DNA of 64,000 nt from positions 81,404 through 145,403 of the forward strand of contig CALSNB010000001.1 in the NCBI GenBank assembly GCA_943787605.1. Reading direction: 5' to 3'. The stretch comes from an uncultured Rhodobacteraceae bacterium. GTDB lineage: Bacteria; Pseudomonadota; Alphaproteobacteria; Rhodobacterales; Rhodobacteraceae. Positions 1-64,000 of this stretch are shown here, piece by piece. Position 1 is the stretch's first letter; every line of letters starts with the position of its first letter. The notes beneath the pieces were generated by a model. That model saw nothing but the letters and a program-made list of their open reading frames with translations. It was not told the DNA's origin and did not search any database. A program made the position numbers and the translations under genes.

Positions 1-78
1 CTCTGCCTCATTTTCAAAAAACATTTCTTTCCATGGAGCAAGTCCACGAGAAAGGTCTTGGGTAAGTTTAACAAGCAT
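1..78 (-). CDS. N-terminal end of an unidentified gene running off the left edge (MLVKLTQDLSRGLAPWKEMFFENEAE...)
   Basis: ATG at 78-76 with AGGAG 7 nt upstream (ctcct at 86-90 on + strand). The frame is open to position 1. Too short to name. Confidence 0.3.
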   Translation of the reverse strand, partial: MLVKLTQDLSRGLAPWKEMFFENEAE

Positions 79-300
79 ATTTAATCTCCTATATTTTATA
101 CTGACCGGTATTTTTAAGATCGAAAGATACGTAAATTATATTTATTACATAAAGTAAACCCACAGCTTTGCAACTTTGTTACAATTCAAAAAGTTACCGA
201 TTGGATAGTTACATTACATTGTGATCGTTAGGGTAAATCTAAACCTAATAAAATCTAATTTCTTCTTCTATTCTTAGCGGATCTCTGTTACGATTTTAGA

Positions 301-405
301 ATGGAAGAATTTTTAAATCAAATTATCGTGGGTGGGGTGATTGTTGTAATAGCGGTCGTTCTATATTTTTCAAAAGATAATAGCAGTAAAAGTAAGAAGA
401 AGTAG
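301..405 (+). CDS. possible 34-aa single-TM peptide (MEEFLNQIIVGGVIVVIAVVLYFSKDNSSKSKKK)
   Basis: Hand-translated ORF below the track cutoff: hydrophobic core followed by a Lys-rich tail. No convincing Shine-Dalgarno sequence. Confidence 0.2.
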   Translation: MEEFLNQIIVGGVIVVIAVVLYFSKDNSSKSKKK

Positions 406-502
406 GCTAAAAGCAAATAAAAACCTCAGCACGCTAACAGAATCTTTTATTTAAACTTAAAATGGGCGGATGCTTTGCCGCCAAAATCTTATTAAATTTG
501 GT

Positions 503-751
503 TTATACGTCCAAAAGCCTTAAAGCGGCTGCAAGAATATCTTCTGATAGTTGATGATCTCCATTTTTGTGTGCTTCTTCCCCTTTGGTTCTTAGCATTT
601 TTGCAGCTTCAATTATAGCCCCATGTTTAGTTATATCTAGTTCTGAAATTGCTTGATTCACATCACCAATTTTCATTGGGCACGAATATGAAAATGCAAA
701 TGAAGGGAACACTCCTAAAATCAAAATAAGTAGTAAAGTTTTGAGTTTCAT
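503..751 (-). CDS. small secreted protein of unknown function
   Basis: Internal ATG at 751-749 is preceded by AGGAGA. It gives MKLKTLLLILILGVFPSFAFS, a typical signal peptide. The longer track ORF (to 826) adds an unlikely N-terminal extension. Confidence 0.5.
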   Translation of the reverse strand: MKLKTLLLILILGVFPSFAFSYSCPMKIGDVNQAISELDITKHGAIIEAAKMLRTKGEEAHKNGDHQLSEDILAAALRLLDV

Positions 752-989
752 GATTTTCTCCTGAGTAAAATTATATGTATTCAATATACAGAAAAAGAAT
801 AATTTTAAATAGTGAGCAATTGTCACAGCAAAAAAGTTTTTGAATCTTTATGGCAGGAAACAAAGTTTGTTAAGATAGAGCCATTGTAACGGTTGGGTAT
901 CTCAAGTATTGAATTTTTCAAATTCTAATTAGCAATTAATCCCTTAGTCGACAAACGCTTGCATGTACTTTTTAAAAGGAGATATCCGT

Positions 990-2060
990 ATGCCACAGGC
1001 TAGTCCTCAAGACTTGAAAGATCTACCTCAAACACTAGTTGGACCTTCTGCATGGTTAGGAAAAGATATGGCGGCTAATCCCGATGCTTGGCTATATAGT
1101 CTAACAGTGGAAGATATCAAAGATTTAGAAAATGCTGCTCAGTATTTCCTAAGTCTTGGTGTTGATATTGGTGAAATTACTAAAGAAACATTCCCACTAA
1201 CAACATTTCTAAAGCACATTAATAGTTTGCAAAATAAATTGTTAAAAGGAACTGGCGTAGAAGTCCTACGTGGTCTGCCCATTACAAATTATTCTCAAGA
1301 GTTTACTGCAACAATCTTTTGTGGGTTAGGGTCACATCTTGGAAGTGCTCGTTCGCAAAACTCTGATGGTCATATTTTAGGGCATGTTCGTGATATCGGT
1401 GCAGATCCAAACGACCCTAATAGTCGAATTTATCAAACTTGTGATCGTCAAACATTCCATACAGATAGTGCCGATGTCGTAGGCCTAGTTTGCATCAAAG
1501 AAGCCAAAGAAGGTGGACGATCATTATTAGTAAGTGCTGAGTCCATTTATAACCGCATGAAGTTAGAATGCCCTGATTTGTTAGAAAAACTATTTGATCC
1601 TATCGCCACAGATCGTCGTGGAGAAATTCCTGAGGGTGCGAAGCCATTTATGGAAATACCTGTTTTAAATTGGAACCAAGGATATCTAACTGTTTTCTAT
1701 CAAAGACAATATATAGATAGTGCGCAAAGGTTCGAGGGAGCGATGCGACTAACTGCTGAGCATATTGAAGCGCTAGATATGTTTGACTCGTTGGCAAATA
1801 ATCCTGATCTTTGCTTCGGTATGCAGTTGGAGCCAGGAGATATGCAATTCGTGTATAATCATTCTCAGTTGCATGATCGCACTGGGTTTTTAGATTGGCC
1901 AGATCCTAAAGAGCGACGTCATTTAATGCGTTTATGGTTGTCTATGGAGGGTGATCGCCCTTTACCAGATTGTTACAAAGAACGTTATGGCTCGATTGAA
2001 GTTGGTAATCGTGGTGGTATCATCACGAAAGAAACTAAATTGCATGCACCCTTAGATTAA
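990..2060 (+). CDS. TauD/TfdA-family Fe(II)/2-oxoglutarate dioxygenase (paralog 1)
   Basis: ATG 990 has AAAGGAG 8 nt upstream. Shows the His-x-Asp facial-triad motif (FHTDSADVVGL), a distal His (NHSQLHDR) and a C-terminal RLWLS...RPLP tail. Clear paralog of 5338-6357. Confidence 0.8.
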   Translation: MPQASPQDLKDLPQTLVGPSAWLGKDMAANPDAWLYSLTVEDIKDLENAAQYFLSLGVDIGEITKETFPLTTFLKHINSLQNKLLKGTGVEVLRGLPITNYSQEFTATIFCGLGSHLGSARSQNSDGHILGHVRDIGADPNDPNSRIYQTCDRQTFHTDSADVVGLVCIKEAKEGGRSLLVSAESIYNRMKLECPDLLEKLFDPIATDRRGEIPEGAKPFMEIPVLNWNQGYLTVFYQRQYIDSAQRFEGAMRLTAEHIEALDMFDSLANNPDLCFGMQLEPGDMQFVYNHSQLHDRTGFLDWPDPKERRHLMRLWLSMEGDRPLPDCYKERYGSIEVGNRGGIITKETKLHAPLD

Positions 2061-2247
2061 GGCTAGCCCTACGCATAGTGGAAGCAAAATCTATTGAATA
2101 AGTTTCAATGACTTAAATCAAATGTGAAGGCCAGGTCCACAAAAATTTTGTACTTTTTCCTGTTTGTCTAAGAGTTTACTTACTTTGGTTTTTCAAAGGT
2201 ATAATCGAGTACTGATTTTAAATTTCCAAAAAAATATATGCTTTATA

Positions 2248-2269
2248 TATAGATAAAATTTTATCTATA
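2248..2269. promoter_or_regulatory. 22-bp perfect palindrome TATAGATAAAATTTTATCTATA upstream of the TRAP operon (candidate operator)
   Basis: Read directly: the sequence equals its own reverse complement. It lies 143 nt upstream of the TRAP binding-protein start codon, in a 350-nt intergenic region. Confidence 0.35.
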
Positions 2270-2411
2270 AACCATATTATTTTCACTTGTAAACTCTACT
2301 AACTAAGGAGATCCTGTGGGTTCATAGTGTTAAGTAAGTAACAATAATATTTATTAGTTATTTGTTAATAATCACGTATTAATACCTTTATTTCTGGGAG
2401 GAATATTAAAG

Positions 2412-3413
2412 ATGATGAAATTTATATATTTTAAGCTAGTATTAGTGGTTGGCCTGTTAGCTTCGCCCACATTTGCCGCGGAAGAGTATTTAGCCCGAAT
2501 ATCAGGCCATTGGTCACCTACACACCAGAGTGCTATCCACTCACAACTTTTTGCTGACGAAGTAACAAAAAGATCAAATGGAAGATTAAAAGTTGAGTTT
2601 TACCCCTCAAAACAACTCTTTGATATTAGGAGTGTAATGGGTGGTGTTACTTCAGGAGCCGTGGAAATGGGCGGTATAGTAGGAGTTGTAAGTTTTCCAA
2701 AAATTAATAAAAACTTTAGTGTTGCATCGTTTCCAGGGTTGTTTGGGTCTTACGATGAGCAAAGACGGTTTTTCTTAGAAGATAAGACAGGTAGTGAAAT
2801 ATGGAATAATATTACTAAAAAAAGTAATACAAAACTCATTATGTATAATCCGGTTGGTCCGATTATGACCTTTAGTGGTGCACGAGAGTTAACTGGGATA
2901 GACGTAATGAAGGGTCTTAAAGCAAGAGCGCTTTTAGGAAGTGAAAGGCCAATGTGGAAAGCAATGGAAGCGTCTATTGTCTCTTTGAAAACAGGTGAGG
3001 TTTATACAGCGTTACAAACTGGGATGATTGACACAATCAATACTCCTCCGGGAAGCGTTGAGGCTTACAGCTGGTGGGAACATCTTAAGTATGCTCAAAA
3101 ACCGTACCAGTATTATGCTGATGCATATATTATGGCAAATGCAACTTGGTTTGATAGCTTGCCAAAAGATCTTCAAGATCTTCTTATGACTGTTGGTGCA
3201 GAGATAGGTAAGAAGGCAACAGATACAATCTTTGACGCTGGTGAAAATTCTCTTAAGAAATTCCAAGCAATGGGTGGGATTGTCACGACACTAAGTGGTG
3301 CAGAGAAAGCTAAGTTCGATAAACTGATGAACGAGGTTGTTTTACCAGACATGGCGGATCAGTTCGATGCAAGCGCTTTGAAAGCGGCACAAGCTTTTGT
3401 AGCTAGTCAGTAA
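2412..3413 (+). CDS. TRAP transporter periplasmic solute-binding protein (DctP family)
   Basis: GGGAGG ribosome-binding site, signal peptide MMKFIYFKLVLVVGLLASPTFA, size of about 330 aa, and DctQ/DctM-type genes immediately downstream. Confidence 0.85.
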   Translation: MMKFIYFKLVLVVGLLASPTFAAEEYLARISGHWSPTHQSAIHSQLFADEVTKRSNGRLKVEFYPSKQLFDIRSVMGGVTSGAVEMGGIVGVVSFPKINKNFSVASFPGLFGSYDEQRRFFLEDKTGSEIWNNITKKSNTKLIMYNPVGPIMTFSGARELTGIDVMKGLKARALLGSERPMWKAMEASIVSLKTGEVYTALQTGMIDTINTPPGSVEAYSWWEHLKYAQKPYQYYADAYIMANATWFDSLPKDLQDLLMTVGAEIGKKATDTIFDAGENSLKKFQAMGGIVTTLSGAEKAKFDKLMNEVVLPDMADQFDASALKAAQAFVASQ

Positions 3414-3423
3414 GATATAACAA

Positions 3424-3455
3424 ATGGCTCCTCATAGATTGAGGGGCCATTTTTA
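3424..3455 (+). terminator. intra-operon stem-loop plus T-run between the TRAP binding-protein and permease genes (partial terminator or mRNA stabiliser)
   Basis: atggctcctc (3424-3433) pairs with gaggggccat (3441-3450): 10 bp with one G-U pair and a 7-nt loop, followed by ttttt. Confidence 0.6.
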
Positions 3456-3460
3456 TAAAC

Positions 3461-3982
3461 ATGATTAATTTTTTTTTAAAGCCTTTAGAGAAATTTAACA
3501 AAATTGTCTCCCAATGTGTTTTTGCTTTAGCGACAACTCTTATTGGATTGATTGTTCTTGCGCTGACAATGAGTGCGGTGACAAGATATGTTTCAGGTAA
3601 TGGCTATGACTGGTTTATTGAGTTACCTCCAGCTATGGTTACCTGGTTAGTCTTTCCTCTGCTAGGTCCTTTATTTAAGTCTGGGCAACATATATCTGTA
3701 GATTTTGTAACCGTTTTTCTAAATAAGGCACAGGTATCCTTTCTAAAATTTTTAACTCATATTACAGCTTTCATAGCAGCCATAATTTTCACTCAGGCTG
3801 GGATAGAAGCTACCCAATTATTCATACAACTAGGTGAAACGATGGAATTAGAAATAGAGATTCCGGTTTGGTGGATTTATTTGGCGTTCCCTGTTGGTTT
3901 TATTATTTTGGGCTTAATCTCGTTGGAATTAATACTGTTGGATATTAAAACATTTTTTTCAAAAAGTTTTGGGAACCTTTAA
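3461..3982 (+). CDS. TRAP transporter small permease (DctQ family)
   Basis: 173 aa with four hydrophobic helices, located between the binding-protein and large-permease genes. Confidence 0.8.
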   Translation: MINFFLKPLEKFNKIVSQCVFALATTLIGLIVLALTMSAVTRYVSGNGYDWFIELPPAMVTWLVFPLLGPLFKSGQHISVDFVTVFLNKAQVSFLKFLTHITAFIAAIIFTQAGIEATQLFIQLGETMELEIEIPVWWIYLAFPVGFIILGLISLELILLDIKTFFSKSFGNL

Positions 3983-3985
3983 AAT

Positions 3986-5254
3986 ATGTATATATTTTCT
4001 TTAGCCTTATCGACTTTTTTTCTAGCCATATCTTTACCAATATTCTTAGTTTTTGCTATTGGTAGTTCTGTTGCAGCGATTTGGGGACTTAATTTACCGT
4101 GGTCTACTCTTATACAAATCTCATTTCAAGCGTTAGCAAAGCATGTATTGATTGCGGTCCCCTTATTTATTTTTGCTGGAATGGCAATGTTACGCGGTGG
4201 TGCAGCATCAAGGTTGGTATCGTTTGCAACGGCTTTGGTAGGCCATTGGCCTGGTGGCCTGGGAATAGCAATGGTTATAGCAATGGGTTTCTTTGCTGCA
4301 TTTTGTGGATCTATCCTGGCAGCTATAACTGCAGTTGGCACAATTATGATGCCAAAAATGATCGAGCAAGGCTATCCTAAGCCTTTTGTTGTTGTGCTAG
4401 CAGCATCTGCTGCACTTTTGGAAGCACTTATCCCTCCTTCAAATGCAGCAATACTATTTAGTGCATTGACTAATGTTCCAGTGTCTCAAACTTTTGCTGC
4501 TGGTATTGTGCCAGGTCTTATTCTCTTGGTATTAATGATTGTTCTAGTTCTCATAAAATGTAGAAATATTAAGAGCCCAGAAAGGGTCTCTAATTATGGT
4601 AAGTTAACTGCTGGTATAAAAGCACTCCCAGCTTTGTTTACACCTATTATTATCCTTGGGGGTATATATGCAGGGCTCCTCACCCCTGCGGAGTCAGCGG
4701 CCGTTGCCGGGGTGTGGGCAATCATTATGGGAGCGGTTATCTATAGAGAGCTAACGATAAGCTCTTTAATTCTATGCCTTAGAGAAACAGCTTCAATTAC
4801 TGCAGTTATTTTCTCTATTATAGCTACAGCAACGTTCTTGAGTGTAGTCTTGACTTACACACAAGTTCCACAAAAATTAATTTTATATTTTACCGAGATG
4901 GGAGCTGGGATTTGGTTTTTTTGGTTATCTCTGGCCATAATATGTCTTATTTTAGGAACGTTTATTGAAATTGTACCAGTGTTTTATTTAACAGTTCCAA
5001 TTTTTGCTGCACTTATAATTTCGTTAAACCAAAGCTTATTGCATCTATATGTTGTTTTTGTTGCATTTGCAGGTATTGGGATGATCACACCACCCGTATG
5101 TGTTGGTATTTACACTTCAGCGGGTGTGATAAAAGAAAATCCAGGAAATGCTTTTAAAGAGGTGCCATTGTTCGTCTTTGTAGGAATAATATATGGAATA
5201 TTAATGATTATATTCCCGGCAGCATCAACATGGTTGCCAAATGTATTACGATGA
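3986..5254 (+). CDS. TRAP transporter large permease (DctM family)
   Basis: 422-aa polytopic membrane protein starting 3 nt after the DctQ stop. Size and hydrophobicity pattern are typical of DctM. Confidence 0.85.
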   Translation: MYIFSLALSTFFLAISLPIFLVFAIGSSVAAIWGLNLPWSTLIQISFQALAKHVLIAVPLFIFAGMAMLRGGAASRLVSFATALVGHWPGGLGIAMVIAMGFFAAFCGSILAAITAVGTIMMPKMIEQGYPKPFVVVLAASAALLEALIPPSNAAILFSALTNVPVSQTFAAGIVPGLILLVLMIVLVLIKCRNIKSPERVSNYGKLTAGIKALPALFTPIIILGGIYAGLLTPAESAAVAGVWAIIMGAVIYRELTISSLILCLRETASITAVIFSIIATATFLSVVLTYTQVPQKLILYFTEMGAGIWFFWLSLAIICLILGTFIEIVPVFYLTVPIFAALIISLNQSLLHLYVVFVAFAGIGMITPPVCVGIYTSAGVIKENPGNAFKEVPLFVFVGIIYGILMIIFPAASTWLPNVLR

Positions 5255-5337
5255 ACTTATTTAAGAATTTCTATTTAAGAGAGCTCAATTTGACCTGTTT
5301 GTTGCTCTGACTGTTTCAAGGCTTTTAGGAGAGGCAT

Positions 5338-6357
5338 ATGCACAAAAATATCTTAACTGGAGAATGGAAAGTATCAGATTTAAATATAAAAAAAGACTGG
5401 ATCTTCGAGCTTCAAGAAAATGATCAAAAGGAGCTTATAGATGCAACCAATCAAGCTATTAAATCAAAAAAAGAATTATTCGATCTTAAAGCTTCTGATT
5501 TCCCATTAAATAAGTTCAAAAAGAAAATAGACTTAGCAAAGCATCAACTCGGAAAAGGTTTAGGTTTCGCTATATTGCGAAACTTACCAATTAAAAACTT
5601 TAGTGATAATGATGTGAAAATAATGTTTTGGGGTATTGGACAGTATTTTGGGTTTCCTGAACCTCAAGATAAAGCGGGTTCACTACTCCACGTGGTTACT
5701 GATACAGGCGCCACAGTAAAAAATTCAGATAACATTAGAGGCTTTCAAACCAATCAAGAACTACAGTTTCATACTGACGGAGGCGATGCCTTTGGGCTTC
5801 TATGCGTTCGGCCTGCAAAAAAAGGAGGCCTTTCAAAACTTGTGTCTTCTGTAGCTATCTTCAAAGAGATAGAAAGGTTACGTCCAGATTTGGCGCATGA
5901 ATTACAAGAAAATTTTCATTTTGATACTCGCGCCCAAAATCCTAATGAAAACAAATCCCAAAATGTTCCAGTATTCATAAAACATGACGGTTTGGTTTCG
6001 GCCCTATACAAAAGACAATATATTGAAACAGCGCAACGGTTTTCGGATATCCCTAAGTTGACGACAAAACAGATCGAGGCACTTGATATGGTTGATAGTC
6101 TTTGCAACGATGCAGAGTTCTGCTTTGATATCAAATTAAAACCCGGGGATATGGAAATTGCAAATAATGCTACTACCTTTCATTCACGTGAAAACTACCA
6201 GGACTACGACGATATTAATAAAAGACGTTGTATGCTAAGGCTATGGCTTTCGCTTTATGATGGTCGTCCACTTCCAGATGCATATGAGGATACACGAGAA
6301 TGGGCTGCAACGTTCCAACGTCGAAAAGAGATTAAGAATTTCATCAAACCTATTTAA
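5338..6357 (+). CDS. TauD/TfdA-family Fe(II)/2-oxoglutarate dioxygenase (paralog 2)
   Basis: GGAGAGG ribosome-binding site, FHTDGGDAFGL (His-x-Asp), distal His in TTFHSRE, and an RLWLS...RPLP tail collinear with 990-2060. Confidence 0.8.
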   Translation: MHKNILTGEWKVSDLNIKKDWIFELQENDQKELIDATNQAIKSKKELFDLKASDFPLNKFKKKIDLAKHQLGKGLGFAILRNLPIKNFSDNDVKIMFWGIGQYFGFPEPQDKAGSLLHVVTDTGATVKNSDNIRGFQTNQELQFHTDGGDAFGLLCVRPAKKGGLSKLVSSVAIFKEIERLRPDLAHELQENFHFDTRAQNPNENKSQNVPVFIKHDGLVSALYKRQYIETAQRFSDIPKLTTKQIEALDMVDSLCNDAEFCFDIKLKPGDMEIANNATTFHSRENYQDYDDINKRRCMLRLWLSLYDGRPLPDAYEDTREWAATFQRRKEIKNFIKPI

Positions 6358-6520
6358 TTAAAAAAACAAAAAGTGTTTTAAAGGATTGGTCACTCTCAAA
6401 AAAAAAGAGGTTGTTAATTATGTTGAGTGATCCAGTAGAACCAAAAAATGCTATATGATCAATCACTGCTGCACTTACTAATTGTCCAACCAGAACAAAA
6501 ACCCAAAAGCAATTTTTCAT
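6350..6520 (-). pseudogene. possible remnant of a YdcZ/DUF606-like (DMT-superfamily) membrane protein gene
   Basis: Hand-translated 56-codon ORF MKNCFWVFVLVGQLVSAAVIDHIAFFGSTG... The GQ-x7-IDH-x3-FG stretch resembles the conserved C-terminal motif of that family as I remember it. It is far too short to be functional and overlaps the end of 5338-6357. Confidence 0.2.
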
Positions 6521-6583
6521 AACTTTTTTATGTTTTACTTCTAATAAACAAAATTATAGATACCAAAGAAAAAGGAATTAAAA

Positions 6584-7003
6584 ATGATTGAGAACTTTAA
6601 TAACATATACTTATTTTTACTTTTTATTTTTGCCTGTATTTTTACTCCGGGCTTTTATGCCGCCGCGCAACTTTGGGAGTCTAAAAAGGTATTGGAAAGG
6701 TATGGAATTGACGAGTCTGCGACATTAATTGCCAGATTTGCTGCATGTTGGCCCACGGCAGAAGCTTTGGTGGCTTTGTTAATACTTTTTATAGGTCCCC
6801 AAGGTAACTGGGCATTTTTCACGTTTGGTGTTATTGTTTTTGGTGCCAGCACAATTTACAATACTTTGTCATATTTCAATATAGCTTTAACTCTGGGACG
6901 CGGTAAATATAAAGTTTTACCTGAGGCAATGTATGCCTCAATATTTAAGTTGGCTGTATATTTAATATTATTAATTTCTTTATCTGATAAGTTATTTTTG
7001 TAA
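6584..7003 (+). CDS. four-helix integral membrane protein of unknown function
   Basis: 139 aa with four hydrophobic segments and AAGGAA upstream. Same strand as the LuxE-like gene and 50 nt before it. Confidence 0.5.
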   Translation: MIENFNNIYLFLLFIFACIFTPGFYAAAQLWESKKVLERYGIDESATLIARFAACWPTAEALVALLILFIGPQGNWAFFTFGVIVFGASTIYNTLSYFNIALTLGRGKYKVLPEAMYASIFKLAVYLILLISLSDKLFL

Positions 7004-7053
7004 CTACGTTAATTGTTTTAAATATGAATATTTTATAGAATAGGGATTCAGTA

Positions 7054-8388
7054 ATGAATGGTGCTTTTAATGGTTTTGGAATTCCTCAAGATTTAAAAAC
7101 AGAGGACTCCACAATAAAGAATGATCCATACTTATTAAAACTAAGGGAGATCTTATCACAAGAAAATATTATGAATGAATATACTCAGGAAAGAACTTCA
7201 AGCCTTCAGCAAGAACTCTTATATCCGTATCTCAATTTTTTCTTAAGAAACGATAAAAATGATTACTATAAAAAATTATTTTTTTCACGAGGTTTAACTG
7301 AAGATGAAAATGGTTCACTAAAAGAGGGTCTTGTTTTATCAGATTTGATTAAATTAAGGATTCACTCTGATGATTTACGCGGAGACGGTCAAGAAATAAG
7401 ACGGATTGAGCATTTCCCTGATAAAAGCTACGGGATGAATTTTATGTCCAGTGGTACTACCAAGGGTACTAATGGTCCTGTGAATTTATATAGATCAAAT
7501 ATTTCCCTTGACCTGTCGAGAAAGACTAATGGAAACCTAATTGATTGGTCTCTTGGAAAGAAGATAGATGGTGGTGAGTGTTTGTTCCATATGGCACCAG
7601 AGATGACTAATTTCCTCGCCTTTGCAGCAATCGGCTCTGACTTTTTACGTGACAGGGGTCTAAAAGTAGGTTTTGGAGCAAAAATTAAAAATGGCCCCAA
7701 GGACTCTACAATATGGCAACGCATTGGTCCAAATATCAAAGAAATGAGAAAGTTCTTTAAGAGTAAAAACCATACAAAATACTTTATTGCCAGTGGAGTT
7801 GGTCTATATAAAATGTTTATGGAACCTAAAGGTATTAAGGGTCTCATGATGAAATTATCTTTAGGGGCTCCACCTGTATATTTAGGCAAGCACGGTGTCT
7901 TAATGATTGGTGGTGGACTAAAACGTTTACCCCGTGAAATTACCTCATTAAGCCAAGTTGTCAAATCAACAAGCGATAAAATATATCTTGAAAAAAATGG
8001 TAAAAGTACTCCAGCACCTGTTATTGACATGCTTGGTCTTACTGAGTCTGGCAATGTTTTTATAGGCTTACCTAATGATCCAAACTCAGAGGAATCATGG
8101 GCAAAGTATCCACACCCTTTATCATATACGGCTTTATTAAATTCACCAAATGACCTTACACCGGTAAAAAATCCAAAAGCCGGTAAAGAATATCTATTAT
8201 TTTATGTTAATTTTGCTACCCTTGATTATATAGAGGCTATTATCCCAGGAGATTTTGTTCTTCCTGCAAATGACACACCAACAATAAAAACTATTATGGG
8301 AGAACGTAACATTTCTCAAAGAGGTTTCATATACTCTCGTAGAGCGGAGGTAGATGAGGGTTTCAAAATACGAGAAGGTTGTGGATGA
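7054..8388 (+). CDS. LuxE-like acyl-protein synthetase (adenylate-forming enzyme)
   Basis: Phosphate-loop-like FMSSGTTKGTNGP, LGLTESG, a GD...RR...KIREG C-terminal region, and a penultimate Cys (REGCG end). LuxE is acylated on a Cys near its C-terminus. The stop overlaps the start of a LuxC-like gene. Confidence 0.6.
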   Translation: MNGAFNGFGIPQDLKTEDSTIKNDPYLLKLREILSQENIMNEYTQERTSSLQQELLYPYLNFFLRNDKNDYYKKLFFSRGLTEDENGSLKEGLVLSDLIKLRIHSDDLRGDGQEIRRIEHFPDKSYGMNFMSSGTTKGTNGPVNLYRSNISLDLSRKTNGNLIDWSLGKKIDGGECLFHMAPEMTNFLAFAAIGSDFLRDRGLKVGFGAKIKNGPKDSTIWQRIGPNIKEMRKFFKSKNHTKYFIASGVGLYKMFMEPKGIKGLMMKLSLGAPPVYLGKHGVLMIGGGLKRLPREITSLSQVVKSTSDKIYLEKNGKSTPAPVIDMLGLTESGNVFIGLPNDPNSEESWAKYPHPLSYTALLNSPNDLTPVKNPKAGKEYLLFYVNFATLDYIEAIIPGDFVLPANDTPTIKTIMGERNISQRGFIYSRRAEVDEGFKIREGCG

Positions 8389-9788
8389 TAAGATTTTTAT
8401 CAAAAGGAAAGAAAAATAAAAAAGTATGTTTGAATGAGACGTTTCCATGGTTAAATTCTATAGAAAAAAATAAGCTAGAACAAAAGAAAGAGAAGTTTTC
8501 TTCTAGATTAAAAGATTTTAAGAAATCAGATAATTATGTAAAAACTGATTCATGGAAAGATCTACTAATTGAATTTAAGGCTGGCCTGTTAGAGGCTGGT
8601 TATCCTAAATATGCCGCTGATTTAGAGCTAGAGTTACTGGCTGAGTTATTTAACCCTGATACAATAAATAGTATCTTTTCAAATCCAAGTAATAGCTTTT
8701 ATAAATCGATAGAGAATGATGTTTTTGTCGATGAACAGAAATTTTCGGTTAATTATAGGTTTATGAGGTCACCGAAAGGTTTGGTCTTCATTGTTGGAAG
8801 CTCAAACACTATATTGCCAGTAATATTAGCGATTATGTTATCTTATCTTTGTGGTAATATAACTGTGGTTCAGCTTTCCAACCTCCATCAGAAAATTATC
8901 CCAAATTTTTTTAATAGATTACCACATTTTAAGAAGAATTGTATATATTTCACGAATTTAAACCAAGGTGTTGACAACGATCGAGATCAACTTACTGACC
9001 TAATATCAACAGTCGACTGGGATATAATAAATGTTTGGGGCGGTGAGGAAGCAAACGATTTTTATTATTCAACTTCACGTAACAATAAATATAGACCTAA
9101 AGTCTTAACCATGGAGCCCCTGACTGGCGTAACACTGATACAAGCAAAATACCTCAAGGAAAACCGAGGGGTACTAGCAAAAGACCTTGCTGAAGCGATT
9201 ACTATAATGGGGCAACAACTTTGCAGTTCCCCCACTGAGGGGTACATAATTGGAGATATAGAAGAACCTTTAAGGAGAGAATTTTTTTTAGAGCTAATTA
9301 AACAGATTGAAGAAAATTATCAATTTCATAATACGGCAGAAGCAAATGCCATCAAATTAGATAGAGCCTTAACTAAAGCTAACGATTCTGGGTCGAGGGT
9401 TTATACATCACAAAAATATGGGAGCCTTATCTCAATTATTAACAGTGATGATCAGTCATTTTTTATAAAAACAGATTTAGATATTAACCTATCAATACAC
9501 AATCGAAATAACTTTTTAGAATTAATAAATATTAATTCGTTTGAAAATGCATACGAAACTGTCTCACAAATAAGTGATAAAGTAACACATGATCAGATAA
9601 AAAAAATCCAAACAATCTTGGTTTTTGGGGATAAAGATTTTTGGACCGAGGCTATTAACTTAGCAAAAGTTGTTGGTGCTTACCGAGTTATAGATCTTAA
9701 CTATGTCTTAAAACGTCACCCTTTTGAGCCCTTAGACGGGATTCATTTAATAGAAGAGTTTACATATCCAATTGCTATTCTAGATTAA
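8385..9788 (+). CDS. LuxC-like acyl-CoA/acyl-protein reductase (ALDH superfamily)
   Basis: ATG 8385 overlaps the upstream TGA (ATGA). Shows FIVGSSNTILPV...VVQLS and a candidate catalytic Cys in GQQLCSSPTEG, as in LuxC-type reductases. The track start at 8379 is TTG. Confidence 0.6.
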   Translation: MIRFLSKGKKNKKVCLNETFPWLNSIEKNKLEQKKEKFSSRLKDFKKSDNYVKTDSWKDLLIEFKAGLLEAGYPKYAADLELELLAELFNPDTINSIFSNPSNSFYKSIENDVFVDEQKFSVNYRFMRSPKGLVFIVGSSNTILPVILAIMLSYLCGNITVVQLSNLHQKIIPNFFNRLPHFKKNCIYFTNLNQGVDNDRDQLTDLISTVDWDIINVWGGEEANDFYYSTSRNNKYRPKVLTMEPLTGVTLIQAKYLKENRGVLAKDLAEAITIMGQQLCSSPTEGYIIGDIEEPLRREFFLELIKQIEENYQFHNTAEANAIKLDRALTKANDSGSRVYTSQKYGSLISIINSDDQSFFIKTDLDINLSIHNRNNFLELININSFENAYETVSQISDKVTHDQIKKIQTILVFGDKDFWTEAINLAKVVGAYRVIDLNYVLKRHPFEPLDGIHLIEEFTYPIAILD

Positions 9789-9893
9789 AATACTTTTATG
9801 TTAATATAAAAAATTTTTAGTTTGATACTGCTTACTTTTTTTTGTATTGGATAAGGTGGAATATGCTGAAAAAGATAATTTTAGGAGTTAAAA

Positions 9894-10592
9894 ATGACCA
9901 CACAATTAAACCCAACCGATTTGGTTGGAATGAGTTTTTGGATTATTTCCGCTGCCATGGTTGCCGCAACCTTCTTCTTTTGGGTTGAGAGAGATCGTGC
10001 TGTTGGAAAATGGAAAACATCGTTAAGTGTTGCGGCTATGGTAACAGGTATTGCTGCGATTCATTATTTTTATATGAGAGGAGTATGGGCCGAGACTGGA
10101 GCTTCGCCACTTGTATATCGTTATGTAGACTGGCTATTAACAGTGCCTCTTCAAATAATTGAATTCTACTTGATTCTAGCAGCCATTGCTGTTGTTGGAG
10201 CAGCGTTATTCTGGAGGTTGATGATTGCTTCAGTAGTAATGCTTGTTGCTGGTTATCTGGGCGAAATTGATGCAGTAAACGTATGGGGAGCTTTCATAGT
10301 CGGTATGGCCGCATGGATTTACATAATTTATGAGATCTTTGTAGGTGAAGCTAGCAAGATAAGTGCTGAAAACGGTACGGCTGCAAGTAAGACTGCGTTT
10401 AATGCTTTAAGAATTATTGTTACAGTTGGCTGGGCAATATATCCTCTTGGATACGTATTAGGTTACGGTGGTGCAGGTAGTCCTGATGCACTTAACATAA
10501 TATATAACCTAGCAGATTTTGTTAACAAAATTGCATTTGGTGTAGTAATATGGGCCGCAGCAACGTCTAGCTCGGCTACGGAAACTGCCTAA
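9894..10592 (+). CDS. proteorhodopsin (light-driven proton pump), blue-tuned Gln variant
   Basis: RYVDWLLTVPLQIIEF carries the D/T/E pump motif (D79, T83, E90 here; D97/T101/E108 in GPR numbering) with Gln at the L/Q spectral-tuning site. Schiff-base Lys is in ADFVNKIAFG (K212), and His is in IHYFYMRGVW. AGGAG ribosome-binding site. Confidence 0.95.
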   Translation: MTTQLNPTDLVGMSFWIISAAMVAATFFFWVERDRAVGKWKTSLSVAAMVTGIAAIHYFYMRGVWAETGASPLVYRYVDWLLTVPLQIIEFYLILAAIAVVGAALFWRLMIASVVMLVAGYLGEIDAVNVWGAFIVGMAAWIYIIYEIFVGEASKISAENGTAASKTAFNALRIIVTVGWAIYPLGYVLGYGGAGSPDALNIIYNLADFVNKIAFGVVIWAAATSSSATETA

Positions 10593-10620
10593 ATCTATAA
10601 GTAAAGTTAAACTTTTAAAA

Positions 10621-10658
10621 TGTAACGGCGGTCTATAATGATCGCCGTTACATATTTT
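10621..10658 (+). terminator. rho-independent terminator after proteorhodopsin
   Basis: tgtaacggcg (10621-10630) pairs with cgccgttaca (10643-10652): a perfect 10-bp stem with a 12-nt loop, followed by tatttt. Confidence 0.8.
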
Positions 10659-10735
10659 AAAAGTCATTTATAATAATACTAGCGTCAGTTTAGTCATGCA
10701 TTATAATTTTAATATATTGAGTAGAGTTTAGAAAA

Positions 10736-11251
10736 CTATCTGTTTTCGAGGAAATGGTAAGCCTCTAGGATAGTAGCGACTAATCCATCAAAAAAATCTG
10801 GGACAGTCACGTCAACCAGGCTAGTGCCTTGGTATGTATTATCGGTGCTGTTCCCCTCACTTGATTTTAAAGTAAAAAGACAGTTTGGAGAATTTAGTAA
10901 CTCCCGATAGCTTTTACCTTTACCATGCTTTAGCACATTTATCGCTAGATAATATTGGTGAACTCTGTCTGCAAGATTAGTTTTTTGGGACTCTAATAGT
11001 AATGATTTCAACTTCCGTGGAAATGGGCCGCGTCTAAAGTGGTTTTGCATTCGCACCTCAAAAATAGAGAGTGTATCGACAGCTACTGACTCAAGCTTTT
11101 TAGTCATTGTTTGAAGTTTTTGAATTTGAGTGTCTGAGCTATTCTGTTTCTCCATAAGTTCCAGTATTTTTAAAATACTAACTTCCAATGTCTTTGCATC
11201 TTTTTTTGCGGCCATAATAAACTCGAGTACGCTTTGCGAATTTTCCATCAT
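10736..11251 (-). CDS. hypothetical cytoplasmic protein with no recognisable domain
   Basis: 171-aa ORF with AAGAGGA 5 nt upstream of ATG. Predicted helical, contains KHGKGKSYRELL. Convergent with the rhodopsin gene. Confidence 0.5.
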   Translation of the reverse strand: MMENSQSVLEFIMAAKKDAKTLEVSILKILELMEKQNSSDTQIQKLQTMTKKLESVAVDTLSIFEVRMQNHFRRGPFPRKLKSLLLESQKTNLADRVHQYYLAINVLKHGKGKSYRELLNSPNCLFTLKSSEGNSTDNTYQGTSLVDVTVPDFFDGLVATILEAYHFLENR

Positions 11252-11564
11252 AAATCCTCTTAATTTACCATATTCTCTAACGTCATCAGACTAGGAATAA
11301 TAGTGACACAAATTTCTAAACGACAGGCATAACTCTCATATCTATAACTTATTTTTAAATACTGTTCTATTCAGGCCTTATAAGCCTCCAACAGATAGAG
11401 CTACATTCTGATAGAAGTAGTCTGGTCCCTTAATTACTTTTCAAATCAATCACATTGACGAAGTGATCCAATTAGCATTACAAATTTAAAGACTAGCCTT
11501 TTAAAGTCATATTTTTTAATTTGACTATTTAAGCATTTATTTAAAATTTAGACAGGGAAATCAA

Positions 11565-12599
11565 ATGTACGACTTCTATTCAGACACAAAAACAAAGCCA
11601 TCAAAAGAAATGCTTGAGTATGCTTTAGGACGTACTTTCGGTGACGAACAAAAAGATGAAGACCCAACAACTCTTGAGTTGTGTGAACGAGTTGCGAGTC
11701 TTCTTGGAAAAGAGAGTGCTGTTTTTCTACCATCTGGTACCATGTGTAATGAAATCGCCATATCTGTGCAGACATCGCCTGGTGATGAAATCCTATGTGA
11801 TCGCACTTGCCATATCATTAATTTCGAAGGTGGGGCACCAGCAGCTATGAGTGGAGTTATGATACACCCTCTTGATGGAAAGTATGGTCAGTTTACTAAG
11901 GAAGATGTCTCGCAGGCTCTGCGTCCAAAATCTCGCCACATGCCAATATCCCGGATGCTTTGCGCCGAACAAACTGTCAATCTTGGGGGTGGAGGGGTCT
12001 GGCCAGTAGAGAAGTTAGATTCAGTTGCTCAAGTGGCAAAGAAATCAGGTCTCTCAACACATTTAGATGGTGCACGCTTGTTAAATGCATGTGCAAAAAC
12101 TGGAATTTCTGCAGCGAGGTATTCACATGAATATGATAGTTGCTGGATAGATTTTACCAAAGGTTTAGGAGCGCCAGTAGGCGCAGTTCTCGCTGGTAGT
12201 ACAGACTTTATTGAAGCTGCTTGGCGTGTAAAACAACGTATAGGTGGGGCAATGCGGCAATCTGGTGTGATTGCTTCTTTTTGCCTTTATGCCCTTGAAA
12301 AAAATGTTGAACGTTTGGCCGATGACCATGCTCTCGCTACTAAAATTTCTAGTTCTCTTGAACATCTTCCTGGAATAGTGAATGTGCTTCCTGTTGAAAC
12401 CAATATCATTATTGCAGATTTGGCTGAAAATGCACCCTCGGCTGCCCAATTGGTAAGTAAGTTAAGTGAAGAGTCTATTCATATTGGAGCATTTGGAGAG
12501 AAACGTATCCGGATCGTCACTCACCTTGACGTTAATCCAAAAGCTGCGGAGTGTCTAATTGAGGCATTAAGTAATAACTTAGGTAGCATTCTCAGCTAA
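11565..12599 (+). CDS. ltaE: low-specificity L-threonine aldolase (beta-eliminating lyase / PLP fold type I)
   Basis: N-terminal DFYSDT...P, LPSGTMCN, HLDGARL, and the PLP-lysine context DFTKGLGAPVGA are all typical of LtaE. Confidence 0.85.
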   Translation: MYDFYSDTKTKPSKEMLEYALGRTFGDEQKDEDPTTLELCERVASLLGKESAVFLPSGTMCNEIAISVQTSPGDEILCDRTCHIINFEGGAPAAMSGVMIHPLDGKYGQFTKEDVSQALRPKSRHMPISRMLCAEQTVNLGGGGVWPVEKLDSVAQVAKKSGLSTHLDGARLLNACAKTGISAARYSHEYDSCWIDFTKGLGAPVGAVLAGSTDFIEAAWRVKQRIGGAMRQSGVIASFCLYALEKNVERLADDHALATKISSSLEHLPGIVNVLPVETNIIIADLAENAPSAAQLVSKLSEESIHIGAFGEKRIRIVTHLDVNPKAAECLIEALSNNLGSILS

Positions 12600-12915
12600 T
12601 TATGAGTTTTATAAAAAATGCTTAATCAAGGGAGGTTACTGAAATATCTGGTCTTATTATCTATGACACCTCTTTTATTAAAAAGTTAGACAACAAATGA
12701 TATAATTCAAACAAAGTTCAAGTTTCTAACTTTGTTTAACGGTTTGATATAAAGTTTGGTCATTTCGAAAAGTTGAAGTTTAAGGCCCATTGGTTGGTAA
12801 TTCATACACCTAGGTCGATACTACTCTGTTCGTCCTTGACCATGCTAGGTAAAACAGAGACCGTATATAAGATAGAACCCTACTTTGGGAATGCTAAAAA
12901 AGACGGGCCATAAGA

Positions 12916-13536
12916 ATGACAATCACCCCAATCGAGCTGTTATTTTATGCAGGTGGACTTTTCATTTTGTTCCTCACCCCTGGTCCTGTTTGGGTTGCGC
13001 TTTTGGCGCGAGCGATGTCAGGGGGATTTCATTCAGCCTGGCCACTGGCTTTAGGTGTAGTGGTAGGAGATATTATATGGCCATTAATCGCCATATTAAG
13101 TTTAACGTGGATCGTTGATCAGGCCAGCTGGTTTATGGAGTTTTTTAGGTGGGTTGCGGTAGTGATGTTTATCGCTATGGGCGTTCTTATGATCTGGCAT
13201 GCCGATAGAGAGTTATCGGAAAACTCTAGTCTGACTCGCCCAGGAATGTGGTCTGGGTTCATCGTAGGAGTGGTGGTGATAATGTCTAACCCCAAGGCTG
13301 TTCTATTCTACATGGGTATGCTTCCAGGATTTTTTGATCTGACACGGGTAACATGGCCTGACATTGTAGTGATTTGTATAGTTGGCTTTCTTGTTCCGCT
13401 TTTAGGGAATCTCGCGTTAGCTTTTTTTGTGGATCGAGTAAGATCGTTGCTTAAGGCACCTGGTACGATACGCCGAATAAATTTATTCTCAGGATGGTTG
13501 CTAATCGGAGTAGGTCTCTTAATTAGCGTTAATTAA
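12916..13536 (+). CDS. LysE/RhtB-family amino-acid exporter
   Basis: 206 aa with six TM helices and the N-terminal LTPGPV motif of the LysE family. Confidence 0.8.
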   Translation: MTITPIELLFYAGGLFILFLTPGPVWVALLARAMSGGFHSAWPLALGVVVGDIIWPLIAILSLTWIVDQASWFMEFFRWVAVVMFIAMGVLMIWHADRELSENSSLTRPGMWSGFIVGVVVIMSNPKAVLFYMGMLPGFFDLTRVTWPDIVVICIVGFLVPLLGNLALAFFVDRVRSLLKAPGTIRRINLFSGWLLIGVGLLISVN

Positions 13537-13645
13537 ATTTTTCTTCAAAAAACTCATTCTTTTCGATTATTAAATCACTAGATTGTGTCGATCTTACGTT
13601 CACATTTATTAATGGTAGTTATAATGAAATACTTGGGAGTGTGAT

Positions 13646-13843
13646 ATGGTTGTTGGATTAATTAGTGTTACCTTTTTTTTAATTTTTATTTTTGCAATAA
13701 CAACTATTAGAGCAAACAGATTAAAAAGTATGAGGAAAACTGAAAAGACAGTAGGGCGATGGGAGCGTATAGAAAGCAAAGTTTATTTTGTAATTTTCAT
13801 AGTAGCTATTTTATTCATTATATTTAGAGTTGTTTTTTATTAA
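13646..13843 (+). CDS. small two-TM membrane protein (hypothetical)
   Basis: GGGAG ribosome-binding site and two hydrophobic helices separated by a basic loop. No homology recognised. Confidence 0.35.
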   Translation: MVVGLISVTFFLIFIFAITTIRANRLKSMRKTEKTVGRWERIESKVYFVIFIVAILFIIFRVVFY

Positions 13844-13945
13844 CATAAACCAAATAGCCAACTAAATTTTCTTTTTTTTTATAAACCCATCCCTCCGTAG
13901 TAAGTAGTTCTAAAGAATGATATATTTTTTTTAAGGAGTATAAAA

Positions 13946-14896
13946 ATGACTGATCACAATTATGAATCTGGCCGCCTTAACTTACCGTTCGTTGGTATTT
14001 CCACATTTGCAAAAAAAACTTATCAAGGTGATTGGGATAACATTGAAGCTGATGTAGCCATTTTGGGTGCCCCTTACGACTTTGGGACCCAATTCAGAGC
14101 GGGTGCAAGGTTTGGACCGCGAGGAGTAAGAGAAGCCTCAACTCTTTTTTCATTTGGGCACGGCGGTGCTTATGATCACGAAGATGATGCAACCTACTTA
14201 GATGAGGATGTAAGGATAGTAGATATTGGTGATGCTGATATTATTCATACTGATACAGAACAGTCACATAAGAATATTCAATATGGCGTAAAAAAAATAC
14301 TCGACTCTAAAGCTCTTCCCGTTGTTATTGGCGGGGATCATTCTGTTAATATACCAATTATTAATGCATTTAGTGATGAAGCTCCTTTTCATATTATTCA
14401 GATAGATGCACATTTAGATTTTGTCGACATTCGGCATGGTGTCAAATACGGCCACGGTAACCCAATGAGAAGAGCGCTAGAGAAACCTTATGTGACTGGG
14501 TTGACACAAATTGGGATTAGAAATGTTTCATCAACAGCGAGAGAAGGCTACGTCGATGCACGAACAATGGGATCCGATATTATCTCTGTTAGACAGCAAA
14601 GAAAGCTAGGTGCAATAAAAACAATTGAGCGAATTTCTGATAATAAAAAAGTATATGTAACAATAGATATAGATGCTTTTTGTCCATCAATCGCACCTGG
14701 CACAGGAACACCAAGTCATGGAGGTTTTTTGTATTACGAAGTTTTAGAGATGCTTCAAGAAATAAGTAAAAAACATGAAGTAATAGGAATTGATCTGGTG
14801 GAAGTGGCACCAGACTACGATCAAAGTGGATCTACATCGATTCTGGCAGCTCAATTATTAATGAATTTTATTGGTTTTATTTTTCATAATAAATAA
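13946..14896 (+). CDS. arginase-fold ureohydrolase (agmatinase / guanidino-acid hydrolase family)
   Basis: Canonical metal motifs GGDHSV, DAHLDF and DIDAFCPSIAPGTGTP. TAAGGAG ribosome-binding site. Confidence 0.85.
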   Translation: MTDHNYESGRLNLPFVGISTFAKKTYQGDWDNIEADVAILGAPYDFGTQFRAGARFGPRGVREASTLFSFGHGGAYDHEDDATYLDEDVRIVDIGDADIIHTDTEQSHKNIQYGVKKILDSKALPVVIGGDHSVNIPIINAFSDEAPFHIIQIDAHLDFVDIRHGVKYGHGNPMRRALEKPYVTGLTQIGIRNVSSTAREGYVDARTMGSDIISVRQQRKLGAIKTIERISDNKKVYVTIDIDAFCPSIAPGTGTPSHGGFLYYEVLEMLQEISKKHEVIGIDLVEVAPDYDQSGSTSILAAQLLMNFIGFIFHNK

Positions 14897-14959
14897 TTAA
14901 TTTTCTTTGAAACTATGAAATAGGAAGTTAATTCTAAAGAAACAAACTTTTAGATTTAT

Positions 14960-15718
14960 ATGAGTAGGAATAGTTTGATGAATAGGTTGCTAGGAAAGCG
15001 AGTTTTAATAACAGCTGCTGGGCAAGGGATGGGACGCGCAGCTGCTCTGGCTATGGCAGCTGAAGGTGCTAAGGTTTTTGCAACCGACATAAATGTAACT
15101 GGATTGGAGACCTTGTCTCAGGAAAATAACGAAATTGAAACTTTTCAGTTAGACGTTTTGGATCCAGTTGCAATTGCCAACGCTCCCAAAAAGACGGGAG
15201 CTTTGACTACGTTGTTTAACTGTGCCGGGTTTGTACACAATGGAACCATCATGGATATGTCTGAAGATGACTGGGACTTTTCTTTTACATTAAATGTTAG
15301 ATCGCAATTCCGTCTAATTCAGGCCTATTTGCCGGGTATGCTGTCAAAAAAAGAGGGGTCTATTATTAATATGGCTTCAGTAGCGTCATCTATAAAGGGA
15401 GCACCAAACCGATGTCTTTATGGGTCTACAAAGGCCGCCATTCTTGGACTAACGCGCGCTGTAGCTGCGGATTATGTGGGTGAAGGTATAAGATGCAATG
15501 CGCTTTGCCCAGGTACAATCATGACACCTTCGCTAGAGGAGCGAATGCGTGCAACTGGAGATTATGAAAACGCAAAGTTAGAATTTTTGGCGCGTCAGCC
15601 AATTGGTAGGTTTGCAACATCGGATGAAGTCACCGGTATTCTTATTCACCTTGCAAGTGACGAGTCAAAGTTTACGACTGGTACCTTTCAGATCGTTGAT
15701 GGTGGATGGAGCCTTTAG
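14960..15718 (+). CDS. short-chain dehydrogenase/reductase (SDR)
   Basis: Cofactor loop ITAAGQGMGRA, NCAG, and the catalytic Y-x3-K in YGSTKAA. An alternative start at 14978 is possible. Confidence 0.85.
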   Translation: MSRNSLMNRLLGKRVLITAAGQGMGRAAALAMAAEGAKVFATDINVTGLETLSQENNEIETFQLDVLDPVAIANAPKKTGALTTLFNCAGFVHNGTIMDMSEDDWDFSFTLNVRSQFRLIQAYLPGMLSKKEGSIINMASVASSIKGAPNRCLYGSTKAAILGLTRAVAADYVGEGIRCNALCPGTIMTPSLEERMRATGDYENAKLEFLARQPIGRFATSDEVTGILIHLASDESKFTTGTFQIVDGGWSL

Positions 15719-15891
15719 ACAAAAGAAAAAACCTTTACCGCCAAGGTTTATGAATTCTTCGCTACACCCCAATGAGTGACTTATTAACTGATATTCAGAG
15801 AATGATCTTTCGCATAAATCTGGATAATTGGTTAAAAAGATATTATGTGTCACAATTATACGATCCCATCACTTAGTAAGCTAGGGTAAAA

Positions 15892-16758
15892 TTGGATAAT
15901 AAAAACAAAATTGGTTTCATTGGGGCCGGCATCATGGGCCAAGGTATGGTCCAAAACCTACTTGAGGCTGGCCATGAAGTTAATGTCATTGCGCATAGAA
16001 ATCGACGACCTATCGATGAGCTTGTAGCATTGGGCGCAAAGGAAATGATGTCCCTTTTTGATATGGCAAGTTGTTGTAACATATTCATTCTATGTCTACC
16101 AAGTTCACAAGCTGTAATGTCAGTTTGTAATGTCTTATTTTCCAGAGCACTACCAAAGACCTTAATAATTGACTGTACGACTAATGAACTAATTACCGTA
16201 AAAGAGTTGGCTAGACAGGCAAAAGCAGCAAGATTACGATATGTTGAGGCACCCCTTACGGGTGGTCAACAACAATCTAGAGAAGCTATGTTGGGAGCTA
16301 TAGTGGGGTGTGATGTAGAAGATTTTGTAATGGTTAGTAATATTCTTAAGCCATGCTGCGCGCATATTGAGCGACTTGGTGAGCTAGGGATGGGGGCAAC
16401 GACAAAACTCATATCCAACTTTTTAGCACTTGGTACTGCAACTCTAGTCGTTGAGGCGATGAAGGCAGCAAATAACCTTGGGGTTGACTGGAAGAAATTT
16501 TATAAACTCGCATCCCAAGGGTCTGGACATTCAATGAGCCTTGATAGGATAGCCCCTAAAGCAATCTCAGGCTCGCATGACGGTTATGTCTTCACGATTG
16601 CTAACACAGTTAAGGATATGGAGTATATCTCAGATCTTCTAAAAGACCAGCCTGATGCTGCTGCCATTACAGAGGTATTTTTAAGAATTTATAAAAATGC
16701 CGTAAATGATGGCATGCGAGATGAGCTCTTAAGCTCCCGGCTTGAAATTGTAAGTTGA
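15892..16758 (+). CDS. NAD(P)-dependent 3-hydroxyisobutyrate/6-phosphogluconate dehydrogenase-like oxidoreductase
   Basis: Rossmann signature IGFIGAGIMGQGM and a size of 288 aa. The track start is TTG, so the start is uncertain. Confidence 0.8.
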   Translation: MDNKNKIGFIGAGIMGQGMVQNLLEAGHEVNVIAHRNRRPIDELVALGAKEMMSLFDMASCCNIFILCLPSSQAVMSVCNVLFSRALPKTLIIDCTTNELITVKELARQAKAARLRYVEAPLTGGQQQSREAMLGAIVGCDVEDFVMVSNILKPCCAHIERLGELGMGATTKLISNFLALGTATLVVEAMKAANNLGVDWKKFYKLASQGSGHSMSLDRIAPKAISGSHDGYVFTIANTVKDMEYISDLLKDQPDAAAITEVFLRIYKNAVNDGMRDELLSSRLEIVS

Positions 16759-16784
16759 TCTGTTCTGTGCTTATTGTGTGATTC

Positions 16785-18479
16785 TTATCCTGTGACGAGA
16801 GCTCGTGCGATCTGCACATTTGAAAGAAGTCTGTTTAAACTGCGAGTTGCCAGCCCTTGGCGTAATCGCAATGCATCTGCACTTCTAGTTTCCCCTGCAA
16901 GATTACGGATTGCCTCGAGGCTAGGCCATTTTGGTAATGGCAGCGCTGGGTCATGACTGTGTTGGTCACCATAGGTGTAATCCAAAGGTACAAGCTGTCG
17001 AGATACTAGCATAAGAGTCCGGTCTCGTTTTAAGTAGGCCTCAGGGCTTTCGAGCTGCTGTTCTTGGAAACTCACCATTTCTTTGTACAATCCTTCAACT
17101 TCAGTATGCAGAGCACTCAATGAGAGATCACACTCTGATGACAATTGGATTTCAGCTATATTAGAAAGTAAATCTGCTACTTGTGCTGCAATGTTTAGTG
17201 GCAGGTACAGATCTGAAACTAGATGGCCCAATGCATGTGCATAAATTTGTGTATCACGCAAAAGGAATGCTGGGTTAATACGTTCAATTTTGTCATAAGG
17301 AGTGTGCCACCACCATCCTAAGGCATTACGCACTCCAACAGTTTCAGTAGGTTGACAGCTTAGGATACCAAACAGTGAGGGGATGCCAATTCCCCAAAAA
17401 GACTGGTCTGAATTACGTGCCATGCGATTGCCGTCATAATCTTGTCCTGAATGTTTCTTAATTACTTCTTGAGCAAATTCTGATAATTCAGTAGCGGCTG
17501 GTGCCGTACTGAGAAGGGTGTTTCCCTCGCCACCTGTTGAATCTACGTTTACGTGCACTGCACAGTCGCGGTGTCCAACTCATGCCAATATTGATCAGCA
17601 AACCACGTTGATCCCTGAATACCTTCCCTGCGAGTGCCCAGACCAAAAACACAAACGCAAATGACGCTTCATGGCATTCCGATTTTTTGCCATACAGCGA
17701 GTCACTTCCATCATTGTCGCATTAGCACTACCATTATCCATCACACCCTCATACCAAGTATCATGGTGCCCAGAAAATAGTATGTAAGGTGCATCTTTAA
17801 GAGCATTTTTTGCTTCGAGATCAGCAATTAAAATTGGAGTCTTTCGCCACCCTGTGTCGACCTTGGCGTGGATGGTAGCTGGTAGGGCAGGTGTTATTGT
17901 TAGTTGCTCTCGTATTATTTTGCCGTCTTCATCTGATATAGTCACAGCAGATGAAGTTGGAAGGTTTTTTACTGTCTCAGAATCAGGGTTTCCCCAAACT
18001 GGAGAAAGACACATTTCATGAAGGTACTCATGTGGGCTAATGTGAATTTGTCCTACTGCGCCTGCGTGCCGACAACGTTTTGCCATTTCTGGGGTCGCCA
18101 TGCCGTCAATTAGAACAATCTGATCGCGTACATCTGTAGCATCAAAGGTTTCTTGAGATGCTGAGCCGAGGTCAATAATTTTGCGTGTCAGACCAGCTTC
18201 AGATGTGGGTAAGGCCATTGAGTGAGTAATTGCCTTAAATCGTTTTCCATTAAAATCTAAGTGAGCTGCTTCTGGCAGACTTATGAAGGCATCGTGATAG
18301 AGTAAGGTCGTTTTTAAACCGTAGCTATTTAGAACACCGCGTATATAGTTTAAGCTTTGTGCTTCCTCTGTAGTCCCGGCCAGTTTTTTCCAGCGAGAAA
18401 ATTCTTGCAGATGCTCCATCATCTGGTCTGTTGAAATCTCTGAGATCAAATTGTTCAAAAACTTTGTATTAACTTTCAT
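16785..18479 (-). pseudogene. M28-family (PA-domain) metallopeptidase disrupted by two compensating frameshifts
   Basis: Track ORFs 17595-18479 and 16785-17558 are in the same frame, separated by two in-frame TGA codons (17595-17597, 17580-17582). The interval reads as GSTWFADQYWHELD in another frame. M28 motifs FSGHHDTW...DNGSA and HVNVDSTG lie on either side. Confidence 0.8.
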
Positions 18480-18940
18480 TCTAAGGCTCCATTTAAAGTT
18501 GCAATTTGCAAGTTGAAAAATAGAAAATTATCTAACAAATGTTCATTTAATAAAAATTATAATCAATATAGTAGGACCGATCGGTAATGAATTGAACTCT
18601 TCTCTTTTTTTTACCAAACGAACTCTTCATTGTAGTTTTACCTTTCACAAGTTATTTATAAATTTACTTTGTAGCAATAGGTATTGTTATTAGATTCTTT
18701 AAGAGGCTCTGCTTCTGACAAAGATCTAAAGCAATAAAGACTTAACTTAATGATGTTGTAAAAAGTGATTATGGGAAAGAGACTAAAGCCAGGTTTGTTT
18801 GTTGCAATAAGGAAATTAGTTGTCAAAGTAGTTGCAATATGTGTACTGATACGGTGCAAAAAATATTCTAGTTGAACTTTGACATACTTTGAAAATTATA
18901 AAATCTTGAGCCTTTCTTTCTACAACCTGGAATTCACTAT

Positions 18941-19858
18941 ATGACCATCACACACCTTATTACTCATTCTGGTGGCTTTCATGCAGACGAGTTGTTGTCT
19001 TCTGCAGTACTCACGCGGTTATTTCCTGCAGCACAGTTGCTACGCAGTCGTGATCAGTTATGGCTCACTCCGGGATCTGATAAAATTATTTATGATGTAG
19101 GGGGAGTGTACGATGTTGAGGCACAGGTTTTCGATCACCATCAGCGTCCTGGCCCACTTCGTAAAGATGGTCACCCGTTTAGCTCTTTCGGTCTTATTTG
19201 GGCCCACTACGGACAAGATTATTTAGCAGCAATTAGTATTCCTGATGAGGACATCGAGGCCATCCACGCCAAGTTTGATACAGAATTTGTAATGCCTATT
19301 GATCTACTCGACAACGGAGCGATTGAACCATCTGTGGCGGGGCCACTTGCGAACTTGACTTTGCCAGCTCTCTTAGAAAGCTTGAAGCCAGTATTTGATG
19401 ACACGTCATCAAGTGCTAATGACGATGCATTTTTTGTAGCGTTACCCATCGTACGTCATTTTATTGAGGCGATACTCAGTGGTTTTGCGGCGGAAGCACG
19501 CGCCCTGGGGATTGTGAAAGAGGCAATTGATAAAGTTGGTACATCACAAATACTCGAGCTTCCGACAGGTATGCCCTATAGCTCTATTCTTGATGACGTG
19601 AGGGCTGACCATATACTGTTTGTTATTCATCCACGTGGAAATGATTGGACACTTAATGGTATTAAACTGTCAAAGTATACTTTCGATCAACGTGCCGATT
19701 TACCAGCTTCTTGGGCTGGTTTGACAGATAGTGCACTCGAAGTTGTAACTGGTGTCAAAGGTGCAAAATTTTGTCATAATGCTCGTTTTATTGCTGTTGC
19801 AAGCACACGTGAGGCAATTTTAGAAATGGCTCATAAAGCAGTTCAAGTCGTTCAATAA
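18941..19858 (+). CDS. MYG1/UPF0160-family metal-dependent hydrolase
   Basis: N-terminal THSGGFHADE motif plus DHHQ, and a size of 305 aa. Confidence 0.8.
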   Translation: MTITHLITHSGGFHADELLSSAVLTRLFPAAQLLRSRDQLWLTPGSDKIIYDVGGVYDVEAQVFDHHQRPGPLRKDGHPFSSFGLIWAHYGQDYLAAISIPDEDIEAIHAKFDTEFVMPIDLLDNGAIEPSVAGPLANLTLPALLESLKPVFDDTSSSANDDAFFVALPIVRHFIEAILSGFAAEARALGIVKEAIDKVGTSQILELPTGMPYSSILDDVRADHILFVIHPRGNDWTLNGIKLSKYTFDQRADLPASWAGLTDSALEVVTGVKGAKFCHNARFIAVASTREAILEMAHKAVQVVQ

Positions 19859-20034
19859 TAAAAGTTAATTTAACACATTAATTCTTAATAACACTGCGTA
19901 CGCGTATAATTATTTTTTGGGCATTACGGTGAGTTATGAAAGACGATTGCGAACTTGACAAGATCAAATGCTACTGCCACTGAGGCTTTCTCTCGCTTAC
20001 TATAGTTCAGCATTTTATAAAGGATATTTGGTAT

Positions 20035-20927
20035 ATGGAAAACCTACGTGGTATTACTTTTATGCTTCTTGCGATGGGAGGATTTGCAATTGAAGATGGA
20101 CTTATTAAAAGTTTAACTAAAGATATTCCTGTATCACAAATCCTTATTTAGATATTCCTGTATCACAAATCCTTATTCTACTTGGCACTGGTGGAGTCAT
20201 TATGTTTGCTAGTCTTGCCTTTTTAAAGGGCGAAAGCTTTTACTCGCCACAAATGCACAGCAAAGCATTTGTAGTTCGTTTTGTGTCTGATATTTTGTCA
20301 CCCTTATTTTTTCTTCCAGCGATCGCGTTGATACCACTTTCCACAGCGTCCTCCATATTACAGGCTATCCCAATTTTAGTTACTATGGGGGCTGCATTAG
20401 TTCTTGGCCAAAAAGTTGGATGGAGGAGATGGAGCGCAATTTCAATCGGTTTTTTTGGTGTGCTGCTTATTGTTAGGCCAGGTATGGCCGGTTTTGACCC
20501 GGCATCAATATTAGCGATTCTGGGAGCAGTATTTCTCGCCTCTAGAGATCTTGCTACGCGTGTGATGCCTTCGGGTTTGTCAACAATTATATTAACTACT
20601 TATGCTTTTGGGGCGAGCATCATTGCAGGCATTTTTCTTATACCCTTCTTTGAGCCATTACTCTGGCCAACGCCAACACAATGGGTTTGGCTTTTAATAC
20701 TTACGTTATCAGGTGGTCTGTCCTACGCTGCTATCGTAATTGCTACCCGTGCCGGGGACGTTGCGGTGATTGCACCATTTCGTTATTCACGTTTGATATT
20801 TTCATTGATAATAGCAGTTTTATTTCTAGGAGAACGTCCTGACTGGCAAACATTATGTGGCGCTACAATTATAATTTTTGCGGGACTTTACACCTTTTGG
20901 CGCGAACAGATTAAATTTCGTCAGTGA
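20035..20927 (+). pseudogene. EamA/DMT-family transporter interrupted by a 29-bp tandem duplication
   Basis: The N-terminal 38 codons (MENLRGITFMLLAMGGFAIEDGLIKSLTKDIPVSQILI) end at TAG 20149-20151, which the duplication creates. Removing one 29-bp copy joins them in frame to track ORF 20202-20927. Confidence 0.75.
20121..20178 (+). repeat. 29-bp direct tandem duplication (2 copies, 28/29 identical)
   Basis: agatattcctgtatcacaaatccttatt occurs at 20121-20148 and again at 20150-20177, giving a period of 29 nt. Confidence 0.9.
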
Positions 20928-20994
20928 TAAATTGGGTTTTGTATTTTAAATTTTATCAAATTTCTGGATAAATTTTTTAAACTTTTAGAGCTTT

Positions 20995-22311
20995 CTATTT
21001 GGTGGTTCCAAGTTGTTTAAATAATAATGAGACATTACTTTCTTTAGGTAAATTTTGTGCCTTTTCTAAGAAAGAGTTCGCCCATTTATCACCAAGAACT
21101 GGTGTAGTAAGGAAACGAAATTTATCCCAAATTAATGTATCAGAGACTTTATTTTCGGGATCACCTTGCGCTTCAGTTTTGTCTGAAGATAAAACTTTTC
21201 CATCTTTTAGAACCAAATGTACGCGAGCAAACCTCTGAGCTGGAAAAGCAGAGTTAAATTCATCAGTTTCAGAAATTTCAACTAGTTTGCTCAAATTTAA
21301 GGCGTCCTTATCAGTAAGACCATTAGCAGTAATATGGCTCACGTTAATTGTTCCATGTATTAACGCTACAGCTACAGAAAATGGTAACGAATATTGAGCT
21401 TGTTCAGTATTTGTAGGAATAACATTCAACCTCTTTGCCTCATGAAAACTTTCAACCTTAATTTTTGTAATTTGGTCTGCTGTTACGTCGTGCTGTTGGG
21501 TCAAAGAAATTATAGCTTCAGCAGCGGGCTGGGCCCAACGGCATACTGGATAAAGTTTAATATATTGTTGTTCTACATACCAATTCTGACCTAAATCAAT
21601 CCAAAATCTATTTAATTCAGGATCTTCCATAGTGATGGCAGGTGCTCCTGTGAAGCCATCTTGAGCGAGATATCCGGCTGAAACACCTGCCATTGCGCCC
21701 CAACCTGATCCGTCCTTTACCATCGTTGGGGCATCAATACATCTCATCATCTGACTTCGAGGCCCATGATACTCTGCAATGCCAATAGCTTCACGAGTTT
21801 GCGCCTTAGTTAATCCCAACTGACGAGAGGTCAAAGCTGATGTGGCAAGTGCAATCCAAGCACCTGAAGTATGATAATCACAGGCACTCGAATGTAACGC
21901 AATACCAGCCCGAGTTCCAATTTCATAACCTATAACAATTGAAGTAAGCAATTCGCGCGGATCATTTACTCCCTCAGCTTCCATTACAGCAATCAAACCG
22001 GGTAAAACACCACATCCCACGTGACCTTTGGTCAACTTATGACCATCGTGTGCATCAAGTGAGTCTATAGTCATTCCATTGGCCAATGCTGCCCCTGCCG
22101 CACTTACTTTCCGCCCATCTTGCCAAAGCGTTGAACTATTTCCACCAAACTGGCGAACAGCATGAGCGTGGATGATTTGTGAAAGTTTGGTTTCAGATCC
22201 TCCAACAGCAACTCCAAGGGTATCAACAAAGCAGCGAATAGCTTCATGGACAACTGTGGAAGGCAGATTGTCGAAAGTAGTGTCATGAATAAAATCTAGA
22301 GAGGTCATCAT
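20995..22311 (-). CDS. MmgE/PrpD-family protein (2-methylcitrate dehydratase-like)
   Basis: N-terminal FIHDTTFDNLPSTVVHEAIRCFVDTLGVAVGG is typical of the PrpD family. Size is 438 aa. Confidence 0.85.
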   Translation of the reverse strand: MMTSLDFIHDTTFDNLPSTVVHEAIRCFVDTLGVAVGGSETKLSQIIHAHAVRQFGGNSSTLWQDGRKVSAAGAALANGMTIDSLDAHDGHKLTKGHVGCGVLPGLIAVMEAEGVNDPRELLTSIVIGYEIGTRAGIALHSSACDYHTSGAWIALATSALTSRQLGLTKAQTREAIGIAEYHGPRSQMMRCIDAPTMVKDGSGWGAMAGVSAGYLAQDGFTGAPAITMEDPELNRFWIDLGQNWYVEQQYIKLYPVCRWAQPAAEAIISLTQQHDVTADQITKIKVESFHEAKRLNVIPTNTEQAQYSLPFSVAVALIHGTINVSHITANGLTDKDALNLSKLVEISETDEFNSAFPAQRFARVHLVLKDGKVLSSDKTEAQGDPENKVSDTLIWDKFRFLTTPVLGDKWANSFLEKAQNLPKESNVSLLFKQLGTTK

Positions 22312-22679
22312 GCTAAAAAAGGCGCAGCGTCTATATTAATTAAGTCACTCATTTTATGATTTGATCATAAGCGAGGGTAACTACAACATTGGAGTCTTTA
22401 AATTGAGATTCAAAAGCCATTATTTTATCCCCATCGTGGTTACGGTATTATATGAACGTATTGTGAATCTGATAAGTTGAAAAGCAGTTTTTTTAAATAA
22501 GTTAACGACAAAAGTAGGTGAACATCATGTCAGTTTAAAAACTATTAGAGGGTGCTCATACGGAGATGGCTATTTTTTAGTAGTTTGTCATAAGTAGATA
22601 TTAGGAATTTTAGGTTGATTTTCCTCTGCCAATGGGTCAATGTTAATATTCGTGAAATGTCTGTGGAGAATAGAAACTA

Positions 22680-23474
22680 ATGACTATGCATACGTTGAAA
22701 AAAGAAGTTCATGACCTGCGTGAGGACTATAATGAAAATGGTGTGGTTGTTATTAAAAATGTTTTAAACAACTATTGGTTAGAAGTTTTGCAAGAAGCTA
22801 TCGAAATACAGGTCCAAGAGAAAAAGCGATATTTCGATAATCGTAATATGCGGATGCAGTCAGGTGGTTTCAGAGATTTCTGTCTTCATTCGGGAATTGG
22901 CAAGATAGTTGCAGAGCTCGCAAACTCACGCCGTACATCGTTGGTGTTCGATCAAATGTTTGTAAAAGAAGTTGGCACCAAAACTCGAACAGGGTGGCAT
23001 ACCGATCAACCTTACTGGCCAATAGATGGTCCCATTATGACTACGTGGATTGCACTTGATCACGTAGATGATGAAAATGGTGCTCTTGAATTTATTCCAG
23101 GTTCACATAATTGGGGTAAAAAGTACCATCCCTTTTTAACTGATCAACTTGGCGCTTTTGTTAAGTATATAAAACCAGATGACCCCCAATATGATGAAAT
23201 GCCAGATTTTGAAAAAAATCGAGATAAATATGAAATTAAATCCTGGTCCTTGGACCCAGGTGATATGTTGGCTTTTGATGGTTTCATTGCGCACTCAGCT
23301 AAGGGAAATCAAACTGCCACTCGTCGACGTCGTGGCTATGCAGTGCGTTTTGCAACTGATGGTGCTACTTATGATCCATCGCAGGGTGTAGCTGATTGGC
23401 TGAAAGATGATACTCTTGAGCCGGGTGATCCGTTTGAAAGTGAAAAATTCCCCTTAGTATACAGCAAATCTTAA
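22680..23474 (+). CDS. phytanoyl-CoA dioxygenase (PhyH)-family Fe(II)/2OG oxygenase
   Basis: GWHTDQPYW (His-x-Asp), a distal His in FIAHSAKGN, and an Arg in RGYAVRF. Confidence 0.8.
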   Translation: MTMHTLKKEVHDLREDYNENGVVVIKNVLNNYWLEVLQEAIEIQVQEKKRYFDNRNMRMQSGGFRDFCLHSGIGKIVAELANSRRTSLVFDQMFVKEVGTKTRTGWHTDQPYWPIDGPIMTTWIALDHVDDENGALEFIPGSHNWGKKYHPFLTDQLGAFVKYIKPDDPQYDEMPDFEKNRDKYEIKSWSLDPGDMLAFDGFIAHSAKGNQTATRRRRGYAVRFATDGATYDPSQGVADWLKDDTLEPGDPFESEKFPLVYSKS

Positions 23475-23509
23475 TTTAATATGAGTAGATACTCTTTTTA
23501 GAGTGAGCC

Positions 23510-24436
23510 TTAGTCAGATCTATAAACGCTGCGCATAATGATTGGGGTCAAATACATTGGGATTTGATAACAACCTAAGAATATCAGTAATTGTTCTGAT
23601 TGCATTATTGGCAGGGCTATTAAAAACAAAGCAAAATTTCGATTGCCTGCAACAATCCCAATTGGAACGGCCAGGTCTGGATATCCTAATACCCGCATCA
23701 CATGGAATCCTATAAATTGGAGTCCAAGGTTTACAAAAAGTGCGAAGCCTAACCACTGAACTACAGACAAAGGATCGGAAACGATTGCCGGCCTCAACGC
23801 AGCCATAAGACCGACAACCATAAATGCAAGTGTCAATGTCATGAGCCCATCCAGCGCGACTGTTCGATCATTATCAAGCTTTGGTAAGATTAGGGCACGA
23901 AGTAAAAAGCCACTAAAAGCAGCAAAGATTATTGTTCCTAAAAGGTAAGCAGAAGCTGAAAAAACATATGTGAGTCCACCTAGTTCTGGGATAACCCAAA
24001 AAATAGGAATTACCGTTATGGGTAAAAGGGCTGTTCCTAATATCAAAGCTTGAAAAGTTGGTTCTGGTTGAGCACCTAAAAGAATTGAGAAGTTTGGTGC
24101 ACCTGTGATTGATGGAGCCGCAAGTATTAAAACTAAAGCAATAGCAAAGATAGAAGAGGAAACTCCAAAGTAACTGAAAACTCCCAAAGCCAATAATGGT
24201 AAGACAAGCTGAAGAGTCAGAACTGTTGTTATTAGTTGTGATGCTCTTTGAAAACTAAATATTACCTTTTGATGTCCAGTCCGAAATGCGGTGAAAAATA
24301 ACAAAAGAGCAACCATTTGAGGAAGGAAGTTTTTCAAAATGGCAGCGGCTCCAGGAAAACCAAAGCCAGCGATTAATCCAGCAACAAGGATATATCTTCC
24401 ATAAGCCGCAGCAAATATGAATAATCGCAACACCAT
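23510..24436 (-). CDS. SBF-like / bile acid:Na+ symporter (BASS)-family transporter
   Basis: 308-aa polytopic protein. The AAPSITGAP and VAGNRNFALFLIALP segments resemble the two BASS signature regions. Confidence 0.6.
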   Translation of the reverse strand: MVLRLFIFAAAYGRYILVAGLIAGFGFPGAAAILKNFLPQMVALLLFFTAFRTGHQKVIFSFQRASQLITTVLTLQLVLPLLALGVFSYFGVSSSIFAIALVLILAAPSITGAPNFSILLGAQPEPTFQALILGTALLPITVIPIFWVIPELGGLTYVFSASAYLLGTIIFAAFSGFLLRALILPKLDNDRTVALDGLMTLTLAFMVVGLMAALRPAIVSDPLSVVQWLGFALFVNLGLQFIGFHVMRVLGYPDLAVPIGIVAGNRNFALFLIALPIMQSEQLLIFLGCYQIPMYLTPIIMRSVYRSD

Positions 24437-24756
24437 CTAAGTCATTCCTCTACTACACTTTAGGATCATTTTATTATTTGATCTTTCCAGTAAAGTAATC
24501 ATTTTTGCAATCATTCATATCATCTTTGCTTTTGATTTCTAATTTGAGCTCTACTTTTTTCTCTAATAGCATCCTTGCGATTTTATCAATATTTCATATT
24601 CCTCACGTGTACTTTATCAAATACTAGTGCTAAGTATCTTTAAAAATAATGAAAAGTAACTAGTATAATTTACTATAAAAATCTCTATTATTTTTGTTTA
24701 ATCAGCTTTCTAAAGGTTAGTATTTATAAATTTTTTTTATTTAAAAAGGTAATGAA

Positions 24757-25713
24757 ATGAAAGGCTTTGATAAAAGGTTCTCAGATCTACCAGATTATAT
24801 TTTGAAATGCACAGCGCAGATCTGGGAAGGTCGTGATATTGCGGCACTTGATTGGCATTACTCTGATGATCTTTTGGTGAGATCTCCCGCTGGGATAAAT
24901 CGAGGAAACACCTCAGGAAAGTCCAATACAATGGCAACTCTTTCAGAGTTTCCTGATCGTGAACTCTTCGGAGAGGACGTTTTGTGGTGTGGGGATGAAG
25001 AGATTGGGTTTCTTTCTTCTCATCGTATATTTTCAACTGCGACGCATCATGGTGGAGCTTTTGGTCAGGCAACTGGGCTGAGGGTATCCTTTCGCACTAT
25101 TGCAGACACATACTGTTATAAAAATCGTGTGTGGGATGAGTGGCTCATCCGTGATAATGCCGCTATTGCACTTCAGCTTGGACAGAATGCAAAGGATGCA
25201 GCAATAGCAATGATTAATAGGGGGGATAGAGATACGCCCTTAACCCCGACCAATGACGTAGTAGGGCCTTATAAAGGTTCTGGAAATACTGAAGAATGGG
25301 GCGAGCGACACGCAACTATACTCAGACAGATTATGACTGCTGATTTTTCGGTTATAAAAGAGGAATATGATAGAGCCTGTCATCTGTCTCTTCCTGGTGG
25401 ACAGGAAGTACATGGGTGGAGTGAGGCGGATAAATTTTGGATTGGATTACGGAGCGCTTTTCCTACTGCAGAATTCAAGATTGATCATCAGATGGGTTGC
25501 GTTGATCCATTGCTCAGCCCACGTAGTGCTATACGTTGGTCTCTGACGGGTTCCCATGACGGTTGGGGTAGATATGGATCTCCTACGGGCTCAAACGTTC
25601 ACATTATGGGTGTCAGCCACGTGGAGTTCGGACCTTGGGGATTACGTAGAGAAGTTACTCTGTTCGATGATATTTCAATCTGGAAACAGATTTTGCTTCA
25701 AACTGGACTGTAA
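24757..25713 (+). CDS. tandem SnoaL/NTF2-fold protein, type A (predicted ester cyclase-like), copy 1
   Basis: 318 aa made of two NTF2-like halves. Collinear paralog of 28746-29714 (MKGFDKRFSDLPDYIL versus MKGFSDRFSNFPDYIL; shared C-terminal GVSHVEFGPWGLRRE). Confidence 0.7.
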   Translation: MKGFDKRFSDLPDYILKCTAQIWEGRDIAALDWHYSDDLLVRSPAGINRGNTSGKSNTMATLSEFPDRELFGEDVLWCGDEEIGFLSSHRIFSTATHHGGAFGQATGLRVSFRTIADTYCYKNRVWDEWLIRDNAAIALQLGQNAKDAAIAMINRGDRDTPLTPTNDVVGPYKGSGNTEEWGERHATILRQIMTADFSVIKEEYDRACHLSLPGGQEVHGWSEADKFWIGLRSAFPTAEFKIDHQMGCVDPLLSPRSAIRWSLTGSHDGWGRYGSPTGSNVHIMGVSHVEFGPWGLRREVTLFDDISIWKQILLQTGL

Positions 25714-25814
25714 TATGGAGTTAGTTAAGTTTGATACCATTTCCCATAATACCGTTGTTCTATACAAAAGTTTATTTGAAAATAAACCCAACTTACTCAG
25801 AGGAGATTTAATCA

Positions 25815-26525
25815 ATGGTTAAGACATTAATCCCTGAAGACTTACTTGTGTTGCTACGAGAGATCGATACTCCAACGGTTTGTAACGCAATCGAAGTGGT
25901 ACAGGGTAAAAGAGGTTTTAGTCGTTTTACACGAGGAACAATGCTCCATTCTAAACCTGGGGCCTCTGCCATAGTAGGGTTTGCCCGAACTGCAAAGATT
26001 GCAGGGTTGATGCCTCCTACAGAACCTATTGATGTCACGCGTGCACGCCGCATGGACTATTTTCGTTCAATGGCTGGAGGGCAAGGCCCCACTGCTGCTG
26101 TAATTGAGGATTTAGATTTCCCCAACTGTATTGCTGGTTGGTGGGGTGAGGTAAACGTTGCAGTTCACAAAGGGCTTGGTCTCATGGGTGCTGTTACAAA
26201 TGGTGTAATGCGTGACCTGGATGTCATAGATGATGGCTTTCCTGTTCTTGCGGGTTCAATTGGGCCAAGCCATGGTTTTGTCCATGTTGTAGAAATTGGT
26301 GAACCAGTGAATATTATGGGTATTGAGATAGCTCAGGATGAGTTAATACACGCAGACAGGCATGGCGCATTAGTAATTCCATCTGACGTTATTATGTCTC
26401 TGAAAGACGCTATTGGAACGGTCATAACCAATGAATCTATAGTTCTTGGCCCGGCGCGTGAACCTGGGTTTGATATAAAAAAACTGGAAGAAGTCTGGCT
26501 TAAGTTTGAAGCAGCCAGAACATAA
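25815..26525 (+). CDS. RraA-family protein (4-hydroxy-2-oxoacid aldolase / oxaloacetate decarboxylase-like)
   Basis: IDTPTVCNA, GWWGEVN...GAVTNGVMRD and ADRHGALVIP are typical RraA/HMG-aldolase fold motifs. Confidence 0.8.
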   Translation: MVKTLIPEDLLVLLREIDTPTVCNAIEVVQGKRGFSRFTRGTMLHSKPGASAIVGFARTAKIAGLMPPTEPIDVTRARRMDYFRSMAGGQGPTAAVIEDLDFPNCIAGWWGEVNVAVHKGLGLMGAVTNGVMRDLDVIDDGFPVLAGSIGPSHGFVHVVEIGEPVNIMGIEIAQDELIHADRHGALVIPSDVIMSLKDAIGTVITNESIVLGPAREPGFDIKKLEEVWLKFEAART

Positions 26526-26619
26526 TTAATATCGATTGTAGTGAAATACTCTAAAAAATTAAAACAAGTAAGATTGATGTAGCTAACTTCTAATAAGTAA
26601 TTATCGACACAAAATTTAA

Positions 26620-27747
26620 TTATTTGGAAGCTATTTTAGCACCTTCTGAAAGGCTTTTCAGTTTTGCATAAGCAATATCTGGATCTACAGATCCAAAACC
26701 GGCAAATGTACCAAAACCACAATCAGAACCGGCTATCACTCTATCAGGCCCAACAATATCTGAAAATCGATTGATCCGTTGCGCGACAAGTTCTGGGTGT
26801 TCAATAAAGTTTGTTGTTGTGTCAACTACACCTGGCACAAGGACTTTATTATCAGGAATCTCAGACTTACGATCACGAAATACTGTCCATTCATGTGCAT
26901 GCCGTGGATTTGAGGTTTCAAATAAAAGATACTTTGCTTTTGCAGACATTAATGTTGAAAATACTTTGTCCATACCAATATCACAGCAGTGTGGTCCCTC
27001 ATAATTACCCCAACAGATATGTATACGAACCTTGTCTTCGGGGATATTTTCCAGAGCATGATTGAGCGCATCGACGTGAGACGCGGCAACTTTCACAAAT
27101 TCACTGTCACTTAGCTCATTAAAAAGCATATGGCGTGATAGGGCGAGATCAGGGCAGTCAAGTTGCAGGTCTAGACCGGATGCAACAATTGTTTCGTACT
27201 CTTCACGCATAGTGTCGGCCAATGCTGCTAAATAAGATTCACGGTTCTTGTAATATGCATTTTGTAAGAATAAAGAAATTACTCCTGGAGAGGCTGCATT
27301 CATAAAGCCACGATCTACACCAGAAGCCTTCATCGCAGACTTTAAATTTCTTATATCTTTTTGTAACTCACTTTGGTCTTTGGAAGAAACTTTACCTGTA
27401 CATTGAGGGCGAGCATATTGAGGAGTTCCTCCATCGTTTGCTAATCGTTCCAAAAAACCAGGAAACATTTTTAGGTCAGCGGGTGCGTTACGTGGACTAT
27501 CACCAGAAAAGCCGTTGTAACGGTCTTTTACATAGGTCGCATAAGATATTTTTGACGTTTCACCATCACTCACTATATCAACACCAGAGTGCACTTGTTT
27601 TACCACTGTTTGTTGAACAGCGTTAGTCATTGTGGAGTCAAATTCAATTAGATCATATTCAACCTCATTTTCGCGAGCAAAAATAAAATCAACGACCCTT
27701 TGGCTACGTGGTAAACTACCTACATGTGATGTGAAAATTTTTGTCAT
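26620..27747 (-). CDS. MetE C-terminal-domain-like protein (cobalamin-independent methionine synthase II family)
   Basis: N-terminal TSHVGSLPR, a Zn-site-like HICWGNYEGPH, and GSDCGF near the C-terminus. Size is 375 aa. Confidence 0.8.
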   Translation of the reverse strand: MTKIFTSHVGSLPRSQRVVDFIFARENEVEYDLIEFDSTMTNAVQQTVVKQVHSGVDIVSDGETSKISYATYVKDRYNGFSGDSPRNAPADLKMFPGFLERLANDGGTPQYARPQCTGKVSSKDQSELQKDIRNLKSAMKASGVDRGFMNAASPGVISLFLQNAYYKNRESYLAALADTMREEYETIVASGLDLQLDCPDLALSRHMLFNELSDSEFVKVAASHVDALNHALENIPEDKVRIHICWGNYEGPHCCDIGMDKVFSTLMSAKAKYLLFETSNPRHAHEWTVFRDRKSEIPDNKVLVPGVVDTTTNFIEHPELVAQRINRFSDIVGPDRVIAGSDCGFGTFAGFGSVDPDIAYAKLKSLSEGAKIASK

Positions 27748-27766
27748 TAGAATTCCTTTTTAGTTT

Positions 27767-28735
27767 CTAGTCGTCAACCCAAGTTGGACCTGCAGGATCT
27801 TCATTTGAAAGAATGCGGTATAAACTGGCTTCACCAGTTACAGATGGTTCAATTCGATGTGAAAACCCAGGCTCCAACAAGCATGTGTCGCCAGGATTTA
27901 ATACCACGTTACCGCCTTCCCATGATAGCTTCCAGTGACCTCGCATTGGCATCAAAACTGCAGAGTTTTCAAATGATTCAGGAACTTCAAGGATAGGACT
28001 ACGTGTCAGAAAGTCGATATTGAACCCAGGCTTGTCTGGTAATATACCTTTTTCCCCGATCACCTGTATGGGTTCATGTGCTGCAAATGCCATTAGATCA
28101 TTATAACGGGCGACATAGCGAGGTACCAAGTTTTTGGCTTTAGGCTCTGGTACCTGAGCCAAGAAATCTTTTGAAAGGAGTGGCATAGGCTTAAGGTTTT
28201 CTGGCAAAGTCTCCCCTTTTTTACTATCATAGAGACGTCCGTTTTCACCTAAAATCAAACCGTGCTCTGCGGCGTCTTGGATTACTTGAGGAGCCCAAGT
28301 GACACCGCCTCCAGCATCATCTCCACCCAAAATTGCCATAATCATCCCATAATTTGAACCAATATTTTCAAAGCCACGAAAGATTCCAGTTGGAATATTT
28401 ATAATATCACCTTCCTCTAAAACTACCTCTCCCGCAGTTCCCCAGCGACCCCAAAAAAAGCGCCAACGTCCTTTGAGTACAAAAAACACTTCGGCTGTAG
28501 TATGTATATGTAGTGAGTTTCTGCATTGCGGTGGTTGGCCAGCCGCTCCTATATTAAAGCCAGGTGTCTCTCTCAAGTGGACGTGTTGGTCAGCACTTTC
28601 ACTAACGCCACCACCTATAATAGTGAAGTTTTCTTTTTGATCACTACCTGGAGTGTGAGCATCAATAAAAGCTGTCTTACATGGAATTAAGTCACCATAC
28701 CGAACAATTCGTTTTTCTATTTCATTGGGTGTCAT
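27767..28735 (-). CDS. bicupin-domain protein
   Basis: Two beta-barrel cupin modules: LHIHTTAEVFFVLKGRW...GDIINIP and MPMRGHW...GDTCLLEPGFSHR. Confidence 0.7.
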   Translation of the reverse strand: MTPNEIEKRIVRYGDLIPCKTAFIDAHTPGSDQKENFTIIGGGVSESADQHVHLRETPGFNIGAAGQPPQCRNSLHIHTTAEVFFVLKGRWRFFWGRWGTAGEVVLEEGDIINIPTGIFRGFENIGSNYGMIMAILGGDDAGGGVTWAPQVIQDAAEHGLILGENGRLYDSKKGETLPENLKPMPLLSKDFLAQVPEPKAKNLVPRYVARYNDLMAFAAHEPIQVIGEKGILPDKPGFNIDFLTRSPILEVPESFENSAVLMPMRGHWKLSWEGGNVVLNPGDTCLLEPGFSHRIEPSVTGEASLYRILSNEDPAGPTWVDD

Positions 28736-28745
28736 AGTGATTTCA

Positions 28746-29714
28746 CTATCCTTTTTTTAGTGCAATTTGTTTCCAAATTACAGTTTCATCAAATAAGGTA
28801 TATTCACGTCTCAGGCCCCAAGGCCCAAACTCTGCATGACTTATCCCCATGACATGAACGTCTGCACCTGTAGGCTGACCAAAAGTACCCCAGCCATCAT
28901 GTTTGCCGGTTAGACTCCAGCGAAGGGCCGCGCGTGGTGACATCTGAGGATCATCGCGACCAATCTGATGATGAATTTCAAATTTGGCAGAGGGGAATGA
29001 AGATCTTAACCCAATCCAAAATGCATCAACTCCATCAGTTGATACGAGTTCTTTCCCACCAGGGTAATAGCCAGTGATCGCGCGATCATATTTCTTGGGT
29101 ATTACGTTGAAATTTGCTGACATGATTTTAGTTAAAATTTCAGAATATTTGTCACCCCATGCATTATTGTTACCACGACCAGTATATGGGCCTACTTTAT
29201 CAATTGATGGGTGAAATGGCTTAACACATTCTGCTGGCCCACCCTCATCTTCAATCTGTTTAAGTGCATATTGGTATGGGTCCCAACCCATCTGGCGTAC
29301 AATTGCTCCTTGATCACGGATCAACCATTCATCATTGATTTGATTATTTATTGCATGACAATCTGCTACTATCCGATATTTTATAACCTTTCCTGTTGCT
29401 TTTCCGTATACACCATCACCAAGATGAGTGGCTGTCGACAAAATTCGATGTGACGATAACATTCCGTCTTCTGGGGTCCCAGACCAGATAACGTCTTCAC
29501 CCAGCAGACGTCGATCTGGGAATTCGGCGAGAGTTGCCATGGTCGCACCAATTACGTTCGCATTACCAATAACAAGAGATCCTGGAGATCTTACAATAAT
29601 ATCATTAGAATAATATGCATGTAGTGTCCCTATTCCACGGTCTTCCCAAATCTCTTTAGTAATCCCTAGTATATAGTCAGGGAAATTAGAAAAACGGTCT
29701 GAAAAACCTTTCAT
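28746..29714 (-). CDS. tandem SnoaL/NTF2-fold protein, type A, copy 2
   Basis: Paralog of 24757-25713. ATG 29714-29712 forms an ATGA overlap with the LacI-gene stop. An alternative start at 29723 would add MEH. Confidence 0.7.
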   Translation of the reverse strand: MKGFSDRFSNFPDYILGITKEIWEDRGIGTLHAYYSNDIIVRSPGSLVIGNANVIGATMATLAEFPDRRLLGEDVIWSGTPEDGMLSSHRILSTATHLGDGVYGKATGKVIKYRIVADCHAINNQINDEWLIRDQGAIVRQMGWDPYQYALKQIEDEGGPAECVKPFHPSIDKVGPYTGRGNNNAWGDKYSEILTKIMSANFNVIPKKYDRAITGYYPGGKELVSTDGVDAFWIGLRSSFPSAKFEIHHQIGRDDPQMSPRAALRWSLTGKHDGWGTFGQPTGADVHVMGISHAEFGPWGLRREYTLFDETVIWKQIALKKG

Positions 29715-30727
29715 ATGCTCCATCCTTTCGGAACTTTTGCTGATCCTCGAATAATTAATGGACTAGATATTTTTATATGTTTTGAGGTAACTTTAGGATC
29801 ACGAATTTTTTCTAACATTAAACGCACAGTTTGGTCTACCATCAAATTCGATCTCTGCCGTAGAGTCGTTAAGTTGTAAGCGGCCCATGATGCTGGTGGA
29901 ACATCATCATACCCAATAACACTTACATCATTTGGAATACTTAGGGCTAGCTCTGAACGTAGAACATCCATCACAGAGAACGCCATATGATCGGTCGCTA
30001 CAAATATTGCATCTGGCTTTGTCGGTCCAACAAACATTTCACGAGTAACTCGTTTAGCAGTGTCTGTTGAAAAGTTACCTAAGGCATGTGAAAAGAGACT
30101 TATGCCTGCCTTTTTTAAACCAGCACGAAAACCGGCTTCTCGATCACGTTGAGTGGAAGCTCCTGCCCAACCACCGATATAGGAAATACGTTCGTGTTTT
30201 GCTTCGCACAAAAACCTTGCCGCAGTCTCCCCACCTAGAAAATTATCTGATGTTACGGCACTATGAGAAACTCTGTCTTGAGTACGGTTAAATAACACAA
30301 CAGGGACACCTGCCATCTCACAACGCGCCGTTATATCATTTGAAATACCAACACTTGCAGTTATAATCCCATCAACTTGGTAGTCGAGAAGTTCTTCAAT
30401 TACTTGTTCTGTGGATTGATCATCATTTGATGCCATGAAAACTAGGACATGATAACCTTGCGCTTTGAGAGAGTTAGATAATTTTTCGAGGGCTGCTGGA
30501 TAGAAATAATTGTCTAGATAAGCAACAACAAGCCCGATTATACGACTTTTCCCAGTGATCAGAGAACGCGCAAGAACATTTGGCCGATAGCCCAACTCTT
30601 GGGCAGCTTCTCGAACTTTTAAGACGGTTTTATTGCTTGCTGAGGCACCAGGAGTAAAAACTCTACTCACAGCTGACTGGCTTACACCGGCGCGTTTTGC
30701 GACTTTTAGAGCTGTAACTTTATTCAT
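29711..30727 (-). CDS. LacI-family transcriptional regulator
   Basis: N-terminal helix-turn-helix VTALKVAKRAGVSQSAVSRVF, followed by a periplasmic-binding-protein-like sugar-binding core of 338 aa. Confidence 0.9.
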   Translation of the reverse strand: MNKVTALKVAKRAGVSQSAVSRVFTPGASASNKTVLKVREAAQELGYRPNVLARSLITGKSRIIGLVVAYLDNYFYPAALEKLSNSLKAQGYHVLVFMASNDDQSTEQVIEELLDYQVDGIITASVGISNDITARCEMAGVPVVLFNRTQDRVSHSAVTSDNFLGGETAARFLCEAKHERISYIGGWAGASTQRDREAGFRAGLKKAGISLFSHALGNFSTDTAKRVTREMFVGPTKPDAIFVATDHMAFSVMDVLRSELALSIPNDVSVIGYDDVPPASWAAYNLTTLRQRSNLMVDQTVRLMLEKIRDPKVTSKHIKISSPLIIRGSAKVPKGWSI

Positions 30728-30742
30728 TGATCTGTAGTCCTG

Positions 30743-31790
30743 TCATGATGCTACCTCACTCATGATTGGAATAGAGCCAGTTGCTCGTGCTTTATTAAAA
30801 GTCCGCATTCTTCCAAGGACATCTACTCCCAATTGCCGATATACATCTAATAAATCTACCAATACCCAGTTCTCACGAATTTGACCGCGCTCAATACGCC
30901 AAAAATCTAGACTTCGCAGTGTTATCATACGGCCACTCGGTGCGATACCCATCCATCCATCGTCACTAAGGGTTTGCTTCATATTCGGCCAACCAGTAAC
31001 AGCTACATAAGGCCCATCTGCAAAAAAATGATAGGTTAACTCATCTCGGAAACTACCACGATCTGGCATTCCCATGAGAAACGGCATTTGATGCCAATTG
31101 CGAAAGCCCGAGATGCCACGAGCCTGTGCCGATCCCAGCGGGTCCATACCAGTTCATTTTTGGATGCCAATAGCGAGGCATTTCCATTGCTTCCTGAGGT
31201 TCTTCAGGATGCTTACTCATAGCTGTTAGCATGTCAATCACAAGTGTTTTAGACTTAGTTGATACATCGTGTTGATAATCCCCTGTCTGCAACCCATCAC
31301 ATGTTGCAGGCCCTGGTATTAAGCCTTCTCGGCCAAGACTTGGGGCCATTGGCCAAGCACCTGCTTGCATCATCAGCTCAGGGATATCCCAAATTGCCTG
31401 TATTTCAATAATTTTTTCATTTTTAATTTTGTAATACTCGTGGAACCTCATATGGGCTAAATGGCCTGTGGGTTGAATGTCAAGGAAAGGCTTAACGAAA
31501 GTTCCAATATAAGTACCTGCAATCCCAACCCAATCATCCCCATGATCATCAGTTCCTGCCATTATGATCCAAGGTCGTTTTTCAACATCTGGTAATGAAA
31601 AGTGCAATTTCGCTAGAACGGATTCATAATATTGATCGCCTGGCATATCTCCAAATGGATGACACATATGGACAACCATATCTTTTGCCATGATGGCATT
31701 TAGCTCTTTGCGTACACCTTCCTCTGACCAGTTATACATTGCAGCGTTCAATCCTGCAGTAAGGGTCCGAAGGTCGGATAAATCCGTCAT
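30743..31790 (-). pseudogene. tandem SnoaL/NTF2-fold protein, type B, frameshifted
   Basis: Track ORFs 31053-31790 and 30743-31147 together are collinear with the intact 333-aa paralog 38139-39140. The reading frame switches right after ...NWYGPAGIG, near 31120-31127. Confidence 0.7.
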
Positions 31791-33115
31791 TTGATAGTTT
31801 CCTTATGAGGTGCTGACCCACCATATGGAATATTTACGCCACCATAGCGACGCACCCGCAGATTACATTGTTCTGCATGCCCCACAAATCCTTCTAGAAG
31901 GCATAACCGAGAGCCATAAGCTCCAATTTCAGCAGCGGCCTTATCAGTCGTAATTTTCTGGTAACTATGGGTTTTGAGAAATTTCCCTACCCAGAGTCCA
32001 CCAGTATATCGTCCAGCCTTTTTTGTTGGCAACGTATGGTTTGTGCCGATAACTTTATCACCATTGGAAACATTCGTCCGTGCACCTAGAAATAATGCCC
32101 CGTAACAAGTCATGTGCTCTAAAAACCAATCATCCCGATCAGTCATTACTTGGACGTGCTCTGACGCGATATCATCAGCAATCCTTAGCATTTCTTCATA
32201 GGTATCACAGAGGATCACTTCGCCATAATCCTCCCAAGATTTTCCGGCAGTGTCAGCTGTAGGGATAATTTTTAAAAGGCGATTAATTTCCACGATAGTA
32301 GCATTTGCCAATTTCTCTGAGTTGGTAACTAGTACGGCAGGTGAGTTGTAGCCATGTTCTGCTTGCCCCAGAAGATCAGTAGCACATAGTTCAGCATCAA
32401 CCGTATCATCAGCAATTACCATAGTTTCTGTTGGGCCAGCGAATAAATCAATGCCAACGCGACCAAATAATTGACGTTTTGCCTCAGCCACAAAAGCATT
32501 ACCAGGACCGACGAGCATGTGTACAGGTTCAATTGTTTCAGTCCCAATTGCCATTGCACCAACAGCTTGAATGCCACCCATTACATAAATTTCATGCGCA
32601 CCCCCAAGATGCATTGCAGTTATAGCTGCAGGGTTTGGTTTGCCGTTGAAAGGAGGAGTACAAGCAATAATCCTCGGTACACCTGCAACAGAAGCTGTTA
32701 ATACAGACATATGCGCTGAAGCAACCATTGGGAATTTTCCGCCTGGCACATAACAACCAACTGATTGTACGGGAATATTTTTATGACCCAAAATAACACC
32801 TGGCAGCGTTTCGATTTCAATATCTAGCATACTTTCTCGTTGGGCTTGCGCAAAGTTTCGTACCTGCTCTTGTGCAAATTTTATATCAGCTAGCTCTCGG
32901 TCAGAAAGTGTTGCCATAAGATCTAAAATTTCTTGATTGGTAAGTTTAAAGTTTTGAGGGTTATAACTGTCAAATTTGACAGAAAGATCCCGCACCGCTC
33001 TGTCACCTCGTGTTTCTATATCTAATAATATCTCTTCAACAATAGATTTTGTCTTGGCATCATCTTGTGCACGTTCTTCGTCTGGTTTTCCACGCTTCAA
33101 GTAGGTTATAGCCAT
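31787..33115 (-). CDS. histidinol-dehydrogenase-family NAD-dependent (amino)alcohol dehydrogenase
   Basis: 442 aa with [13 protein letters not shown] and GTNHTLPT motifs of the HisD fold. It sits in a catabolic operon rather than a his operon. Confidence 0.85.
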
Positions 33116-33648
33116 TACTCTCTCCTAATTTTAGATGATATTTTTTCTTTTGAGTCAAACGCTTCCCAGCCGTGACCATTGAAGACATCTACGCCGAGTT
33201 GCATGAGTACATGGGGAAAATCCACCATTACCCAATTATCAATAATTTTTCCATTTTCTACTTTCCAAAAATCCATGTATCGGATTTGAATTTTTTTATT
33301 GGTAGGTTTTACACCCATAAAAACACCACTATGAATAGCTTCTTGTCTTCCAAAAGCGGCGGCCCATTCACCCATATAGAGCCGTGCCTCATCAATACAA
33401 ACTTTTTCTGAAAACGCTGCTTGAAATGGCTTTTGCCAGTTGTCCTGAAATGCCCGTATTCCATCTTTTGTGCCACAACCCGTGTTACCCATCCAACGGA
33501 AACTTTCATTAAAAAACTCGCCAATATCAACAATTCGGTGATCATTCAGGCCGTCAACCATATTTTCGATTACCGCGCGTGTCTCCTCTGTTTTTGACAT
33601 ATCCGTATCTTTACTCAGATATGCTTGCTCTGGTCTTGCTCCACTCAT
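33115..33648 (-). CDS. single-domain SnoaL-like (ester cyclase-like) protein
   Basis: NTF2-like pattern with [19 protein letters not shown]. An ATGA overlap with the upstream permease stop supports the start at 33648; an alternative ATG lies at 33600. Confidence 0.7.
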
Positions 33649-34526
33649 CCTTTTACTGCTCCTGCTGTAAGACCGCTTACAATCTGACGTTGAAAAAACA
33701 TTACTAAAATAAATAATGGTGCAGTTGCAGAGACTACTGCCGCGACAGCGAACATAACATTACCTTCAACTTGTGTGGTGCCTAAAAAGCTAGCAATTTT
33801 TGGAACCATTGTTTGATTACTATTGTTCAACAATGTAGCTGTTACGGTGAAATCATTATAAGCAAGTAAAAATGAAAATAGCCCTGTAGTAATTACACCT
33901 GGCCACATTACTGGCACGATAACGCGTCTAAATGCTTGAAATCTAGTGCACCCATCAACCATTGCACTCTCATCTAGATCTTTAGGAATATTAAGAAAGA
34001 AACTATGCAACATCCATAATGTAAACGGTTGATTGATGGCAACCATAACGATTATGGCAGTTGGTAAATGCCCCCATAGGTTCCATTCGAAAAAAGGTAG
34101 TAAGTAACCTGATACTAACGTAATGTGTGGCATTGCTCGAAATACTAAGGCTAACATCAAAAGGTAGAACGCGTATTTCTTGCCTGAGCGGGCCAATGCA
34201 TAGCCGCCCAGAGTCCCTAATGTGAGTGATATTATGACTACTGAAACCACAACAATCATGGTATTTAATGCCGCTTGCCAAAAAGACTTAGTAATCCAAG
34301 CACCATGATAACCATCACCTGTAAAGGATGAACCAGTTTCGATTTGAGTGCGTAACCCACTTATTGCATATGCCCAGTCTGCCTTTGAGAAGAAGTCGCC
34401 TTGGACTTTAAAGGAGCCCCACATAGTCCACAAAAAGGGGAAACCCGCCAGCATAATCCAAAACAAAACAAAAACCCAAATTAGAGCAGTAAACGATTTT
34501 GAACGTCGGTGAATAAGCTCAGACAT
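33645..34526 (-). CDS. ABC transporter permease (CUT1 family, MalG-like)
   Basis: 293 aa with six TM helices and an EAA-loop-like DESAMVDGCTRFQAFRRVIVP. Confidence 0.85.
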   Translation of the reverse strand: MSELIHRRSKSFTALIWVFVLFWIMLAGFPFLWTMWGSFKVQGDFFSKADWAYAISGLRTQIETGSSFTGDGYHGAWITKSFWQAALNTMIVVVSVVIISLTLGTLGGYALARSGKKYAFYLLMLALVFRAMPHITLVSGYLLPFFEWNLWGHLPTAIIVMVAINQPFTLWMLHSFFLNIPKDLDESAMVDGCTRFQAFRRVIVPVMWPGVITTGLFSFLLAYNDFTVTATLLNNSNQTMVPKIASFLGTTQVEGNVMFAVAAVVSATAPLFILVMFFQRQIVSGLTAGAVKG

Positions 34527-35557
34527 TAGACAGCTTTCCTATTAAAATCATTCCACGTTCTAATTAGAACTGGGATAAGTAAAACTGCGACGCCCAAGAT
34601 TGTTAACACTGATGTAGCACCAGCAGACCCAAAGAACGTACCTTCTCCACCAGCTAGATCATTGTAAATAATCCATGAAAGGGAAGTTGCGCTAGCTTGA
34701 GCAGAGAATCCAACAATAGGTTCAAAAACTCTAAAATTATCCATTAATTGAATTAAAGAAATAAAAACTATAAGCGGCACTAGGTGTGGTAAAACGACAT
34801 AGCGGGTGCGTTCCCAACGTGAAGCACCATCTATCATTGCTGCTTCAATTGTTTCGGACGGAACAGTTTGCAGGCCTGCGTAAAAGACAATGAAAGCAAA
34901 GGGCGCAGAATGCCAAACACCGTAAATAATTAACATTATCCAAGTTAAAGCTGGTGAGGCTTTCAAAGATAAATTTGGATCATCAAGAAGCCACTGTAAG
35001 CTAGCTCCAAGAATACCTTTAGAGTCAATCATCCAAAATAAAATTAAAGATCCAATTAATGGTGTTACGATCATAGGTAAAAGTGAAACAAAAATAGTGG
35101 GACCCTTTAGTTTTTTTGGTAAACTATTCACACCAAGAGCGATAAAGAAACCGAGCAGTAGAACTAGAGGCGTTACTATAAACGTATAAGTGAGGGTAAA
35201 AGCGAGAGCACGATAAAAAGGTAAGTTGTAGACTTTACTAAAATAAATACTCCAATTAGCACTGTCATTCCAAGCAGACTTTAATTCAGTGACGGCAAGA
35301 TGATTGCGGTTTGTGTATGTGCCAAAGCCGTTGAACTTACCTAAAGGTTTCTCTTCCTTTAATTGTGAAGTTGCGGCAACATCAATTTGTACTTCGTCTT
35401 TACATCCAAAGGGCCCACAGCTTTTCACTTCCTTTAGTACTGCGCCGTGCTCAATATATAATGATTGAATGAACACAGAACCGATTGGTAGTGCAATAAA
35501 AAGTACCATCGCCACAAGTGACGGAAGAATAAACCAAAAGAAGGTACGGTTTTTCAT
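34526..35557 (-). CDS. ABC transporter permease (CUT1 family, MalF-like)
   Basis: 343 aa with an EAA loop EAAMIDGASRWERTRYVVLP. Its stop overlaps the next start by 1 nt (TAATG). Confidence 0.85.
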   Translation of the reverse strand: MKNRTFFWFILPSLVAMVLFIALPIGSVFIQSLYIEHGAVLKEVKSCGPFGCKDEVQIDVAATSQLKEEKPLGKFNGFGTYTNRNHLAVTELKSAWNDSANWSIYFSKVYNLPFYRALAFTLTYTFIVTPLVLLLGFFIALGVNSLPKKLKGPTIFVSLLPMIVTPLIGSLILFWMIDSKGILGASLQWLLDDPNLSLKASPALTWIMLIIYGVWHSAPFAFIVFYAGLQTVPSETIEAAMIDGASRWERTRYVVLPHLVPLIVFISLIQLMDNFRVFEPIVGFSAQASATSLSWIIYNDLAGGEGTFFGSAGATSVLTILGVAVLLIPVLIRTWNDFNRKAV

Positions 35558-35586
35558 TTTTAATGCCTATTAAAGATTCTTATTTA

Positions 35587-35608
35587 GGGAAGGGGTGTCC
35601 CCCTTCCC
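35587..35608 (-). other. GC-rich intercistronic hairpin between the binding-protein and permease genes
   Basis: gggaagggg (35587-35595) pairs with ccccttccc (35600-35608) around a 4-nt loop. No U-run follows on the transcribed strand, so it is more likely an mRNA stabiliser than a terminator. Confidence 0.4.
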
Positions 35609-35618
35609 CATAGGTATC

Positions 35619-36854
35619 TTATTTTAAGAAACCTTTTTCTGTAGCTGCAGCAGTATACGCAGCCTCGACATCTGATAAAGCCTGTTCAGCACTTTCAGAT
35701 CCCTGCAAGAAGTCTGAGATTTCAGAACCTAGTGCGGAGTGTAATGTACCCATGAATGGTAACATTGGATATGGTGCAGCTCCACCGGCTGCTGTGGCAG
35801 AAACACCAGCAGATGCTTTACTTGGTGTATAACCTTTGCCCAACCAAACAGCAGCAGCATTATTTGCTGCTATTACTTCAGGTGAAATACCATGCATTAA
35901 AGCTACAAATGTTGCCTCTGCATCCTCGTCGGATATGTTTGCTGAAATAGATATACCATCCCACCAAAGAGTTGACGCTGGACGTGATTTTCCACCCCAG
36001 GTTGGTGCGCTAGAAAGAACAGTTGATGACTCTACAGCCTCACTTGAACCTTCACCATCCATCACTGCTCCACCACGGGAACCCCACATTGTAGCTAGTG
36101 CTAGATTACCTGCTTCCCATTCTGCTTGTGTAGCATTTGAGTCGAAGGTCATGAAATCTGGATGAGAGTATGCAACTAATGATTTTAGCATGTTTAGTGT
36201 TGCAACACCGTGTGCATTATTTACAGCAACTTCTGCAGTTCCGGGTTTAAAGAAATCACCGCCAGTACCCATGTACATATTGACAAATTCTTCTCCAAGG
36301 TTCCAACCAGCTTTTGTATTTAAAGCTACAGGATAATCCATCAAACCAGCAGATCTGATTGCTTTTGCTGCAGCTAGAACGTCTTCATAGGTTGCAGGAA
36401 TACTGCTTACGCCTGCTTTTTCTAGGATGTCAGACCGAGAAAATAAATGCTGCGCGTTTGCCATAAATGCAACAGCCATAATTTTACCGTCTACTGTAAC
36501 CATTTGGCTTGGATTTAAGCCTCCACCATGCTTTGCAACCAAGTCATCCAAAGAACGTACTAGACCGTCGTTCATAAGGGTTACTAATGTAGAGTTACTA
36601 GTAATTACTGAGGTATACTCAGCTGGGTTAGCTGTAAGAGCCGCTACCATAATATCTTTGTGATCTTTAGTGAGGTTTGTTTTTACCGTTACACCGTCGC
36701 CAGCACAAGTACTTGCTCCAGCTGTCACAGCTTGGATTGCTGGAAAGTCATTTGAAAGAACATTGACGTTACCAGAAGAAATTCCACACCCCGCCATTGC
36801 TGTATTACCTAGCATGATGAATGCTCCGGCTAACATTACTTTTTTTAGAAACAT
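35619..36854 (-). CDS. ABC transporter extracellular solute-binding protein (family 1, carbohydrate/polyol type)
   Basis: ATG 36854 has AAGGAG upstream and gives MFLKKVMLAGAFIMLGNTAMAGC (signal or lipoprotein-like). About 410 aa. The track ORF extends to 36914. Confidence 0.85.
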   Translation of the reverse strand: MFLKKVMLAGAFIMLGNTAMAGCGISSGNVNVLSNDFPAIQAVTAGASTCAGDGVTVKTNLTKDHKDIMVAALTANPAEYTSVITSNSTLVTLMNDGLVRSLDDLVAKHGGGLNPSQMVTVDGKIMAVAFMANAQHLFSRSDILEKAGVSSIPATYEDVLAAAKAIRSAGLMDYPVALNTKAGWNLGEEFVNMYMGTGGDFFKPGTAEVAVNNAHGVATLNMLKSLVAYSHPDFMTFDSNATQAEWEAGNLALATMWGSRGGAVMDGEGSSEAVESSTVLSSAPTWGGKSRPASTLWWDGISISANISDEDAEATFVALMHGISPEVIAANNAAAVWLGKGYTPSKASAGVSATAAGGAAPYPMLPFMGTLHSALGSEISDFLQGSESAEQALSDVEAAYTAAATEKGFLK

Positions 36855-36936
36855 CTTTTTCTCCTTGTTATCATGGGAAATGACCAAAATGACCATTTCT
36901 CCGTTAATCCCCATTATGGGGGTCGTCTAAAGGGGA

Positions 36937-37986
36937 TTAATCCCCAATTCGCGCACCTGTTTTGGTGTCAAACAAATGGCAAATCTCTTTGGGTACTGAA
37001 ATGTGAACCATGTCACCAATTTTTACCCGATAATCTTTGTGAGCCTTGATAGAAACAAGTTCATCATTAACACGTACTGTAATCATTGTGGCGTCACCTA
37101 ATAATTCCATTGTGTAGACTGCGGCGTGGATATCACCGCCCTCAGTCACGGTGCTTGCATCTTCAGCACGGAATCCCAATTGAGCAGGCTGATTTTGAGC
37201 ATTAAGCCCTTCGACTTTTAGGTCGCCGCCTGTAAAGGTATTATTAAATAAATCTCCACTCACTAAGTTCATGGCAGGTGCTCCAATGAAGCTTGCTACA
37301 AATGCGTTTGCTGGTCGATCATAAATTTCAGTTGGGCTACCAACCTGTTGCACAATCCCATCTTTCATAACCACTACGCGGTCGGCAAGGGTCATAGCTT
37401 CGATCTGATCATGGGTCACATATATTGTTGTGACTTTCAGTTCATGACTAAGATTTTTAATTTGAGCCCTTGTGGATACGCGAAGCTTAGCATCTAAATT
37501 TGAAAGAGGTTCATCCATTAAAAAGACGTTAGGTTCGCGAACGATAGCACGTGCAAGCGCAACACGTTGTCTTTGACCTCCTGAAAGTTCAGCAGGTTTT
37601 CTATGTAAAAAATCATCTAACTCAACCATAGCAGAAGCTCTCATTACACGTTCTTTATGTTCAGACTCAGGAATTTTTCTTACTTTTAGTGGAAATCGAA
37701 TATTCTCATAAACATTCATATTTGGATAAAGGGCGTAAGATTGGAAAACCATTGAGACATTTCGATCTTTGGGGTCGAGATCATTTACTCGCACATTATC
37801 AATAATAATATCTCCACCAGATACCTCTTCAAGTCCAGCAATCATACGCATAGTGGTTGTCTTCCCACAACCAGACGGCCCTAAAAGTACAAGAAACTCT
37901 TCATCTGCAATTGTTAGGTTTAAGTTTTCTACTCCTACGAATGAACCCCATCGTTTAGATAAGTTTCGAAGTTTGATTTCAGCCAT
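36937..37986 (-). CDS. ABC transporter ATP-binding protein (MalK/UgpC type)
   Basis: Walker A GPSGCGKTT, signature LSGGQRQR, Walker B FLMDEPLSNLD, and a C-terminal regulatory TOBE-like domain. ATG at 37986; the track start at 37995 is GTG. Confidence 0.9.
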   Translation of the reverse strand: MAEIKLRNLSKRWGSFVGVENLNLTIADEEFLVLLGPSGCGKTTTMRMIAGLEEVSGGDIIIDNVRVNDLDPKDRNVSMVFQSYALYPNMNVYENIRFPLKVRKIPESEHKERVMRASAMVELDDFLHRKPAELSGGQRQRVALARAIVREPNVFLMDEPLSNLDAKLRVSTRAQIKNLSHELKVTTIYVTHDQIEAMTLADRVVVMKDGIVQQVGSPTEIYDRPANAFVASFIGAPAMNLVSGDLFNNTFTGGDLKVEGLNAQNQPAQLGFRAEDASTVTEGGDIHAAVYTMELLGDATMITVRVNDELVSIKAHKDYRVKIGDMVHISVPKEICHLFDTKTGARIGD

Positions 37987-38016
37987 TGGTGGCACCTAAA
38001 CAAAAATATTTCAAGA

Positions 38017-38032
38017 TTGCATACGTTTGCAA
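38017..38032. promoter_or_regulatory. candidate LacI-family operator TTGCATACGTTTGCAA
   Basis: 16-bp palindrome with 14/16 symmetric positions and a central CG, lying in the 152-nt divergent intergenic region between the ABC operon and 38139. It fits the general TG-N-AA-N-CG-N-TT-N-CA architecture. Confidence 0.45.
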
Positions 38033-38138
38033 AAAGACTACTATAAGGTCAAGCATTTACTGTTCTTTACATAAAAATGAGTTCATTTTGATTAAAAAAT
38101 AGGTGTAATGTAGTAATTTATGGTAAAGGAAATGTTAA

Positions 38139-39140
38139 TTGACAGACTTCAGAAACGAAAAACGCCTTGTTAGAAATTACTACGAAGCACTTGATTCTTC
38201 GGAAATTGATAAAATCACAGATGTTTTAGTTGAGTTTACTGCGCAAAATTATACATGGCGTGCTTTTCACCCTTTTAATCTACAAACAGACGCAAAGGTT
38301 GTTAGTGAGATTTTCTGGCAACCTTTTCGAAAATCTATTCGACATATGCAACGTCGCATGGATATATTTTTTGCTGGAAAAAACTTTATAGATGATGGGA
38401 CGTCGGTTTGGGTGTGTTCAATGGGGCATTTAATGGGATTGTTTGATGAGCCGTGGATTGGAATAAAACCGACAGAAAAAATTATTATGTTCCGTTATGC
38501 CGAGTTTCACAAAATTGAGAATGGTAAAATTTCTGAAACAGCGTTCTATTTTGATATTCCACATCTTATGATCCAAGCTGGGTATCACCCTTTTAAAGAT
38601 CCAACGGCCATGCATTTGGTGCAACCGGGTCCTGCCACTCATGATGCCTTATTATATAATGATGCTCCTGAGGCTGAAGGAAAGAAAACAATGGATGTTA
38701 TGCATGCAATGATTAATGATCTAGGTACATGGCAATTGGGGCTCCCATTAGAGGAAGAGCTCGCAAGAACTTGGCATGATGATATGACCTGGTGGGGGCC
38801 AGCGGGCATTGGCGCTACCTATACAATTGAGCGGTATGCTAAACAGCATTCGGGCCCTTTTCGTGCTGCGTTTAGTGATCGGTCTGGGACGGGACACATT
38901 GCCCGTATAGCTGAAGGACACTATTCTGGTTTTTTTGGTTGGCCTAACTTTATAGCAAAGCCTACAGGTGGTTTTATGGGGCTCTCTCCAAGTGAAAAAC
39001 TTTGTGAGTTCCGTGTTATTGATATCTATCGACGTGAAGGCAACAAACTAAAGGAGAATTGGGTATTTATTGATATACTTCACTTTTTTAAACAACAAAA
39101 TATTGATATTTTAGATAATATTGAGGCTTATTTAAAATGA
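38139..39140 (+). CDS. tandem SnoaL/NTF2-fold protein, type B, intact copy
   Basis: TTG start with AAGGAAA 8 nt upstream. It begins MTD like its paralog and has two NTF2-like halves (FHKIENGKISE..., IDIYRREGNKLKENWVFID). Confidence 0.7.
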   Translation: MTDFRNEKRLVRNYYEALDSSEIDKITDVLVEFTAQNYTWRAFHPFNLQTDAKVVSEIFWQPFRKSIRHMQRRMDIFFAGKNFIDDGTSVWVCSMGHLMGLFDEPWIGIKPTEKIIMFRYAEFHKIENGKISETAFYFDIPHLMIQAGYHPFKDPTAMHLVQPGPATHDALLYNDAPEAEGKKTMDVMHAMINDLGTWQLGLPLEEELARTWHDDMTWWGPAGIGATYTIERYAKQHSGPFRAAFSDRSGTGHIARIAEGHYSGFFGWPNFIAKPTGGFMGLSPSEKLCEFRVIDIYRREGNKLKENWVFIDILHFFKQQNIDILDNIEAYLK

Positions 39141-40007
39141 ATATGATTGATTCACATCACCATTTATGGGACCTAAAAGCAGTAGAGTACCCCTGGTTGA
39201 ATGCTAAAGGTGTAAAGCGTTTTTTTGGTGATCCGACACCAATTCAGCGTAATTACCTGCTTGATGAGTTCAGACTTGATGCACAAAAAAATGGCTTTGG
39301 ATCTTCTGTTCATATTCAGGTGGGAGCAAAAGATGGTCTTGCTGAAGCGAAGTGGGTGCAATCTATCAGTGATGCTAACCCTGATTGGCCAATGGTTCAG
39401 GTTATTTTTTGTGATCTAACTTCCCCTGATCTTGAAACTGTCCTAGACAGCTATTTAAAGCTACCGTCTGTTCGTGGTGTAAGGCAAATTATTGGCCGTG
39501 CACCAGAGGAGGATAACAAAACAGGTACCAATGATTTATTGAATTCGGAAGCACTTTTGCGAGGATTACGTAGCGTTGGTGAAAGAGGCCTTTCATTTGA
39601 TTTACAACTTATTCCTGAATTGATGGAGGCCACAAGTAAGATACTGAAAGATGCGCCTAAAACGAAGAGTTGCCCTATGCCATGCGGGGTCTCCCCATGA
39701 TCGAACTACTAAGGGTTTGGAAATATACGCGGAGCAATTGGGCTATATGTCAAGTTTAAGTAATGTTACTTGCAAACTGTCAGGCCTTGGTATGTTTGAC
39801 CATGGATGGACTACAGATTCTATTAAAACTATTATTGATATCTGTTTGAAGCAGTTTGGTGAAAATCGCTGTATGTTTGGTTCTAATTTTCCTGTTGATA
39901 GCCTTTATTCAAATTACGACCGGCTGATTAGTAGTTATAAAGATATTATCCCAAGAGAGTGTCACTCCTCAGTTTTTGAAAAAGTAGCGCAACGTTTTTA
40001 TTTCTGA
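39137..40007 (+). pseudogene. amidohydrolase_2-family (metal-dependent hydrolase/decarboxylase) gene, frameshifted
   Basis: The N-terminal part (IDSHHHLWD...) is track ORF 39137-39700. The C-terminal part (RVALCHAGSPHD...MFGSNFPVD) is ORF 39651-40007 in another frame. The switch lies near 39659-39668 in aaaacgaagag. Confidence 0.7.
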
Positions 40008-40202
40008 CTTAAAAATAATTATTATACGTAACACACTTATATATAAGTAATTTAACAGATGTGTTATAAAACAGAAAATTCCTCAACTTATTCTAAGTAG
40101 ACTTGGCGTTAGTAATTTGTTAAATTTTTTTATAAATTTTTAAATTACTTGACGCTGCAGATTCTCCTGCAACCATTTTAAATTAATAAGGAATCTCGCA
40201 AA

Positions 40203-40598
40203 ATGCCTAAGATTGTTCTTCGACCAAAAACCCTCGACTTTCAACCGCGACCAACATTTCCATATTCGCCTGGTGCACGAGGTGGAAATATGGTGTTTAC
40301 TGCTGGTCAAGTCGCGTGGGATCACACTGGTAATGTGATAGGTCTTAATGATGTTCGAGCACAAACTATCCAAACACTTTCAAATGTTAAAGCTGTTCTG
40401 GAGGAGGGTGGGGCTGTTCTCGGTGATGTAGTTAAGTGCAACGTCTACTTAAAGGATATGAAAGACTTTCAAATAATGAACGAAGAGTTTGCTAAACTCT
40501 TCCCAGAAAACCCACCAGCCCGAACAACAGTACAAACACCAATGGCAGAACCAGAGATGTTAGTAGAGATCGAAGCAATAGCTTATATAGGTGAATAA
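40203..40598 (+). CDS. RidA/YjgF-family reactive enamine/imine deaminase
   Basis: 131 aa with GGNMVFTAGQV...VKCNVYL...PARTTVQ...VEIEAIA, the typical YjgF/RidA pattern. Confidence 0.85.
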   Translation: MPKIVLRPKTLDFQPRPTFPYSPGARGGNMVFTAGQVAWDHTGNVIGLNDVRAQTIQTLSNVKAVLEEGGAVLGDVVKCNVYLKDMKDFQIMNEEFAKLFPENPPARTTVQTPMAEPEMLVEIEAIAYIGE

Positions 40599-40691
40599 AG
40601 TACTTAATGAAGAGGGTTTATTCCAACCTATTAAGAATAATTTTGAATAGGCTTCTATAGAACGTTTTTGGTATTAAAAAGAAATTTTGTT

Positions 40692-41696
40692 ATGTCATAT
40701 TTTCCAACAGTAAAGCTGGTTACAGATCGGACCCCCATTCAACCTCTTGCTCAACTGTCGTCACTGTTAGGGATTGATTTGTGGATAAAGCGTGATGACC
40801 TTGCTGGAACTACTTTGGGGGGGAATAAAGCAAGGCAATTAGAATATTATCTTGGAGCAGCTGTTGCAGGGGAGGCCGATACGATTTTGATTACAGGAGC
40901 TGTGCAATCAAATTTTGTTCGAATAGCTGCGGCATCTGCTGCTAGCTTGGGTATGCAAACGGTTATTCAACTTGAAGACAGAGTGGATCGGGACGACCTC
41001 ATCTATAGGCAGTCGGGAAATGTCCTGTTGAACAGTATTTCTGGTTCACGGGTGATTTATTATCCGCATGGTGAAGATGAAAATGGTGCAGATGCTGCTT
41101 TGTTTGCTGAGGCTACAAGGCTACGCAAACAAGGAAAAACGCCGTATGTGATACCTCTTGGAATGCAAAAGCCACCACTCGGGGCACTTGGCTATATACA
41201 TTGTGCGGAAGAGTTACAGTCTCAGGCACCAGAGTTCGACTTTGCAGTTGTCGGTTCTGGAAGTGGCTTGACACATCTTGGGCTCGTTGCTGGATTTAAG
41301 GTGACTGGGGCTAAAACTGTGACAATCGGTAGTTGTGTGCGGCGATCAGAACATCAACAATACAAAAGATTACAAGACTTGGCAGCTGCTTTTGACAAAA
41401 TGCAGGAGTGTCCTGGCCGTCTCAATAAACAAGACTTTGAAGTTTGGGATGGGGCATTAGCACCAGGGTATGGTCAATTGGGCTCCGTTGCTGCCCAAGC
41501 GATGTCCCTGCTTGGCAAGTATGAAGGGCATATTGTTGACCCAACATATACCGCAAAGAGCTTTGCTGCCATTCCTGCACTGGTAATGTCGGGTCGCATT
41601 CCTAAAGGCTCGAGGGTGGTATTTATTCACACTGGTGGGTTGGGTGCTGTCTTTGCCTACCAAGAAGATATTCGTTCGGCCCTTACTGACGTCTGA
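40692..41696 (+). CDS. PLP-dependent ACC deaminase / D-cysteine desulfhydrase / cysteate sulfo-lyase-family enzyme
   Basis: TPIQPL...IKRDDL...GGNKARQLEY (PLP Lys) and ITGAVQSNF align by eye with E. coli DcyD. ATG 40692 is chosen over the TTG at 40668. Confidence 0.85.
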   Translation: MSYFPTVKLVTDRTPIQPLAQLSSLLGIDLWIKRDDLAGTTLGGNKARQLEYYLGAAVAGEADTILITGAVQSNFVRIAAASAASLGMQTVIQLEDRVDRDDLIYRQSGNVLLNSISGSRVIYYPHGEDENGADAALFAEATRLRKQGKTPYVIPLGMQKPPLGALGYIHCAEELQSQAPEFDFAVVGSGSGLTHLGLVAGFKVTGAKTVTIGSCVRRSEHQQYKRLQDLAAAFDKMQECPGRLNKQDFEVWDGALAPGYGQLGSVAAQAMSLLGKYEGHIVDPTYTAKSFAAIPALVMSGRIPKGSRVVFIHTGGLGAVFAYQEDIRSALTDV

Positions 41697-41828
41697 AGAC
41701 AAAACGTCTTACCAAACTGATCTCAAAATGCCAATTGTAATATGACCTTTGTCTAAGAACTCTTTTTGAGTGAGCAAATAGTTAATCTCTTGTAGAAGTT
41801 TTTTTCAATTATTTAATACTGATACTCT

Positions 41829-42290
41829 TTACTCACTAGGGGCCACCGTTAACTTACCAACTTCTACTTGGATAACTTTTATAGGAGTATTTTTTGCTAT
41901 TGGTTTATCGCTAACCACATCCCATTGAATGCCTGAATAAAAATGTTTGATCGGTTTATTAGCAAGAATGTCAACATCTACGCTAAATCTGTAACCTACC
42001 AAGCCGACTTCTATGTTTTTATTCGTTTTGTTTGATTGTATCTTTTTTAGAGGTTTCCATAATATTACTGCACTTAAAAGAGATAAAACTGAAACAGAGA
42101 AAATTGCTGTCATTAAGTCATTTGGTAGGACATTTATAGACATTAAGGCACCTACAACAATCATAGATAACCCAATAAAAAATAATACAAAAGTTGCGAA
42201 ACCAAAAAAAATAATTTCAGCTACTAGAAGTAAAATACCTAAAAAAAGTAAGAGTTGCGAAATACTAAAAAATGAATCGATATTTTCCAT
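41829..42290 (-). CDS. NfeD-family membrane protein
   Basis: Three N-terminal TM helices plus a C-terminal OB-like soluble domain, directly downstream of an SPFH gene. Confidence 0.7.
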   Translation of the reverse strand: MENIDSFFSISQLLLFLGILLLVAEIIFFGFATFVLFFIGLSMIVVGALMSINVLPNDLMTAIFSVSVLSLLSAVILWKPLKKIQSNKTNKNIEVGLVGYRFSVDVDILANKPIKHFYSGIQWDVVSDKPIAKNTPIKVIQVEVGKLTVAPSE

Positions 42291-42326
42291 CTACTTATTT
42301 TTCCTTGTTTTAGAGAAATCCTTTAA

Positions 42327-43328
42327 TTAGCCTTTCCAAGGCTGAGGTGGAGCTTGATTGTCTGGAGTTGTATCATTAGAATTTGTATCTTTTTTTGAAA
42401 TTTTTTCAATAATTGCCATTGATTGAGCAACTAAAGAAGCAACATCATTCGAACTATCAGGTAAGAGAACTATGGTAGATTCTTTGGCAATTTTTTCTTT
42501 TGCTTCAATAGCCTTTGACGCTAAGTCTAATTGCACAGCTTTTTGACCCTCATTAGAGTTAGCAGCTTCTCCGATTACAACTAAAGCCTTTGCTTTTGCA
42601 TCTGCGACTGCAATTAGTGCCAGTGCCTCACCTTGAGCTAGTAAAATTTTCTCTTCTTTATCAGCCTCAGCTGATAATACAACGGCGGCTTTATCTCCTT
42701 CAGCTCTATTGATAGCTGCTTGTCGATCTCCTTCAGATTCTAATATTTGTGCTCTTTTAACTCTTTCCGCTCTCATTTGCTTTTCCATGGCTTCCATCAC
42801 GGATTGCGGAGGTTCAATATCTTTAATTTCATAACGGAGAACTTGAATTCCCCAGGGTGCGGCTGCTTGGTTTATAGATGTAACTATATTTGTGTTCAAA
42901 ACATCACGTTCTTCAAATGTCTTATCTAACTCTATTTTTCCAAGTTCCGAACGCATAGTTGTTTGAGCCAATTGAGTGACCGCAAATACATAATCATCTA
43001 CCCCGTATGTAGCTTTTACTGGATCGACGACTCTAAAATAAAGAACGCCGTCAACGGCTAGAGATATGTTATCTTTTGTTATGGCACTTTGACTTGGCAC
43101 GTTTACGGCAGTTTCTTTCAAAGACCGGTCTGCTGCAATTTTATCAATAAATGGGACTACAAAATTGAGACCCGCATCTTGTACCTCTTTAAATTTTCCA
43201 AAACGTTGGATAATATATGCTCTATTTTGAGGTACAAATTTAATAGCTCGCTGAAGGACTACTACAACCAATACAAAAAGTACGACTGGGAAAGAAAAGA
43301 TTATTGCTAAAAGTTCGGGAATTTCCAT
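42327..43328 (-). CDS. SPFH/band-7 (stomatin-like, QmcA-type) protein
   Basis: N-terminal anchor followed by YIIQRFGKF...GLNFVVPFID...ITKDN...YFRV, the typical stomatin core, and a coiled-coil Ala/Glu-rich tail. Confidence 0.9.
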   Translation of the reverse strand: MEIPELLAIIFSFPVVLFVLVVVVLQRAIKFVPQNRAYIIQRFGKFKEVQDAGLNFVVPFIDKIAADRSLKETAVNVPSQSAITKDNISLAVDGVLYFRVVDPVKATYGVDDYVFAVTQLAQTTMRSELGKIELDKTFEERDVLNTNIVTSINQAAAPWGIQVLRYEIKDIEPPQSVMEAMEKQMRAERVKRAQILESEGDRQAAINRAEGDKAAVVLSAEADKEEKILLAQGEALALIAVADAKAKALVVIGEAANSNEGQKAVQLDLASKAIEAKEKIAKESTIVLLPDSSNDVASLVAQSMAIIEKISKKDTNSNDTTPDNQAPPQPWKG

Positions 43329-43620
43329 TAAAATTATTTCCAGACATAAATTTATTAAAATTAGTTAAGTTACTTTATATGTTATATATTTAGTATCTCA
43401 TAGTGGAATTACAATGCTTTATTTTTCCACAAAAATTTCTGATGGAAGGGTCAAAAAAGGTTAATTACATTTTTGTAGCTTGTGATGTCAAAACAAAACG
43501 CTGAGTTAAACTTTTTAAATCAAGAGTAAATGTTCAAGAGTATAACTTTCAAGGCACACTAATTACGATTTTTGGTCATCTTATTATCAGTAAGAAGTAA
43601 ATAATTACTACGTTTCATAT

Positions 43621-44004
43621 CTACCCTAGATAATCGATAATTGGGCAGTCTGGCCGATGATTGCCAAGGCAAGTTGCAACCAAATGCTTTAGTTCGTCAC
43701 GCAGAGCTTGGAGCTCACGCTGTTTTATCTCTATTTCTTCTAATCTTTTGGACGCAATTCGTTTTACTTCAGCGCTGGTACGATTCTTGTCTTGGTAGAG
43801 TCCCAGCAGTGCGCGACACTCTTCAATAGTGAATCCAAATGCGCGTGAACGGCGTATGAATATCAATTTTCGTACGGTGACATCATTGTAAATGCGGTAA
43901 CCTGCATTAGATCTTGAAGCGGCTTCAACTAATTTAATATCAGCATAATATCGCACAGTTTTCACAGGTAGACTAGCAAGTTTTGATGCGGTAGAAATAT
44001 TCAT
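43621..44004 (-). CDS. cueR: CueR-type MerR-family Cu(I)/Ag(I)/Au(I)-responsive regulator
   Basis: N-terminal MerR helix-turn-helix, dimerisation helix, and C-terminal CLGNHRPDCPII with Cys at positions 112 and 120 and Ser at 77. These are the same positions as E. coli CueR by my count. Confidence 0.85.
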   Translation of the reverse strand: MNISTASKLASLPVKTVRYYADIKLVEAASRSNAGYRIYNDVTVRKLIFIRRSRAFGFTIEECRALLGLYQDKNRTSAEVKRIASKRLEEIEIKQRELQALRDELKHLVATCLGNHRPDCPIIDYLG

Positions 44005-44015
44005 AAAATTTGTCC

Positions 44016-44046
44016 TTGACCTTCCAGTTACTAGAAAGATTATAGT
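44016..44046 (+). promoter_or_regulatory. MerR-type promoter with 19-bp spacer (TTGACC-N19-TATAGT) carrying a CueR-box half-site
   Basis: -35 TTGACC at 44016-44021 and -10 TATAGT at 44041-44046. CCTTCC-N7-AGAAAG lies within the spacer. Divergent from cueR and upstream of 44099. Confidence 0.6.
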
Positions 44047-44098
44047 ACGCCTAATGAGGTTTCAAGGGTTTTATATGCCCGTATAAGAAAGAAAAATA

Positions 44099-44848
44099 AT
44101 GCGTCAGGGCAAAACTTTTAAAACGGCTACCCTTTACCGTATCGTGATGACTGATCATATGTGCCCGCACGGCCTTAAATCTAAAGACCTTTTGGAACGG
44201 CAGAAGTTTGTGGTTGAGGATCATCACTTGGTGAATCGAGAAGAGATTGATGCTTTCAAGTTAGAGCATGGCGTAAAGACGACGCCACAGACATTCATTG
44301 ATGGTGACCGGATTGGGGGCTTTGATGATCTCAGTGTATTTTTTGGTAAAACAAAAAAAATTAAGGATGCCACAACTTATAAACCTATTATTGTACTATT
44401 TTCAGTTGCAGCTTTAGTTGCTGTTGCCGTAACTTGGCTTGTGTTTGGAACTGTTTTCACAGGACAAACAATTGAATGGTTCATCTCGGTTTCGATGGTA
44501 CTTCTTGGTCTACAGAAGTTACAAGACGTTGAACGGTTTGCTACGATGTTCCTTAACTATGATCTGTTGGCACAACGCTGGGTCCGCTATGGTTATATTT
44601 ATCCTTTTGTAGAAACTGGGGCTGGTCTCCTAATGATGGCAGGTGTCCTCACTTGGGTATCGGCACCTGCTGCACTCTTTGTTGCTGTTATTGGGGCAAT
44701 TAGTGTGTTCAAAGCTGTTTATATCGACAGACGCGAACTTAAGTGCGCCTGTGTGGGTGGCGATAGTAAGGTCCCTCTTGGTTTTGTTTCACTTACCGAA
44801 AATCTCATGATGATAGGGATGGCTATTTGGATGCTTTCAAAGCTGTGA
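44099..44848 (+). CDS. glutaredoxin-like domain fused to a MauE/DoxX-like four-TM membrane domain
   Basis: N-terminal thioredoxin-fold signature (CPHG...TTPQTFIDGDRIGGFDDL) followed by four hydrophobic helices and a CAC pair (KCACVGG). Confidence 0.65.
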   Translation: MRQGKTFKTATLYRIVMTDHMCPHGLKSKDLLERQKFVVEDHHLVNREEIDAFKLEHGVKTTPQTFIDGDRIGGFDDLSVFFGKTKKIKDATTYKPIIVLFSVAALVAVAVTWLVFGTVFTGQTIEWFISVSMVLLGLQKLQDVERFATMFLNYDLLAQRWVRYGYIYPFVETGAGLLMMAGVLTWVSAPAALFVAVIGAISVFKAVYIDRRELKCACVGGDSKVPLGFVSLTENLMMIGMAIWMLSKL

Positions 44849-44858
44849 TGTTCAATTG

Positions 44859-44889
44859 TTGAACTCTCACTAACTGGAAGATTTAATCT
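44859..44889 (+). promoter_or_regulatory. second MerR-type promoter with 19-bp spacer (TTGAAC-N19-TAATCT)
   Basis: The spacer contains CTGGAAGATTTAAT, which resembles the right half of the E. coli copA CueR box as I recall it. It lies 32 nt upstream of the cytochrome c gene. Confidence 0.5.
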
Positions 44890-44920
44890 TATAGTAATAT
44901 ATTAAGGATTAGGAGCTTAA

Positions 44921-45343
44921 ATGAAATCAGTCACGGTGTTTAAAGTACTTGCCATCACTTTTGGTTTGGCTTGTGCGCTCTGGCTATTTGTTAATAATAG
45001 TGCTGATGACATCATAATAGAAACTGTGTCCACAAATGTTTTACTACCTGATACGCTGTCGAGGAACGCACAGATCGGTAAATTTGCGTTTGAAGCTAAA
45101 TGTGCATCCTGTCATGGGACGAATGCGGCGGGGCGAGACGGCGTTGCACCACCATTAGTTCATATCATCTATGAGTCTAACCACCATGGAGATGAAAGCT
45201 TCCAAAGAGCAGTCGCGATGGGTGTCCAAGCACATCACTGGTCATTTGGTAATATGCCTGCTGTGGAGGGTTTGACACGCGGAGATGTAAAGATGATTGT
45301 TAAGTATATTCGAGAATTACAAAGAGAAAACGGGATCAATTAA
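44921..45343 (+). CDS. membrane-anchored or secreted monohaem cytochrome c
   Basis: AGGAG ribosome-binding site, N-terminal hydrophobic anchor, a single CASCH haem-binding motif, and a distal Met in GNMP. Confidence 0.8.
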   Translation: MKSVTVFKVLAITFGLACALWLFVNNSADDIIIETVSTNVLLPDTLSRNAQIGKFAFEAKCASCHGTNAAGRDGVAPPLVHIIYESNHHGDESFQRAVAMGVQAHHWSFGNMPAVEGLTRGDVKMIVKYIRELQRENGIN

Positions 45344-45374
45344 TGGTGAGTAAGACAACTTTGACTGATTTTGT

Positions 45375-45800
45375 ATGAAGCTGTTCATATCTATTCTTAT
45401 GGTTTTGGCCACGACTGCCAATGCTGATCACGAGCTTGTAGATCGCAGTATTCAGACAGGACAAATACTCTATGTTACGAATTGTGCATCCTGTCATGGC
45501 ATAAACCTAGAGGGGCAACCGAACTGGAGATCCCCAAAAGGTGATGGGATACTACCAGCACCACCACATGATGCTACAGGACATACGTGGCATCACGACA
45601 ATGCATTACTTTTTGAATACACCAAGTTTGGAGGTCAAGGGGCACTTGCAACAAGAGGCATAACTGATTTTAACAGTGGAATGCCTGCCTTCAAGGATGT
45701 AATTTCGGATGAAGACATATGGAACGTTCTCGCCTACATTAGATCAACATGGCCAGAGCGGAATCAAAAAACTCAAGCTGGTCGTAATTTATCACATTAA
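45375..45800 (+). CDS. periplasmic monohaem cytochrome c
   Basis: Signal peptide MKLFISILMVLATTANA, CASCH motif, and a distal Met in SGMPAF. Confidence 0.8.
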   Translation: MKLFISILMVLATTANADHELVDRSIQTGQILYVTNCASCHGINLEGQPNWRSPKGDGILPAPPHDATGHTWHHDNALLFEYTKFGGQGALATRGITDFNSGMPAFKDVISDEDIWNVLAYIRSTWPERNQKTQAGRNLSH

Positions 45801-45933
45801 TCGACCATTGGGTTCAGACGCCATTTCTACTATCTATAGCGCGACAAGGTTTTTTTTAGAGTCAAAAAACTTGTATAATCTCTTGGATTTGTTAGACCAA
45901 GAAATTATTTATTTACAAGAGGAATAATTCACT

Positions 45934-46395
45934 ATGAGTACAACAAAAACATCTAAAGAGAATTCCTCTAAGAAAACAACTCCTGATGCGAATAAGAGCA
46001 AGGTAGAGTCTTCCGTAAAAACTACAGATACTTCTCCAGTTGATAAAGCTGGTTCTGCTACGGCTGATAAGACAGTGAGTAAATCGGAAGCTGCTCCTAA
46101 ATCTGCTTCTCAGACGTCTCTCAGTCATTTTTCTAGTGTGTCCACTCCTGAATACCGAGCTGGATGGCAAAGAATTTTTGGTGGAGGCGAAGTGAATCAA
46201 AAAGAAAAAAAAGAAGTTAGTAACGGAAATGAACTTCTAGTAAATATTGAAATTCAAGATACTGAAGCCAATGCGAAGTTAAGATCCATGCTTTATAGCT
46301 CTCTGTTAGCTCAGGCTAAAAAACAAGGTGTTAAAATAGAAAAAGTTAAAAACTCAACCTCGATAGAGTATAGCTTGCAATGTAAGGTCCGATGA
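45934..46395 (+). CDS. hypothetical protein with a Ser/Thr/Lys-rich low-complexity N-terminus
   Basis: GAGGA ribosome-binding site, a disordered N-terminal half, then YRAGWQRIFGG and a structured-looking C-terminus. The antisense ORF 45913-46200 was judged spurious. Confidence 0.5.
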   Translation: MSTTKTSKENSSKKTTPDANKSKVESSVKTTDTSPVDKAGSATADKTVSKSEAAPKSASQTSLSHFSSVSTPEYRAGWQRIFGGGEVNQKEKKEVSNGNELLVNIEIQDTEANAKLRSMLYSSLLAQAKKQGVKIEKVKNSTSIEYSLQCKVR

Positions 46396-47330
46396 CGCGT
46401 GAAGAACCACAAAATATTGAGGAATAAATACTAGATGTAAGTATTTATGAAGCTTGTGATCATATTAGCCATAAGGTATTTTATAATCAATTAATCTGGA
46501 CAAATTATTAACTCTTTCGCGTAAGGAATATAGTCGTCAGAGCATTTATCTATTGCTGTATTTTTAAATGAAACAATAGCAATGAGTACTGTTACAACTA
46601 TTATGAATGCTATAAAGCCTCGCACTTTTGATACTCCAGTACAATTTTTGTCAATTGGAGTATTCTCTTTAGGTGACGCTATTAGTATAGTCTATTACTT
46701 TTACGTTTATAATACTGAATGTCGTATGGGTGGTAAGGATCTAGTGAATCCTTGAGCCTTCTGGCTTAAGGTCATTAGTTAGTGCCAGACTATTATACTT
46801 GTAATCACATATTTTTTTCAAGGCTAAGCCAAATTTTTGAGTTCAAGCAAACACCCAAGCAGAAAAATGTGGACTTACTAAAAGTGTCGCAAATATCATA
46901 GCATCTTCACATTGGCCCTCAGTTGCAGCCCCAATTAAAATTGCAAAACAAGTTTAGTTCGCCTTAAGGCACTCACATTTTACCTCGTGTCTCATTAGAG
47001 GGTGATGCCCATGATTTACTAATTTTTTAGTCGTTTACTTATTAGATACTACGTATGCTACTTTAGTTGAGTGATGGAAAGTTTAATAAACTAGTTTTAA
47101 ATAATTTAGAGTTACAAAATACTATTAAATATATTTTAAAATATTAAAGATGTTACCCAAACTTTCTAATAGCTAAAAACTTATAGACTACTCGGTAGGA
47201 AAAATCTATGGAATACCAGAAAAATCATTGTTTAAAACAACCTGCGATATTGCGTCCTGTTGTATGTTGTTAAAAAATACCGGATGAAGGTATGTACAAG
47301 ATAAAAAAGTTTCAATCGGAGTAAATCGGC

Positions 47331-47582
47331 ATGTTAAAAGAATATATTTACAATTGTTGGACAGCAGTAATGGATTCTGAAAAAAGCCCATTAAGGCATA
47401 TCCCTAATCCTGCTGTTCGCCACATGATTTTACAGATATTGGCCTGGATGTGGTGTATAATATTTAGTTTGTACATTGGTAGTTATATTGTTTTTGGTTT
47501 AAGTGCAGCCGCGCACGCGCTTCTTTTAGCTGGGATTGCTATTACAGTTTCAACATTTGAAACTGCCAGAAGAAAAAAATAG
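47331..47582 (+). CDS. small two-TM membrane protein (hypothetical)
   Basis: 83 aa with GGAG upstream, two hydrophobic helices and a basic C-terminus. Confidence 0.4.
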   Translation: MLKEYIYNCWTAVMDSEKSPLRHIPNPAVRHMILQILAWMWCIIFSLYIGSYIVFGLSAAAHALLLAGIAITVSTFETARRKK

Positions 47583-48051
47583 ACATACCTTTTAAAAAAT
47601 TACCGACCATAAACATGTCTCACGGCATTATAGCAATCATAAACTTAATTAGTGTTTGGAGTCGTAGACACTCTCTAGCATCAGAAAGTATCTACAAGAC
47701 AGCCCATAGTGTATTGTCGGTAAAAGATAAAGGTATAGATTTTCTAACAAGTTTCTTTTCTACAAACTTTATAGGTTTCATGGCTCTTAAGCATTATAGA
47801 TAAGTTTATGGTAAATTTTATATGTAATACATTCTATATAAATTTAGTACTAGTTACGTAAAAGGTTTTATATAAAACTTGCCTATTTTGGTGTTTAAGA
47901 AGCTCTGATTAATGTCTACTTTCATGTTGAAAATGATAAAAGAAAAATTAGTTAAATAACAATGAATTTTCGTTAAAAAGCAATCAGAGTGAATTTGACT
48001 TTATGTTGGTGAGTGTTTAGGACGCAAACAAATACGGAAAGGTAATTTAAA

Positions 48052-50280
48052 ATGGTTAACAGCAAGTCGCCCGATATTATTTATACCAAGGTAGACGAAG
48101 CTCCACAACTTGCCTCAGTGTCTTTGTTACCTATAATTCGAACTTTTGCGAATGTGGCTGGGATTACTGTGGGAGTTAAAGATATTTCACTAGCTGGTCG
48201 CATTATTTCGTCTTTTCCAGAGCGCTTGGGTGACACTCAAAGACAGCCTGATGATCTAGCTGAGCTTGGCGAATTGGTTAAGAAACCAACTGCAAATGTT
48301 ATAAAGCTACCGAATATTTCGGCCTCGTTGCCACAACTTCTAACAGCAGTAAAGGAGTTGCAAGCGCAGGGGTATGATCTGCCTGACTATCCAGAAGTTC
48401 CAAGCACACAAGTCGAGAAAGATGTTCGGTCCCGTTATGATGCTATAAAAGGTTCAGCTGTAAACCCAGTTTTACGTGAAGGTAACTCAGATCGTAGAGC
48501 TGCTGTCGCTGTTAAGAACTATGCCATGGCAAATCCACACTCGATGGGAGTTTGGTCTAACGACAGCAAGACACGTGTATCCACTATGGCTTCTGGGGAT
48601 TTTCGATCTAACGAAACCTCAGTCACGTTGACAAAGGAACAAGCTGGAGCGGTAAGTATAGAACTTGTCACTGATGCTGGTAGCACTACTGTTTTAAAGA
48701 ATGGTATTTCCTTTCCGGTTGGTACTGTGGTGGACGCTACTTTTATGTCTTCAAAAGCGCTTAATAATTTCTTAGATGAGCAGATTAAAGCAGCAAAAGT
48801 GGAAGGAACCTTGTTCTCCTTACATCTCAAAGCAACGATGATGAAAGTCTCTGACCCCATTCTCTTTGGTCACGCGGTAACAGCATATCTTAGACCTATT
48901 TTTGAGACTTATAGTGCAGTTCTACAGGCTGCTGGAGCTAATCCAAACTCTGGGTTTGGAGCTTTATTTGACGTATTAAAAAGAATACCAGAAGGATCTA
49001 TGATTAAAGCAGAAATTGATGCCTTTTTGGCTGAACAACCACCACTATACATGGTTAACTCAGAAAAAGGGGTATCAAATTTGCATGTACCCTCAGATGT
49101 CATAATTGACGCTTCAATGCCTGCACTGATCCGTGCTGGTGGTAGGGGTTGGGGGCCAGATGGTAAAGAGGCAGACTGCAATTGTGTGATCCCAGACAGT
49201 TCCTATGCCGCTGTTTATGATGAAGCAATTAATTATTGCAAGGAAACTGGTTCTCTTGATCCTGCAACTTTAGGCACGGTACAAAACGTTGGTCTTATGG
49301 CGCAAAAAGCGGAAGAGTACGGCTCACACCCGACAACCTTTGAGGTTCCTGCTGACGGAACCATTCGTATGATTGCATCGAACGGAGATATCTTGCATGA
49401 ACATAGGGTTGAGAAGGGTGATATATGGCGCTCTGCCAGCACTAGAAAAGGTGCAATTGAAAACTGGATTCAGTTGGCTATTGAACGTCAAAAAGCTGAA
49501 GGCTGTGATGCAATCTTCTGGTTGGACGAAACTCGAGCTCATGATGCTGAGCTATTAAAAATAGTCTTACCCATGTTGAAAGTTACTAACACCTTGGGAA
49601 GCTTCCGTATCATGGCTCCGCGTGAGGCGACACGGAGTTCTTTTGAGATTATTCGGCAGGGTGAAAATACTATTGCTATTACTGGCAATGTCTTGCGTGA
49701 TTATCTAACAGATTTGTTTCCAATTCTAGAGTTAGGAACATCTGCAAAAATGTTATCTATCGTGAAATTAATGAACGGGGGTGGGCTGTTTGAGACTGGA
49801 GCGGGCGGCTCGGCACCTAAGCATGTTCAACAATTAGCAGAACAAAACCATCTCCGATGGGACTCCTTGGGAGAGTTTTGCGCGTTGGGCGAGAGTCTAA
49901 AATATTTTGGTAGCGTAAATGATAACCCAAAAGCCTCAACTCTAGGGGTCACTGTTGATGTGGCAACACAATCTATCCTTGATAATAACAAGTCACCTGG
50001 TCGAAAAGTAGGGCAATTAGATAATCGAGATAGCCATTTTTACTTTGCATTGTATTGGGCCCGAGCGCTAGCAACACAAACTGAGGACCCAAAATTGGCA
50101 AAACATTTTATACCAATTGCCGAGTCTTTATCAAATAGTGAAGAACTGATCATGCGAGAATTACATGATGGTCGTGGAGAAAGAGCTGATCTTGGAGGTT
50201 ACTACAATACTGAACCAAAAAAGACCGAGGAAGTCATGATGTCATCTGCGACTTTTAAGAAAATCCTTAATACAGTTTAG
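48052..50280 (+). CDS. icd: monomeric NADP-dependent isocitrate dehydrogenase
   Basis: 742 aa. N-terminal [21 protein letters not shown] and overall length are diagnostic of the monomeric IDH class. Confidence 0.95.
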
Positions 50281-50389
50281 CTCAAGTAGTTTCAGTTTAT
50301 GTCATTTTTGTATCTGTAAACGATATACATTAGGGAATTGTTGTGAAAAGCGTGTGAGCTAACTAAGAATTAGTATAATTGGAGTTATT

Positions 50390-52162
50390 GTGACATCTAG
50401 CAAAAACCAAAATATAAAGCAGTCAAGCTCAAAAAATATCAAAGCATTGTCAGCTATATGGCCGTTTTTAAAAAATTATACAGGGTTAATGGCTCTTGCT
50501 TTAATAGTGCTAGTTTTAACTGCGTCAATTTCATTAGTTTTACCTCTAGCAGTAAGAAAAGTAATTGATGAATTCGGAGAACAAAGTACTGGTTTACTAG
50601 ACCAGCATTTTACCTTGGCATTAATTGTTGTCGCTTTATTAGCTGTCGGAACAGGCGTTAGATACTATTTAGTTACTAGGCTTGGTGAGAGAGTTGTCGC
50701 TGACATTAGAGCTTTGGTATTTAAAAATACCATCGGAATGAGTCCTTCTTTTTTTGAAAAGATTTTAACTGGTGAAGTTTTAAGTCGAATTACTACTGAT
50801 ACTACTCTGATATTATCAGTTATTGGGTCGTCGATTTCCGTAGCTTTAAGAAATGTGTTACTTTTTTCCGGTGGTATTTTGATGATGTTGATAACGAGCA
50901 ATAAACTGACAACGTTAGCTCTATTGATAGTTCCCCTTGTAATAATTCCAATTGTTTTTTTAGGAAAAAAACTACGAACCTTGAGCCGTGAGAACCAAGA
51001 TCATATCGCAGCTAGTTCAGGAAACGCATCGGAAGCTTTTTTGGGAGTGCAAACTGTACAGGCTTTTACAAACGAAAATCTAGCTATTCAGTCATTCTCT
51101 AACCTTACAGAAGAGTCCTACAGGGTGGCTTTGAAAAGAATTTCTATACGAGCGTTAATGACAGTTATCGTTATTTTTTTAATTTTTGCCGGTATTATCG
51201 GAGTTCTCTGGGTAGGTGCCAGAGATGTACAAAATGGAACAACAAGTGCTGGTGAGTTAATACAGTTTCTAATTTATGCTATTATGGTCGGTGGAAGTGT
51301 TGCAGCATTGTCAGAAATTTGGGGAGAATTGCAGAGAGCTGCTGGCGCCACCGAACGGTTGGCGGAATTACTTAACGCTCGAGATTGTATAATAGATCCT
51401 GTAAAGCCAAAAATATTACCTAATATTAACGGGAAAATTCAATTTAACAATGTTGAATTTAGTTATCCCTCTCGACCCAACGGTGTAGCCCTAAATGGCG
51501 TTTCGTTAACGATAAATCCTGGAGAAACAGTTGCTCTTGTAGGGCCATCTGGAGCTGGAAAATCTACTATTCTTCAACTTATCTTACGCTTCTACGATCC
51601 CTTGTCTGGTGAAATATTGATAGATGATTTTAACCTTAGAGACCTAAAGAAAGAAGACTTTAGAAAGGAAATCGCGTTAGTTCCACAAGACCCAATTATT
51701 TTTGCGACCACTGTAATGGAAAATATAAAATTTGGCCGTCCAAATTCTACAGAAGAAGAAATTAAAAAGGCTGCAAGGTCAGCTTCAGCTGCTGATTTTA
51801 TTGAACAACTACCTCAAGGATACTCTACCTATGTCGGCGAACGTGGGATGATGCTCTCAGGCGGTCAAAAACAAAGAATAGCAATAGCTAGAGCAATTTT
51901 GCGAAATGCACCAATTCTGCTTCTTGATGAAGCAACCTCAGCTTTAGATTCTGAAAATGAAGTAGCAGTTCAGTCAGCTGTTGATGAGCTATCTAGAGGG
52001 AAAACGACACTTGTGATTGCCCACCGATTATCAACTGTTCAACGAGCTGATCGGATCGTAGTTTTTGATAATGGGAGAATGGTTGCAGAAGGCACACATA
52101 AAGGCCTTATTTCCCAAAATGGGTTATATGCAAGGTTAGCGCATTTACAATTTGGTGTTTGA
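50390..52162 (+). CDS. ABC exporter, fused transmembrane and ATPase domains (MsbA/ATM1-like)
   Basis: Six-helix N-terminal domain, Walker A GPSGAGKST, signature LSGGQKQR, Walker B ILLLDEATSALD. GTG start. Confidence 0.9.
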   Translation: MTSSKNQNIKQSSSKNIKALSAIWPFLKNYTGLMALALIVLVLTASISLVLPLAVRKVIDEFGEQSTGLLDQHFTLALIVVALLAVGTGVRYYLVTRLGERVVADIRALVFKNTIGMSPSFFEKILTGEVLSRITTDTTLILSVIGSSISVALRNVLLFSGGILMMLITSNKLTTLALLIVPLVIIPIVFLGKKLRTLSRENQDHIAASSGNASEAFLGVQTVQAFTNENLAIQSFSNLTEESYRVALKRISIRALMTVIVIFLIFAGIIGVLWVGARDVQNGTTSAGELIQFLIYAIMVGGSVAALSEIWGELQRAAGATERLAELLNARDCIIDPVKPKILPNINGKIQFNNVEFSYPSRPNGVALNGVSLTINPGETVALVGPSGAGKSTILQLILRFYDPLSGEILIDDFNLRDLKKEDFRKEIALVPQDPIIFATTVMENIKFGRPNSTEEEIKKAARSASAADFIEQLPQGYSTYVGERGMMLSGGQKQRIAIARAILRNAPILLLDEATSALDSENEVAVQSAVDELSRGKTTLVIAHRLSTVQRADRIVVFDNGRMVAEGTHKGLISQNGLYARLAHLQFGV

Positions 52163-52484
52163 ATAAAAATGCTAAAAAAGAGAGTTGTAAATATCACTTT
52201 TGGCATCTTTTTATACTTTTCTTTGCGAGGCATTTAAACTTCTTTAATTTATAAAAACGTGAGTTATTATTTTAAATAAATAATTCTTGTTAATATTTAC
52301 CCTTCACAAATGGTTTACACAGAAATTTACTAACTATAGCTCTTAAAGTCTTTAAACCCTATTTTATCCATAAAAAAATTTATCTTGATTTTTTTTGAGA
52401 TTAATTCATATTTTTAATAAGAAAACTTTAAATTAATTCATTTAGTAAGAGGTACCGTTAAAAGTTACACAAAAGGAAAAGCCA

Positions 52485-52754
52485 ATGGCAAAATATGCAT
52501 TGATTCAATTTAAAATTAATAATGATTTTTATGATTGGGAATCTATATTTTATACGTCGCAAGCACGAGCTAGAGAATTTGGAATTTTAGAAATTTTTCA
52601 TGGTAAGAAATCTAGTGATTCTTCTTCCTGCGCGATATTAGCCATTATTGAATCTGCTGATAGAATGGATGAATTTCTGCATGTTGCTTCAGATGATATC
52701 GTTAGGTCAGGTCATATATTGGAGACTACTGAGGTAACTTTTTATGAAAACTAA
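52485..52754 (+). CDS. hypothetical small cytoplasmic protein
   Basis: 89 aa with an AAGGAAAA ribosome-binding site. No motif recognised. Confidence 0.4.
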   Translation: MAKYALIQFKINNDFYDWESIFYTSQARAREFGILEIFHGKKSSDSSSCAILAIIESADRMDEFLHVASDDIVRSGHILETTEVTFYEN

Positions 52755-52868
52755 CATTAGTTAACATCACATTATTTTTAGGATTTCTTGAGAACAGTGT
52801 CCTCATTAATTATTATATTTTTTTGAAAATTTATATGAATATCTTAGTATTTTCTCATTAGAATGTAT

Positions 52869-53831
52869 TTACTTTGATTTATTATTTTGGCGAGCAATCA
52901 CTCCCATTGTCGCAGCGATTACTCTAGAGACTGTCATAGCACCAATGCCGTCTACATCGGACTCGGGAAGGAATTCGGTAAAATTTGCAGCGGCGATAGT
53001 ACCTTTTGATGCAGCACCTTTTATCAAACCTATTGCTTGGGAATATGTTAATCCGCCTGGGCTTCTCGCAAGAACGCCAGGGACTATAGAGGGGTCAAGT
53101 CCATCTACATCAAAGCAAATTATTATGTTTGCTCCGGGCGTAATGTGTTCAATGATTTGGGTTATTCCATATAGATGTACGTCGTCTGCTGGGATAATCT
53201 CTGCCCCCCATTCCTGAGCATCTTGAACGTCGTCTAAATGTGCTGAGCCAATACCACGAGCTCCAATCTGAATAATTTGCTTAATGTGAGCCATTTCTGA
53301 AGCCCGCCGCATATTTGACGATAATCCCAGCTTTTCATCCATATGGGAATGCCGCCAGTCAATATGAGCATCAATTTGTAGGATGGTGTAATACTTACCA
53401 GTATCTGCCAGAGCGTCCAACATAGGAATGGGCACTGAGTCATCTCCACCAACAACAATCGGAACAGCGCCTGCCTTTAGTGCTTTTGCGACAGTGGCTC
53501 TAATTACGGATCTGTTCTCAGAAAAATTAGTTTCACTAAAGGGTAAATTTCCGTAATCACCTGCTGGTTTGCTACCTTTGGGAAAAATCGGTCCGCCAAT
53601 GTCAAAATTGTATCTATCAATATTGTTAGCCATATAACCAATGGCCTTGCGGATTGCATCTGGAGCATTTTGACAAAAGGGCCCCATATTGCCATATGGT
53701 GTTGCACCTTTGGCCCCTATAAAAACTGACGATGCATTAATCATATCAAAATCATGACAAACTTTTAGGCCAAGGAATGTCTTAGATGCTGTTGCTCCAA
53801 GTATGGACTCTATATCTGGTTTTTTGGTCAA
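52869..53831 (-). CDS. arginase-fold ureohydrolase with a variant first metal motif (GGDDS)
   Basis: IDAHIDW and FDVDGLDPSIVPG are canonical, but the GGDHS motif reads GGDDS. TTG start with AGGAAA upstream. Confidence 0.8.
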   Translation of the reverse strand: MTKKPDIESILGATASKTFLGLKVCHDFDMINASSVFIGAKGATPYGNMGPFCQNAPDAIRKAIGYMANNIDRYNFDIGGPIFPKGSKPAGDYGNLPFSETNFSENRSVIRATVAKALKAGAVPIVVGGDDSVPIPMLDALADTGKYYTILQIDAHIDWRHSHMDEKLGLSSNMRRASEMAHIKQIIQIGARGIGSAHLDDVQDAQEWGAEIIPADDVHLYGITQIIEHITPGANIIICFDVDGLDPSIVPGVLARSPGGLTYSQAIGLIKGAASKGTIAAANFTEFLPESDVDGIGAMTVSRVIAATMGVIARQNNKSK

Positions 53832-53907
53832 AAGCGCTTTTCCTATAAAATTAGAAGTTTATCTATTTTACACTTAGGTTCGTAAAGGAACTTCTAGAAT
53901 CCCTTAA

Positions 53908-54369
53908 CTACCCTTTATTTATAATATTAGATTGAGTTGCAGGGGTCCCATCTAAGTTTATTCTATGTTTAGGATAGATAGCGTCACCATCATTAAATGC
54001 TAGCCAGTGCATACGTTCATCGGTAAACATATGTGTCTTTATTTCTATTTTAGATGGGTCGTCGAGGGTTCCTAGCATAATAACTTGTATATCTGGAAAC
54101 CGGTCAATCGTTACTGTTACAGTAGTTGCACAAGTAGGACAAAACTTAACGTTTAGCGATCTACCATGTTCAGGACTAGTATAAATATAGGTCTTAACCT
54201 CACCATCATTAAATTTTACTGAACTTTTTTGACATCTCAATCCGGACCGAAATGCTGTACCCGTAGCCTTCTGACAAAACCTACAGTGGCAGCCATACGC
54301 AAAGTCGGGCTCTTTATTTAGTTCAAACCTAACCGAGCCACAAAGGCATCCACCAGTATGCTTATTCAT
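53908..54369 (-). CDS. GFA (glutathione-dependent formaldehyde-activating / CENP-V) family Zn protein
   Basis: GGCLCGSVRF, CHCRFCQK and CPTC form the Cys pattern of the GFA domain. Confidence 0.85.
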   Translation of the reverse strand: MNKHTGGCLCGSVRFELNKEPDFAYGCHCRFCQKATGTAFRSGLRCQKSSVKFNDGEVKTYIYTSPEHGRSLNVKFCPTCATTVTVTIDRFPDIQVIMLGTLDDPSKIEIKTHMFTDERMHWLAFNDGDAIYPKHRINLDGTPATQSNIINKG

Positions 54370-54516
54370 GTTTAAACCCTCTATAAGTTAAAATTTAAAT
54401 TACATAACTAAAATCTTTTTTTGTTCTTTCAAAAAAAATTACTCCTGATGTAATATTAAGTCAAATCTCTAATCTTCTTGTACTTCGTTTTCAAAATCAC
54501 GGTGTTATTACATACT

Positions 54517-54921
54517 CTAGCTTGGTTTAGATTGGGGATGCTCTACGGGACCTCCAGCTTCAACCCAACCAGAAAATCCGTCTGAGATGTGTGTGGCCTC
54601 AAAACCCATGTCATTTAGGGTCGCCACACTTAAGGCCGATCGCCACCCTGAAGCACAGTGAAAGATAAACCGTTTATTTGAACTAAATATTTCTTTGAAG
54701 TATGGACTTTGTGGATCAACCCAAAACTCAAGCATACCGCGAGGTGCATGGTAACTTCCTGGAATATAACCCAGTTTATGACGCTCCCGGATGTCTCTGA
54801 TGTCAACTATCAAAGAATCCTTGTCATTAATTAGGCCTAATGCCTGTTTAGCGGTCATTTCTTTGATACGAGCTTTAGCTGCAACAACCATATCCTTGAC
54901 GGGTGTTTTAAGTGGTTTCAT
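54517..54921 (-). CDS. single-domain rhodanese-like sulfurtransferase
   Basis: Active-site loop HCASGWRS, and a size of 134 aa. Confidence 0.85.
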   Translation of the reverse strand: MKPLKTPVKDMVVAAKARIKEMTAKQALGLINDKDSLIVDIRDIRERHKLGYIPGSYHAPRGMLEFWVDPQSPYFKEIFSSNKRFIFHCASGWRSALSVATLNDMGFEATHISDGFSGWVEAGGPVEHPQSKPS

Positions 54922-55238
54922 ATGATCTCTTCCCCTTAGTTGTCTTAGTTATTAGATGATGGAAACTATATACTCTGAAAGCTCACCTCGTCTTAAGCGA
55001 AGCTTTATAGAGTACTATTTATAGTTTGTCTGGCTACTATAGTTTTTGGTTTGTTAAAGCTCAGTCACTACGTTCGACATGCTTTTGTCAAATATAAAAC
55101 TAACTCCGTTGATAGTCTCCCGATAAGTTAATAATTATAAATATAATAAAAAGTCATTTAGATTAATATTGTTAAAAGTTTTGAGTTTTAGTTTTGTTAT
55201 TACAATTTCGGATAGACAAGCGATGTGTATAACTACTC

Positions 55239-56117
55239 TTAGTAGGCATTAGGTTTTTTTTGTAGGTCTCGATGGAAAGGTAAAATTTGGCTGAAATGTT
55301 TTTTAAGACGCTTTGAAATGCACTCTGCTACAGAAACTGAACGATGTTGTCCTCCTGTGCACCCAAGTGCTATTGTTAGCCTTGCCTTTCCAGTAGAGGC
55401 ATGAAGAGGAATCCAACGTTCTATCAAGGGGCATATTTCATCAATAAATCGATTAGTTTCTGGTTGCAAAAAAATATAATCAGCAACCGGCTTATCTAAC
55501 CCAGTTAGATCCCGCAATGTAGCATCATAATAAGGGTTAGGTAAAAACCGGACATCAAACATCATGTCTGCATCAAGTGGGACACCATGCTTGAAGCCAA
55601 AACTCATAATATCAATGTCAATGTCGATACTTACTTCCTGGTTCATTACTATTCGCCCTAAACGCATCTTTAGCTCACGGGGGTTAATACGAGTTGTGTC
55701 CAAGATGAGGTTTGCTCGTTCGCGAACCTTAGAAAGAAGTTTTCGTTCTGCCGCAATATTTTCGTAAAGACTATGACCTTCCCTTACTGGATGACGTCTT
55801 CTTGTCTCAGAATAACGTCGTACCAGTAAATCATCAGCACAATCTAAAAATAAAATTTTGTGAAGGGTACCGTTAGAGCGTAATACCTCTAGAGCTGCAA
55901 ACAAATCTGTAAACATTGAACGCCCTCGCACATCCATTGCTATTGCAATACGTTCGCGACTATCTGCTTTGAGAGCTGGAATTTCTGACAGTTGAGTTAA
56001 GAGCGACGGTGGTAGATTATCTATACAAAAGTAACCTAGATCTTCTAAAGCCTTCATAGCTCCGGTCTTTCCAGCACCGGATAAACCTGTAACAATCAGA
56101 AGTGGCTCACTCGACAT
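55239..56117 (-). CDS. rapZ: RNase adapter protein RapZ (YhbJ family, P-loop)
   Basis: GLSGAGKTGAMKALEDLGYFCIDNLP, and a C-terminal GCTGGQHRSV motif. Confidence 0.9.
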   Translation of the reverse strand: MSSEPLLIVTGLSGAGKTGAMKALEDLGYFCIDNLPPSLLTQLSEIPALKADSRERIAIAMDVRGRSMFTDLFAALEVLRSNGTLHKILFLDCADDLLVRRYSETRRRHPVREGHSLYENIAAERKLLSKVRERANLILDTTRINPRELKMRLGRIVMNQEVSIDIDIDIMSFGFKHGVPLDADMMFDVRFLPNPYYDATLRDLTGLDKPVADYIFLQPETNRFIDEICPLIERWIPLHASTGKARLTIALGCTGGQHRSVSVAECISKRLKKHFSQILPFHRDLQKKPNAY

Positions 56118-56195
56118 TTGGCTTCCTCTCGGGATATATTATTACTAATCTTTAAATTCTTAGCAACTAAATTTACAATTAATTTTTTTAAGGCG

Positions 56196-57185
56196 ATGAT
56201 TATGCAAGTTAAAGATCCAATTTATGTGAAATCTGAGTGGGCAGATCTGAAAGAGTGTGTTTATGGTTCGCCTGATGCTTGGGTTTTACCCAAGTTTCTA
56301 GCTGATGCTAGATTGCGGGCACAAGGTGAGTTTGGAAAATTTTGGGAAGCCAATGCAGGGAAAGACGTTTCAGTTGCAGCTCCAGAAGTGTTTAAAGAGC
56401 TATCAACGCAAATTCGTAAGACAATCACTATTTTGGAGTCACATGGAGTTTTAGTTCACGTTGCTGGACCAATAAGTAAGAAAAACAGATTATTTCCTCG
56501 AGGTGAGGATCACGGTGTTAGTACACCTTGGATGAGAGATCCTTTTGTTACAATTGGTAATAACGTAATAGAATTGGCACCTCGTAGTTTGTTCCATCGC
56601 AGGCAACGCTTTGCTATTAGGGAAATCCTTGCATCTACAATGGACAGAGGGGGGCGTTATTTCGCCCAACCAGATTCTGGGTCAGATGATTATGTAGATG
56701 CGCCAGGATGGGGGTATCTCGAAGGTGGTGATGTTTTTGTTCTCGGTGATGAGATCCTTGTTGGTCACTCTGGTGGTTGCTCAAATCCTGAAGGAGCTCG
56801 TTGGTTGCAACACGCACTTGGTTCAAAATACAAAGTGGAAACCGTCACTATTGATCCAATGTTCCCCCACCTTGACTGTGTTTTAATGACACCAAGAGAG
56901 GGTGTCGCCTTTGCGTGTTTAGAGGCCTTACCAGAGGGTCTTCCGAAGTTCATGTTAGATTGGGATATTGTTAATGTTCCAAAGACCCTGGCAAAAGCCC
57001 ATATGGGCTGCAATAACTTGGTCTTGAACGATAGAACTGTGCTAGTCCCGGAGGAGGAACCTCTTAATTTTATAGCTAATGAGTTAAAATTAAGACGTTT
57101 TGATGTATTAAGAACTCCATATCGTGTTCCTTGTATGGCTGGAGGATCATTTCGCTGTGCCCATCAACCTTTAGTTCGTATTTAA
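56196..57185 (+). CDS. amidinotransferase-fold enzyme (glycine/inosamine amidinotransferase-like)
   Basis: MRDPF, EGGDV, HLDC and a C-terminal catalytic-Cys context GGSFRCAH. ATG 56196 or 56202 is more plausible than the TTG at 56118. Confidence 0.75.
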   Translation: MIMQVKDPIYVKSEWADLKECVYGSPDAWVLPKFLADARLRAQGEFGKFWEANAGKDVSVAAPEVFKELSTQIRKTITILESHGVLVHVAGPISKKNRLFPRGEDHGVSTPWMRDPFVTIGNNVIELAPRSLFHRRQRFAIREILASTMDRGGRYFAQPDSGSDDYVDAPGWGYLEGGDVFVLGDEILVGHSGGCSNPEGARWLQHALGSKYKVETVTIDPMFPHLDCVLMTPREGVAFACLEALPEGLPKFMLDWDIVNVPKTLAKAHMGCNNLVLNDRTVLVPEEEPLNFIANELKLRRFDVLRTPYRVPCMAGGSFRCAHQPLVRI

Positions 57186-57292
57186 CTGTAGATAATATTA
57201 TTTATCGTTATAGTAATACTTTAAATTACTCTAGACATCATATGTATCTCAATACAGTGTATCAGTAGTGAAAAAATTTGGAATGGTGAAAA

Positions 57293-58288
57293 ATGAGTAC
57301 TGTAAGTCTTGACTTAGATGAAATTTATGCTCTTGCGCATGATACTATGATTTCTAATGGATGTGATGAAGCTAATGCTTGTGCACTTGCTGACATTGTA
57401 ACCAGAGCAGAGAGAGATGGATCACATTCTCATGGGCTGTTCCGTATTCCAGGCTATGTTAAGGCTTTGCGTAGTGGTAAAGTCGACGGCAAAGCTAAAC
57501 CAAGTGTTCAGAGAAAAACTTCTGCTGTTGTTCATGTCAATGGTAATGGTTGTTTTGCTCCAATTGCCCAGGAAGTCGGATTACCTGTTTTGGCTGAAGT
57601 AGCGTCTGAGCTTGGGGTGGCAGCGTTGTCACTTACAAACATTCACCATTTTGCTGCTTTGTGGCCGGAAACTGAGTTCCTTGCTGATCGCGGTCTTGTT
57701 GGAATAGCTTGCACTGCTTATATGCCGACGGTCGCGCCAGCTGGTTCTAAGGAAAAGTTTTTTGGTACAAACCCTATTTCATTTGCTTGGCCTCGTCCCG
57801 GACATACACCCGTGTGCTATGACATGGCTACCTCTTCAATGGCATTAGGAGATCTTCAGATTGCTGCGCGAGATGGTAAAACTGTACCGTTAGGGACTGG
57901 GTTGGACTCTGATGGGAATGAAACTACTGATCCTGCAAAAATTGCTGCCGGAGTTCTCTTGCCTTTCGGCGGTTATAAAGGTTCTGCGATTGCCTTAATG
58001 GTAGAGCTTCTTGCTGGAGGCTTAACTGGTGAACAGTTTAGTTATGAAGCCGTAGAAAATGATAATGGTGATGGTGGTCCACCTCGGGGTGGAGAAATAG
58101 TTATAGCATTGTCCCCTTCATTGATTTCTGGGGGTGACTGGGAAACTCATGCAGAGGCATTCATGAAGCGTTTAACAGGATTGGAGGGCGTTCGTTTACC
58201 AGGAGCAAGACGACACCAAAACAGATTAGATACAGGTCCACGCAGTATAAACGGGGCTCTAGTTGAAACTATAATGGAACTCCGCTAA
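57293..58288 (+). CDS. Ldh_2-family NAD(P)H oxidoreductase (malate/L-lactate dehydrogenase 2; imine or ureidoglycolate reductase-like)
   Basis: SHSHGLFRIPGYV and FGGYKGSAIALMVELL motifs. Confidence 0.85.
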   Translation: MSTVSLDLDEIYALAHDTMISNGCDEANACALADIVTRAERDGSHSHGLFRIPGYVKALRSGKVDGKAKPSVQRKTSAVVHVNGNGCFAPIAQEVGLPVLAEVASELGVAALSLTNIHHFAALWPETEFLADRGLVGIACTAYMPTVAPAGSKEKFFGTNPISFAWPRPGHTPVCYDMATSSMALGDLQIAARDGKTVPLGTGLDSDGNETTDPAKIAAGVLLPFGGYKGSAIALMVELLAGGLTGEQFSYEAVENDNGDGGPPRGGEIVIALSPSLISGGDWETHAEAFMKRLTGLEGVRLPGARRHQNRLDTGPRSINGALVETIMELR

Positions 58289-58374
58289 TTAGCTCGATGA
58301 TATCTTTAGATAGGTTTATTTTCTTGAAAAATAATTATTAAATATGATGTAATATGTCACACATTTTATATGTA

Positions 58375-59391
58375 TTACGAAATAACGTCATTATCGGCGT
58401 CTTGAACTACTAGCATTAACATATCACCCCTACTTACATAGCCGCGGTTAGTATGCGCCAATACAAAACCATTATGTGGAAACACAATGGTTTCTGAATG
58501 CCGTTTGGGGTCAGTAGAATAGTGAAGGTATCCTGCAATTTGCCCTGCTTTTATAGGCACACCTGCGCTCACTTTTCTATCAAAGATTCCATTTCCTTCA
58601 GAGAAAACACTATGCTCTTGTGATCTAATCTCGACTTTATGAACTTTGTTTGGTTCGAAACTAGTTTGGTTTCTCATTAGAATTTTTAGATAGCGTAATA
58701 AGCGATACAAACCTGCTTCTGTGGTATTTGTTATACTTGGGTCAACACCACCACCACCTCCCAGTTCGGTCGCTATCATCGGCACACCTGCGCGCTCTGC
58801 AGCAGAGTTCAAAGAGCGTTTGTCATTATGTGCTCCAAGGATCCATATTAGTGGTAGTCCGAAAGCTTCTGCTAACTTTATATTCTTCGCATATAGTTCA
58901 ATATTTTTTGTTTGGGTCGCCAAAGTGCATGGAGTAAAGAAAGAGGCCTTTCCACCTGAATGCAAGTCAATTGCTGCATCTGATAAGGGTAAGAGTTCTG
59001 TTTCTACATAATGAGCAATTTGATCAGTAACCCCACCTGTGGGGTCACCTGGGAATGCACGGTTTAGGTTCTTGCCATCTAAAGGAGATACTCTTGAAGA
59101 AGCCCCCACTGCAGGTGTGTTTAGTCCGGGCACGATAATTACTTGCCCGGTAATATCTTTTGGTTGAAGGTCCTTAACCATACGCATCAGAGCTGAGGGT
59201 CCTTCGAATTCGTCTCCGTGTGTTCCGCCAAACATTAGCATGACAGGCCCTGGTCCACTTTTTATACTAATAATCGGTACGGGGTGATAACCTAAAGGCA
59301 CACTGTTGTCAGACCATCTGACCCTTAGGTCTCCAATATGTTTTCCTAGTGCTGCTAGATCGATACTTGAGGTAATGGTACTTTTACTCAT
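58375..59391 (-). CDS. succinylglutamate desuccinylase/aspartoacylase-family Zn deacylase (DoeB-like)
   Basis: GGTHGDEFEG and DLHSGG are the Zn-binding motifs of the AstE/AspA family. Confidence 0.8.
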   Translation of the reverse strand: MSKSTITSSIDLAALGKHIGDLRVRWSDNSVPLGYHPVPIISIKSGPGPVMLMFGGTHGDEFEGPSALMRMVKDLQPKDITGQVIIVPGLNTPAVGASSRVSPLDGKNLNRAFPGDPTGGVTDQIAHYVETELLPLSDAAIDLHSGGKASFFTPCTLATQTKNIELYAKNIKLAEAFGLPLIWILGAHNDKRSLNSAAERAGVPMIATELGGGGGVDPSITNTTEAGLYRLLRYLKILMRNQTSFEPNKVHKVEIRSQEHSVFSEGNGIFDRKVSAGVPIKAGQIAGYLHYSTDPKRHSETIVFPHNGFVLAHTNRGYVSRGDMLMLVVQDADNDVIS

Positions 59392-59625
59392 AGGTGCTCT
59401 CGTTGTGTGTAATTTAAATTGTTTTAAATAAGTAATTATGATTAAAAAAAGTCTTTTTATTTAACCAAATTGTTAAATTCTCTTTAATAGGTAGGTGAAA
59501 GTTAATTATTCTCCATTATAACTCTGTCATCATAGGTAGTACTATTAATAAATACAAAAAGTTGATATTTTATCTACTCTTAATATAAAAGGAATTGATT
59601 TTTTATCTTAAGTAGAGGAATTAAC

Positions 59626-60249
59626 ATGGCCAAAATTGAATATTTTTATGCTGCATACTCAGGTTATGCATACCTAGGTTCAAAAAAATTTATGGAAATA
59701 ACAGCGCAAGGTGACCACACCATAAATCATAAGCCATTTGATCTTCGCGTCAGCATGGATGCAATTGGGGGACAACCTTTGCGTGAACGAACTGAAGATA
59801 ATTTAGAATACTTCTTTGGTCGAGAATTGGAGCGCTGGTCGGAGTTTAGGGATGCACCAATTTTGAAACGTTCTCCAACCTACCACGGCAATTCAATAAC
59901 TCCCTCCAATACTATGCTTATAGCAGCTTTGGTTAAAGGGATTAATATCGATAAGTTCGCACATGAAATGATGGAGCAACACTGGGCCCATGATTGTGAC
60001 CTAGCTAATGTCAATACTCTTGCAAGTATAGCTCGTCAGGTGGGGATTGATCCATCTCCACTATTAGAAATCGCGAGTTCGCAGGAGGTTCTTAAAATCT
60101 ATGAGGAAAATACAAGAGAGGCTATAAAAAGATCAGTTTTTGGATCACCTACATATTTTATTGATGGAGATATGTTTTATGGTCAGGACCATTTAGAGTT
60201 AGTCGAGCGCGCTTTAATAGAGCCCTTTAGCCAACGAATACAAAAGTAA
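59626..60249 (+). CDS. 2-hydroxychromene-2-carboxylate isomerase-family (DsbA-like) protein
   Basis: N-terminal EYFYAAYSGYAYLG and C-terminal VFGSPTYFIDGDMFYGQD. Confidence 0.8.
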   Translation: MAKIEYFYAAYSGYAYLGSKKFMEITAQGDHTINHKPFDLRVSMDAIGGQPLRERTEDNLEYFFGRELERWSEFRDAPILKRSPTYHGNSITPSNTMLIAALVKGINIDKFAHEMMEQHWAHDCDLANVNTLASIARQVGIDPSPLLEIASSQEVLKIYEENTREAIKRSVFGSPTYFIDGDMFYGQDHLELVERALIEPFSQRIQK

Positions 60250-60327
60250 CCTTTTATAGGAAATCAGAATAATAAAACAAAGTAAGTTAGTCTGATACCT
60301 CTGCAACTGAACTCAAACAACTATATA

Positions 60328-60702
60328 TTATTTGAAAACCTTTCGTGCGACGCGAAAGCACTCGAGAGCTTGCGGCACACCACAATAAATAGCAATGACG
60401 TGAATTATAGCTCGTACCTCTTCTTTACTGACACCGTTATTTAATGCGCCTTTGCAGTGTAGTTCCCATTCAGTCATCTTACCCAAAGCGCCGATCATCG
60501 ATAAGTTCATCATACTTCTTGTTTTTGCATCAATTACTTCGTCTCCCCAACCAAAACCCCAACACCAAGCTGTCATGGCCTCTTGGAACGGACGAGTGAA
60601 TTCATCTGCATCAGCTAAGTTTTTTTCAACATACTCCGCGCCTAGTGTATCTTTTCGCTTTTGAAGGCCTTTAAGAAATAGATCTTCGTCAAAACTACTC
60701 AT
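60328..60702 (-). CDS. carboxymuconolactone decarboxylase (CMD/PcaC-like) family protein
   Basis: 124 aa with ...WGDEVIDAKTRSM...ELHCKGALNNGVSKEE...IAIYCGVP. Confidence 0.85.
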   Translation of the reverse strand: MSSFDEDLFLKGLQKRKDTLGAEYVEKNLADADEFTRPFQEAMTAWCWGFGWGDEVIDAKTRSMMNLSMIGALGKMTEWELHCKGALNNGVSKEEVRAIIHVIAIYCGVPQALECFRVARKVFK

Positions 60703-60785
60703 TGGTTCTCCTTTTCTTTTTAGATATCTCTTTTTTATTTAATTAATTCCAACTTTGAAAAAAATTACTTGATAAAAATGTTCGG

Positions 60786-61466
60786 CTATAAAATAGGTAC
60801 TTTTATAACGCCGAGCACCATTAGCCCATCAACAATAAATTGAACAGAGAGACCCGCCAAGATTATTGCGGTGACGCGAGAAAATACATTTGATAGGCGT
60901 GCATCAATCATATTTTCTGCAAGACCGGTGAGTGCTAAGATAGCTCCTGTTGCAAGCATTACTGCTAGCAAGGCAGCGTAACCAGTTAATATCATAGTGA
61001 AGCTACTGTTAAAGTCTGCAGATATTACCATTACAGAGGTGACTGCAGCTGGCCCAGCGAGGAGGGGGATTGCGAGAGGGAAAATGGCAACGCTTTCTTG
61101 ATCCTTATCCTGAGGATTCGCAGCTGATGCCTTAAATAGACCTTTTTCGAGGCTTTGATTGGTGGTCTCAATTTTTTTTCGTGTTTGACGTTTGCTGTTC
61201 AACATTTCCCAAGCGACTAAAAATAATATTAAACCTCCAGCAATTTTGAATGCTGGCTCACCAATCTTTAAATAATGCAAAACCCAGGATCCACATATTG
61301 CAAAAAAAAGCATTATCAAAGTTGCGACAATCGTGGCTTCAATAGCAGTTCGAACTTTGCCAGATCTATCTTGATGTCCAGTTACGGCTACAAAAATTGG
61401 TGCCGTTCCAATTGGATCAATAACAACAAAATAAACAATAAAGGCAGTAAGAAAGCTCTCAATCAT
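60786..61466 (-). CDS. MarC-family (UPF0056) integral membrane protein
   Basis: The start at ATG 61466 gives MIESFLTAFIVYFVVIDPIGTAPIF, the typical MarC N-terminus. The track ORF extends to 61514. Confidence 0.8.
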   Translation of the reverse strand: MIESFLTAFIVYFVVIDPIGTAPIFVAVTGHQDRSGKVRTAIEATIVATLIMLFFAICGSWVLHYLKIGEPAFKIAGGLILFLVAWEMLNSKRQTRKKIETTNQSLEKGLFKASAANPQDKDQESVAIFPLAIPLLAGPAAVTSVMVISADFNSSFTMILTGYAALLAVMLATGAILALTGLAENMIDARLSNVFSRVTAIILAGLSVQFIVDGLMVLGVIKVPIL

Positions 61467-61701
61467 ATAGGGATTCCATGCAAGAATAAGGTTAATATGT
61501 ACCTTAATAGGCAATATTATTTAATAATCTTAAACTTTTTTTTTACTAGCGGCAAGCTATTCCATATGCCACTTCTGACTAGTCAAGAAATACTTTAAGG
61601 TAGTTTAAATTTCGTAGTTCTATTAATATTTATTTTTTATCGACTAAAGATAAATTATAGAGTTTTATGGGTACTTAAAATTTAATAAAGAGAGGGGTTG
61701 T

Positions 61702-63591
61702 ATGCAATATCATCTTAACGGGTATAGTTCGGGCGACCCCAATTCCTTTCAAACAGACAGTCAGCGTCCAGAGCCTAAAGAGTTACCAGAAGAAGTTGAC
61801 GTTTTGATAATTGGCTGTGGTCCAGCTGGATTAACGCTTGCAGCCCAATTAGCACAGTTTTCGGAAATAAAAACTTGTATTATTGATCAAAAACCCGGAC
61901 CCTTAAAAATCGGACAGGCAGATGGGATAGCATGTCGCACTGTGGAAATGTTTGAAGCTTTTGGGTTCTCTGAAAAAGTGCTTAAAGAGTCTTACTGGGT
62001 AAATGAAACAACATTTTGGAAGCCAAAAATAGGTGAATCTGTTGGTATTACCCGGAGTAGCAAAATCCGGGATACTGAAGCGGGACTCTCTGAATACCCA
62101 CATGTGATTTTGAATCAGGCACGAGTTCATGATTTTTATCTTGAAATGATGTATAATGGTGCTTCTCAAGTAGTTCCTTTTTATGGACAGGAGTTGTTAG
62201 ATTTAAAAATAGATCGATCAAAAGATTTACCTGTAACGGTGATATTAAAAAGCACGGATACTAGAACCCCTGCTAGCCATAAAAATGTTCGAGCGCGGTT
62301 TGTCGTTGGGTGTGACGGCGCGCGTAGTTCTGTACGCAAGTCACTTGGACGAGAGCTTTATGGAGATTCTGCTAATAAGGCATGGGGCGTTATGGATGTT
62401 TTGGCTACTACTAACTTCCCTGATATTCGACTGAAGTCTGTGGTACACTCAGCATCTGAGGGAAGCTTATTAATTATTCCGCGTGAGGGGGGGTATATGA
62501 CTCGCCTTTATATTGAGATGGATAATCTTAAAAATAATGAACGTGTTTCGGCTCGGAATTTAACTTCTGACCGACTTATAGAGGTCGCAAACCTTATACT
62601 TACTCCCTATAAACTGGATGTAAGAGAAGTTGTGTGGTGGTCTGTTTATGAAATTGGTCAACGGCTCTGTGATAAATTTGATGATTTGCCAGATGAAAGT
62701 GTGAATAATCCATGCGTCTTTATTGCGGGGGATGCTTGCCATACTCATAGTCCTAAAGCGGGTCTTGGAATGAATGTTTCAATGGGTGATACTTTTAATT
62801 TAGGGTGGAAGCTTGCCTCTGTCTTGAGAGGACAGTGTTACCCAAAGCTGTTGCATACTTACTCAGTTGAAAGACATGATGTAGCAAAAGAGTTGATAGA
62901 TTTTGATCGAAAATTTGCAGATATGTTTAGTGTGCAACCAAAAGGCAAAATGGATCCTGCTGGGTCAAGTCCAGAGGAGTTTAAGCAGTATTTTATTAAA
63001 AAAGGTCGTTTTACAGCTGGAACTGAGGTGTGCTATAATCCCTCAATAATAACAGGAAAACCCATTCACCAAAAATTGGCGACAGGATTTCAGATTGGGA
63101 GGCGGTTTCATTCTGCTCCCGTTATTCGCTTGGCAGACGCGAAATCGGTTGAGCTGGGTCATGTTGTGAAAGCAGATGGTCGCTGGCGTTTGTTTATTTT
63201 TTCAAATCTTTCAAGACTTAATGACTTATGTGAGTTTCTTATAAGTGACCCATCTTCACCTTTAATTAACTATACCCCAAAAGGACTCGATATCGACTCG
63301 TCGATAGACGTTAGAGCTGTGTTGCCTAATGGGCATCGAGATATTGATATCATGGATGTTCCGTCACTATTAAGGCCATCAAAAGGGCGATATGGGCTTA
63401 CTGATTACGAAAAAGTGTTTTGTACAAGCTTAAATGCTGGTTTGGATATTTTTGATTTACGAAGTATTGATAAAATTAAAGGTTGCATAGTTATTGTTCG
63501 CCCAGACCAGCATGTGGCTAATATTTTACCAGTTGAAGATTATGGGGCATTAGCAAAATTTTTTGAAAAGTTTATGATACATCAGGTTTGA
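61702..63591 (+). CDS. FAD-dependent aromatic-ring hydroxylase, phenol 2-monooxygenase-like with C-terminal thioredoxin-like domain
   Basis: VLIIGCGPAGL (FAD ADP-binding site), GCDGARSSVR, GDACHTHSPKAGLGMN, and a length of 629 aa. Confidence 0.85.
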   Translation: MQYHLNGYSSGDPNSFQTDSQRPEPKELPEEVDVLIIGCGPAGLTLAAQLAQFSEIKTCIIDQKPGPLKIGQADGIACRTVEMFEAFGFSEKVLKESYWVNETTFWKPKIGESVGITRSSKIRDTEAGLSEYPHVILNQARVHDFYLEMMYNGASQVVPFYGQELLDLKIDRSKDLPVTVILKSTDTRTPASHKNVRARFVVGCDGARSSVRKSLGRELYGDSANKAWGVMDVLATTNFPDIRLKSVVHSASEGSLLIIPREGGYMTRLYIEMDNLKNNERVSARNLTSDRLIEVANLILTPYKLDVREVVWWSVYEIGQRLCDKFDDLPDESVNNPCVFIAGDACHTHSPKAGLGMNVSMGDTFNLGWKLASVLRGQCYPKLLHTYSVERHDVAKELIDFDRKFADMFSVQPKGKMDPAGSSPEEFKQYFIKKGRFTAGTEVCYNPSIITGKPIHQKLATGFQIGRRFHSAPVIRLADAKSVELGHVVKADGRWRLFIFSNLSRLNDLCEFLISDPSSPLINYTPKGLDIDSSIDVRAVLPNGHRDIDIMDVPSLLRPSKGRYGLTDYEKVFCTSLNAGLDIFDLRSIDKIKGCIVIVRPDQHVANILPVEDYGALAKFFEKFMIHQV

Positions 63592-63664
63592 TTTCCTTTT
63601 ACTCAAATAGGTTAGTCCTGTAAGACCCTAGTTAAGTATATAGAAATATAAGAAAGGAGAATGG

Positions 63665-63994
63665 ATGAATATATTTAAGAAATTCAATGAGGCTTTCAAT
63701 TCGGGTGATGTCGAGAAAGCTGCTGAATGTTTTCATGAGGATATACAAATGATTATGCACTCAGATGGTAGCGTTATGACTAAGAACGAATGGATCAAAA
63801 GAGTTGGCCCAATGATGGGTAAGTTAAAAAGAGATAAAGTCAGGTGTATTTTTGAAAATGAACATATATTAGTCACCCATTTTTTTGGAACTTTTCCTAA
63901 TGGAAGCCAAGACGCGATTATGTGGGTAGGGCTCAAAAAGGATGACCTGATATATAGAGTTGAAACGGGATCAACTCCGATAAACCTTACTTAA
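63665..63994 (+). CDS. small NTF2/SnoaL-like protein
   Basis: AAAGGAGAA ribosome-binding site. 109 aa with FNEAFNSGDVEKAAECFHEDI, typical of NTF2-like (DUF4440/SnoaL_2-type) proteins. Confidence 0.55.
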   Translation: MNIFKKFNEAFNSGDVEKAAECFHEDIQMIMHSDGSVMTKNEWIKRVGPMMGKLKRDKVRCIFENEHILVTHFFGTFPNGSQDAIMWVGLKKDDLIYRVETGSTPINLT

Positions 63995-64000
63995 AAAAAT

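Follow-up and report, generated by a model that had tools for sequence, protein, structure and literature searches.

The window, a 64-kb stretch of DNA from an uncultured Rhodobacteraceae bacterium, carries four genes in the order mem139-ORF1-ORF2-proteorhodopsin, all on the + strand (Table 1). ORF2 is translationally coupled to ORF1, whose TGA stop codon (8386-8388) overlaps the ATG of ORF2 at 8385 (ggATGAta). An upstream TTG at 8379 was rejected as start codon of ORF2; all homologues begin at the ATG-equivalent M-I-R/K-F. Comparison with a 96%-identical relative gave dN/dS values of 0.03 (mem139), 0.07 (ORF1) and 0.12 (ORF2), i.e. purifying selection, and on this ground all three are taken to be real genes. 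RNA folding identified only one strong hairpin at the locus, 3' of the rhodopsin gene (core 10621-10658, extended 10611-10664; -29.8 kcal/mol, z = -8.2, 0/200 shuffles as stable). It likely ends the transcription unit and is possibly bidirectional, common to a convergent gene at 10736-11251. The spacer between ORF2 and the rhodopsin gene folded no more stably than shuffled sequence (z = -0.84) and was poorly conserved relative to a clade of 74% identity. A consensus scan of the spacer for promoters yielded weak promoter-like matches only, not above those in shuffles. The original prediction had described this layout in all its parts: an adenylate-forming signature and a REGCG end in ORF1 (7054-8388), a start of ORF2 within the ATGA overlap, the motif GQQLCSSPTEG in ORF2, a rhodopsin gene starting 105 nt further on the same strand (ORF2 ends at 9788, the rhodopsin gene begins at 9894) and a sole convincing terminator behind it. 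Each of these was recovered at its position.

Table 1. Features of the mem139-ORF1-ORF2-proteorhodopsin locus (window coordinates).
Feature	Position	Strand	Description
mem139	6584..7003	+	Orphan 139-aa membrane protein, four predicted helices
ORF1	7054..8388	+	Divergent LuxE-like adenylate-forming acyl-protein synthetase, 444 aa
ORF2	8385..9788	+	LuxC-family acyl-thioester reductase, ALDH-like
ORF2-rhodopsin spacer	9789..9893	+	105 nt, AT-rich, no terminator
Proteorhodopsin	9894..10592	+	DTE proton-pump type, PF01036 157 bits
Hairpin	10611..10664		Likely terminator, flanked by A-run and U-run

ORF2 matched the Pfam LuxC model (PF05893) with 42.9 bits (cut-off 21) over profile positions 72-399 of 401. 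The same family was present in the precomputed annotation of ORF2 homologues on other contigs. In an alignment of 15 sequences reaching down to 25% identity (A2), MGQQLCSSPTEGY (with Cys280), GSxN, WGG and MEPLTG were invariant; these divergent homologues keep both the Cys and the Glu motifs. Judged by motif position, Cys280 is probably equivalent to the catalytic Cys of LuxC.

ORF1 contains FMSSGTTKGTNGP, LGLTESG and, at its C-terminus, REGCG. Within its family (alignment A1), the SSGTT P-loop, GGGLK and GLTE are invariant, and at least 90% of 34 sequences share Cys443 of REGCG, the penultimate residue. The family is very small (66 clusters among 1.84 billion representatives). Searches of ORF1 against Pfam and NCBIfam returned no match at E <= 0.1, and the Pfam LuxE model (PF04443) matched none of the 34 family members even at E <= 10. 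No sequence-level match was obtained in the PDB. The AF2 model of ORF1 (pLDDT 88; tail 441-444 disordered, pLDDT below 50) had its best Foldseek matches among PaaK-like ANL ligases (E = 1e-10 to 1e-7, TM 0.5-0.56, ~410 residues; top hits E = 1e-10, TM ~0.55), at only 12-15% sequence identity. One distant family member, P0078, passed PF04443 (27.4 bits, cut-off 24.9) as the only ORF1-family relative above that cut-off. It aligned with the family profile A1 at an hhalign probability of 100% (E = 2e-49) with the Cys in register. In another protein, P0090 (884 aa), a domain of ORF1 type and a LuxC domain are naturally fused, with the C-terminal Cys of ORF1 type kept exactly at the domain junction. 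Because of the PaaK-type ANL fold, the bridge through P0078, the conserved C-terminal Cys and the fusion, ORF1 is regarded as a divergent relative of LuxE. It has in common with LuxE an ANL fold with P-loop and adenylate-binding motifs (AF2, Foldseek, A1) and an adjoining LuxC reductase gene. Cys443 on the flexible tail is proposed as acyl acceptor; since ORF1 itself fails the LuxE model, this acyl-Cys chemistry is put forward by analogy. The pair had been predicted as LuxE/LuxC-like, which was borne out by Pfam for ORF2; for ORF1 the LuxE model gave no match, yet the kinship with LuxE stands in the divergent form just described.

For mem139, no match was found in Pfam and NCBIfam. Its AF2 model consists of four long helices (pLDDT 76) and gave no meaningful fold match in the PDB. 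The mem139 family is confined to marine sequences. Four marine clades have a mem139 homologue close to the ORF1/ORF2 pair, with three different arrangements in position or orientation, and mem139 is therefore likely to be a third component of the module. That it stays close to the pair despite these rearrangements suggests a substrate associated with the membrane and hence lipophilic.

In the proteorhodopsin, RYVDWLLTVPLQIIE (D-T-E) and FVNKIAFG align with D85/T89/D96 and K216 of bacteriorhodopsin. The Schiff-base Lys is present and the spectral-tuning position is occupied by Gln-105 (blue-absorbing type). Many abundant rhodopsin-bearing microbes are without any known retinal-forming gene, and at least one such microbe nevertheless makes retinal (PMC7734400). 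For detection of blh, a profile HMM was built from 116 Blh proteins. Neither the window in six-frame translation (best E = 1.7) nor any of the 58 related loci, rhodopsin-adjacent ones included, gave a match to it. Pfam annotation of the window covered practically every ORF of at least 120 aa and contained neither crtE/B/I/Y nor RPE65/CCD, and neither Bac_luciferase (luxA/luxB) nor a LuxD-type acyl-transferase. HMM and annotation thus agree with the earlier statement that blh/brp, crtE/B/I/Y and luxA/B/D are absent from the 64 kb. The only match to Lycopene_cycl was rejected, as it falls on the FAD-binding N-terminal part of a protein of phenol-hydroxylase type (61702-63591). No obvious consumer of fatty aldehydes was seen in the window.

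ORF1/ORF2-type pairs were found in ~17 lineages, most of which had no rhodopsin close to the pair. The two homologues were adjacent in 34 of the fetched loci, mostly with a 4-10 nt overlap (L015, L017, L020, L054, L055, L057 and L058). A rhodopsin gene adjoins the pair in two related marine clades and in one Clostridia MAG. The marine clades share the complete mem139-ORF1-ORF2-rhodopsin block with unlike flanks on both sides and probably go back to one ancestral event. In the Clostridia MAG (ORF1 42% identity, rhodopsin 22%), the pair is convergent with an ASR/xenorhodopsin-like gene; this adjacency arose independently. In the ~15 other lineages, no type-1 rhodopsin was present within roughly 5-10 kb in the fetched flanks. 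These lineages comprise SAR116, other marine alphaproteobacteria, Actinomycetes, Spirochaetaceae and others; one homologue is from the cultured soil actinomycete Pseudonocardia sediminis. Uniqueness of the adjacency to this genome, which would have spoken against the original prediction, is contradicted by the second marine clade and the Clostridia MAG.

A LuxCE-type acid-to-aldehyde mechanism is well supported by the LuxC family membership of ORF2, the PaaK-like fold and REGCG end of ORF1, P0078 and P0090. ORF1 would activate a carboxylic acid with ATP to acyl-AMP by means of its ANL fold, and the acyl group would then move onto the thiol of Cys443 in the flexible C-terminal tail. From this tail, the acyl group would be handed to Cys280 of ORF2, which would reduce the thioester with NAD(P)H and release the free aldehyde. 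In the explanation we prefer, at about an even chance of being right, ORF1 and ORF2 are a LuxCE-type two-protein carboxylic-acid reductase that probably works with mem139. The substrate of this reductase is most likely a lipophilic acid at the membrane, for instance a fatty acid that would be converted to its aldehyde; no finding singles out fatty acids. This function would be a general one, as the module occurs in many bacteria without a rhodopsin nearby. The proteorhodopsin gene would have landed beside it in an ancestor of a marine Rhodobacterales-like lineage, with dependence of one on the other unproven.

The pair would resemble LuxC-LuxE of the lux systems of Vibrio and Photobacterium in combining an adenylating synthetase, with an acylatable Cys in its C-terminal region, and an ALDH-like reductase with a catalytic Cys. 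Adjacency of the two genes is a further shared trait, and by analogy the net reaction would be acid + ATP + NAD(P)H to aldehyde. At the family level, the likeness lies in the match of ORF2 to the LuxC model and in the tie of the ORF1 family to LuxE through P0078. Unlike LuxE, ORF1 and its 34 aligned relatives fail the LuxE model, and the ORF1 Cys is penultimate; in LuxE it lies ~10-17 residues from the C-terminal end. The locus also differs from the lux operon in its gene order (synthetase, then reductase, with overlapping codons), in a window free of luxD, luxA and luxB, in the accompanying orphan membrane protein and in its association with a rhodopsin instead of a luciferase. P-loop and adenylate-binding motifs are shared with PaaK-type short ANL ligases (PaaK1/2 of Burkholderia, BT_0428, 2-hydroxyisobutyryl-CoA ligase). 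Unlike ORF1, these use CoA as acceptor and have neither the C-terminal Cys motif nor an obligate LuxC partner. Carboxylic acid reductases (CAR) of Nocardia and Mycobacterium are A-PCP-R multidomain enzymes that reduce acids to aldehydes with ATP and NADPH via a covalently tethered thioester. Their acyl group is carried on the phosphopantetheine arm of the carrier domain, and their reductase domain is of SDR type. The pair may be a functional analogue of CAR, with its own C-terminal Cys as the proposed arm and an ALDH-like reductase. As in canonical proteorhodopsin photosystem clusters (crtEIBY plus blh), a DTE proteorhodopsin lies beside genes possibly tied to its chromophore. In contrast to those clusters, the window and the rhodopsin-adjacent loci are without blh and crt, and the neighbouring enzymes would reduce an acid to an aldehyde instead of cleaving carotenoids oxidatively.

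Retinal for the adjacent rhodopsin might, as the original prediction had proposed, be made by the pair from retinoic acid or a related apo-carotenoic acid, which we consider rather unlikely. Such a reaction could, with the same reserve, serve a cell that is unable to cleave beta-carotene or recover oxidised retinal, and mem139 might, as a tentative addition, hold or pass the lipophilic retinoid in the membrane. The three genes would then form an undescribed, oxygen-independent chromophore route that uses ATP and NAD(P)H and lets blh-less cells charge their rhodopsins, again a somewhat doubtful proposition. An aldehyde is the product class of the pair and the only cofactor that the adjacent rhodopsin needs; the genes lie on one strand, 105 nt apart, with the strong terminator placed after the rhodopsin and none in between. 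The block is kept in two marine clades with differing flanks, but these probably reflect one event, and it is statistically unremarkable that a block of four genes stays together between two outer breakpoints. The Clostridia MAG adds an independent case; for two immediate adjacencies to arise independently by chance among ~17 lineages, the probability is 1e-4 to 1e-2, a rough order-of-magnitude estimate that assumes one rhodopsin gene per genome. Against this stand the ~15 pair lineages in which the fetched flanks held no rhodopsin, soil actinomycetes included. Rhodopsin-bearing prokaryotes that contain retinal and have neither blh nor diox1 are documented, their route being unknown (PMC7734400), and no blh was found in the window or any rhodopsin-adjacent locus; the absence of blh and crt applies, however, to the window and related loci. 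The AT-rich spacer may moreover contain a separate promoter for the rhodopsin gene, retinoic acid has no established source in these cells, and the sequence bears no sign of retinoid specificity. An unrelated aldehyde or lipid module that merely sits beside the rhodopsin gene, the alternative given in the original prediction, is at least as likely as retinal salvage. Purely coincidental placement is strained by the second, independent adjacency in the Clostridia MAG with another rhodopsin type and orientation, and this occurrence in a distant bacterium makes a retinal-supply role possible, though unproven.

Small organic acids imported by the nearby TRAP transporter could instead be reduced to aldehydes for metabolism, with the rhodopsin as a bystander, which we regard as improbable. 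TRAP transporters import carboxylates and lie near the pair in three lineages: in the window (DctPQM at 2412-5254 on the strand of the block, flanked by two TauD dioxygenases), in SAR116 (L004; DctQ and DctM directly downstream of the pair, DctP adjacent) and in the Clostridia MAG (DctPQM behind a GntR/FCD regulator divergent from ORF1). In addition, the proteins closest to ORF1 in structure (PaaK, BT_0428, HCL) are ligases of aryl and short-acyl acids, and an ALDH gene lies immediately upstream of the pair in L054. The two marine co-locations are nevertheless at about chance level because marine alphaproteobacteria have TRAP systems in very large numbers. In the close 74% clade, mem139-ORF1-ORF2-rhodopsin is kept with no TRAP genes nearby. 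In related strains, a divergent YdcZ gene lies between the TauD/TRAP genes and the block; some assemblies show an intact block but split TRAP genes. A membrane partner such as mem139 would be unexpected in a soluble small-acid pathway. It is similarly hard to credit that ORF1 is a conventional PaaK/GH3-type CoA or amide ligase, with ORF2 acting on acyl-CoA and the C-terminal Cys being no carrier. CoA ligases are the best PDB fold matches of ORF1, the Pseudonocardia homologue is named 'PaaK-like adenylate-forming protein' in UniRef, and Pfam words PF05893 as 'acyl-CoA reductase (LuxC)'. The Cys at the extreme C-terminus, in a low-confidence and thus flexible tail, speaks against such a ligase by its conservation, by its retention at the P0090 junction and by its alignment with the Cys of LuxE-positive P0078. 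Obligate pairing, translational coupling and fusion point to direct hand-over, not to a diffusible CoA ester.

Physical linkage of an acid-to-aldehyde module to rhodopsin genes in two phyla makes this module a concrete candidate for a missing retinal route. If this were true, blh-less cells could charge their rhodopsins, including the Clostridia lineage with its xenorhodopsin/ASR-like protein. Even if the retinal idea fails, the locus reveals a sister family of LuxE that is sharply delimited, is not annotated and has a putative terminal-cysteine 'swinging arm'. With its natural fusion and dedicated membrane partner, the module would join the small set of biological acid-to-aldehyde reductases, which are of biocatalytic interest. 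The host is an abundant marine bacterium: the identical rhodopsin protein was found in 302 blocks of a public collection, on contigs of up to 1.9 Mb.

The gene coordinates, motifs, ATGA overlap and 105-nt spacer of the original prediction were all recovered from the sequence (listed below). Measured against a 96% relative, all three genes upstream of the proteorhodopsin gene (PR) are under purifying selection (dN/dS 0.03–0.12). In PR itself, the D-T-E motif and the Schiff-base Lys are present, and the tuning position is occupied by Gln. RNA folding makes the hairpin after PR a likely terminator; the ORF2-PR spacer had no structure beyond that of shuffled sequence (z = -0.84). Alignment of this spacer between clades revealed AT-richness only and no conserved promoter or regulatory motif, and promoter-like matches were no commoner in it than in shuffles. 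A conserved minus-strand ORF is convergent with PR, and the hairpin is common to both.

Features of the locus and of related or neighbouring genes (window coordinates unless a locus is named)
Feature	Position	Strand	Details
mem139	6584-7003	+	139 aa; orphan membrane protein, four predicted helices
ORF1	7054-8388	+	444 aa; FMSSGTTKGTNGP, LGLTESG; C-terminal end REGCG
ORF2	start ATG 8385	+	within ggATGAta, overlapping the ORF1 stop
PR	9894-10592	+	PF01036, 157 bits; 105-nt spacer after ORF2
Hairpin	10611-10664, core 10621-10658		3' of PR; -29.8 kcal/mol, z = -8.2
Conserved ORF	10736-11251	-	171 aa; without a Pfam match at E ≤ 1
Clostridia MAG rhodopsin	L015 7503-8207	-	
TauD/TfdA-family dioxygenases	963-2060, 5338-6357		
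Peptidase_M28	16785-18479	-	ORFs 16785-17558 and 17595-18479
Conserved ORF	23510-24436	-	308 aa; without a Pfam match at E ≤ 1
SnoaL/SnoaL_2-domain ORFs	24757-25713, 28746-29723, 30743-31147, 31053-31790, 33115-33648, 38139-39140		
LacI regulator	29711-30727		interspersed with SnoaL ORFs
Histidinol-dehydrogenase-family gene	31787-33115		interspersed with SnoaL ORFs
ABC transporter	33645-37995		interspersed with SnoaL ORFs

The LuxC/LuxE-like reading stood for ORF2, which passed the Pfam LuxC model (42.9 bits, cut-off 21). MGQQLCSSPTEGY (Cys280), GSxN, WGG and MEPLTG are invariant in its family (15 homologues, down to 25% identity). For ORF1 it had to be revised. Direct membership in Pfam LuxE (PF04443) was rejected, as ORF1 matched no Pfam or NCBIfam model, LuxE included, at any threshold. 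With the threshold relaxed to E ≤ 10, all 34 aligned relatives still failed to match LuxE, and the ORF1 family profile had no match among PDB sequences. Since only 66 clusters (~15 full length) reached E ≤ 1e-3 when 1.84 billion representative proteins were searched exhaustively with HMMER, the family is, as far as sequence goes, small and sharply delimited. No homologue was found in the plasmid collection.

Because a direct LuxE match was lacking, the relation was drawn via the fold and two distant family members, the bridging homologue P0078 and the metagenomic fusion P0090. The closest PDB folds to the ORF1 AlphaFold model (pLDDT 88, pTM 0.89; tail 441–444 disordered) were PaaK-type short ANL ligases (BT_0428, PaaK1/2; E ~1e-10, TM ~0.55). 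P0078 passes PF04443 and was aligned to the profile of the ORF1 family alignment A1 with an hhalign probability of 100% (E = 2e-49), its ...RACGG in register with REGCG of ORF1. P0090 is a natural 884-aa fusion of an ORF1-type domain (residues 5–380, ending RPGCGA) and a LuxC domain (residues 422–754, 72 bits), followed by ~130 unassigned C-terminal residues, and would lend itself to biochemistry as a single-chain construct. At the level of homology, P0078 and P0090 settle the relationship: ORF1 represents a new sister family of LuxE, unannotated and outside the Pfam LuxE family.

Originally regarded as a two-gene pair, the module is here counted as three genes. The membrane-protein gene mem139 lies upstream of ORF1-ORF2 in both marine clades with a PR-adjacent pair (the window clade and a 74%-identity clade), and its homologues lie downstream on the same strand in locus L057 and on the opposite strand in L035. 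This persistence near the pair through rearrangements argues that mem139 is part of the module, and hints at a membrane-associated, lipophilic substrate. No Pfam or NCBIfam family was found for mem139, its homologues are marine only and unnamed, and a fold search returned generic helical bundles only (E > 1).

Gene neighbourhoods were surveyed in 58 loci fetched from genomes and metagenomes (~17 lineages by ORF1 identity). The adjacency to a type-1 rhodopsin is not confined to this genome, being found directly beside the pair in three of the ~17 lineages; a rhodopsin HMM covering type 1 detected no further rhodopsin of that type in any locus. The 74% clade (MAGs labelled Hyphomicrobiales/Rhodobiaceae) has the same mem139-ORF1-ORF2-PR block with different flanks, and adjacency in the two marine clades is probably one ancestral event. 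Block retention was rejected as strong evidence: if two of five junctions are broken, chance alone leaves the ORF2-PR junction intact in 60% of cases. In a Clostridia MAG (GCA_028279945.1; contig JANQMT010000091.1, locus L015), ORF1 (42% identity) and LuxC genes are convergent with a rhodopsin gene whose product is 22% identical to the window PR. With Pro at the position of BR-D212, a DTS motif and the Lys retained, this rhodopsin is classed by sequence as ASR/xenorhodopsin-like; its gene adjoins that of a 1037-aa PPDK_N/nucleotidyltransferase protein. This adjacency is independent of the marine clades. Two independent immediate adjacencies among ~17 lineages would arise by chance with a roughly estimated probability of 1e-4 to 1e-2, assuming one rhodopsin gene per genome and allowing for clustering of mobile genes.

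In two lineages unrelated to each other, phage-type integrase genes precede the pair at a distance of a few kb (a run of four in L017, 3460-8286; a single one in L055, 4282-5376), which suggests that mobile or island DNA can host the two-gene module. The exact ORF1 and PR are encoded on contigs as long as 1.9 Mb (1.9-Mb and 1.0-Mb contigs among them), and the exact PR is recorded in 302 blocks of the collection; the source labels of these proteins are Rhodobacterales/Paracoccaceae MAGs. No paper was found that connects rhodopsins or retinal with genes of the LuxC/LuxE type, and papers on HTCC2255 and Roseobacter rhodopsins do not describe this gene arrangement.

A LuxCE-type mechanism is supported by the family links, the near-universal adjacency of ORF1 and ORF2 homologues with 4–10 nt overlaps, and the terminal Cys, invariant in the ORF1 family alignment; the chemistry is transferred by analogy. 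As in LuxCE, a carboxylic acid would be activated to acyl-AMP, passed to Cys443 on a swinging C-terminal tail of ORF1 (acyl-S-Cys443) and on to Cys280 of ORF2 (acyl-S-Cys280), and reduced with NAD(P)H to the aldehyde. That these genes form an ordinary CoA-dependent pair is considered improbable. For a general lipophilic acid-to-aldehyde reductase, whose dependence on rhodopsin is unproven, the chances appear about even. Retinoid salvage by the module, supplying retinal to the rhodopsin, is rather unlikely. A family-wide link to rhodopsin is argued against by the different neighbours of the pair (among them NUDIX, YeeE, EamA, integrases, HSP20, ALDH and TRAP) in SAR116, in several further clades of marine alphaproteobacteria, and in Spirochaetaceae, Actinomycetes and unclassified lineages; in addition, a homologue occurs in the cultured soil actinomycete Pseudonocardia sediminis. 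The predicted absence of blh/crt and luxA/B/D from the 64 kb held: Pfam annotation of the whole window was free of crt, blh, CCD and luciferase genes. A Blh profile, for which a protein-database search had supplied 116 genuine Blh proteins, had no match in six-frame translations of the window and the 58 related loci, the 14-kb Clostridia MAG contig included. Of 2388 matches to a Blh sequence query, none of the 120 listed lay on the 1,914,622-bp contig on which the exact ORF1 and PR are encoded. The retinal pathway of rhodopsin-bearers lacking blh is a live open question (PMC7734400). A role in bioluminescence was rejected, as luxA/B/D are absent.

Three lineages have TRAP carboxylate transporters close to the pair: the window, SAR116 locus L004 and the Clostridia MAG, which also has a divergent GntR regulator. 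This would fit a TRAP-linked small-acid pathway. However, TRAP systems abound in marine alphaproteobacteria, and in the 74% clade the PR block is retained with no TRAP nearby; the TRAP signal was therefore ranked below the rhodopsin signal, and such a pathway has little likelihood.

In some near-identical contigs, upstream TRAP genes are split or truncated (L049, 4036-5305: DctM as 253 + 175 aa; L052, 4188-5304: DctP 93 aa, DctM 206 aa) and mem139-ORF1-ORF2-PR is intact despite this. The broken genes could reflect real decay or long-read assembly error. In the window, the TRAP transporter is flanked on both sides by paralogous TauD/TfdA dioxygenases (37% identical), both with best NCBIfam similarity, far below cut-offs, to trimethyllysine/gamma-butyrobetaine dioxygenases. 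This arrangement and similarity suggest an uptake and hydroxylation island for a quaternary-amine or organic-acid substrate.

Near-identical contigs L049-L052 have Peptidase_M28 as one gene of 563 aa; its split in the window reflects either interruption of the gene or an error in the sequence. SnoaL/SnoaL_2-domain ORFs are unusually concentrated between 24757 and 39140. The third and fourth overlap by 95 nt and both match SnoaL, and may thus be one frameshifted gene.

Follow-up and report, generated by a model that had tools for sequence, protein, structure and literature searches.

A gene cluster that very probably forms one co-regulated catabolic unit was characterised in the window, i.e. 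the whole 64,000-nucleotide stretch of DNA analysed here, which derives from an uncultured Rhodobacteraceae bacterium. The cluster is common to hundreds of bacterial species, marine as well as soil. The substrate is probably a small methylated metabolite of algal or fungal origin; most likely its methyl group sits on oxygen or nitrogen, and it ends in a primary alcohol bearing a 2-hydroxy or 2-amino group. No published description of the cluster or its substrate was found in a full-text literature search, in line with an earlier note, made from the sequence alone, which had not recognised the gene combination as a described pathway.

Gene organisation

The gene map of the earlier note was reproduced throughout: every open reading frame lay where it had been placed, and a profile search of each, the check which that note had proposed, returned the Pfam families it had named. 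The five start/stop overlaps (three ATGA, two TAATG) and the intergenic gaps, none above 82 nt, were exactly as described. The features are as follows.

24757–25713, plus strand: tandem SnoaL type A2 (SnoA2), left end
25815–26525, plus strand: RraA-like protein (Pfam RraA-like), left end
26620–27747, minus strand: MetE-like, single-domain Meth_synt_2 zinc protein (Pfam, 39 bits)
27767–28735, minus strand: bicupin (Pfam Cupin_2)
28746–29714/29723, minus strand: tandem SnoaL type A1 (SnoA1; Pfam SnoaL and SnoaL_2), likely start 29714
29711–30727, minus strand: LacI-family repressor, RbsR-like (Pfam LacI and Peripla_BP)
30743–31790, minus strand: tandem SnoaL type B1 (SnoB1), frameshifted, two ORFs (31053–31790 and 30743–31147)
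31787–33115, minus strand: HisD-fold NAD/Zn dehydrogenase (Pfam Histidinol_dh, 442 bits)
33115–33648, minus strand: Sno1, single-domain SnoaL/NTF2 protein (Pfam SnoaL, 58 bits)
33645–34526, minus strand: ABC permease 2 (Pfam BPD_transp_1)
34526–35557, minus strand: ABC permease 1 (Pfam BPD_transp_1)
35619–36854/36914, minus strand: CUT1-type periplasmic solute-binding protein (SBP; Pfam SBP_bac_1), likely start 36854
36937–37986/37995, minus strand: ABC ATPase, MalK-like with TOBE domain (Pfam ABC_tran, TOBE_2), likely start ATG 37986
38017–38032, divergent promoter region: candidate LacI operator TTGCATACGTTTGCAA
38139–39140, plus strand: tandem SnoaL type B2 (SnoB2; Pfam), right end
39137–40007, plus strand: Amidohydro_2 protein, lactonase-like, frameshifted (Pfam on both halves)
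40203–40598, plus strand: RidA (Pfam, NCBIfam)
40668–41696, plus strand: PALP/PLP enzyme of the D-cysteine desulfhydrase/CuyA family (Pfam, NCBIfam)

The minus-strand operon starts with the ATPase gene, whose homologues are 349 aa long, and ends in the window with the MetE-like gene; the likely SBP start at 36854 is backed by an AAGGAG ribosome-binding site. SnoB1 and Amidohydro_2 are each split by a single additional base, a G near 31124 in the former and an A near 39665 in the latter. Both single-base frameshifts are private to the window's assembly and are most likely assembly errors; near-identical contigs carry the two genes intact or with other indels (intact SnoB1, 348 aa, in L003, L005 and L006; intact Amidohydro_2, 288–290 aa, in L002, L005 and L006).

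All five SnoaL/NTF2 genes reported earlier were present, a number at the top of the range, with three to four in related loci. Of the two proposed paralog families, A1 and A2 are 54% identical; B1 and B2 are only 29% identical, yet match over their full length (E 3e-47). Sno1 resembles the C-terminal half of type B and is 27% identical to that half of SnoB1. SnoA1 is the signature gene of the cluster: its relatives form 241 clusters at 50% identity (E<1e-30), a SnoA relative is encoded in at least 588 stretches of the species-genome collection, and its orthologues in 80 fetched loci are 68–98% identical. SnoA2, with an orthologue only in near-identical contigs, is a lineage-specific duplicate of A1.

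Conservation and boundaries of the cluster

The core order ATPase–SBP–permeases–Sno1–HisD–SnoB1–(SDR)–LacI–SnoA1–bicupin–MetE–(a/b hydrolase)–RraA was colinear in most of the 80 loci, across many families, and the arrangement is far from chance. Carriers of the colinear block included Rhodobacteraceae, Roseibium, SAR116, Geminicoccaceae, Halomonas and Oceanospirillaceae, among others, with Octadecabacter arcticus 238, several Ruegeria and Marinovum algicola among the cultured ones. Gene frequencies were counted over 59 related loci with full flanks, giving 92% for the ATPase, 98% for each permease, 92% for LacI, 90% for the HisD-like enzyme, 88% for Sno1 and for SnoB1, 85% for the bicupin, 81% for the MetE-like protein and 63% for the RraA-like protein. 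The block is conserved, at gene frequencies of 81–98% outside the RraA-like gene, and the claim of a catabolic unit that includes a dedicated importer and regulator was supported.

Two further claims of the earlier note did not survive the comparison. The pathway had been called complete, but the window copy has lost an SDR gene and an a/b-hydrolase gene, present in 86% and 54% of related loci, respectively. Nor is the 17-kb span one conserved pathway, as SnoA2 and the RidA and PLP genes are lineage-specific, and Amidohydro_2 occurs in two lineages. An orthologue of the divergent SnoB2 (at least 40% identity) was found in 32% of full loci. Amidohydro_2, an accessory gene, recurs in one other lineage only (L014, beside SnoB2); the a/b hydrolase takes its position in L087, so that either can come after SnoB2. 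The RidA and PLP genes are a neighbour and not a conserved part of the cluster: they follow it only in the window's near relatives (L089), are missing in two Amylibacter genomes, and are separated from it in some 98–99% identical contigs by an extra gene between Amidohydro_2 and RidA.

Regulation

Most loci that extend far enough have a conserved palindrome, TGCAWACGTWTGCA (14-bp core), 35–50 bp upstream of the ATPase gene, often in two copies 54–55 bp apart; it is a candidate LacI-type operator. The instance in the window, TTGCATACGTTTGCAA, is the sole perfect match within the 64 kb and lies in an operator region shared by SnoB2 and the divergent operon; a scan of the window gave no operator upstream of SnoA2 or RidA. 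The repressor itself matched an RbsR-like NCBIfam model below cutoff. Since the RidA and PLP genes are lineage-restricted and lack the operator, a chain from HisD-type oxidation through the PLP lyase to RidA is without comparative support.

It is very improbable that the locus assembles functions unrelated to each other, or that it serves biosynthesis as a polyketide-tailoring set. Anthracycline tailoring does draw on families seen here (SnoaL, SDR, a/b hydrolase, cupin, methyltransferase), and the source annotation names the NTF2 genes 'ester cyclase' or 'polyketide cyclase'. However, PKS, NRPS or other core biosynthetic genes were not identified in the loci examined, the transporter is an importer and not an exporter, the LacI repressor comes with a conserved candidate operator, the cluster ends in a putative pyruvate aldolase, and gene order is strictly kept, with translational overlaps, across several bacterial orders.

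Enzymes of the cluster

Judged by profile matches, none of the enzymes is close to a characterised one; all NCBIfam matches fell below cutoff, the generic hisD domain model excepted. The SDR was nearest to KduD, gluconate 5-dehydrogenase and rhamnose 1-dehydrogenase, the a/b hydrolase to the PcaD enol-lactonase, and Amidohydro_2 to L-fucono-1,5-lactonase (88 bits). In alignments, the N-terminal cupin of the bicupin showed H76-x-H78-x3-E82 and the C-terminal cupin was degenerate; its best profile matches, acireductone dioxygenase and quercetinase, were weak, and it had no sequence relative in the PDB. Two structure predictions gave pLDDT values of 52.6 and 37.2. The MetE-like protein has invariant H243-x-C245, E277 and C343, which correspond to the zinc ligands of MetE, and scored far below cutoff against the NCBIfam methionine-synthase models. 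The RraA-like protein, with an invariant N-G-V-x-R-D, is a putative pyruvate-forming class II aldolase or decarboxylase; its gene is inverted in the window and elsewhere co-directional and last in the operon, and an HpcH/HpaI aldolase stands in its place in L066, Pantoea, Deinococcus and Priestia.

The HisD-like dehydrogenase bears on the guess of the earlier note that the substrate is a sulfonate such as cysteinolate. On such a reading, cysteinolate or a DHPS-type sulfonate would be taken by the HisD-like enzyme to cysteate or sulfolactate; sulfite would then be removed by the CuyA-like PLP enzyme, with RidA quenching the enamine. HpsN, the DHPS dehydrogenase, is indeed the nearest solved relative (383 bits, against 251 bits for HisD), the Lys353 equivalent (G-D-K) is retained, D-cysteate sulfo-lyase CuyA is the best NCBIfam match of the PLP enzyme, and a cysteinolate pathway with HpsN and CuyA, and also CuyC and CuyB, is on record (PMC12814064). 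The enzyme nevertheless belongs to a distinct subfamily with the motif G-K-F-P-M ... G-D-K. Sulfonate recognition by HpsN involves G-R-Y-A/S-H, with His126 as the sulfonate-binding residue (PMC11382572); 64 of the 70 HisD-like matches in the loci read G-K-F-P-M, with Met for this His, the replacement being found in all but three cluster copies, which speaks against cysteinolate or DHPS. A true HpsN with G-R-Y-S-H is a separate gene in L082. The CuyA score, 281 bits, is far under the 450-bit cutoff, the RidA and PLP genes adjoin the cluster only in the window's lineage, and Pfam and profile annotation found no CuyC, CuyB, sulfite exporter or sulfite dehydrogenase in the cluster. The transporter is of the sugar-type CUT1 class, whereas PMC13335735 describes TRAP systems for DHPS uptake. 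A sulfonate substrate is thus largely refuted already and highly improbable.

Variant clusters

In variants, other genes are swapped in, namely corrinoid methyltransferases, sarcosine oxidase, an HpcH aldolase or EutBC; the evidence they give comes from single loci, two of which (L030 and L066) are MAG contigs in which mis-binning or chance adjacency is possible. In L066, URO-D, a corrinoid protein and a pterin-binding methyltransferase are inserted within the cluster; the MetE-like gene is kept beside them, so the two are no simple replacement for each other. In L030, a URO-D-B12 fusion adjoins SnoB, a SnoA with 72% identity and the same transporter, and EutBC and an aldehyde oxidoreductase take the place of the HisD-like enzyme. 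In Vibrio pelagius, soxBDAG-purU immediately follows the NTF2 genes and does not belong to a larger betaine island. A related module of LacI, SDR, cupin, a/b hydrolase, aldolase, tandem NTF2, HisD-like enzyme and amidase was found in Pantoea, Deinococcus, Sinorhizobium medicae, Roseibium aggregatum and Priestia; the terrestrial variants lack the MetE-like gene and have an amidase and a second HisD-like enzyme. Together with the HpsN-like HisD enzyme, these swaps point to degradation, as far as pyruvate, of a methylated substrate whose terminal alcohol carries a 2-hydroxy or 2-amino group.

Proposed pathway and substrate

The core (26620–39140) and the inverted RraA gene probably represent a LacI-repressed operon for sugar-type (CUT1) import of a small polar metabolite and its breakdown to pyruvate and central intermediates; the explanation as a whole, substrate features and steps included, is given an even chance. 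The feature-level model of a methylated substrate, oxidation of a hydroxymethyl group and a pyruvate aldolase at the end is about equally likely to be right or wrong. The order of steps and the chemistry given to the NTF2 proteins are purely inferred. These proteins are proposed to act first because minimal variants (L044 and Vibrio) keep only the transporter and NTF2 genes: Sno1, SnoB1/B2 and SnoA1 would perform the steps specific to the substrate, releasing or rearranging substituents by cofactor-free hydrolysis, elimination or isomerisation. The MetE-like zinc protein would then transfer the methyl group to a thiol, the HpsN-like HisD enzyme would use 2 NAD+ to oxidise a –CH(OH/NH2)–CH2OH end to the acid, and the SDR, lost in the window, would oxidise a secondary alcohol. 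An enediol or diketone could subsequently be cleaved or isomerised by the bicupin, and a lactone or ester opened by a lactonase-type hydrolase (Amidohydro_2 in the window, the a/b hydrolase elsewhere), before the RraA-like enzyme would split a 4-hydroxy-2-oxo acid to pyruvate and a second fragment.

Several of these features would also suit a non-phosphorylative oxidative pathway for an O-methylated sugar, polyol or cyclitol (methyl-inositol, methyl-hexose), which we regard as possible though unlikely. Here the SDR and lactonase would form a sugar acid, and the terminal CH2OH would be the target of oxidation by the HisD-like enzyme. The NTF2 proteins would serve as isomerases or dehydratases; the cupin would isomerise in the manner of KduI, and RraA would act as a keto-deoxy-acid aldolase. 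The CUT1 transporter with its RbsR-like regulator, the SBP, whose PDB relatives are remote only and bind sugars, polyols or oligosaccharides, the nearest matches of the SDR and Amidohydro_2, and a predicted methyl-removal function in every variant are consistent with it. On the other hand, no NTF2-fold enzyme is known to us from sugar-acid pathways, a kinase is missing from the cluster, as is any dehydratase of the enolase superfamily or IlvD type, the cupin has no KduI family match, and nitrogen in the substrate is indicated by EutBC in L030 and by the amidase and additional HisD-like enzyme that terrestrial variants carry.

A further reading takes the substrate to be an N-methylated molecule that ends in a glyceryl or ethanolamine group, e.g. 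the head group of a deacylated betaine lipid (glyceryl-trimethylhomoserine) or N-substituted or methylated ethanolamines, with the HpsN-like enzyme oxidising the CH2OH of that group, the SDR and NTF2 proteins cleaving the ether or C–N bond by oxidation and beta-elimination, and the MetE-like protein acting as betaine:homocysteine methyltransferase does. Such a substrate fits the HpsN-like active site with Met for the sulfonate His, the adjoining soxBDAG-purU in Vibrio, and EutBC, aldehyde oxidoreductase and corrinoid methyltransferase in L030, and SmoF, a sulfoquinovosyl-glycerol binder, is among the remote PDB matches of the SBP, which would allow a glyceryl-bearing solute. It is nonetheless quite improbable, as it gives no clear role to the bicupin, lactonase and pyruvate aldolase, leaves the terrestrial amidase unexplained and builds on adjacency in one genome each.

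Within the model of a methylated substrate, the most specific candidate is a mycosporine, mycosporine-like amino acid or (4-deoxy)gadusol, an unlikely identification in itself. Compounds of the mycosporine class are methoxy-cyclohexenones whose tertiary carbinol bears a hydroxymethyl group. A hint of N-methyl over O-methyl comes from the Vibrio sarcosine oxidase and fits poorly with mycosporines. The terrestrial variants count against the proposal as well, since they have no MetE-like gene although the mycosporines of fungi are methoxylated too.

Gene content of the cluster

ORF listing and Pfam scans of the window ORFs reproduced the gene map that the earlier note had proposed, and its three ATGA and two TAATG start/stop overlaps, with gaps of 82 nt or less, were all exact on rechecking. 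The eleven minus-strand genes encode, in this order, an ABC ATPase, a solute-binding protein (SBP_bac_1), two permeases, a single SnoaL protein (Sno1), a HisD-like protein (Histidinol_dh), a tandem SnoaL protein of type B (SnoB1), a LacI regulator, a tandem SnoaL protein of type A (SnoA1), a bicupin and a MetE-like protein (Meth_synt_2). Divergent from this operon lie genes for a second tandem SnoaL type B (SnoB2), an Amidohydro_2 protein, RidA and a PLP-dependent member of the D-cysteine desulfhydrase family. A second tandem SnoaL type A gene (SnoA2) and an RraA-like gene converge on the operon from the opposite end. Two single-base insertions, both missed by the earlier note, split SnoB1 and the Amidohydro_2 gene:

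37986/37995 to 26620, minus strand: operon of eleven genes (ORF listing and Pfam)
31053-31790 and 30743-31147, minus strand: tandem SnoaL B1, split by an extra G near 31124
39137-39700 and 39651-40007, plus strand: Amidohydro_2 gene, split by an extra A near 39665

Several contigs from marine metagenomes, as well as MAG GCA_002697345.1, contain the same locus with 98-99.6% identity. Since these near-identical contigs carry intact alleles of SnoB1 and the Amidohydro_2 gene, or different indels, the two frameshifts are most likely assembly errors and not pseudogenes.

The type A paralogues are 54% identical and the type B paralogues 29% over full length; similarity between the two types was undetectable by BLASTP. 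Sno1 resembles the C-terminal half of type B. G+C content of the window is about 40%. Promoter and terminator scans performed no better than on shuffled sequence, and neither Rfam matches nor tRNA genes were found in the window.

Conservation and distribution

The genome scan covered one genome per species and was based on a SnoA alignment of nine sequences. SnoA relatives were encoded by at least 588 stretches of the species-genome collection, and the best 80 of these loci belonged to Rhodobacteraceae, Roseibium, SAR116, Geminicoccaceae, Kiloniellaceae, Phyllobacteriaceae, Halomonas, Oceanospirillaceae and others. Named relatives of the window proteins fall into Rhodobacteraceae/Paracoccaceae (Ascidiaceihabitans, Planktomarina, Amylibacter, HTCC2255), and the operon is present in pelagic roseobacters of low GC content (relatives named Amylibacter, Planktomarina and Ascidiaceihabitans) as well as in SAR116. 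Cultured carriers include many Ruegeria, Roseibium, Octadecabacter and Vibrio; specific strains and species are Octadecabacter arcticus 238 (pOA238_160, OA238_RS27720-27800), Ruegeria conchae, Marinovum algicola DG898, Tritonibacter mobilis and Vibrio pelagius ATCC 25916.

A tblastn comparison of the window proteins with the 80 loci recovered one colinear block, ATPase-SBP-permease-permease-Sno1-HisD-SnoB1-LacI-SnoA1-bicupin-MetE-RraA, with SnoB2 divergent from it in part of the loci and three to five NTF2 genes per catabolic operon. Gene shares were counted over the 59 loci with full 10-kb flanks.

Conservation of cluster genes in the 59 full-flank loci
Permeases: 98%
LacI: 92%
HisD-like: 90%
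Sno1: 88%
SnoB1: 88%
KduD-like SDR, between SnoB1 and LacI, absent from the window: 86% (by clustering of unassigned ORFs)
Bicupin: 85%
MetE-like: 81%
RraA: 63%
PcaD-like a/b hydrolase, between MetE and RraA, absent from the window: 54% (by clustering of unassigned ORFs)

The cluster is one co-regulated, widely conserved import-and-catabolism unit. This part of the proposed import-regulation-degradation pathway stands; the description of it as complete is doubtful, as the SDR and a/b-hydrolase genes have been lost here.

SnoA2 is restricted to the lineage of the window, and the Amidohydro_2 gene to the same lineage plus one other locus (L014). RidA and the PLP enzyme fall beyond the 10-kb flanks and were looked up separately; they follow SnoB2-Amidohydro_2 only in the close relative L089. 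An a/b hydrolase stands in place of this arrangement after SnoB2 in Amylibacter sp., and Amylibacter marinus has a RidA gene alone, on the opposite strand. Two near-identical contigs contain an extra opposite-strand gene of 338-356 aa with no Pfam match between Amidohydro_2 and RidA (L002:2025-3095, L006:578-1594). The upstream neighbours of SnoA2 (20995-24436) are kept only in the lineage of the window, except for the membrane protein, which has a 44%-identical match in another compared locus (L029):

20995-22311, minus strand: MmgE/PrpD-family protein
22680-23474, plus strand: PhyH-family 2-oxoglutarate oxygenase
23510-24436, minus strand: 308-aa multi-pass membrane protein, no Pfam match

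Single loci showed further peculiarities. The bicupin-MetE-RraA segment is tandemly duplicated at 99.85% identity in L004:14380-21249, either as an assembly artefact or as a real duplication. Contig CAJQHZ010000018.1 (L075) was placed in an 'uncultured Flavobacteriales' bin, and the proteins of its copy of the locus are 97-100% identical to those of the window; the taxonomic assignment is probably a binning error. On a plasmid of Phaeobacter inhibens DOK1-1 (L090) just the ABC ATPase gene and a SnoA-like gene are left, flanked by IS3 and IS481 transposases; this copy is a decayed, IS-disrupted remnant of the cluster.

Transport and regulation

All elements of a LacI-regulated CUT1 uptake set were found: SBP_bac_1, two BPD_transp_1 permeases, a MalK-type ATPase, LacI and a candidate operator, palindromic with a central CG, which is the sole perfect match in the window:

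38017-38032, divergent intergenic region: candidate LacI operator TTGCATACGTTTGCAA

In most loci spanning that region, its 14-bp core TGCAWACGTWTGCA precedes the ATPase gene by 35-50 bp, often in two copies 54-55 bp apart, and is sometimes repeated before Sno1. This conserved palindrome is the predicted LacI operator, of the form expected for such a regulator. Ahead of SnoA2-RraA or RidA-PLP the window has no such palindrome. Searches of the solute-binding protein against PDB sequences returned remote sugar binders only.

The HisD-like enzyme and the rejected sulfonate hypothesis

The HisD-like protein scored 442 bits against Pfam Histidinol_dh, and its nearest solved relative is HpsN (PDB 8v35; 383 bits, versus 251 bits for the best HisD). 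Genuine HisD is marked, among other features, by a G-D-Y motif and by his-operon context. The hallmark of HpsN is G-R-Y-A/S-H, whose terminal His126 binds Zn or sulfonate, and the counterpart motif of HisD is G-S-A-P-L (PMC11382572). Neither signature is present in the window protein: it reads G-K-F-P-M, a motif also seen in 64 of the 70 HisD-like matches of the loci (G-G-Y-P-M in both Halomonas copies), has G-D-K in place of G-D-Y, and is encoded in a LacI-controlled transport operon. The G-D-K motif retains the sulfonate-contacting Lys353 of HpsN; it is not specific to HpsN, because the type-2 paralogues also have this lysine, as S-D-K. These paralogues form a second cluster-associated subtype (G-R-Y/F-P-I/L ... 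S-D-K-C), which co-occurs with an amidase; the type-1 enzyme of Pantoea is 66% identical to that of the window. Automatic 'hisD' labels arise because the generic TIGR00069 domain model is passed (427 bits against a cutoff of 244). A separate bona fide HpsN (G-R-Y-S-H, 47% identical to the HisD-like protein) is encoded a few kb off the cluster in a Paracoccaceae genome (L082, 15-17 kb), so the two subfamilies coexist.

Cysteinolate and dihydroxypropanesulfonate (DHPS) were dropped as candidate substrates on account of the deviating HpsN motif. The D-cysteinolate pathway runs CuyC-HpsN-CuyB-CuyA, with the DegT-family racemase CuyC named as pathway marker (PMC12814064). No DegT or Asp/Glu-racemase gene was detected in the cluster by Pfam; the PLP enzyme reached 281 bits against the CuyA model (cutoff 450 bits) and is not kept together with the cluster. 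The tentative suggestion of a sulfonate such as cysteinolate therefore had to be given up: the HpsN hallmark is missing, CuyC and CuyB were not found in the cluster, and the RidA/PLP pair on which the idea depends does not belong to the conserved unit. The cluster shares the HisD fold and Zn/NAD+ chemistry with DHPS and cysteinolate oxidation by HpsN (PDB 8v35; PMC11382572, PMC12814064) but, unlike HpsN systems, lacks hpsOP, suyAB, slcD, cuyABC and TRAP genes. By analogy with HpsN, the reaction of the HisD-like enzyme is probably a four-electron oxidation in which a terminal 2-hydroxy or 2-amino primary alcohol becomes the acid.

MetE-like, RraA-like, bicupin and NTF2-fold proteins

MetE consists of two barrels, including a folate-binding N-domain, and measures about 750 aa. 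The MetE-like protein has 375 aa and a single domain, the Meth_synt_2 catalytic barrel, in which H243-I-C245, E277 and C343 are invariant in nine orthologues and align with 3rpd; we take these residues to be the Zn ligands of MetE. The two-barrel architecture is absent, and the best NCBIfam score was 92 bits against an equivalog cutoff of 406 bits. Single-domain 'core' MetE methionine synthases are similar in size (about 375 aa), barrel and H-x-C/E/C residues, whereas the protein of the cluster scores at most 92 bits where the cutoffs of methionine-synthase models are 258-576 bits, and it sits in a catabolic operon. The orthologues found are about 61-85% identical, with a mean column identity of 83% among the nine aligned. 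Its methyl donor is presumably the pathway substrate.

The RraA-like protein (Pfam RraA-like, 49 bits) has an invariant N-G-V-x-R-D (T-N-G-V-M-R-D), matching G-x-x-R-D, the active-site motif of RraA-fold HMG/CHA aldolases and oxaloacetate decarboxylases; the roles of its active-site residues are assumed to be those of the Pseudomonas putida enzyme. One uncharacterised protein was its only relative in the PDB, and no LigK model was reached. An HpcH/HpaI aldolase occupies its place in L066 (a 'delta proteobacterium' MAG), Pantoea, Deinococcus and Priestia, a replacement that lends indirect support to a putative role of the RraA-like protein in aldol cleavage to pyruvate. An RraA-fold pyruvate aldolase is also found in the lower protocatechuate-4,5/gallate pathway (LigI lactonase, LigJ hydratase, LigK/GalC RraA-like CHA aldolase), as are a lactonase of the Amidohydro_2 or a/b-hydrolase type and a metalloenzyme that cleaves the ring, a combination that would suit a tertiary hydroxy-acid intermediate. 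In contrast to that pathway, the cluster has no LigAB/GalA-type dioxygenase, LigC or PrpF-like isomerase, and import is via a sugar-type ABC transporter.

Of the two metal-binding cupin motifs, the bicupin keeps motif 1 (H76-x-H78-x3-E82, in the N-terminal cupin) without variation, and has Arg120 at the position of the motif-2 His. Its best profile matches were weak (acireductone dioxygenase, ARD, E 2e-4; quercetinase YxaG, E 8e-4), and PDB sequences gave no match. AlphaFold2 models of the bicupin (pLDDT 52.6; 18-sequence alignment) and SnoA1 (pLDDT 37.2; 20 sequences), both built from close homologues only, were too poor for use.

All five SnoaL/NTF2 genes scored above the gathering score of Pfam SnoaL/SnoaL_2. 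PDB searches gave remote polyketide-cyclase matches only (1sjw, 2gex, 6hnn, 8ysb), and NCBIfam SnoaL_meth_ester reached 31 bits against a cutoff of 200. The NTF2 fold is shared with the polyketide cyclases/hydroxylases SnoaL, AknH, SnoL and IdmH; cyclases of the SnoaL type catalyse aldol cyclisation of a polyketide methyl ester and are encoded in PKS gene clusters. Unlike these, the tandem proteins of the cluster fuse two domains into about 320-350 aa and fall into two families with no recognisable similarity to each other, and the loci inspected yielded no PKS genes.

Natural variants

The variants are known from single loci, MAG contigs among them. In L066 (282-14976) ten genes are inserted between HisD-like and SnoA1, among them SDR, Ldh_2, creatininase-family, FucI-like, URO-D, HpcH aldolase, corrinoid protein, pterin-binding methyltransferase and VOC genes. 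In a Desulfosarcinaceae MAG (L030:3604-20541), genes for the same transporter, for SnoB and for a 72%-identical SnoA occur together with EutBC, VOC, a URO-D-B12 fusion and an aldehyde:ferredoxin oxidoreductase. Corrinoid three-component O-demethylases/methyltransferases of anaerobes consist of a URO-D-type MT-I, a corrinoid protein and a pterin-binding MT-II. In the anaerobe-type variants, this trio (L066) or the URO-D-B12 fusion (L030) lies beside SnoA and SnoB, an indication that these variants require the same removal of a methyl group. Unlike the corrinoid systems, the window and nearly all aerobic copies use the cobalamin-independent single-domain MetE-like Zn protein; L066 has both.

A minimal variant in Vibrio pelagius ATCC 25916 (L091, plasmid NZ_AP025505.1) and in L099, another of the compared loci, contains the transporter and four tandem NTF2 genes only. 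Immediately downstream lies soxBDAG-purU, which in V. pelagius does not belong to a larger betaine island. About 5 kb beyond soxBDAG-purU there is a pair formed by a DUF1852 gene and a 344-aa 'methionine synthase', the latter presumably of the core-MetE type. A recognisably related module was found in Pantoea dispersa, Deinococcus, Roseibium aggregatum, Sinorhizobium medicae and Priestia filamentosa. Its transporter is of the ABC or MFS type and its aldolase is HpcH or RraA; LacI, SDR, cupin, a/b hydrolase and an amidase or C-N hydrolase are also encoded, and there are between one and four tandem NTF2 genes and up to two HisD-like genes (at least one).

Proposed pathway and candidate substrates

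The variants constrain the chemistry through their corrinoid methyltransferase, sarcosine oxidase, EutBC, HpcH aldolase and amidase genes. Read together, they point to removal of a methyl group, a step that would fall to the MetE-like protein in some variants and to corrinoid methyltransferases or sarcosine oxidase in others. A terminal 2-hydroxy or 2-amino alcohol would be oxidised, by the HisD-like enzyme in aerobes, or deaminated via B12; EutBC and the aldehyde oxidoreductase may take over this step in L030. Hydrolysis of a lactone or ester would fall to the a/b hydrolase or Amidohydro_2 protein, found at equivalent position, and a pyruvate-forming aldol cleavage by RraA or HpcH would end the pathway. 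Because minimal variants retain only NTF2 genes and transporter, we infer that the NTF2 enzymes perform substrate-specific entry steps. The breadth of marine carriers and the number of SnoA stretches make it likely that the substrate is a compound that commonly occurs in marine dissolved organic matter.

Plain choline or betaine was rejected as substrate since the transporter is of the wrong class, methylthioribose of methionine salvage since Pfam ARD was not matched and the kinase is absent, and unsaturated uronates (KduI/KduD) since the cupin lies outside the KduI family. Creatinine was dropped, its sole basis being the creatininase-family gene in L066.

Mycosporines, mycosporine-like amino acids (MAAs) or gadusol, which serve algae, corals, fish eggs and fungi as UV-sunscreen solutes, are an improbable but specific candidate. 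The class offers a methoxy enol ether, a carbinol bearing a hydroxymethyl group, and amino acids or amino alcohols linked through N; a reductone would match the ARD-/quercetinase-like cupin and a tertiary hydroxy-acid the CHA-type aldolase, and the cluster occurs across sunlit marine habitats, phyllosphere and desert soils. Tandem NTF2 enzymes would cut the enaminone/imine C-N bonds by hydrolysis and dehydrate the ring, the cobalamin-independent MetE-like protein would take the enol-ether methyl, possibly yielding methionine, and the HpsN-like enzyme would oxidise the ring hydroxymethyl, leaving the carbon skeleton to be finished by a reductone-type cupin and a CHA-type aldolase. In terrestrial variants the second HisD-like enzyme and the amidase could process amino-alcohol side chains of fungal mycosporines, e.g. 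glutaminol. However, the sarcosine oxidase of Vibrio hints at an N-methyl rather than an O-methyl group, and a MetE-like gene is absent from the terrestrial variants. Full-text literature searches returned no account of the cluster and no MAA catabolic genes; with incomplete coverage this is absence of evidence only. Were these compounds the substrate, the cluster would represent their first catabolic pathway.

Repressor-controlled, ABC-linked catabolic operons are a known type; the enzyme subfamilies of this one are uncharacterised. Four or five such subfamilies are concerned, namely the two families of tandem NTF2 proteins, a third HisD/HpsN subtype, a core-MetE with a catabolic role and the bicupin. 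Where genes of the cluster are labelled 'hisD', 'methionine synthase' or 'polyketide/ester cyclase', the labels mislead. Cultured carriers and the predicted operator, the latter by ligand screening, make the system directly testable, and it is widespread in abundant marine bacteria.

Other loci in the window

Rhodopsins are uncommon in roseobacters; HTCC2255 (NAC11-7) has one, and this would be in keeping with the origin of the window. A bacteriorhodopsin-family (proteorhodopsin-type) gene lies at 9894-10592 of the window, preceded at 7054-9788 by the gene of a LuxC-like acyl-CoA reductase and by an ORF of 444 aa that matched nothing in Pfam. At 963-6357, a TRAP transporter (DctP 2412-3413, DctM 3986-5254) is located between two TauD/TfdA-family dioxygenase genes (963-2060 and 5338-6357), and this region is a candidate for another catabolic unit.
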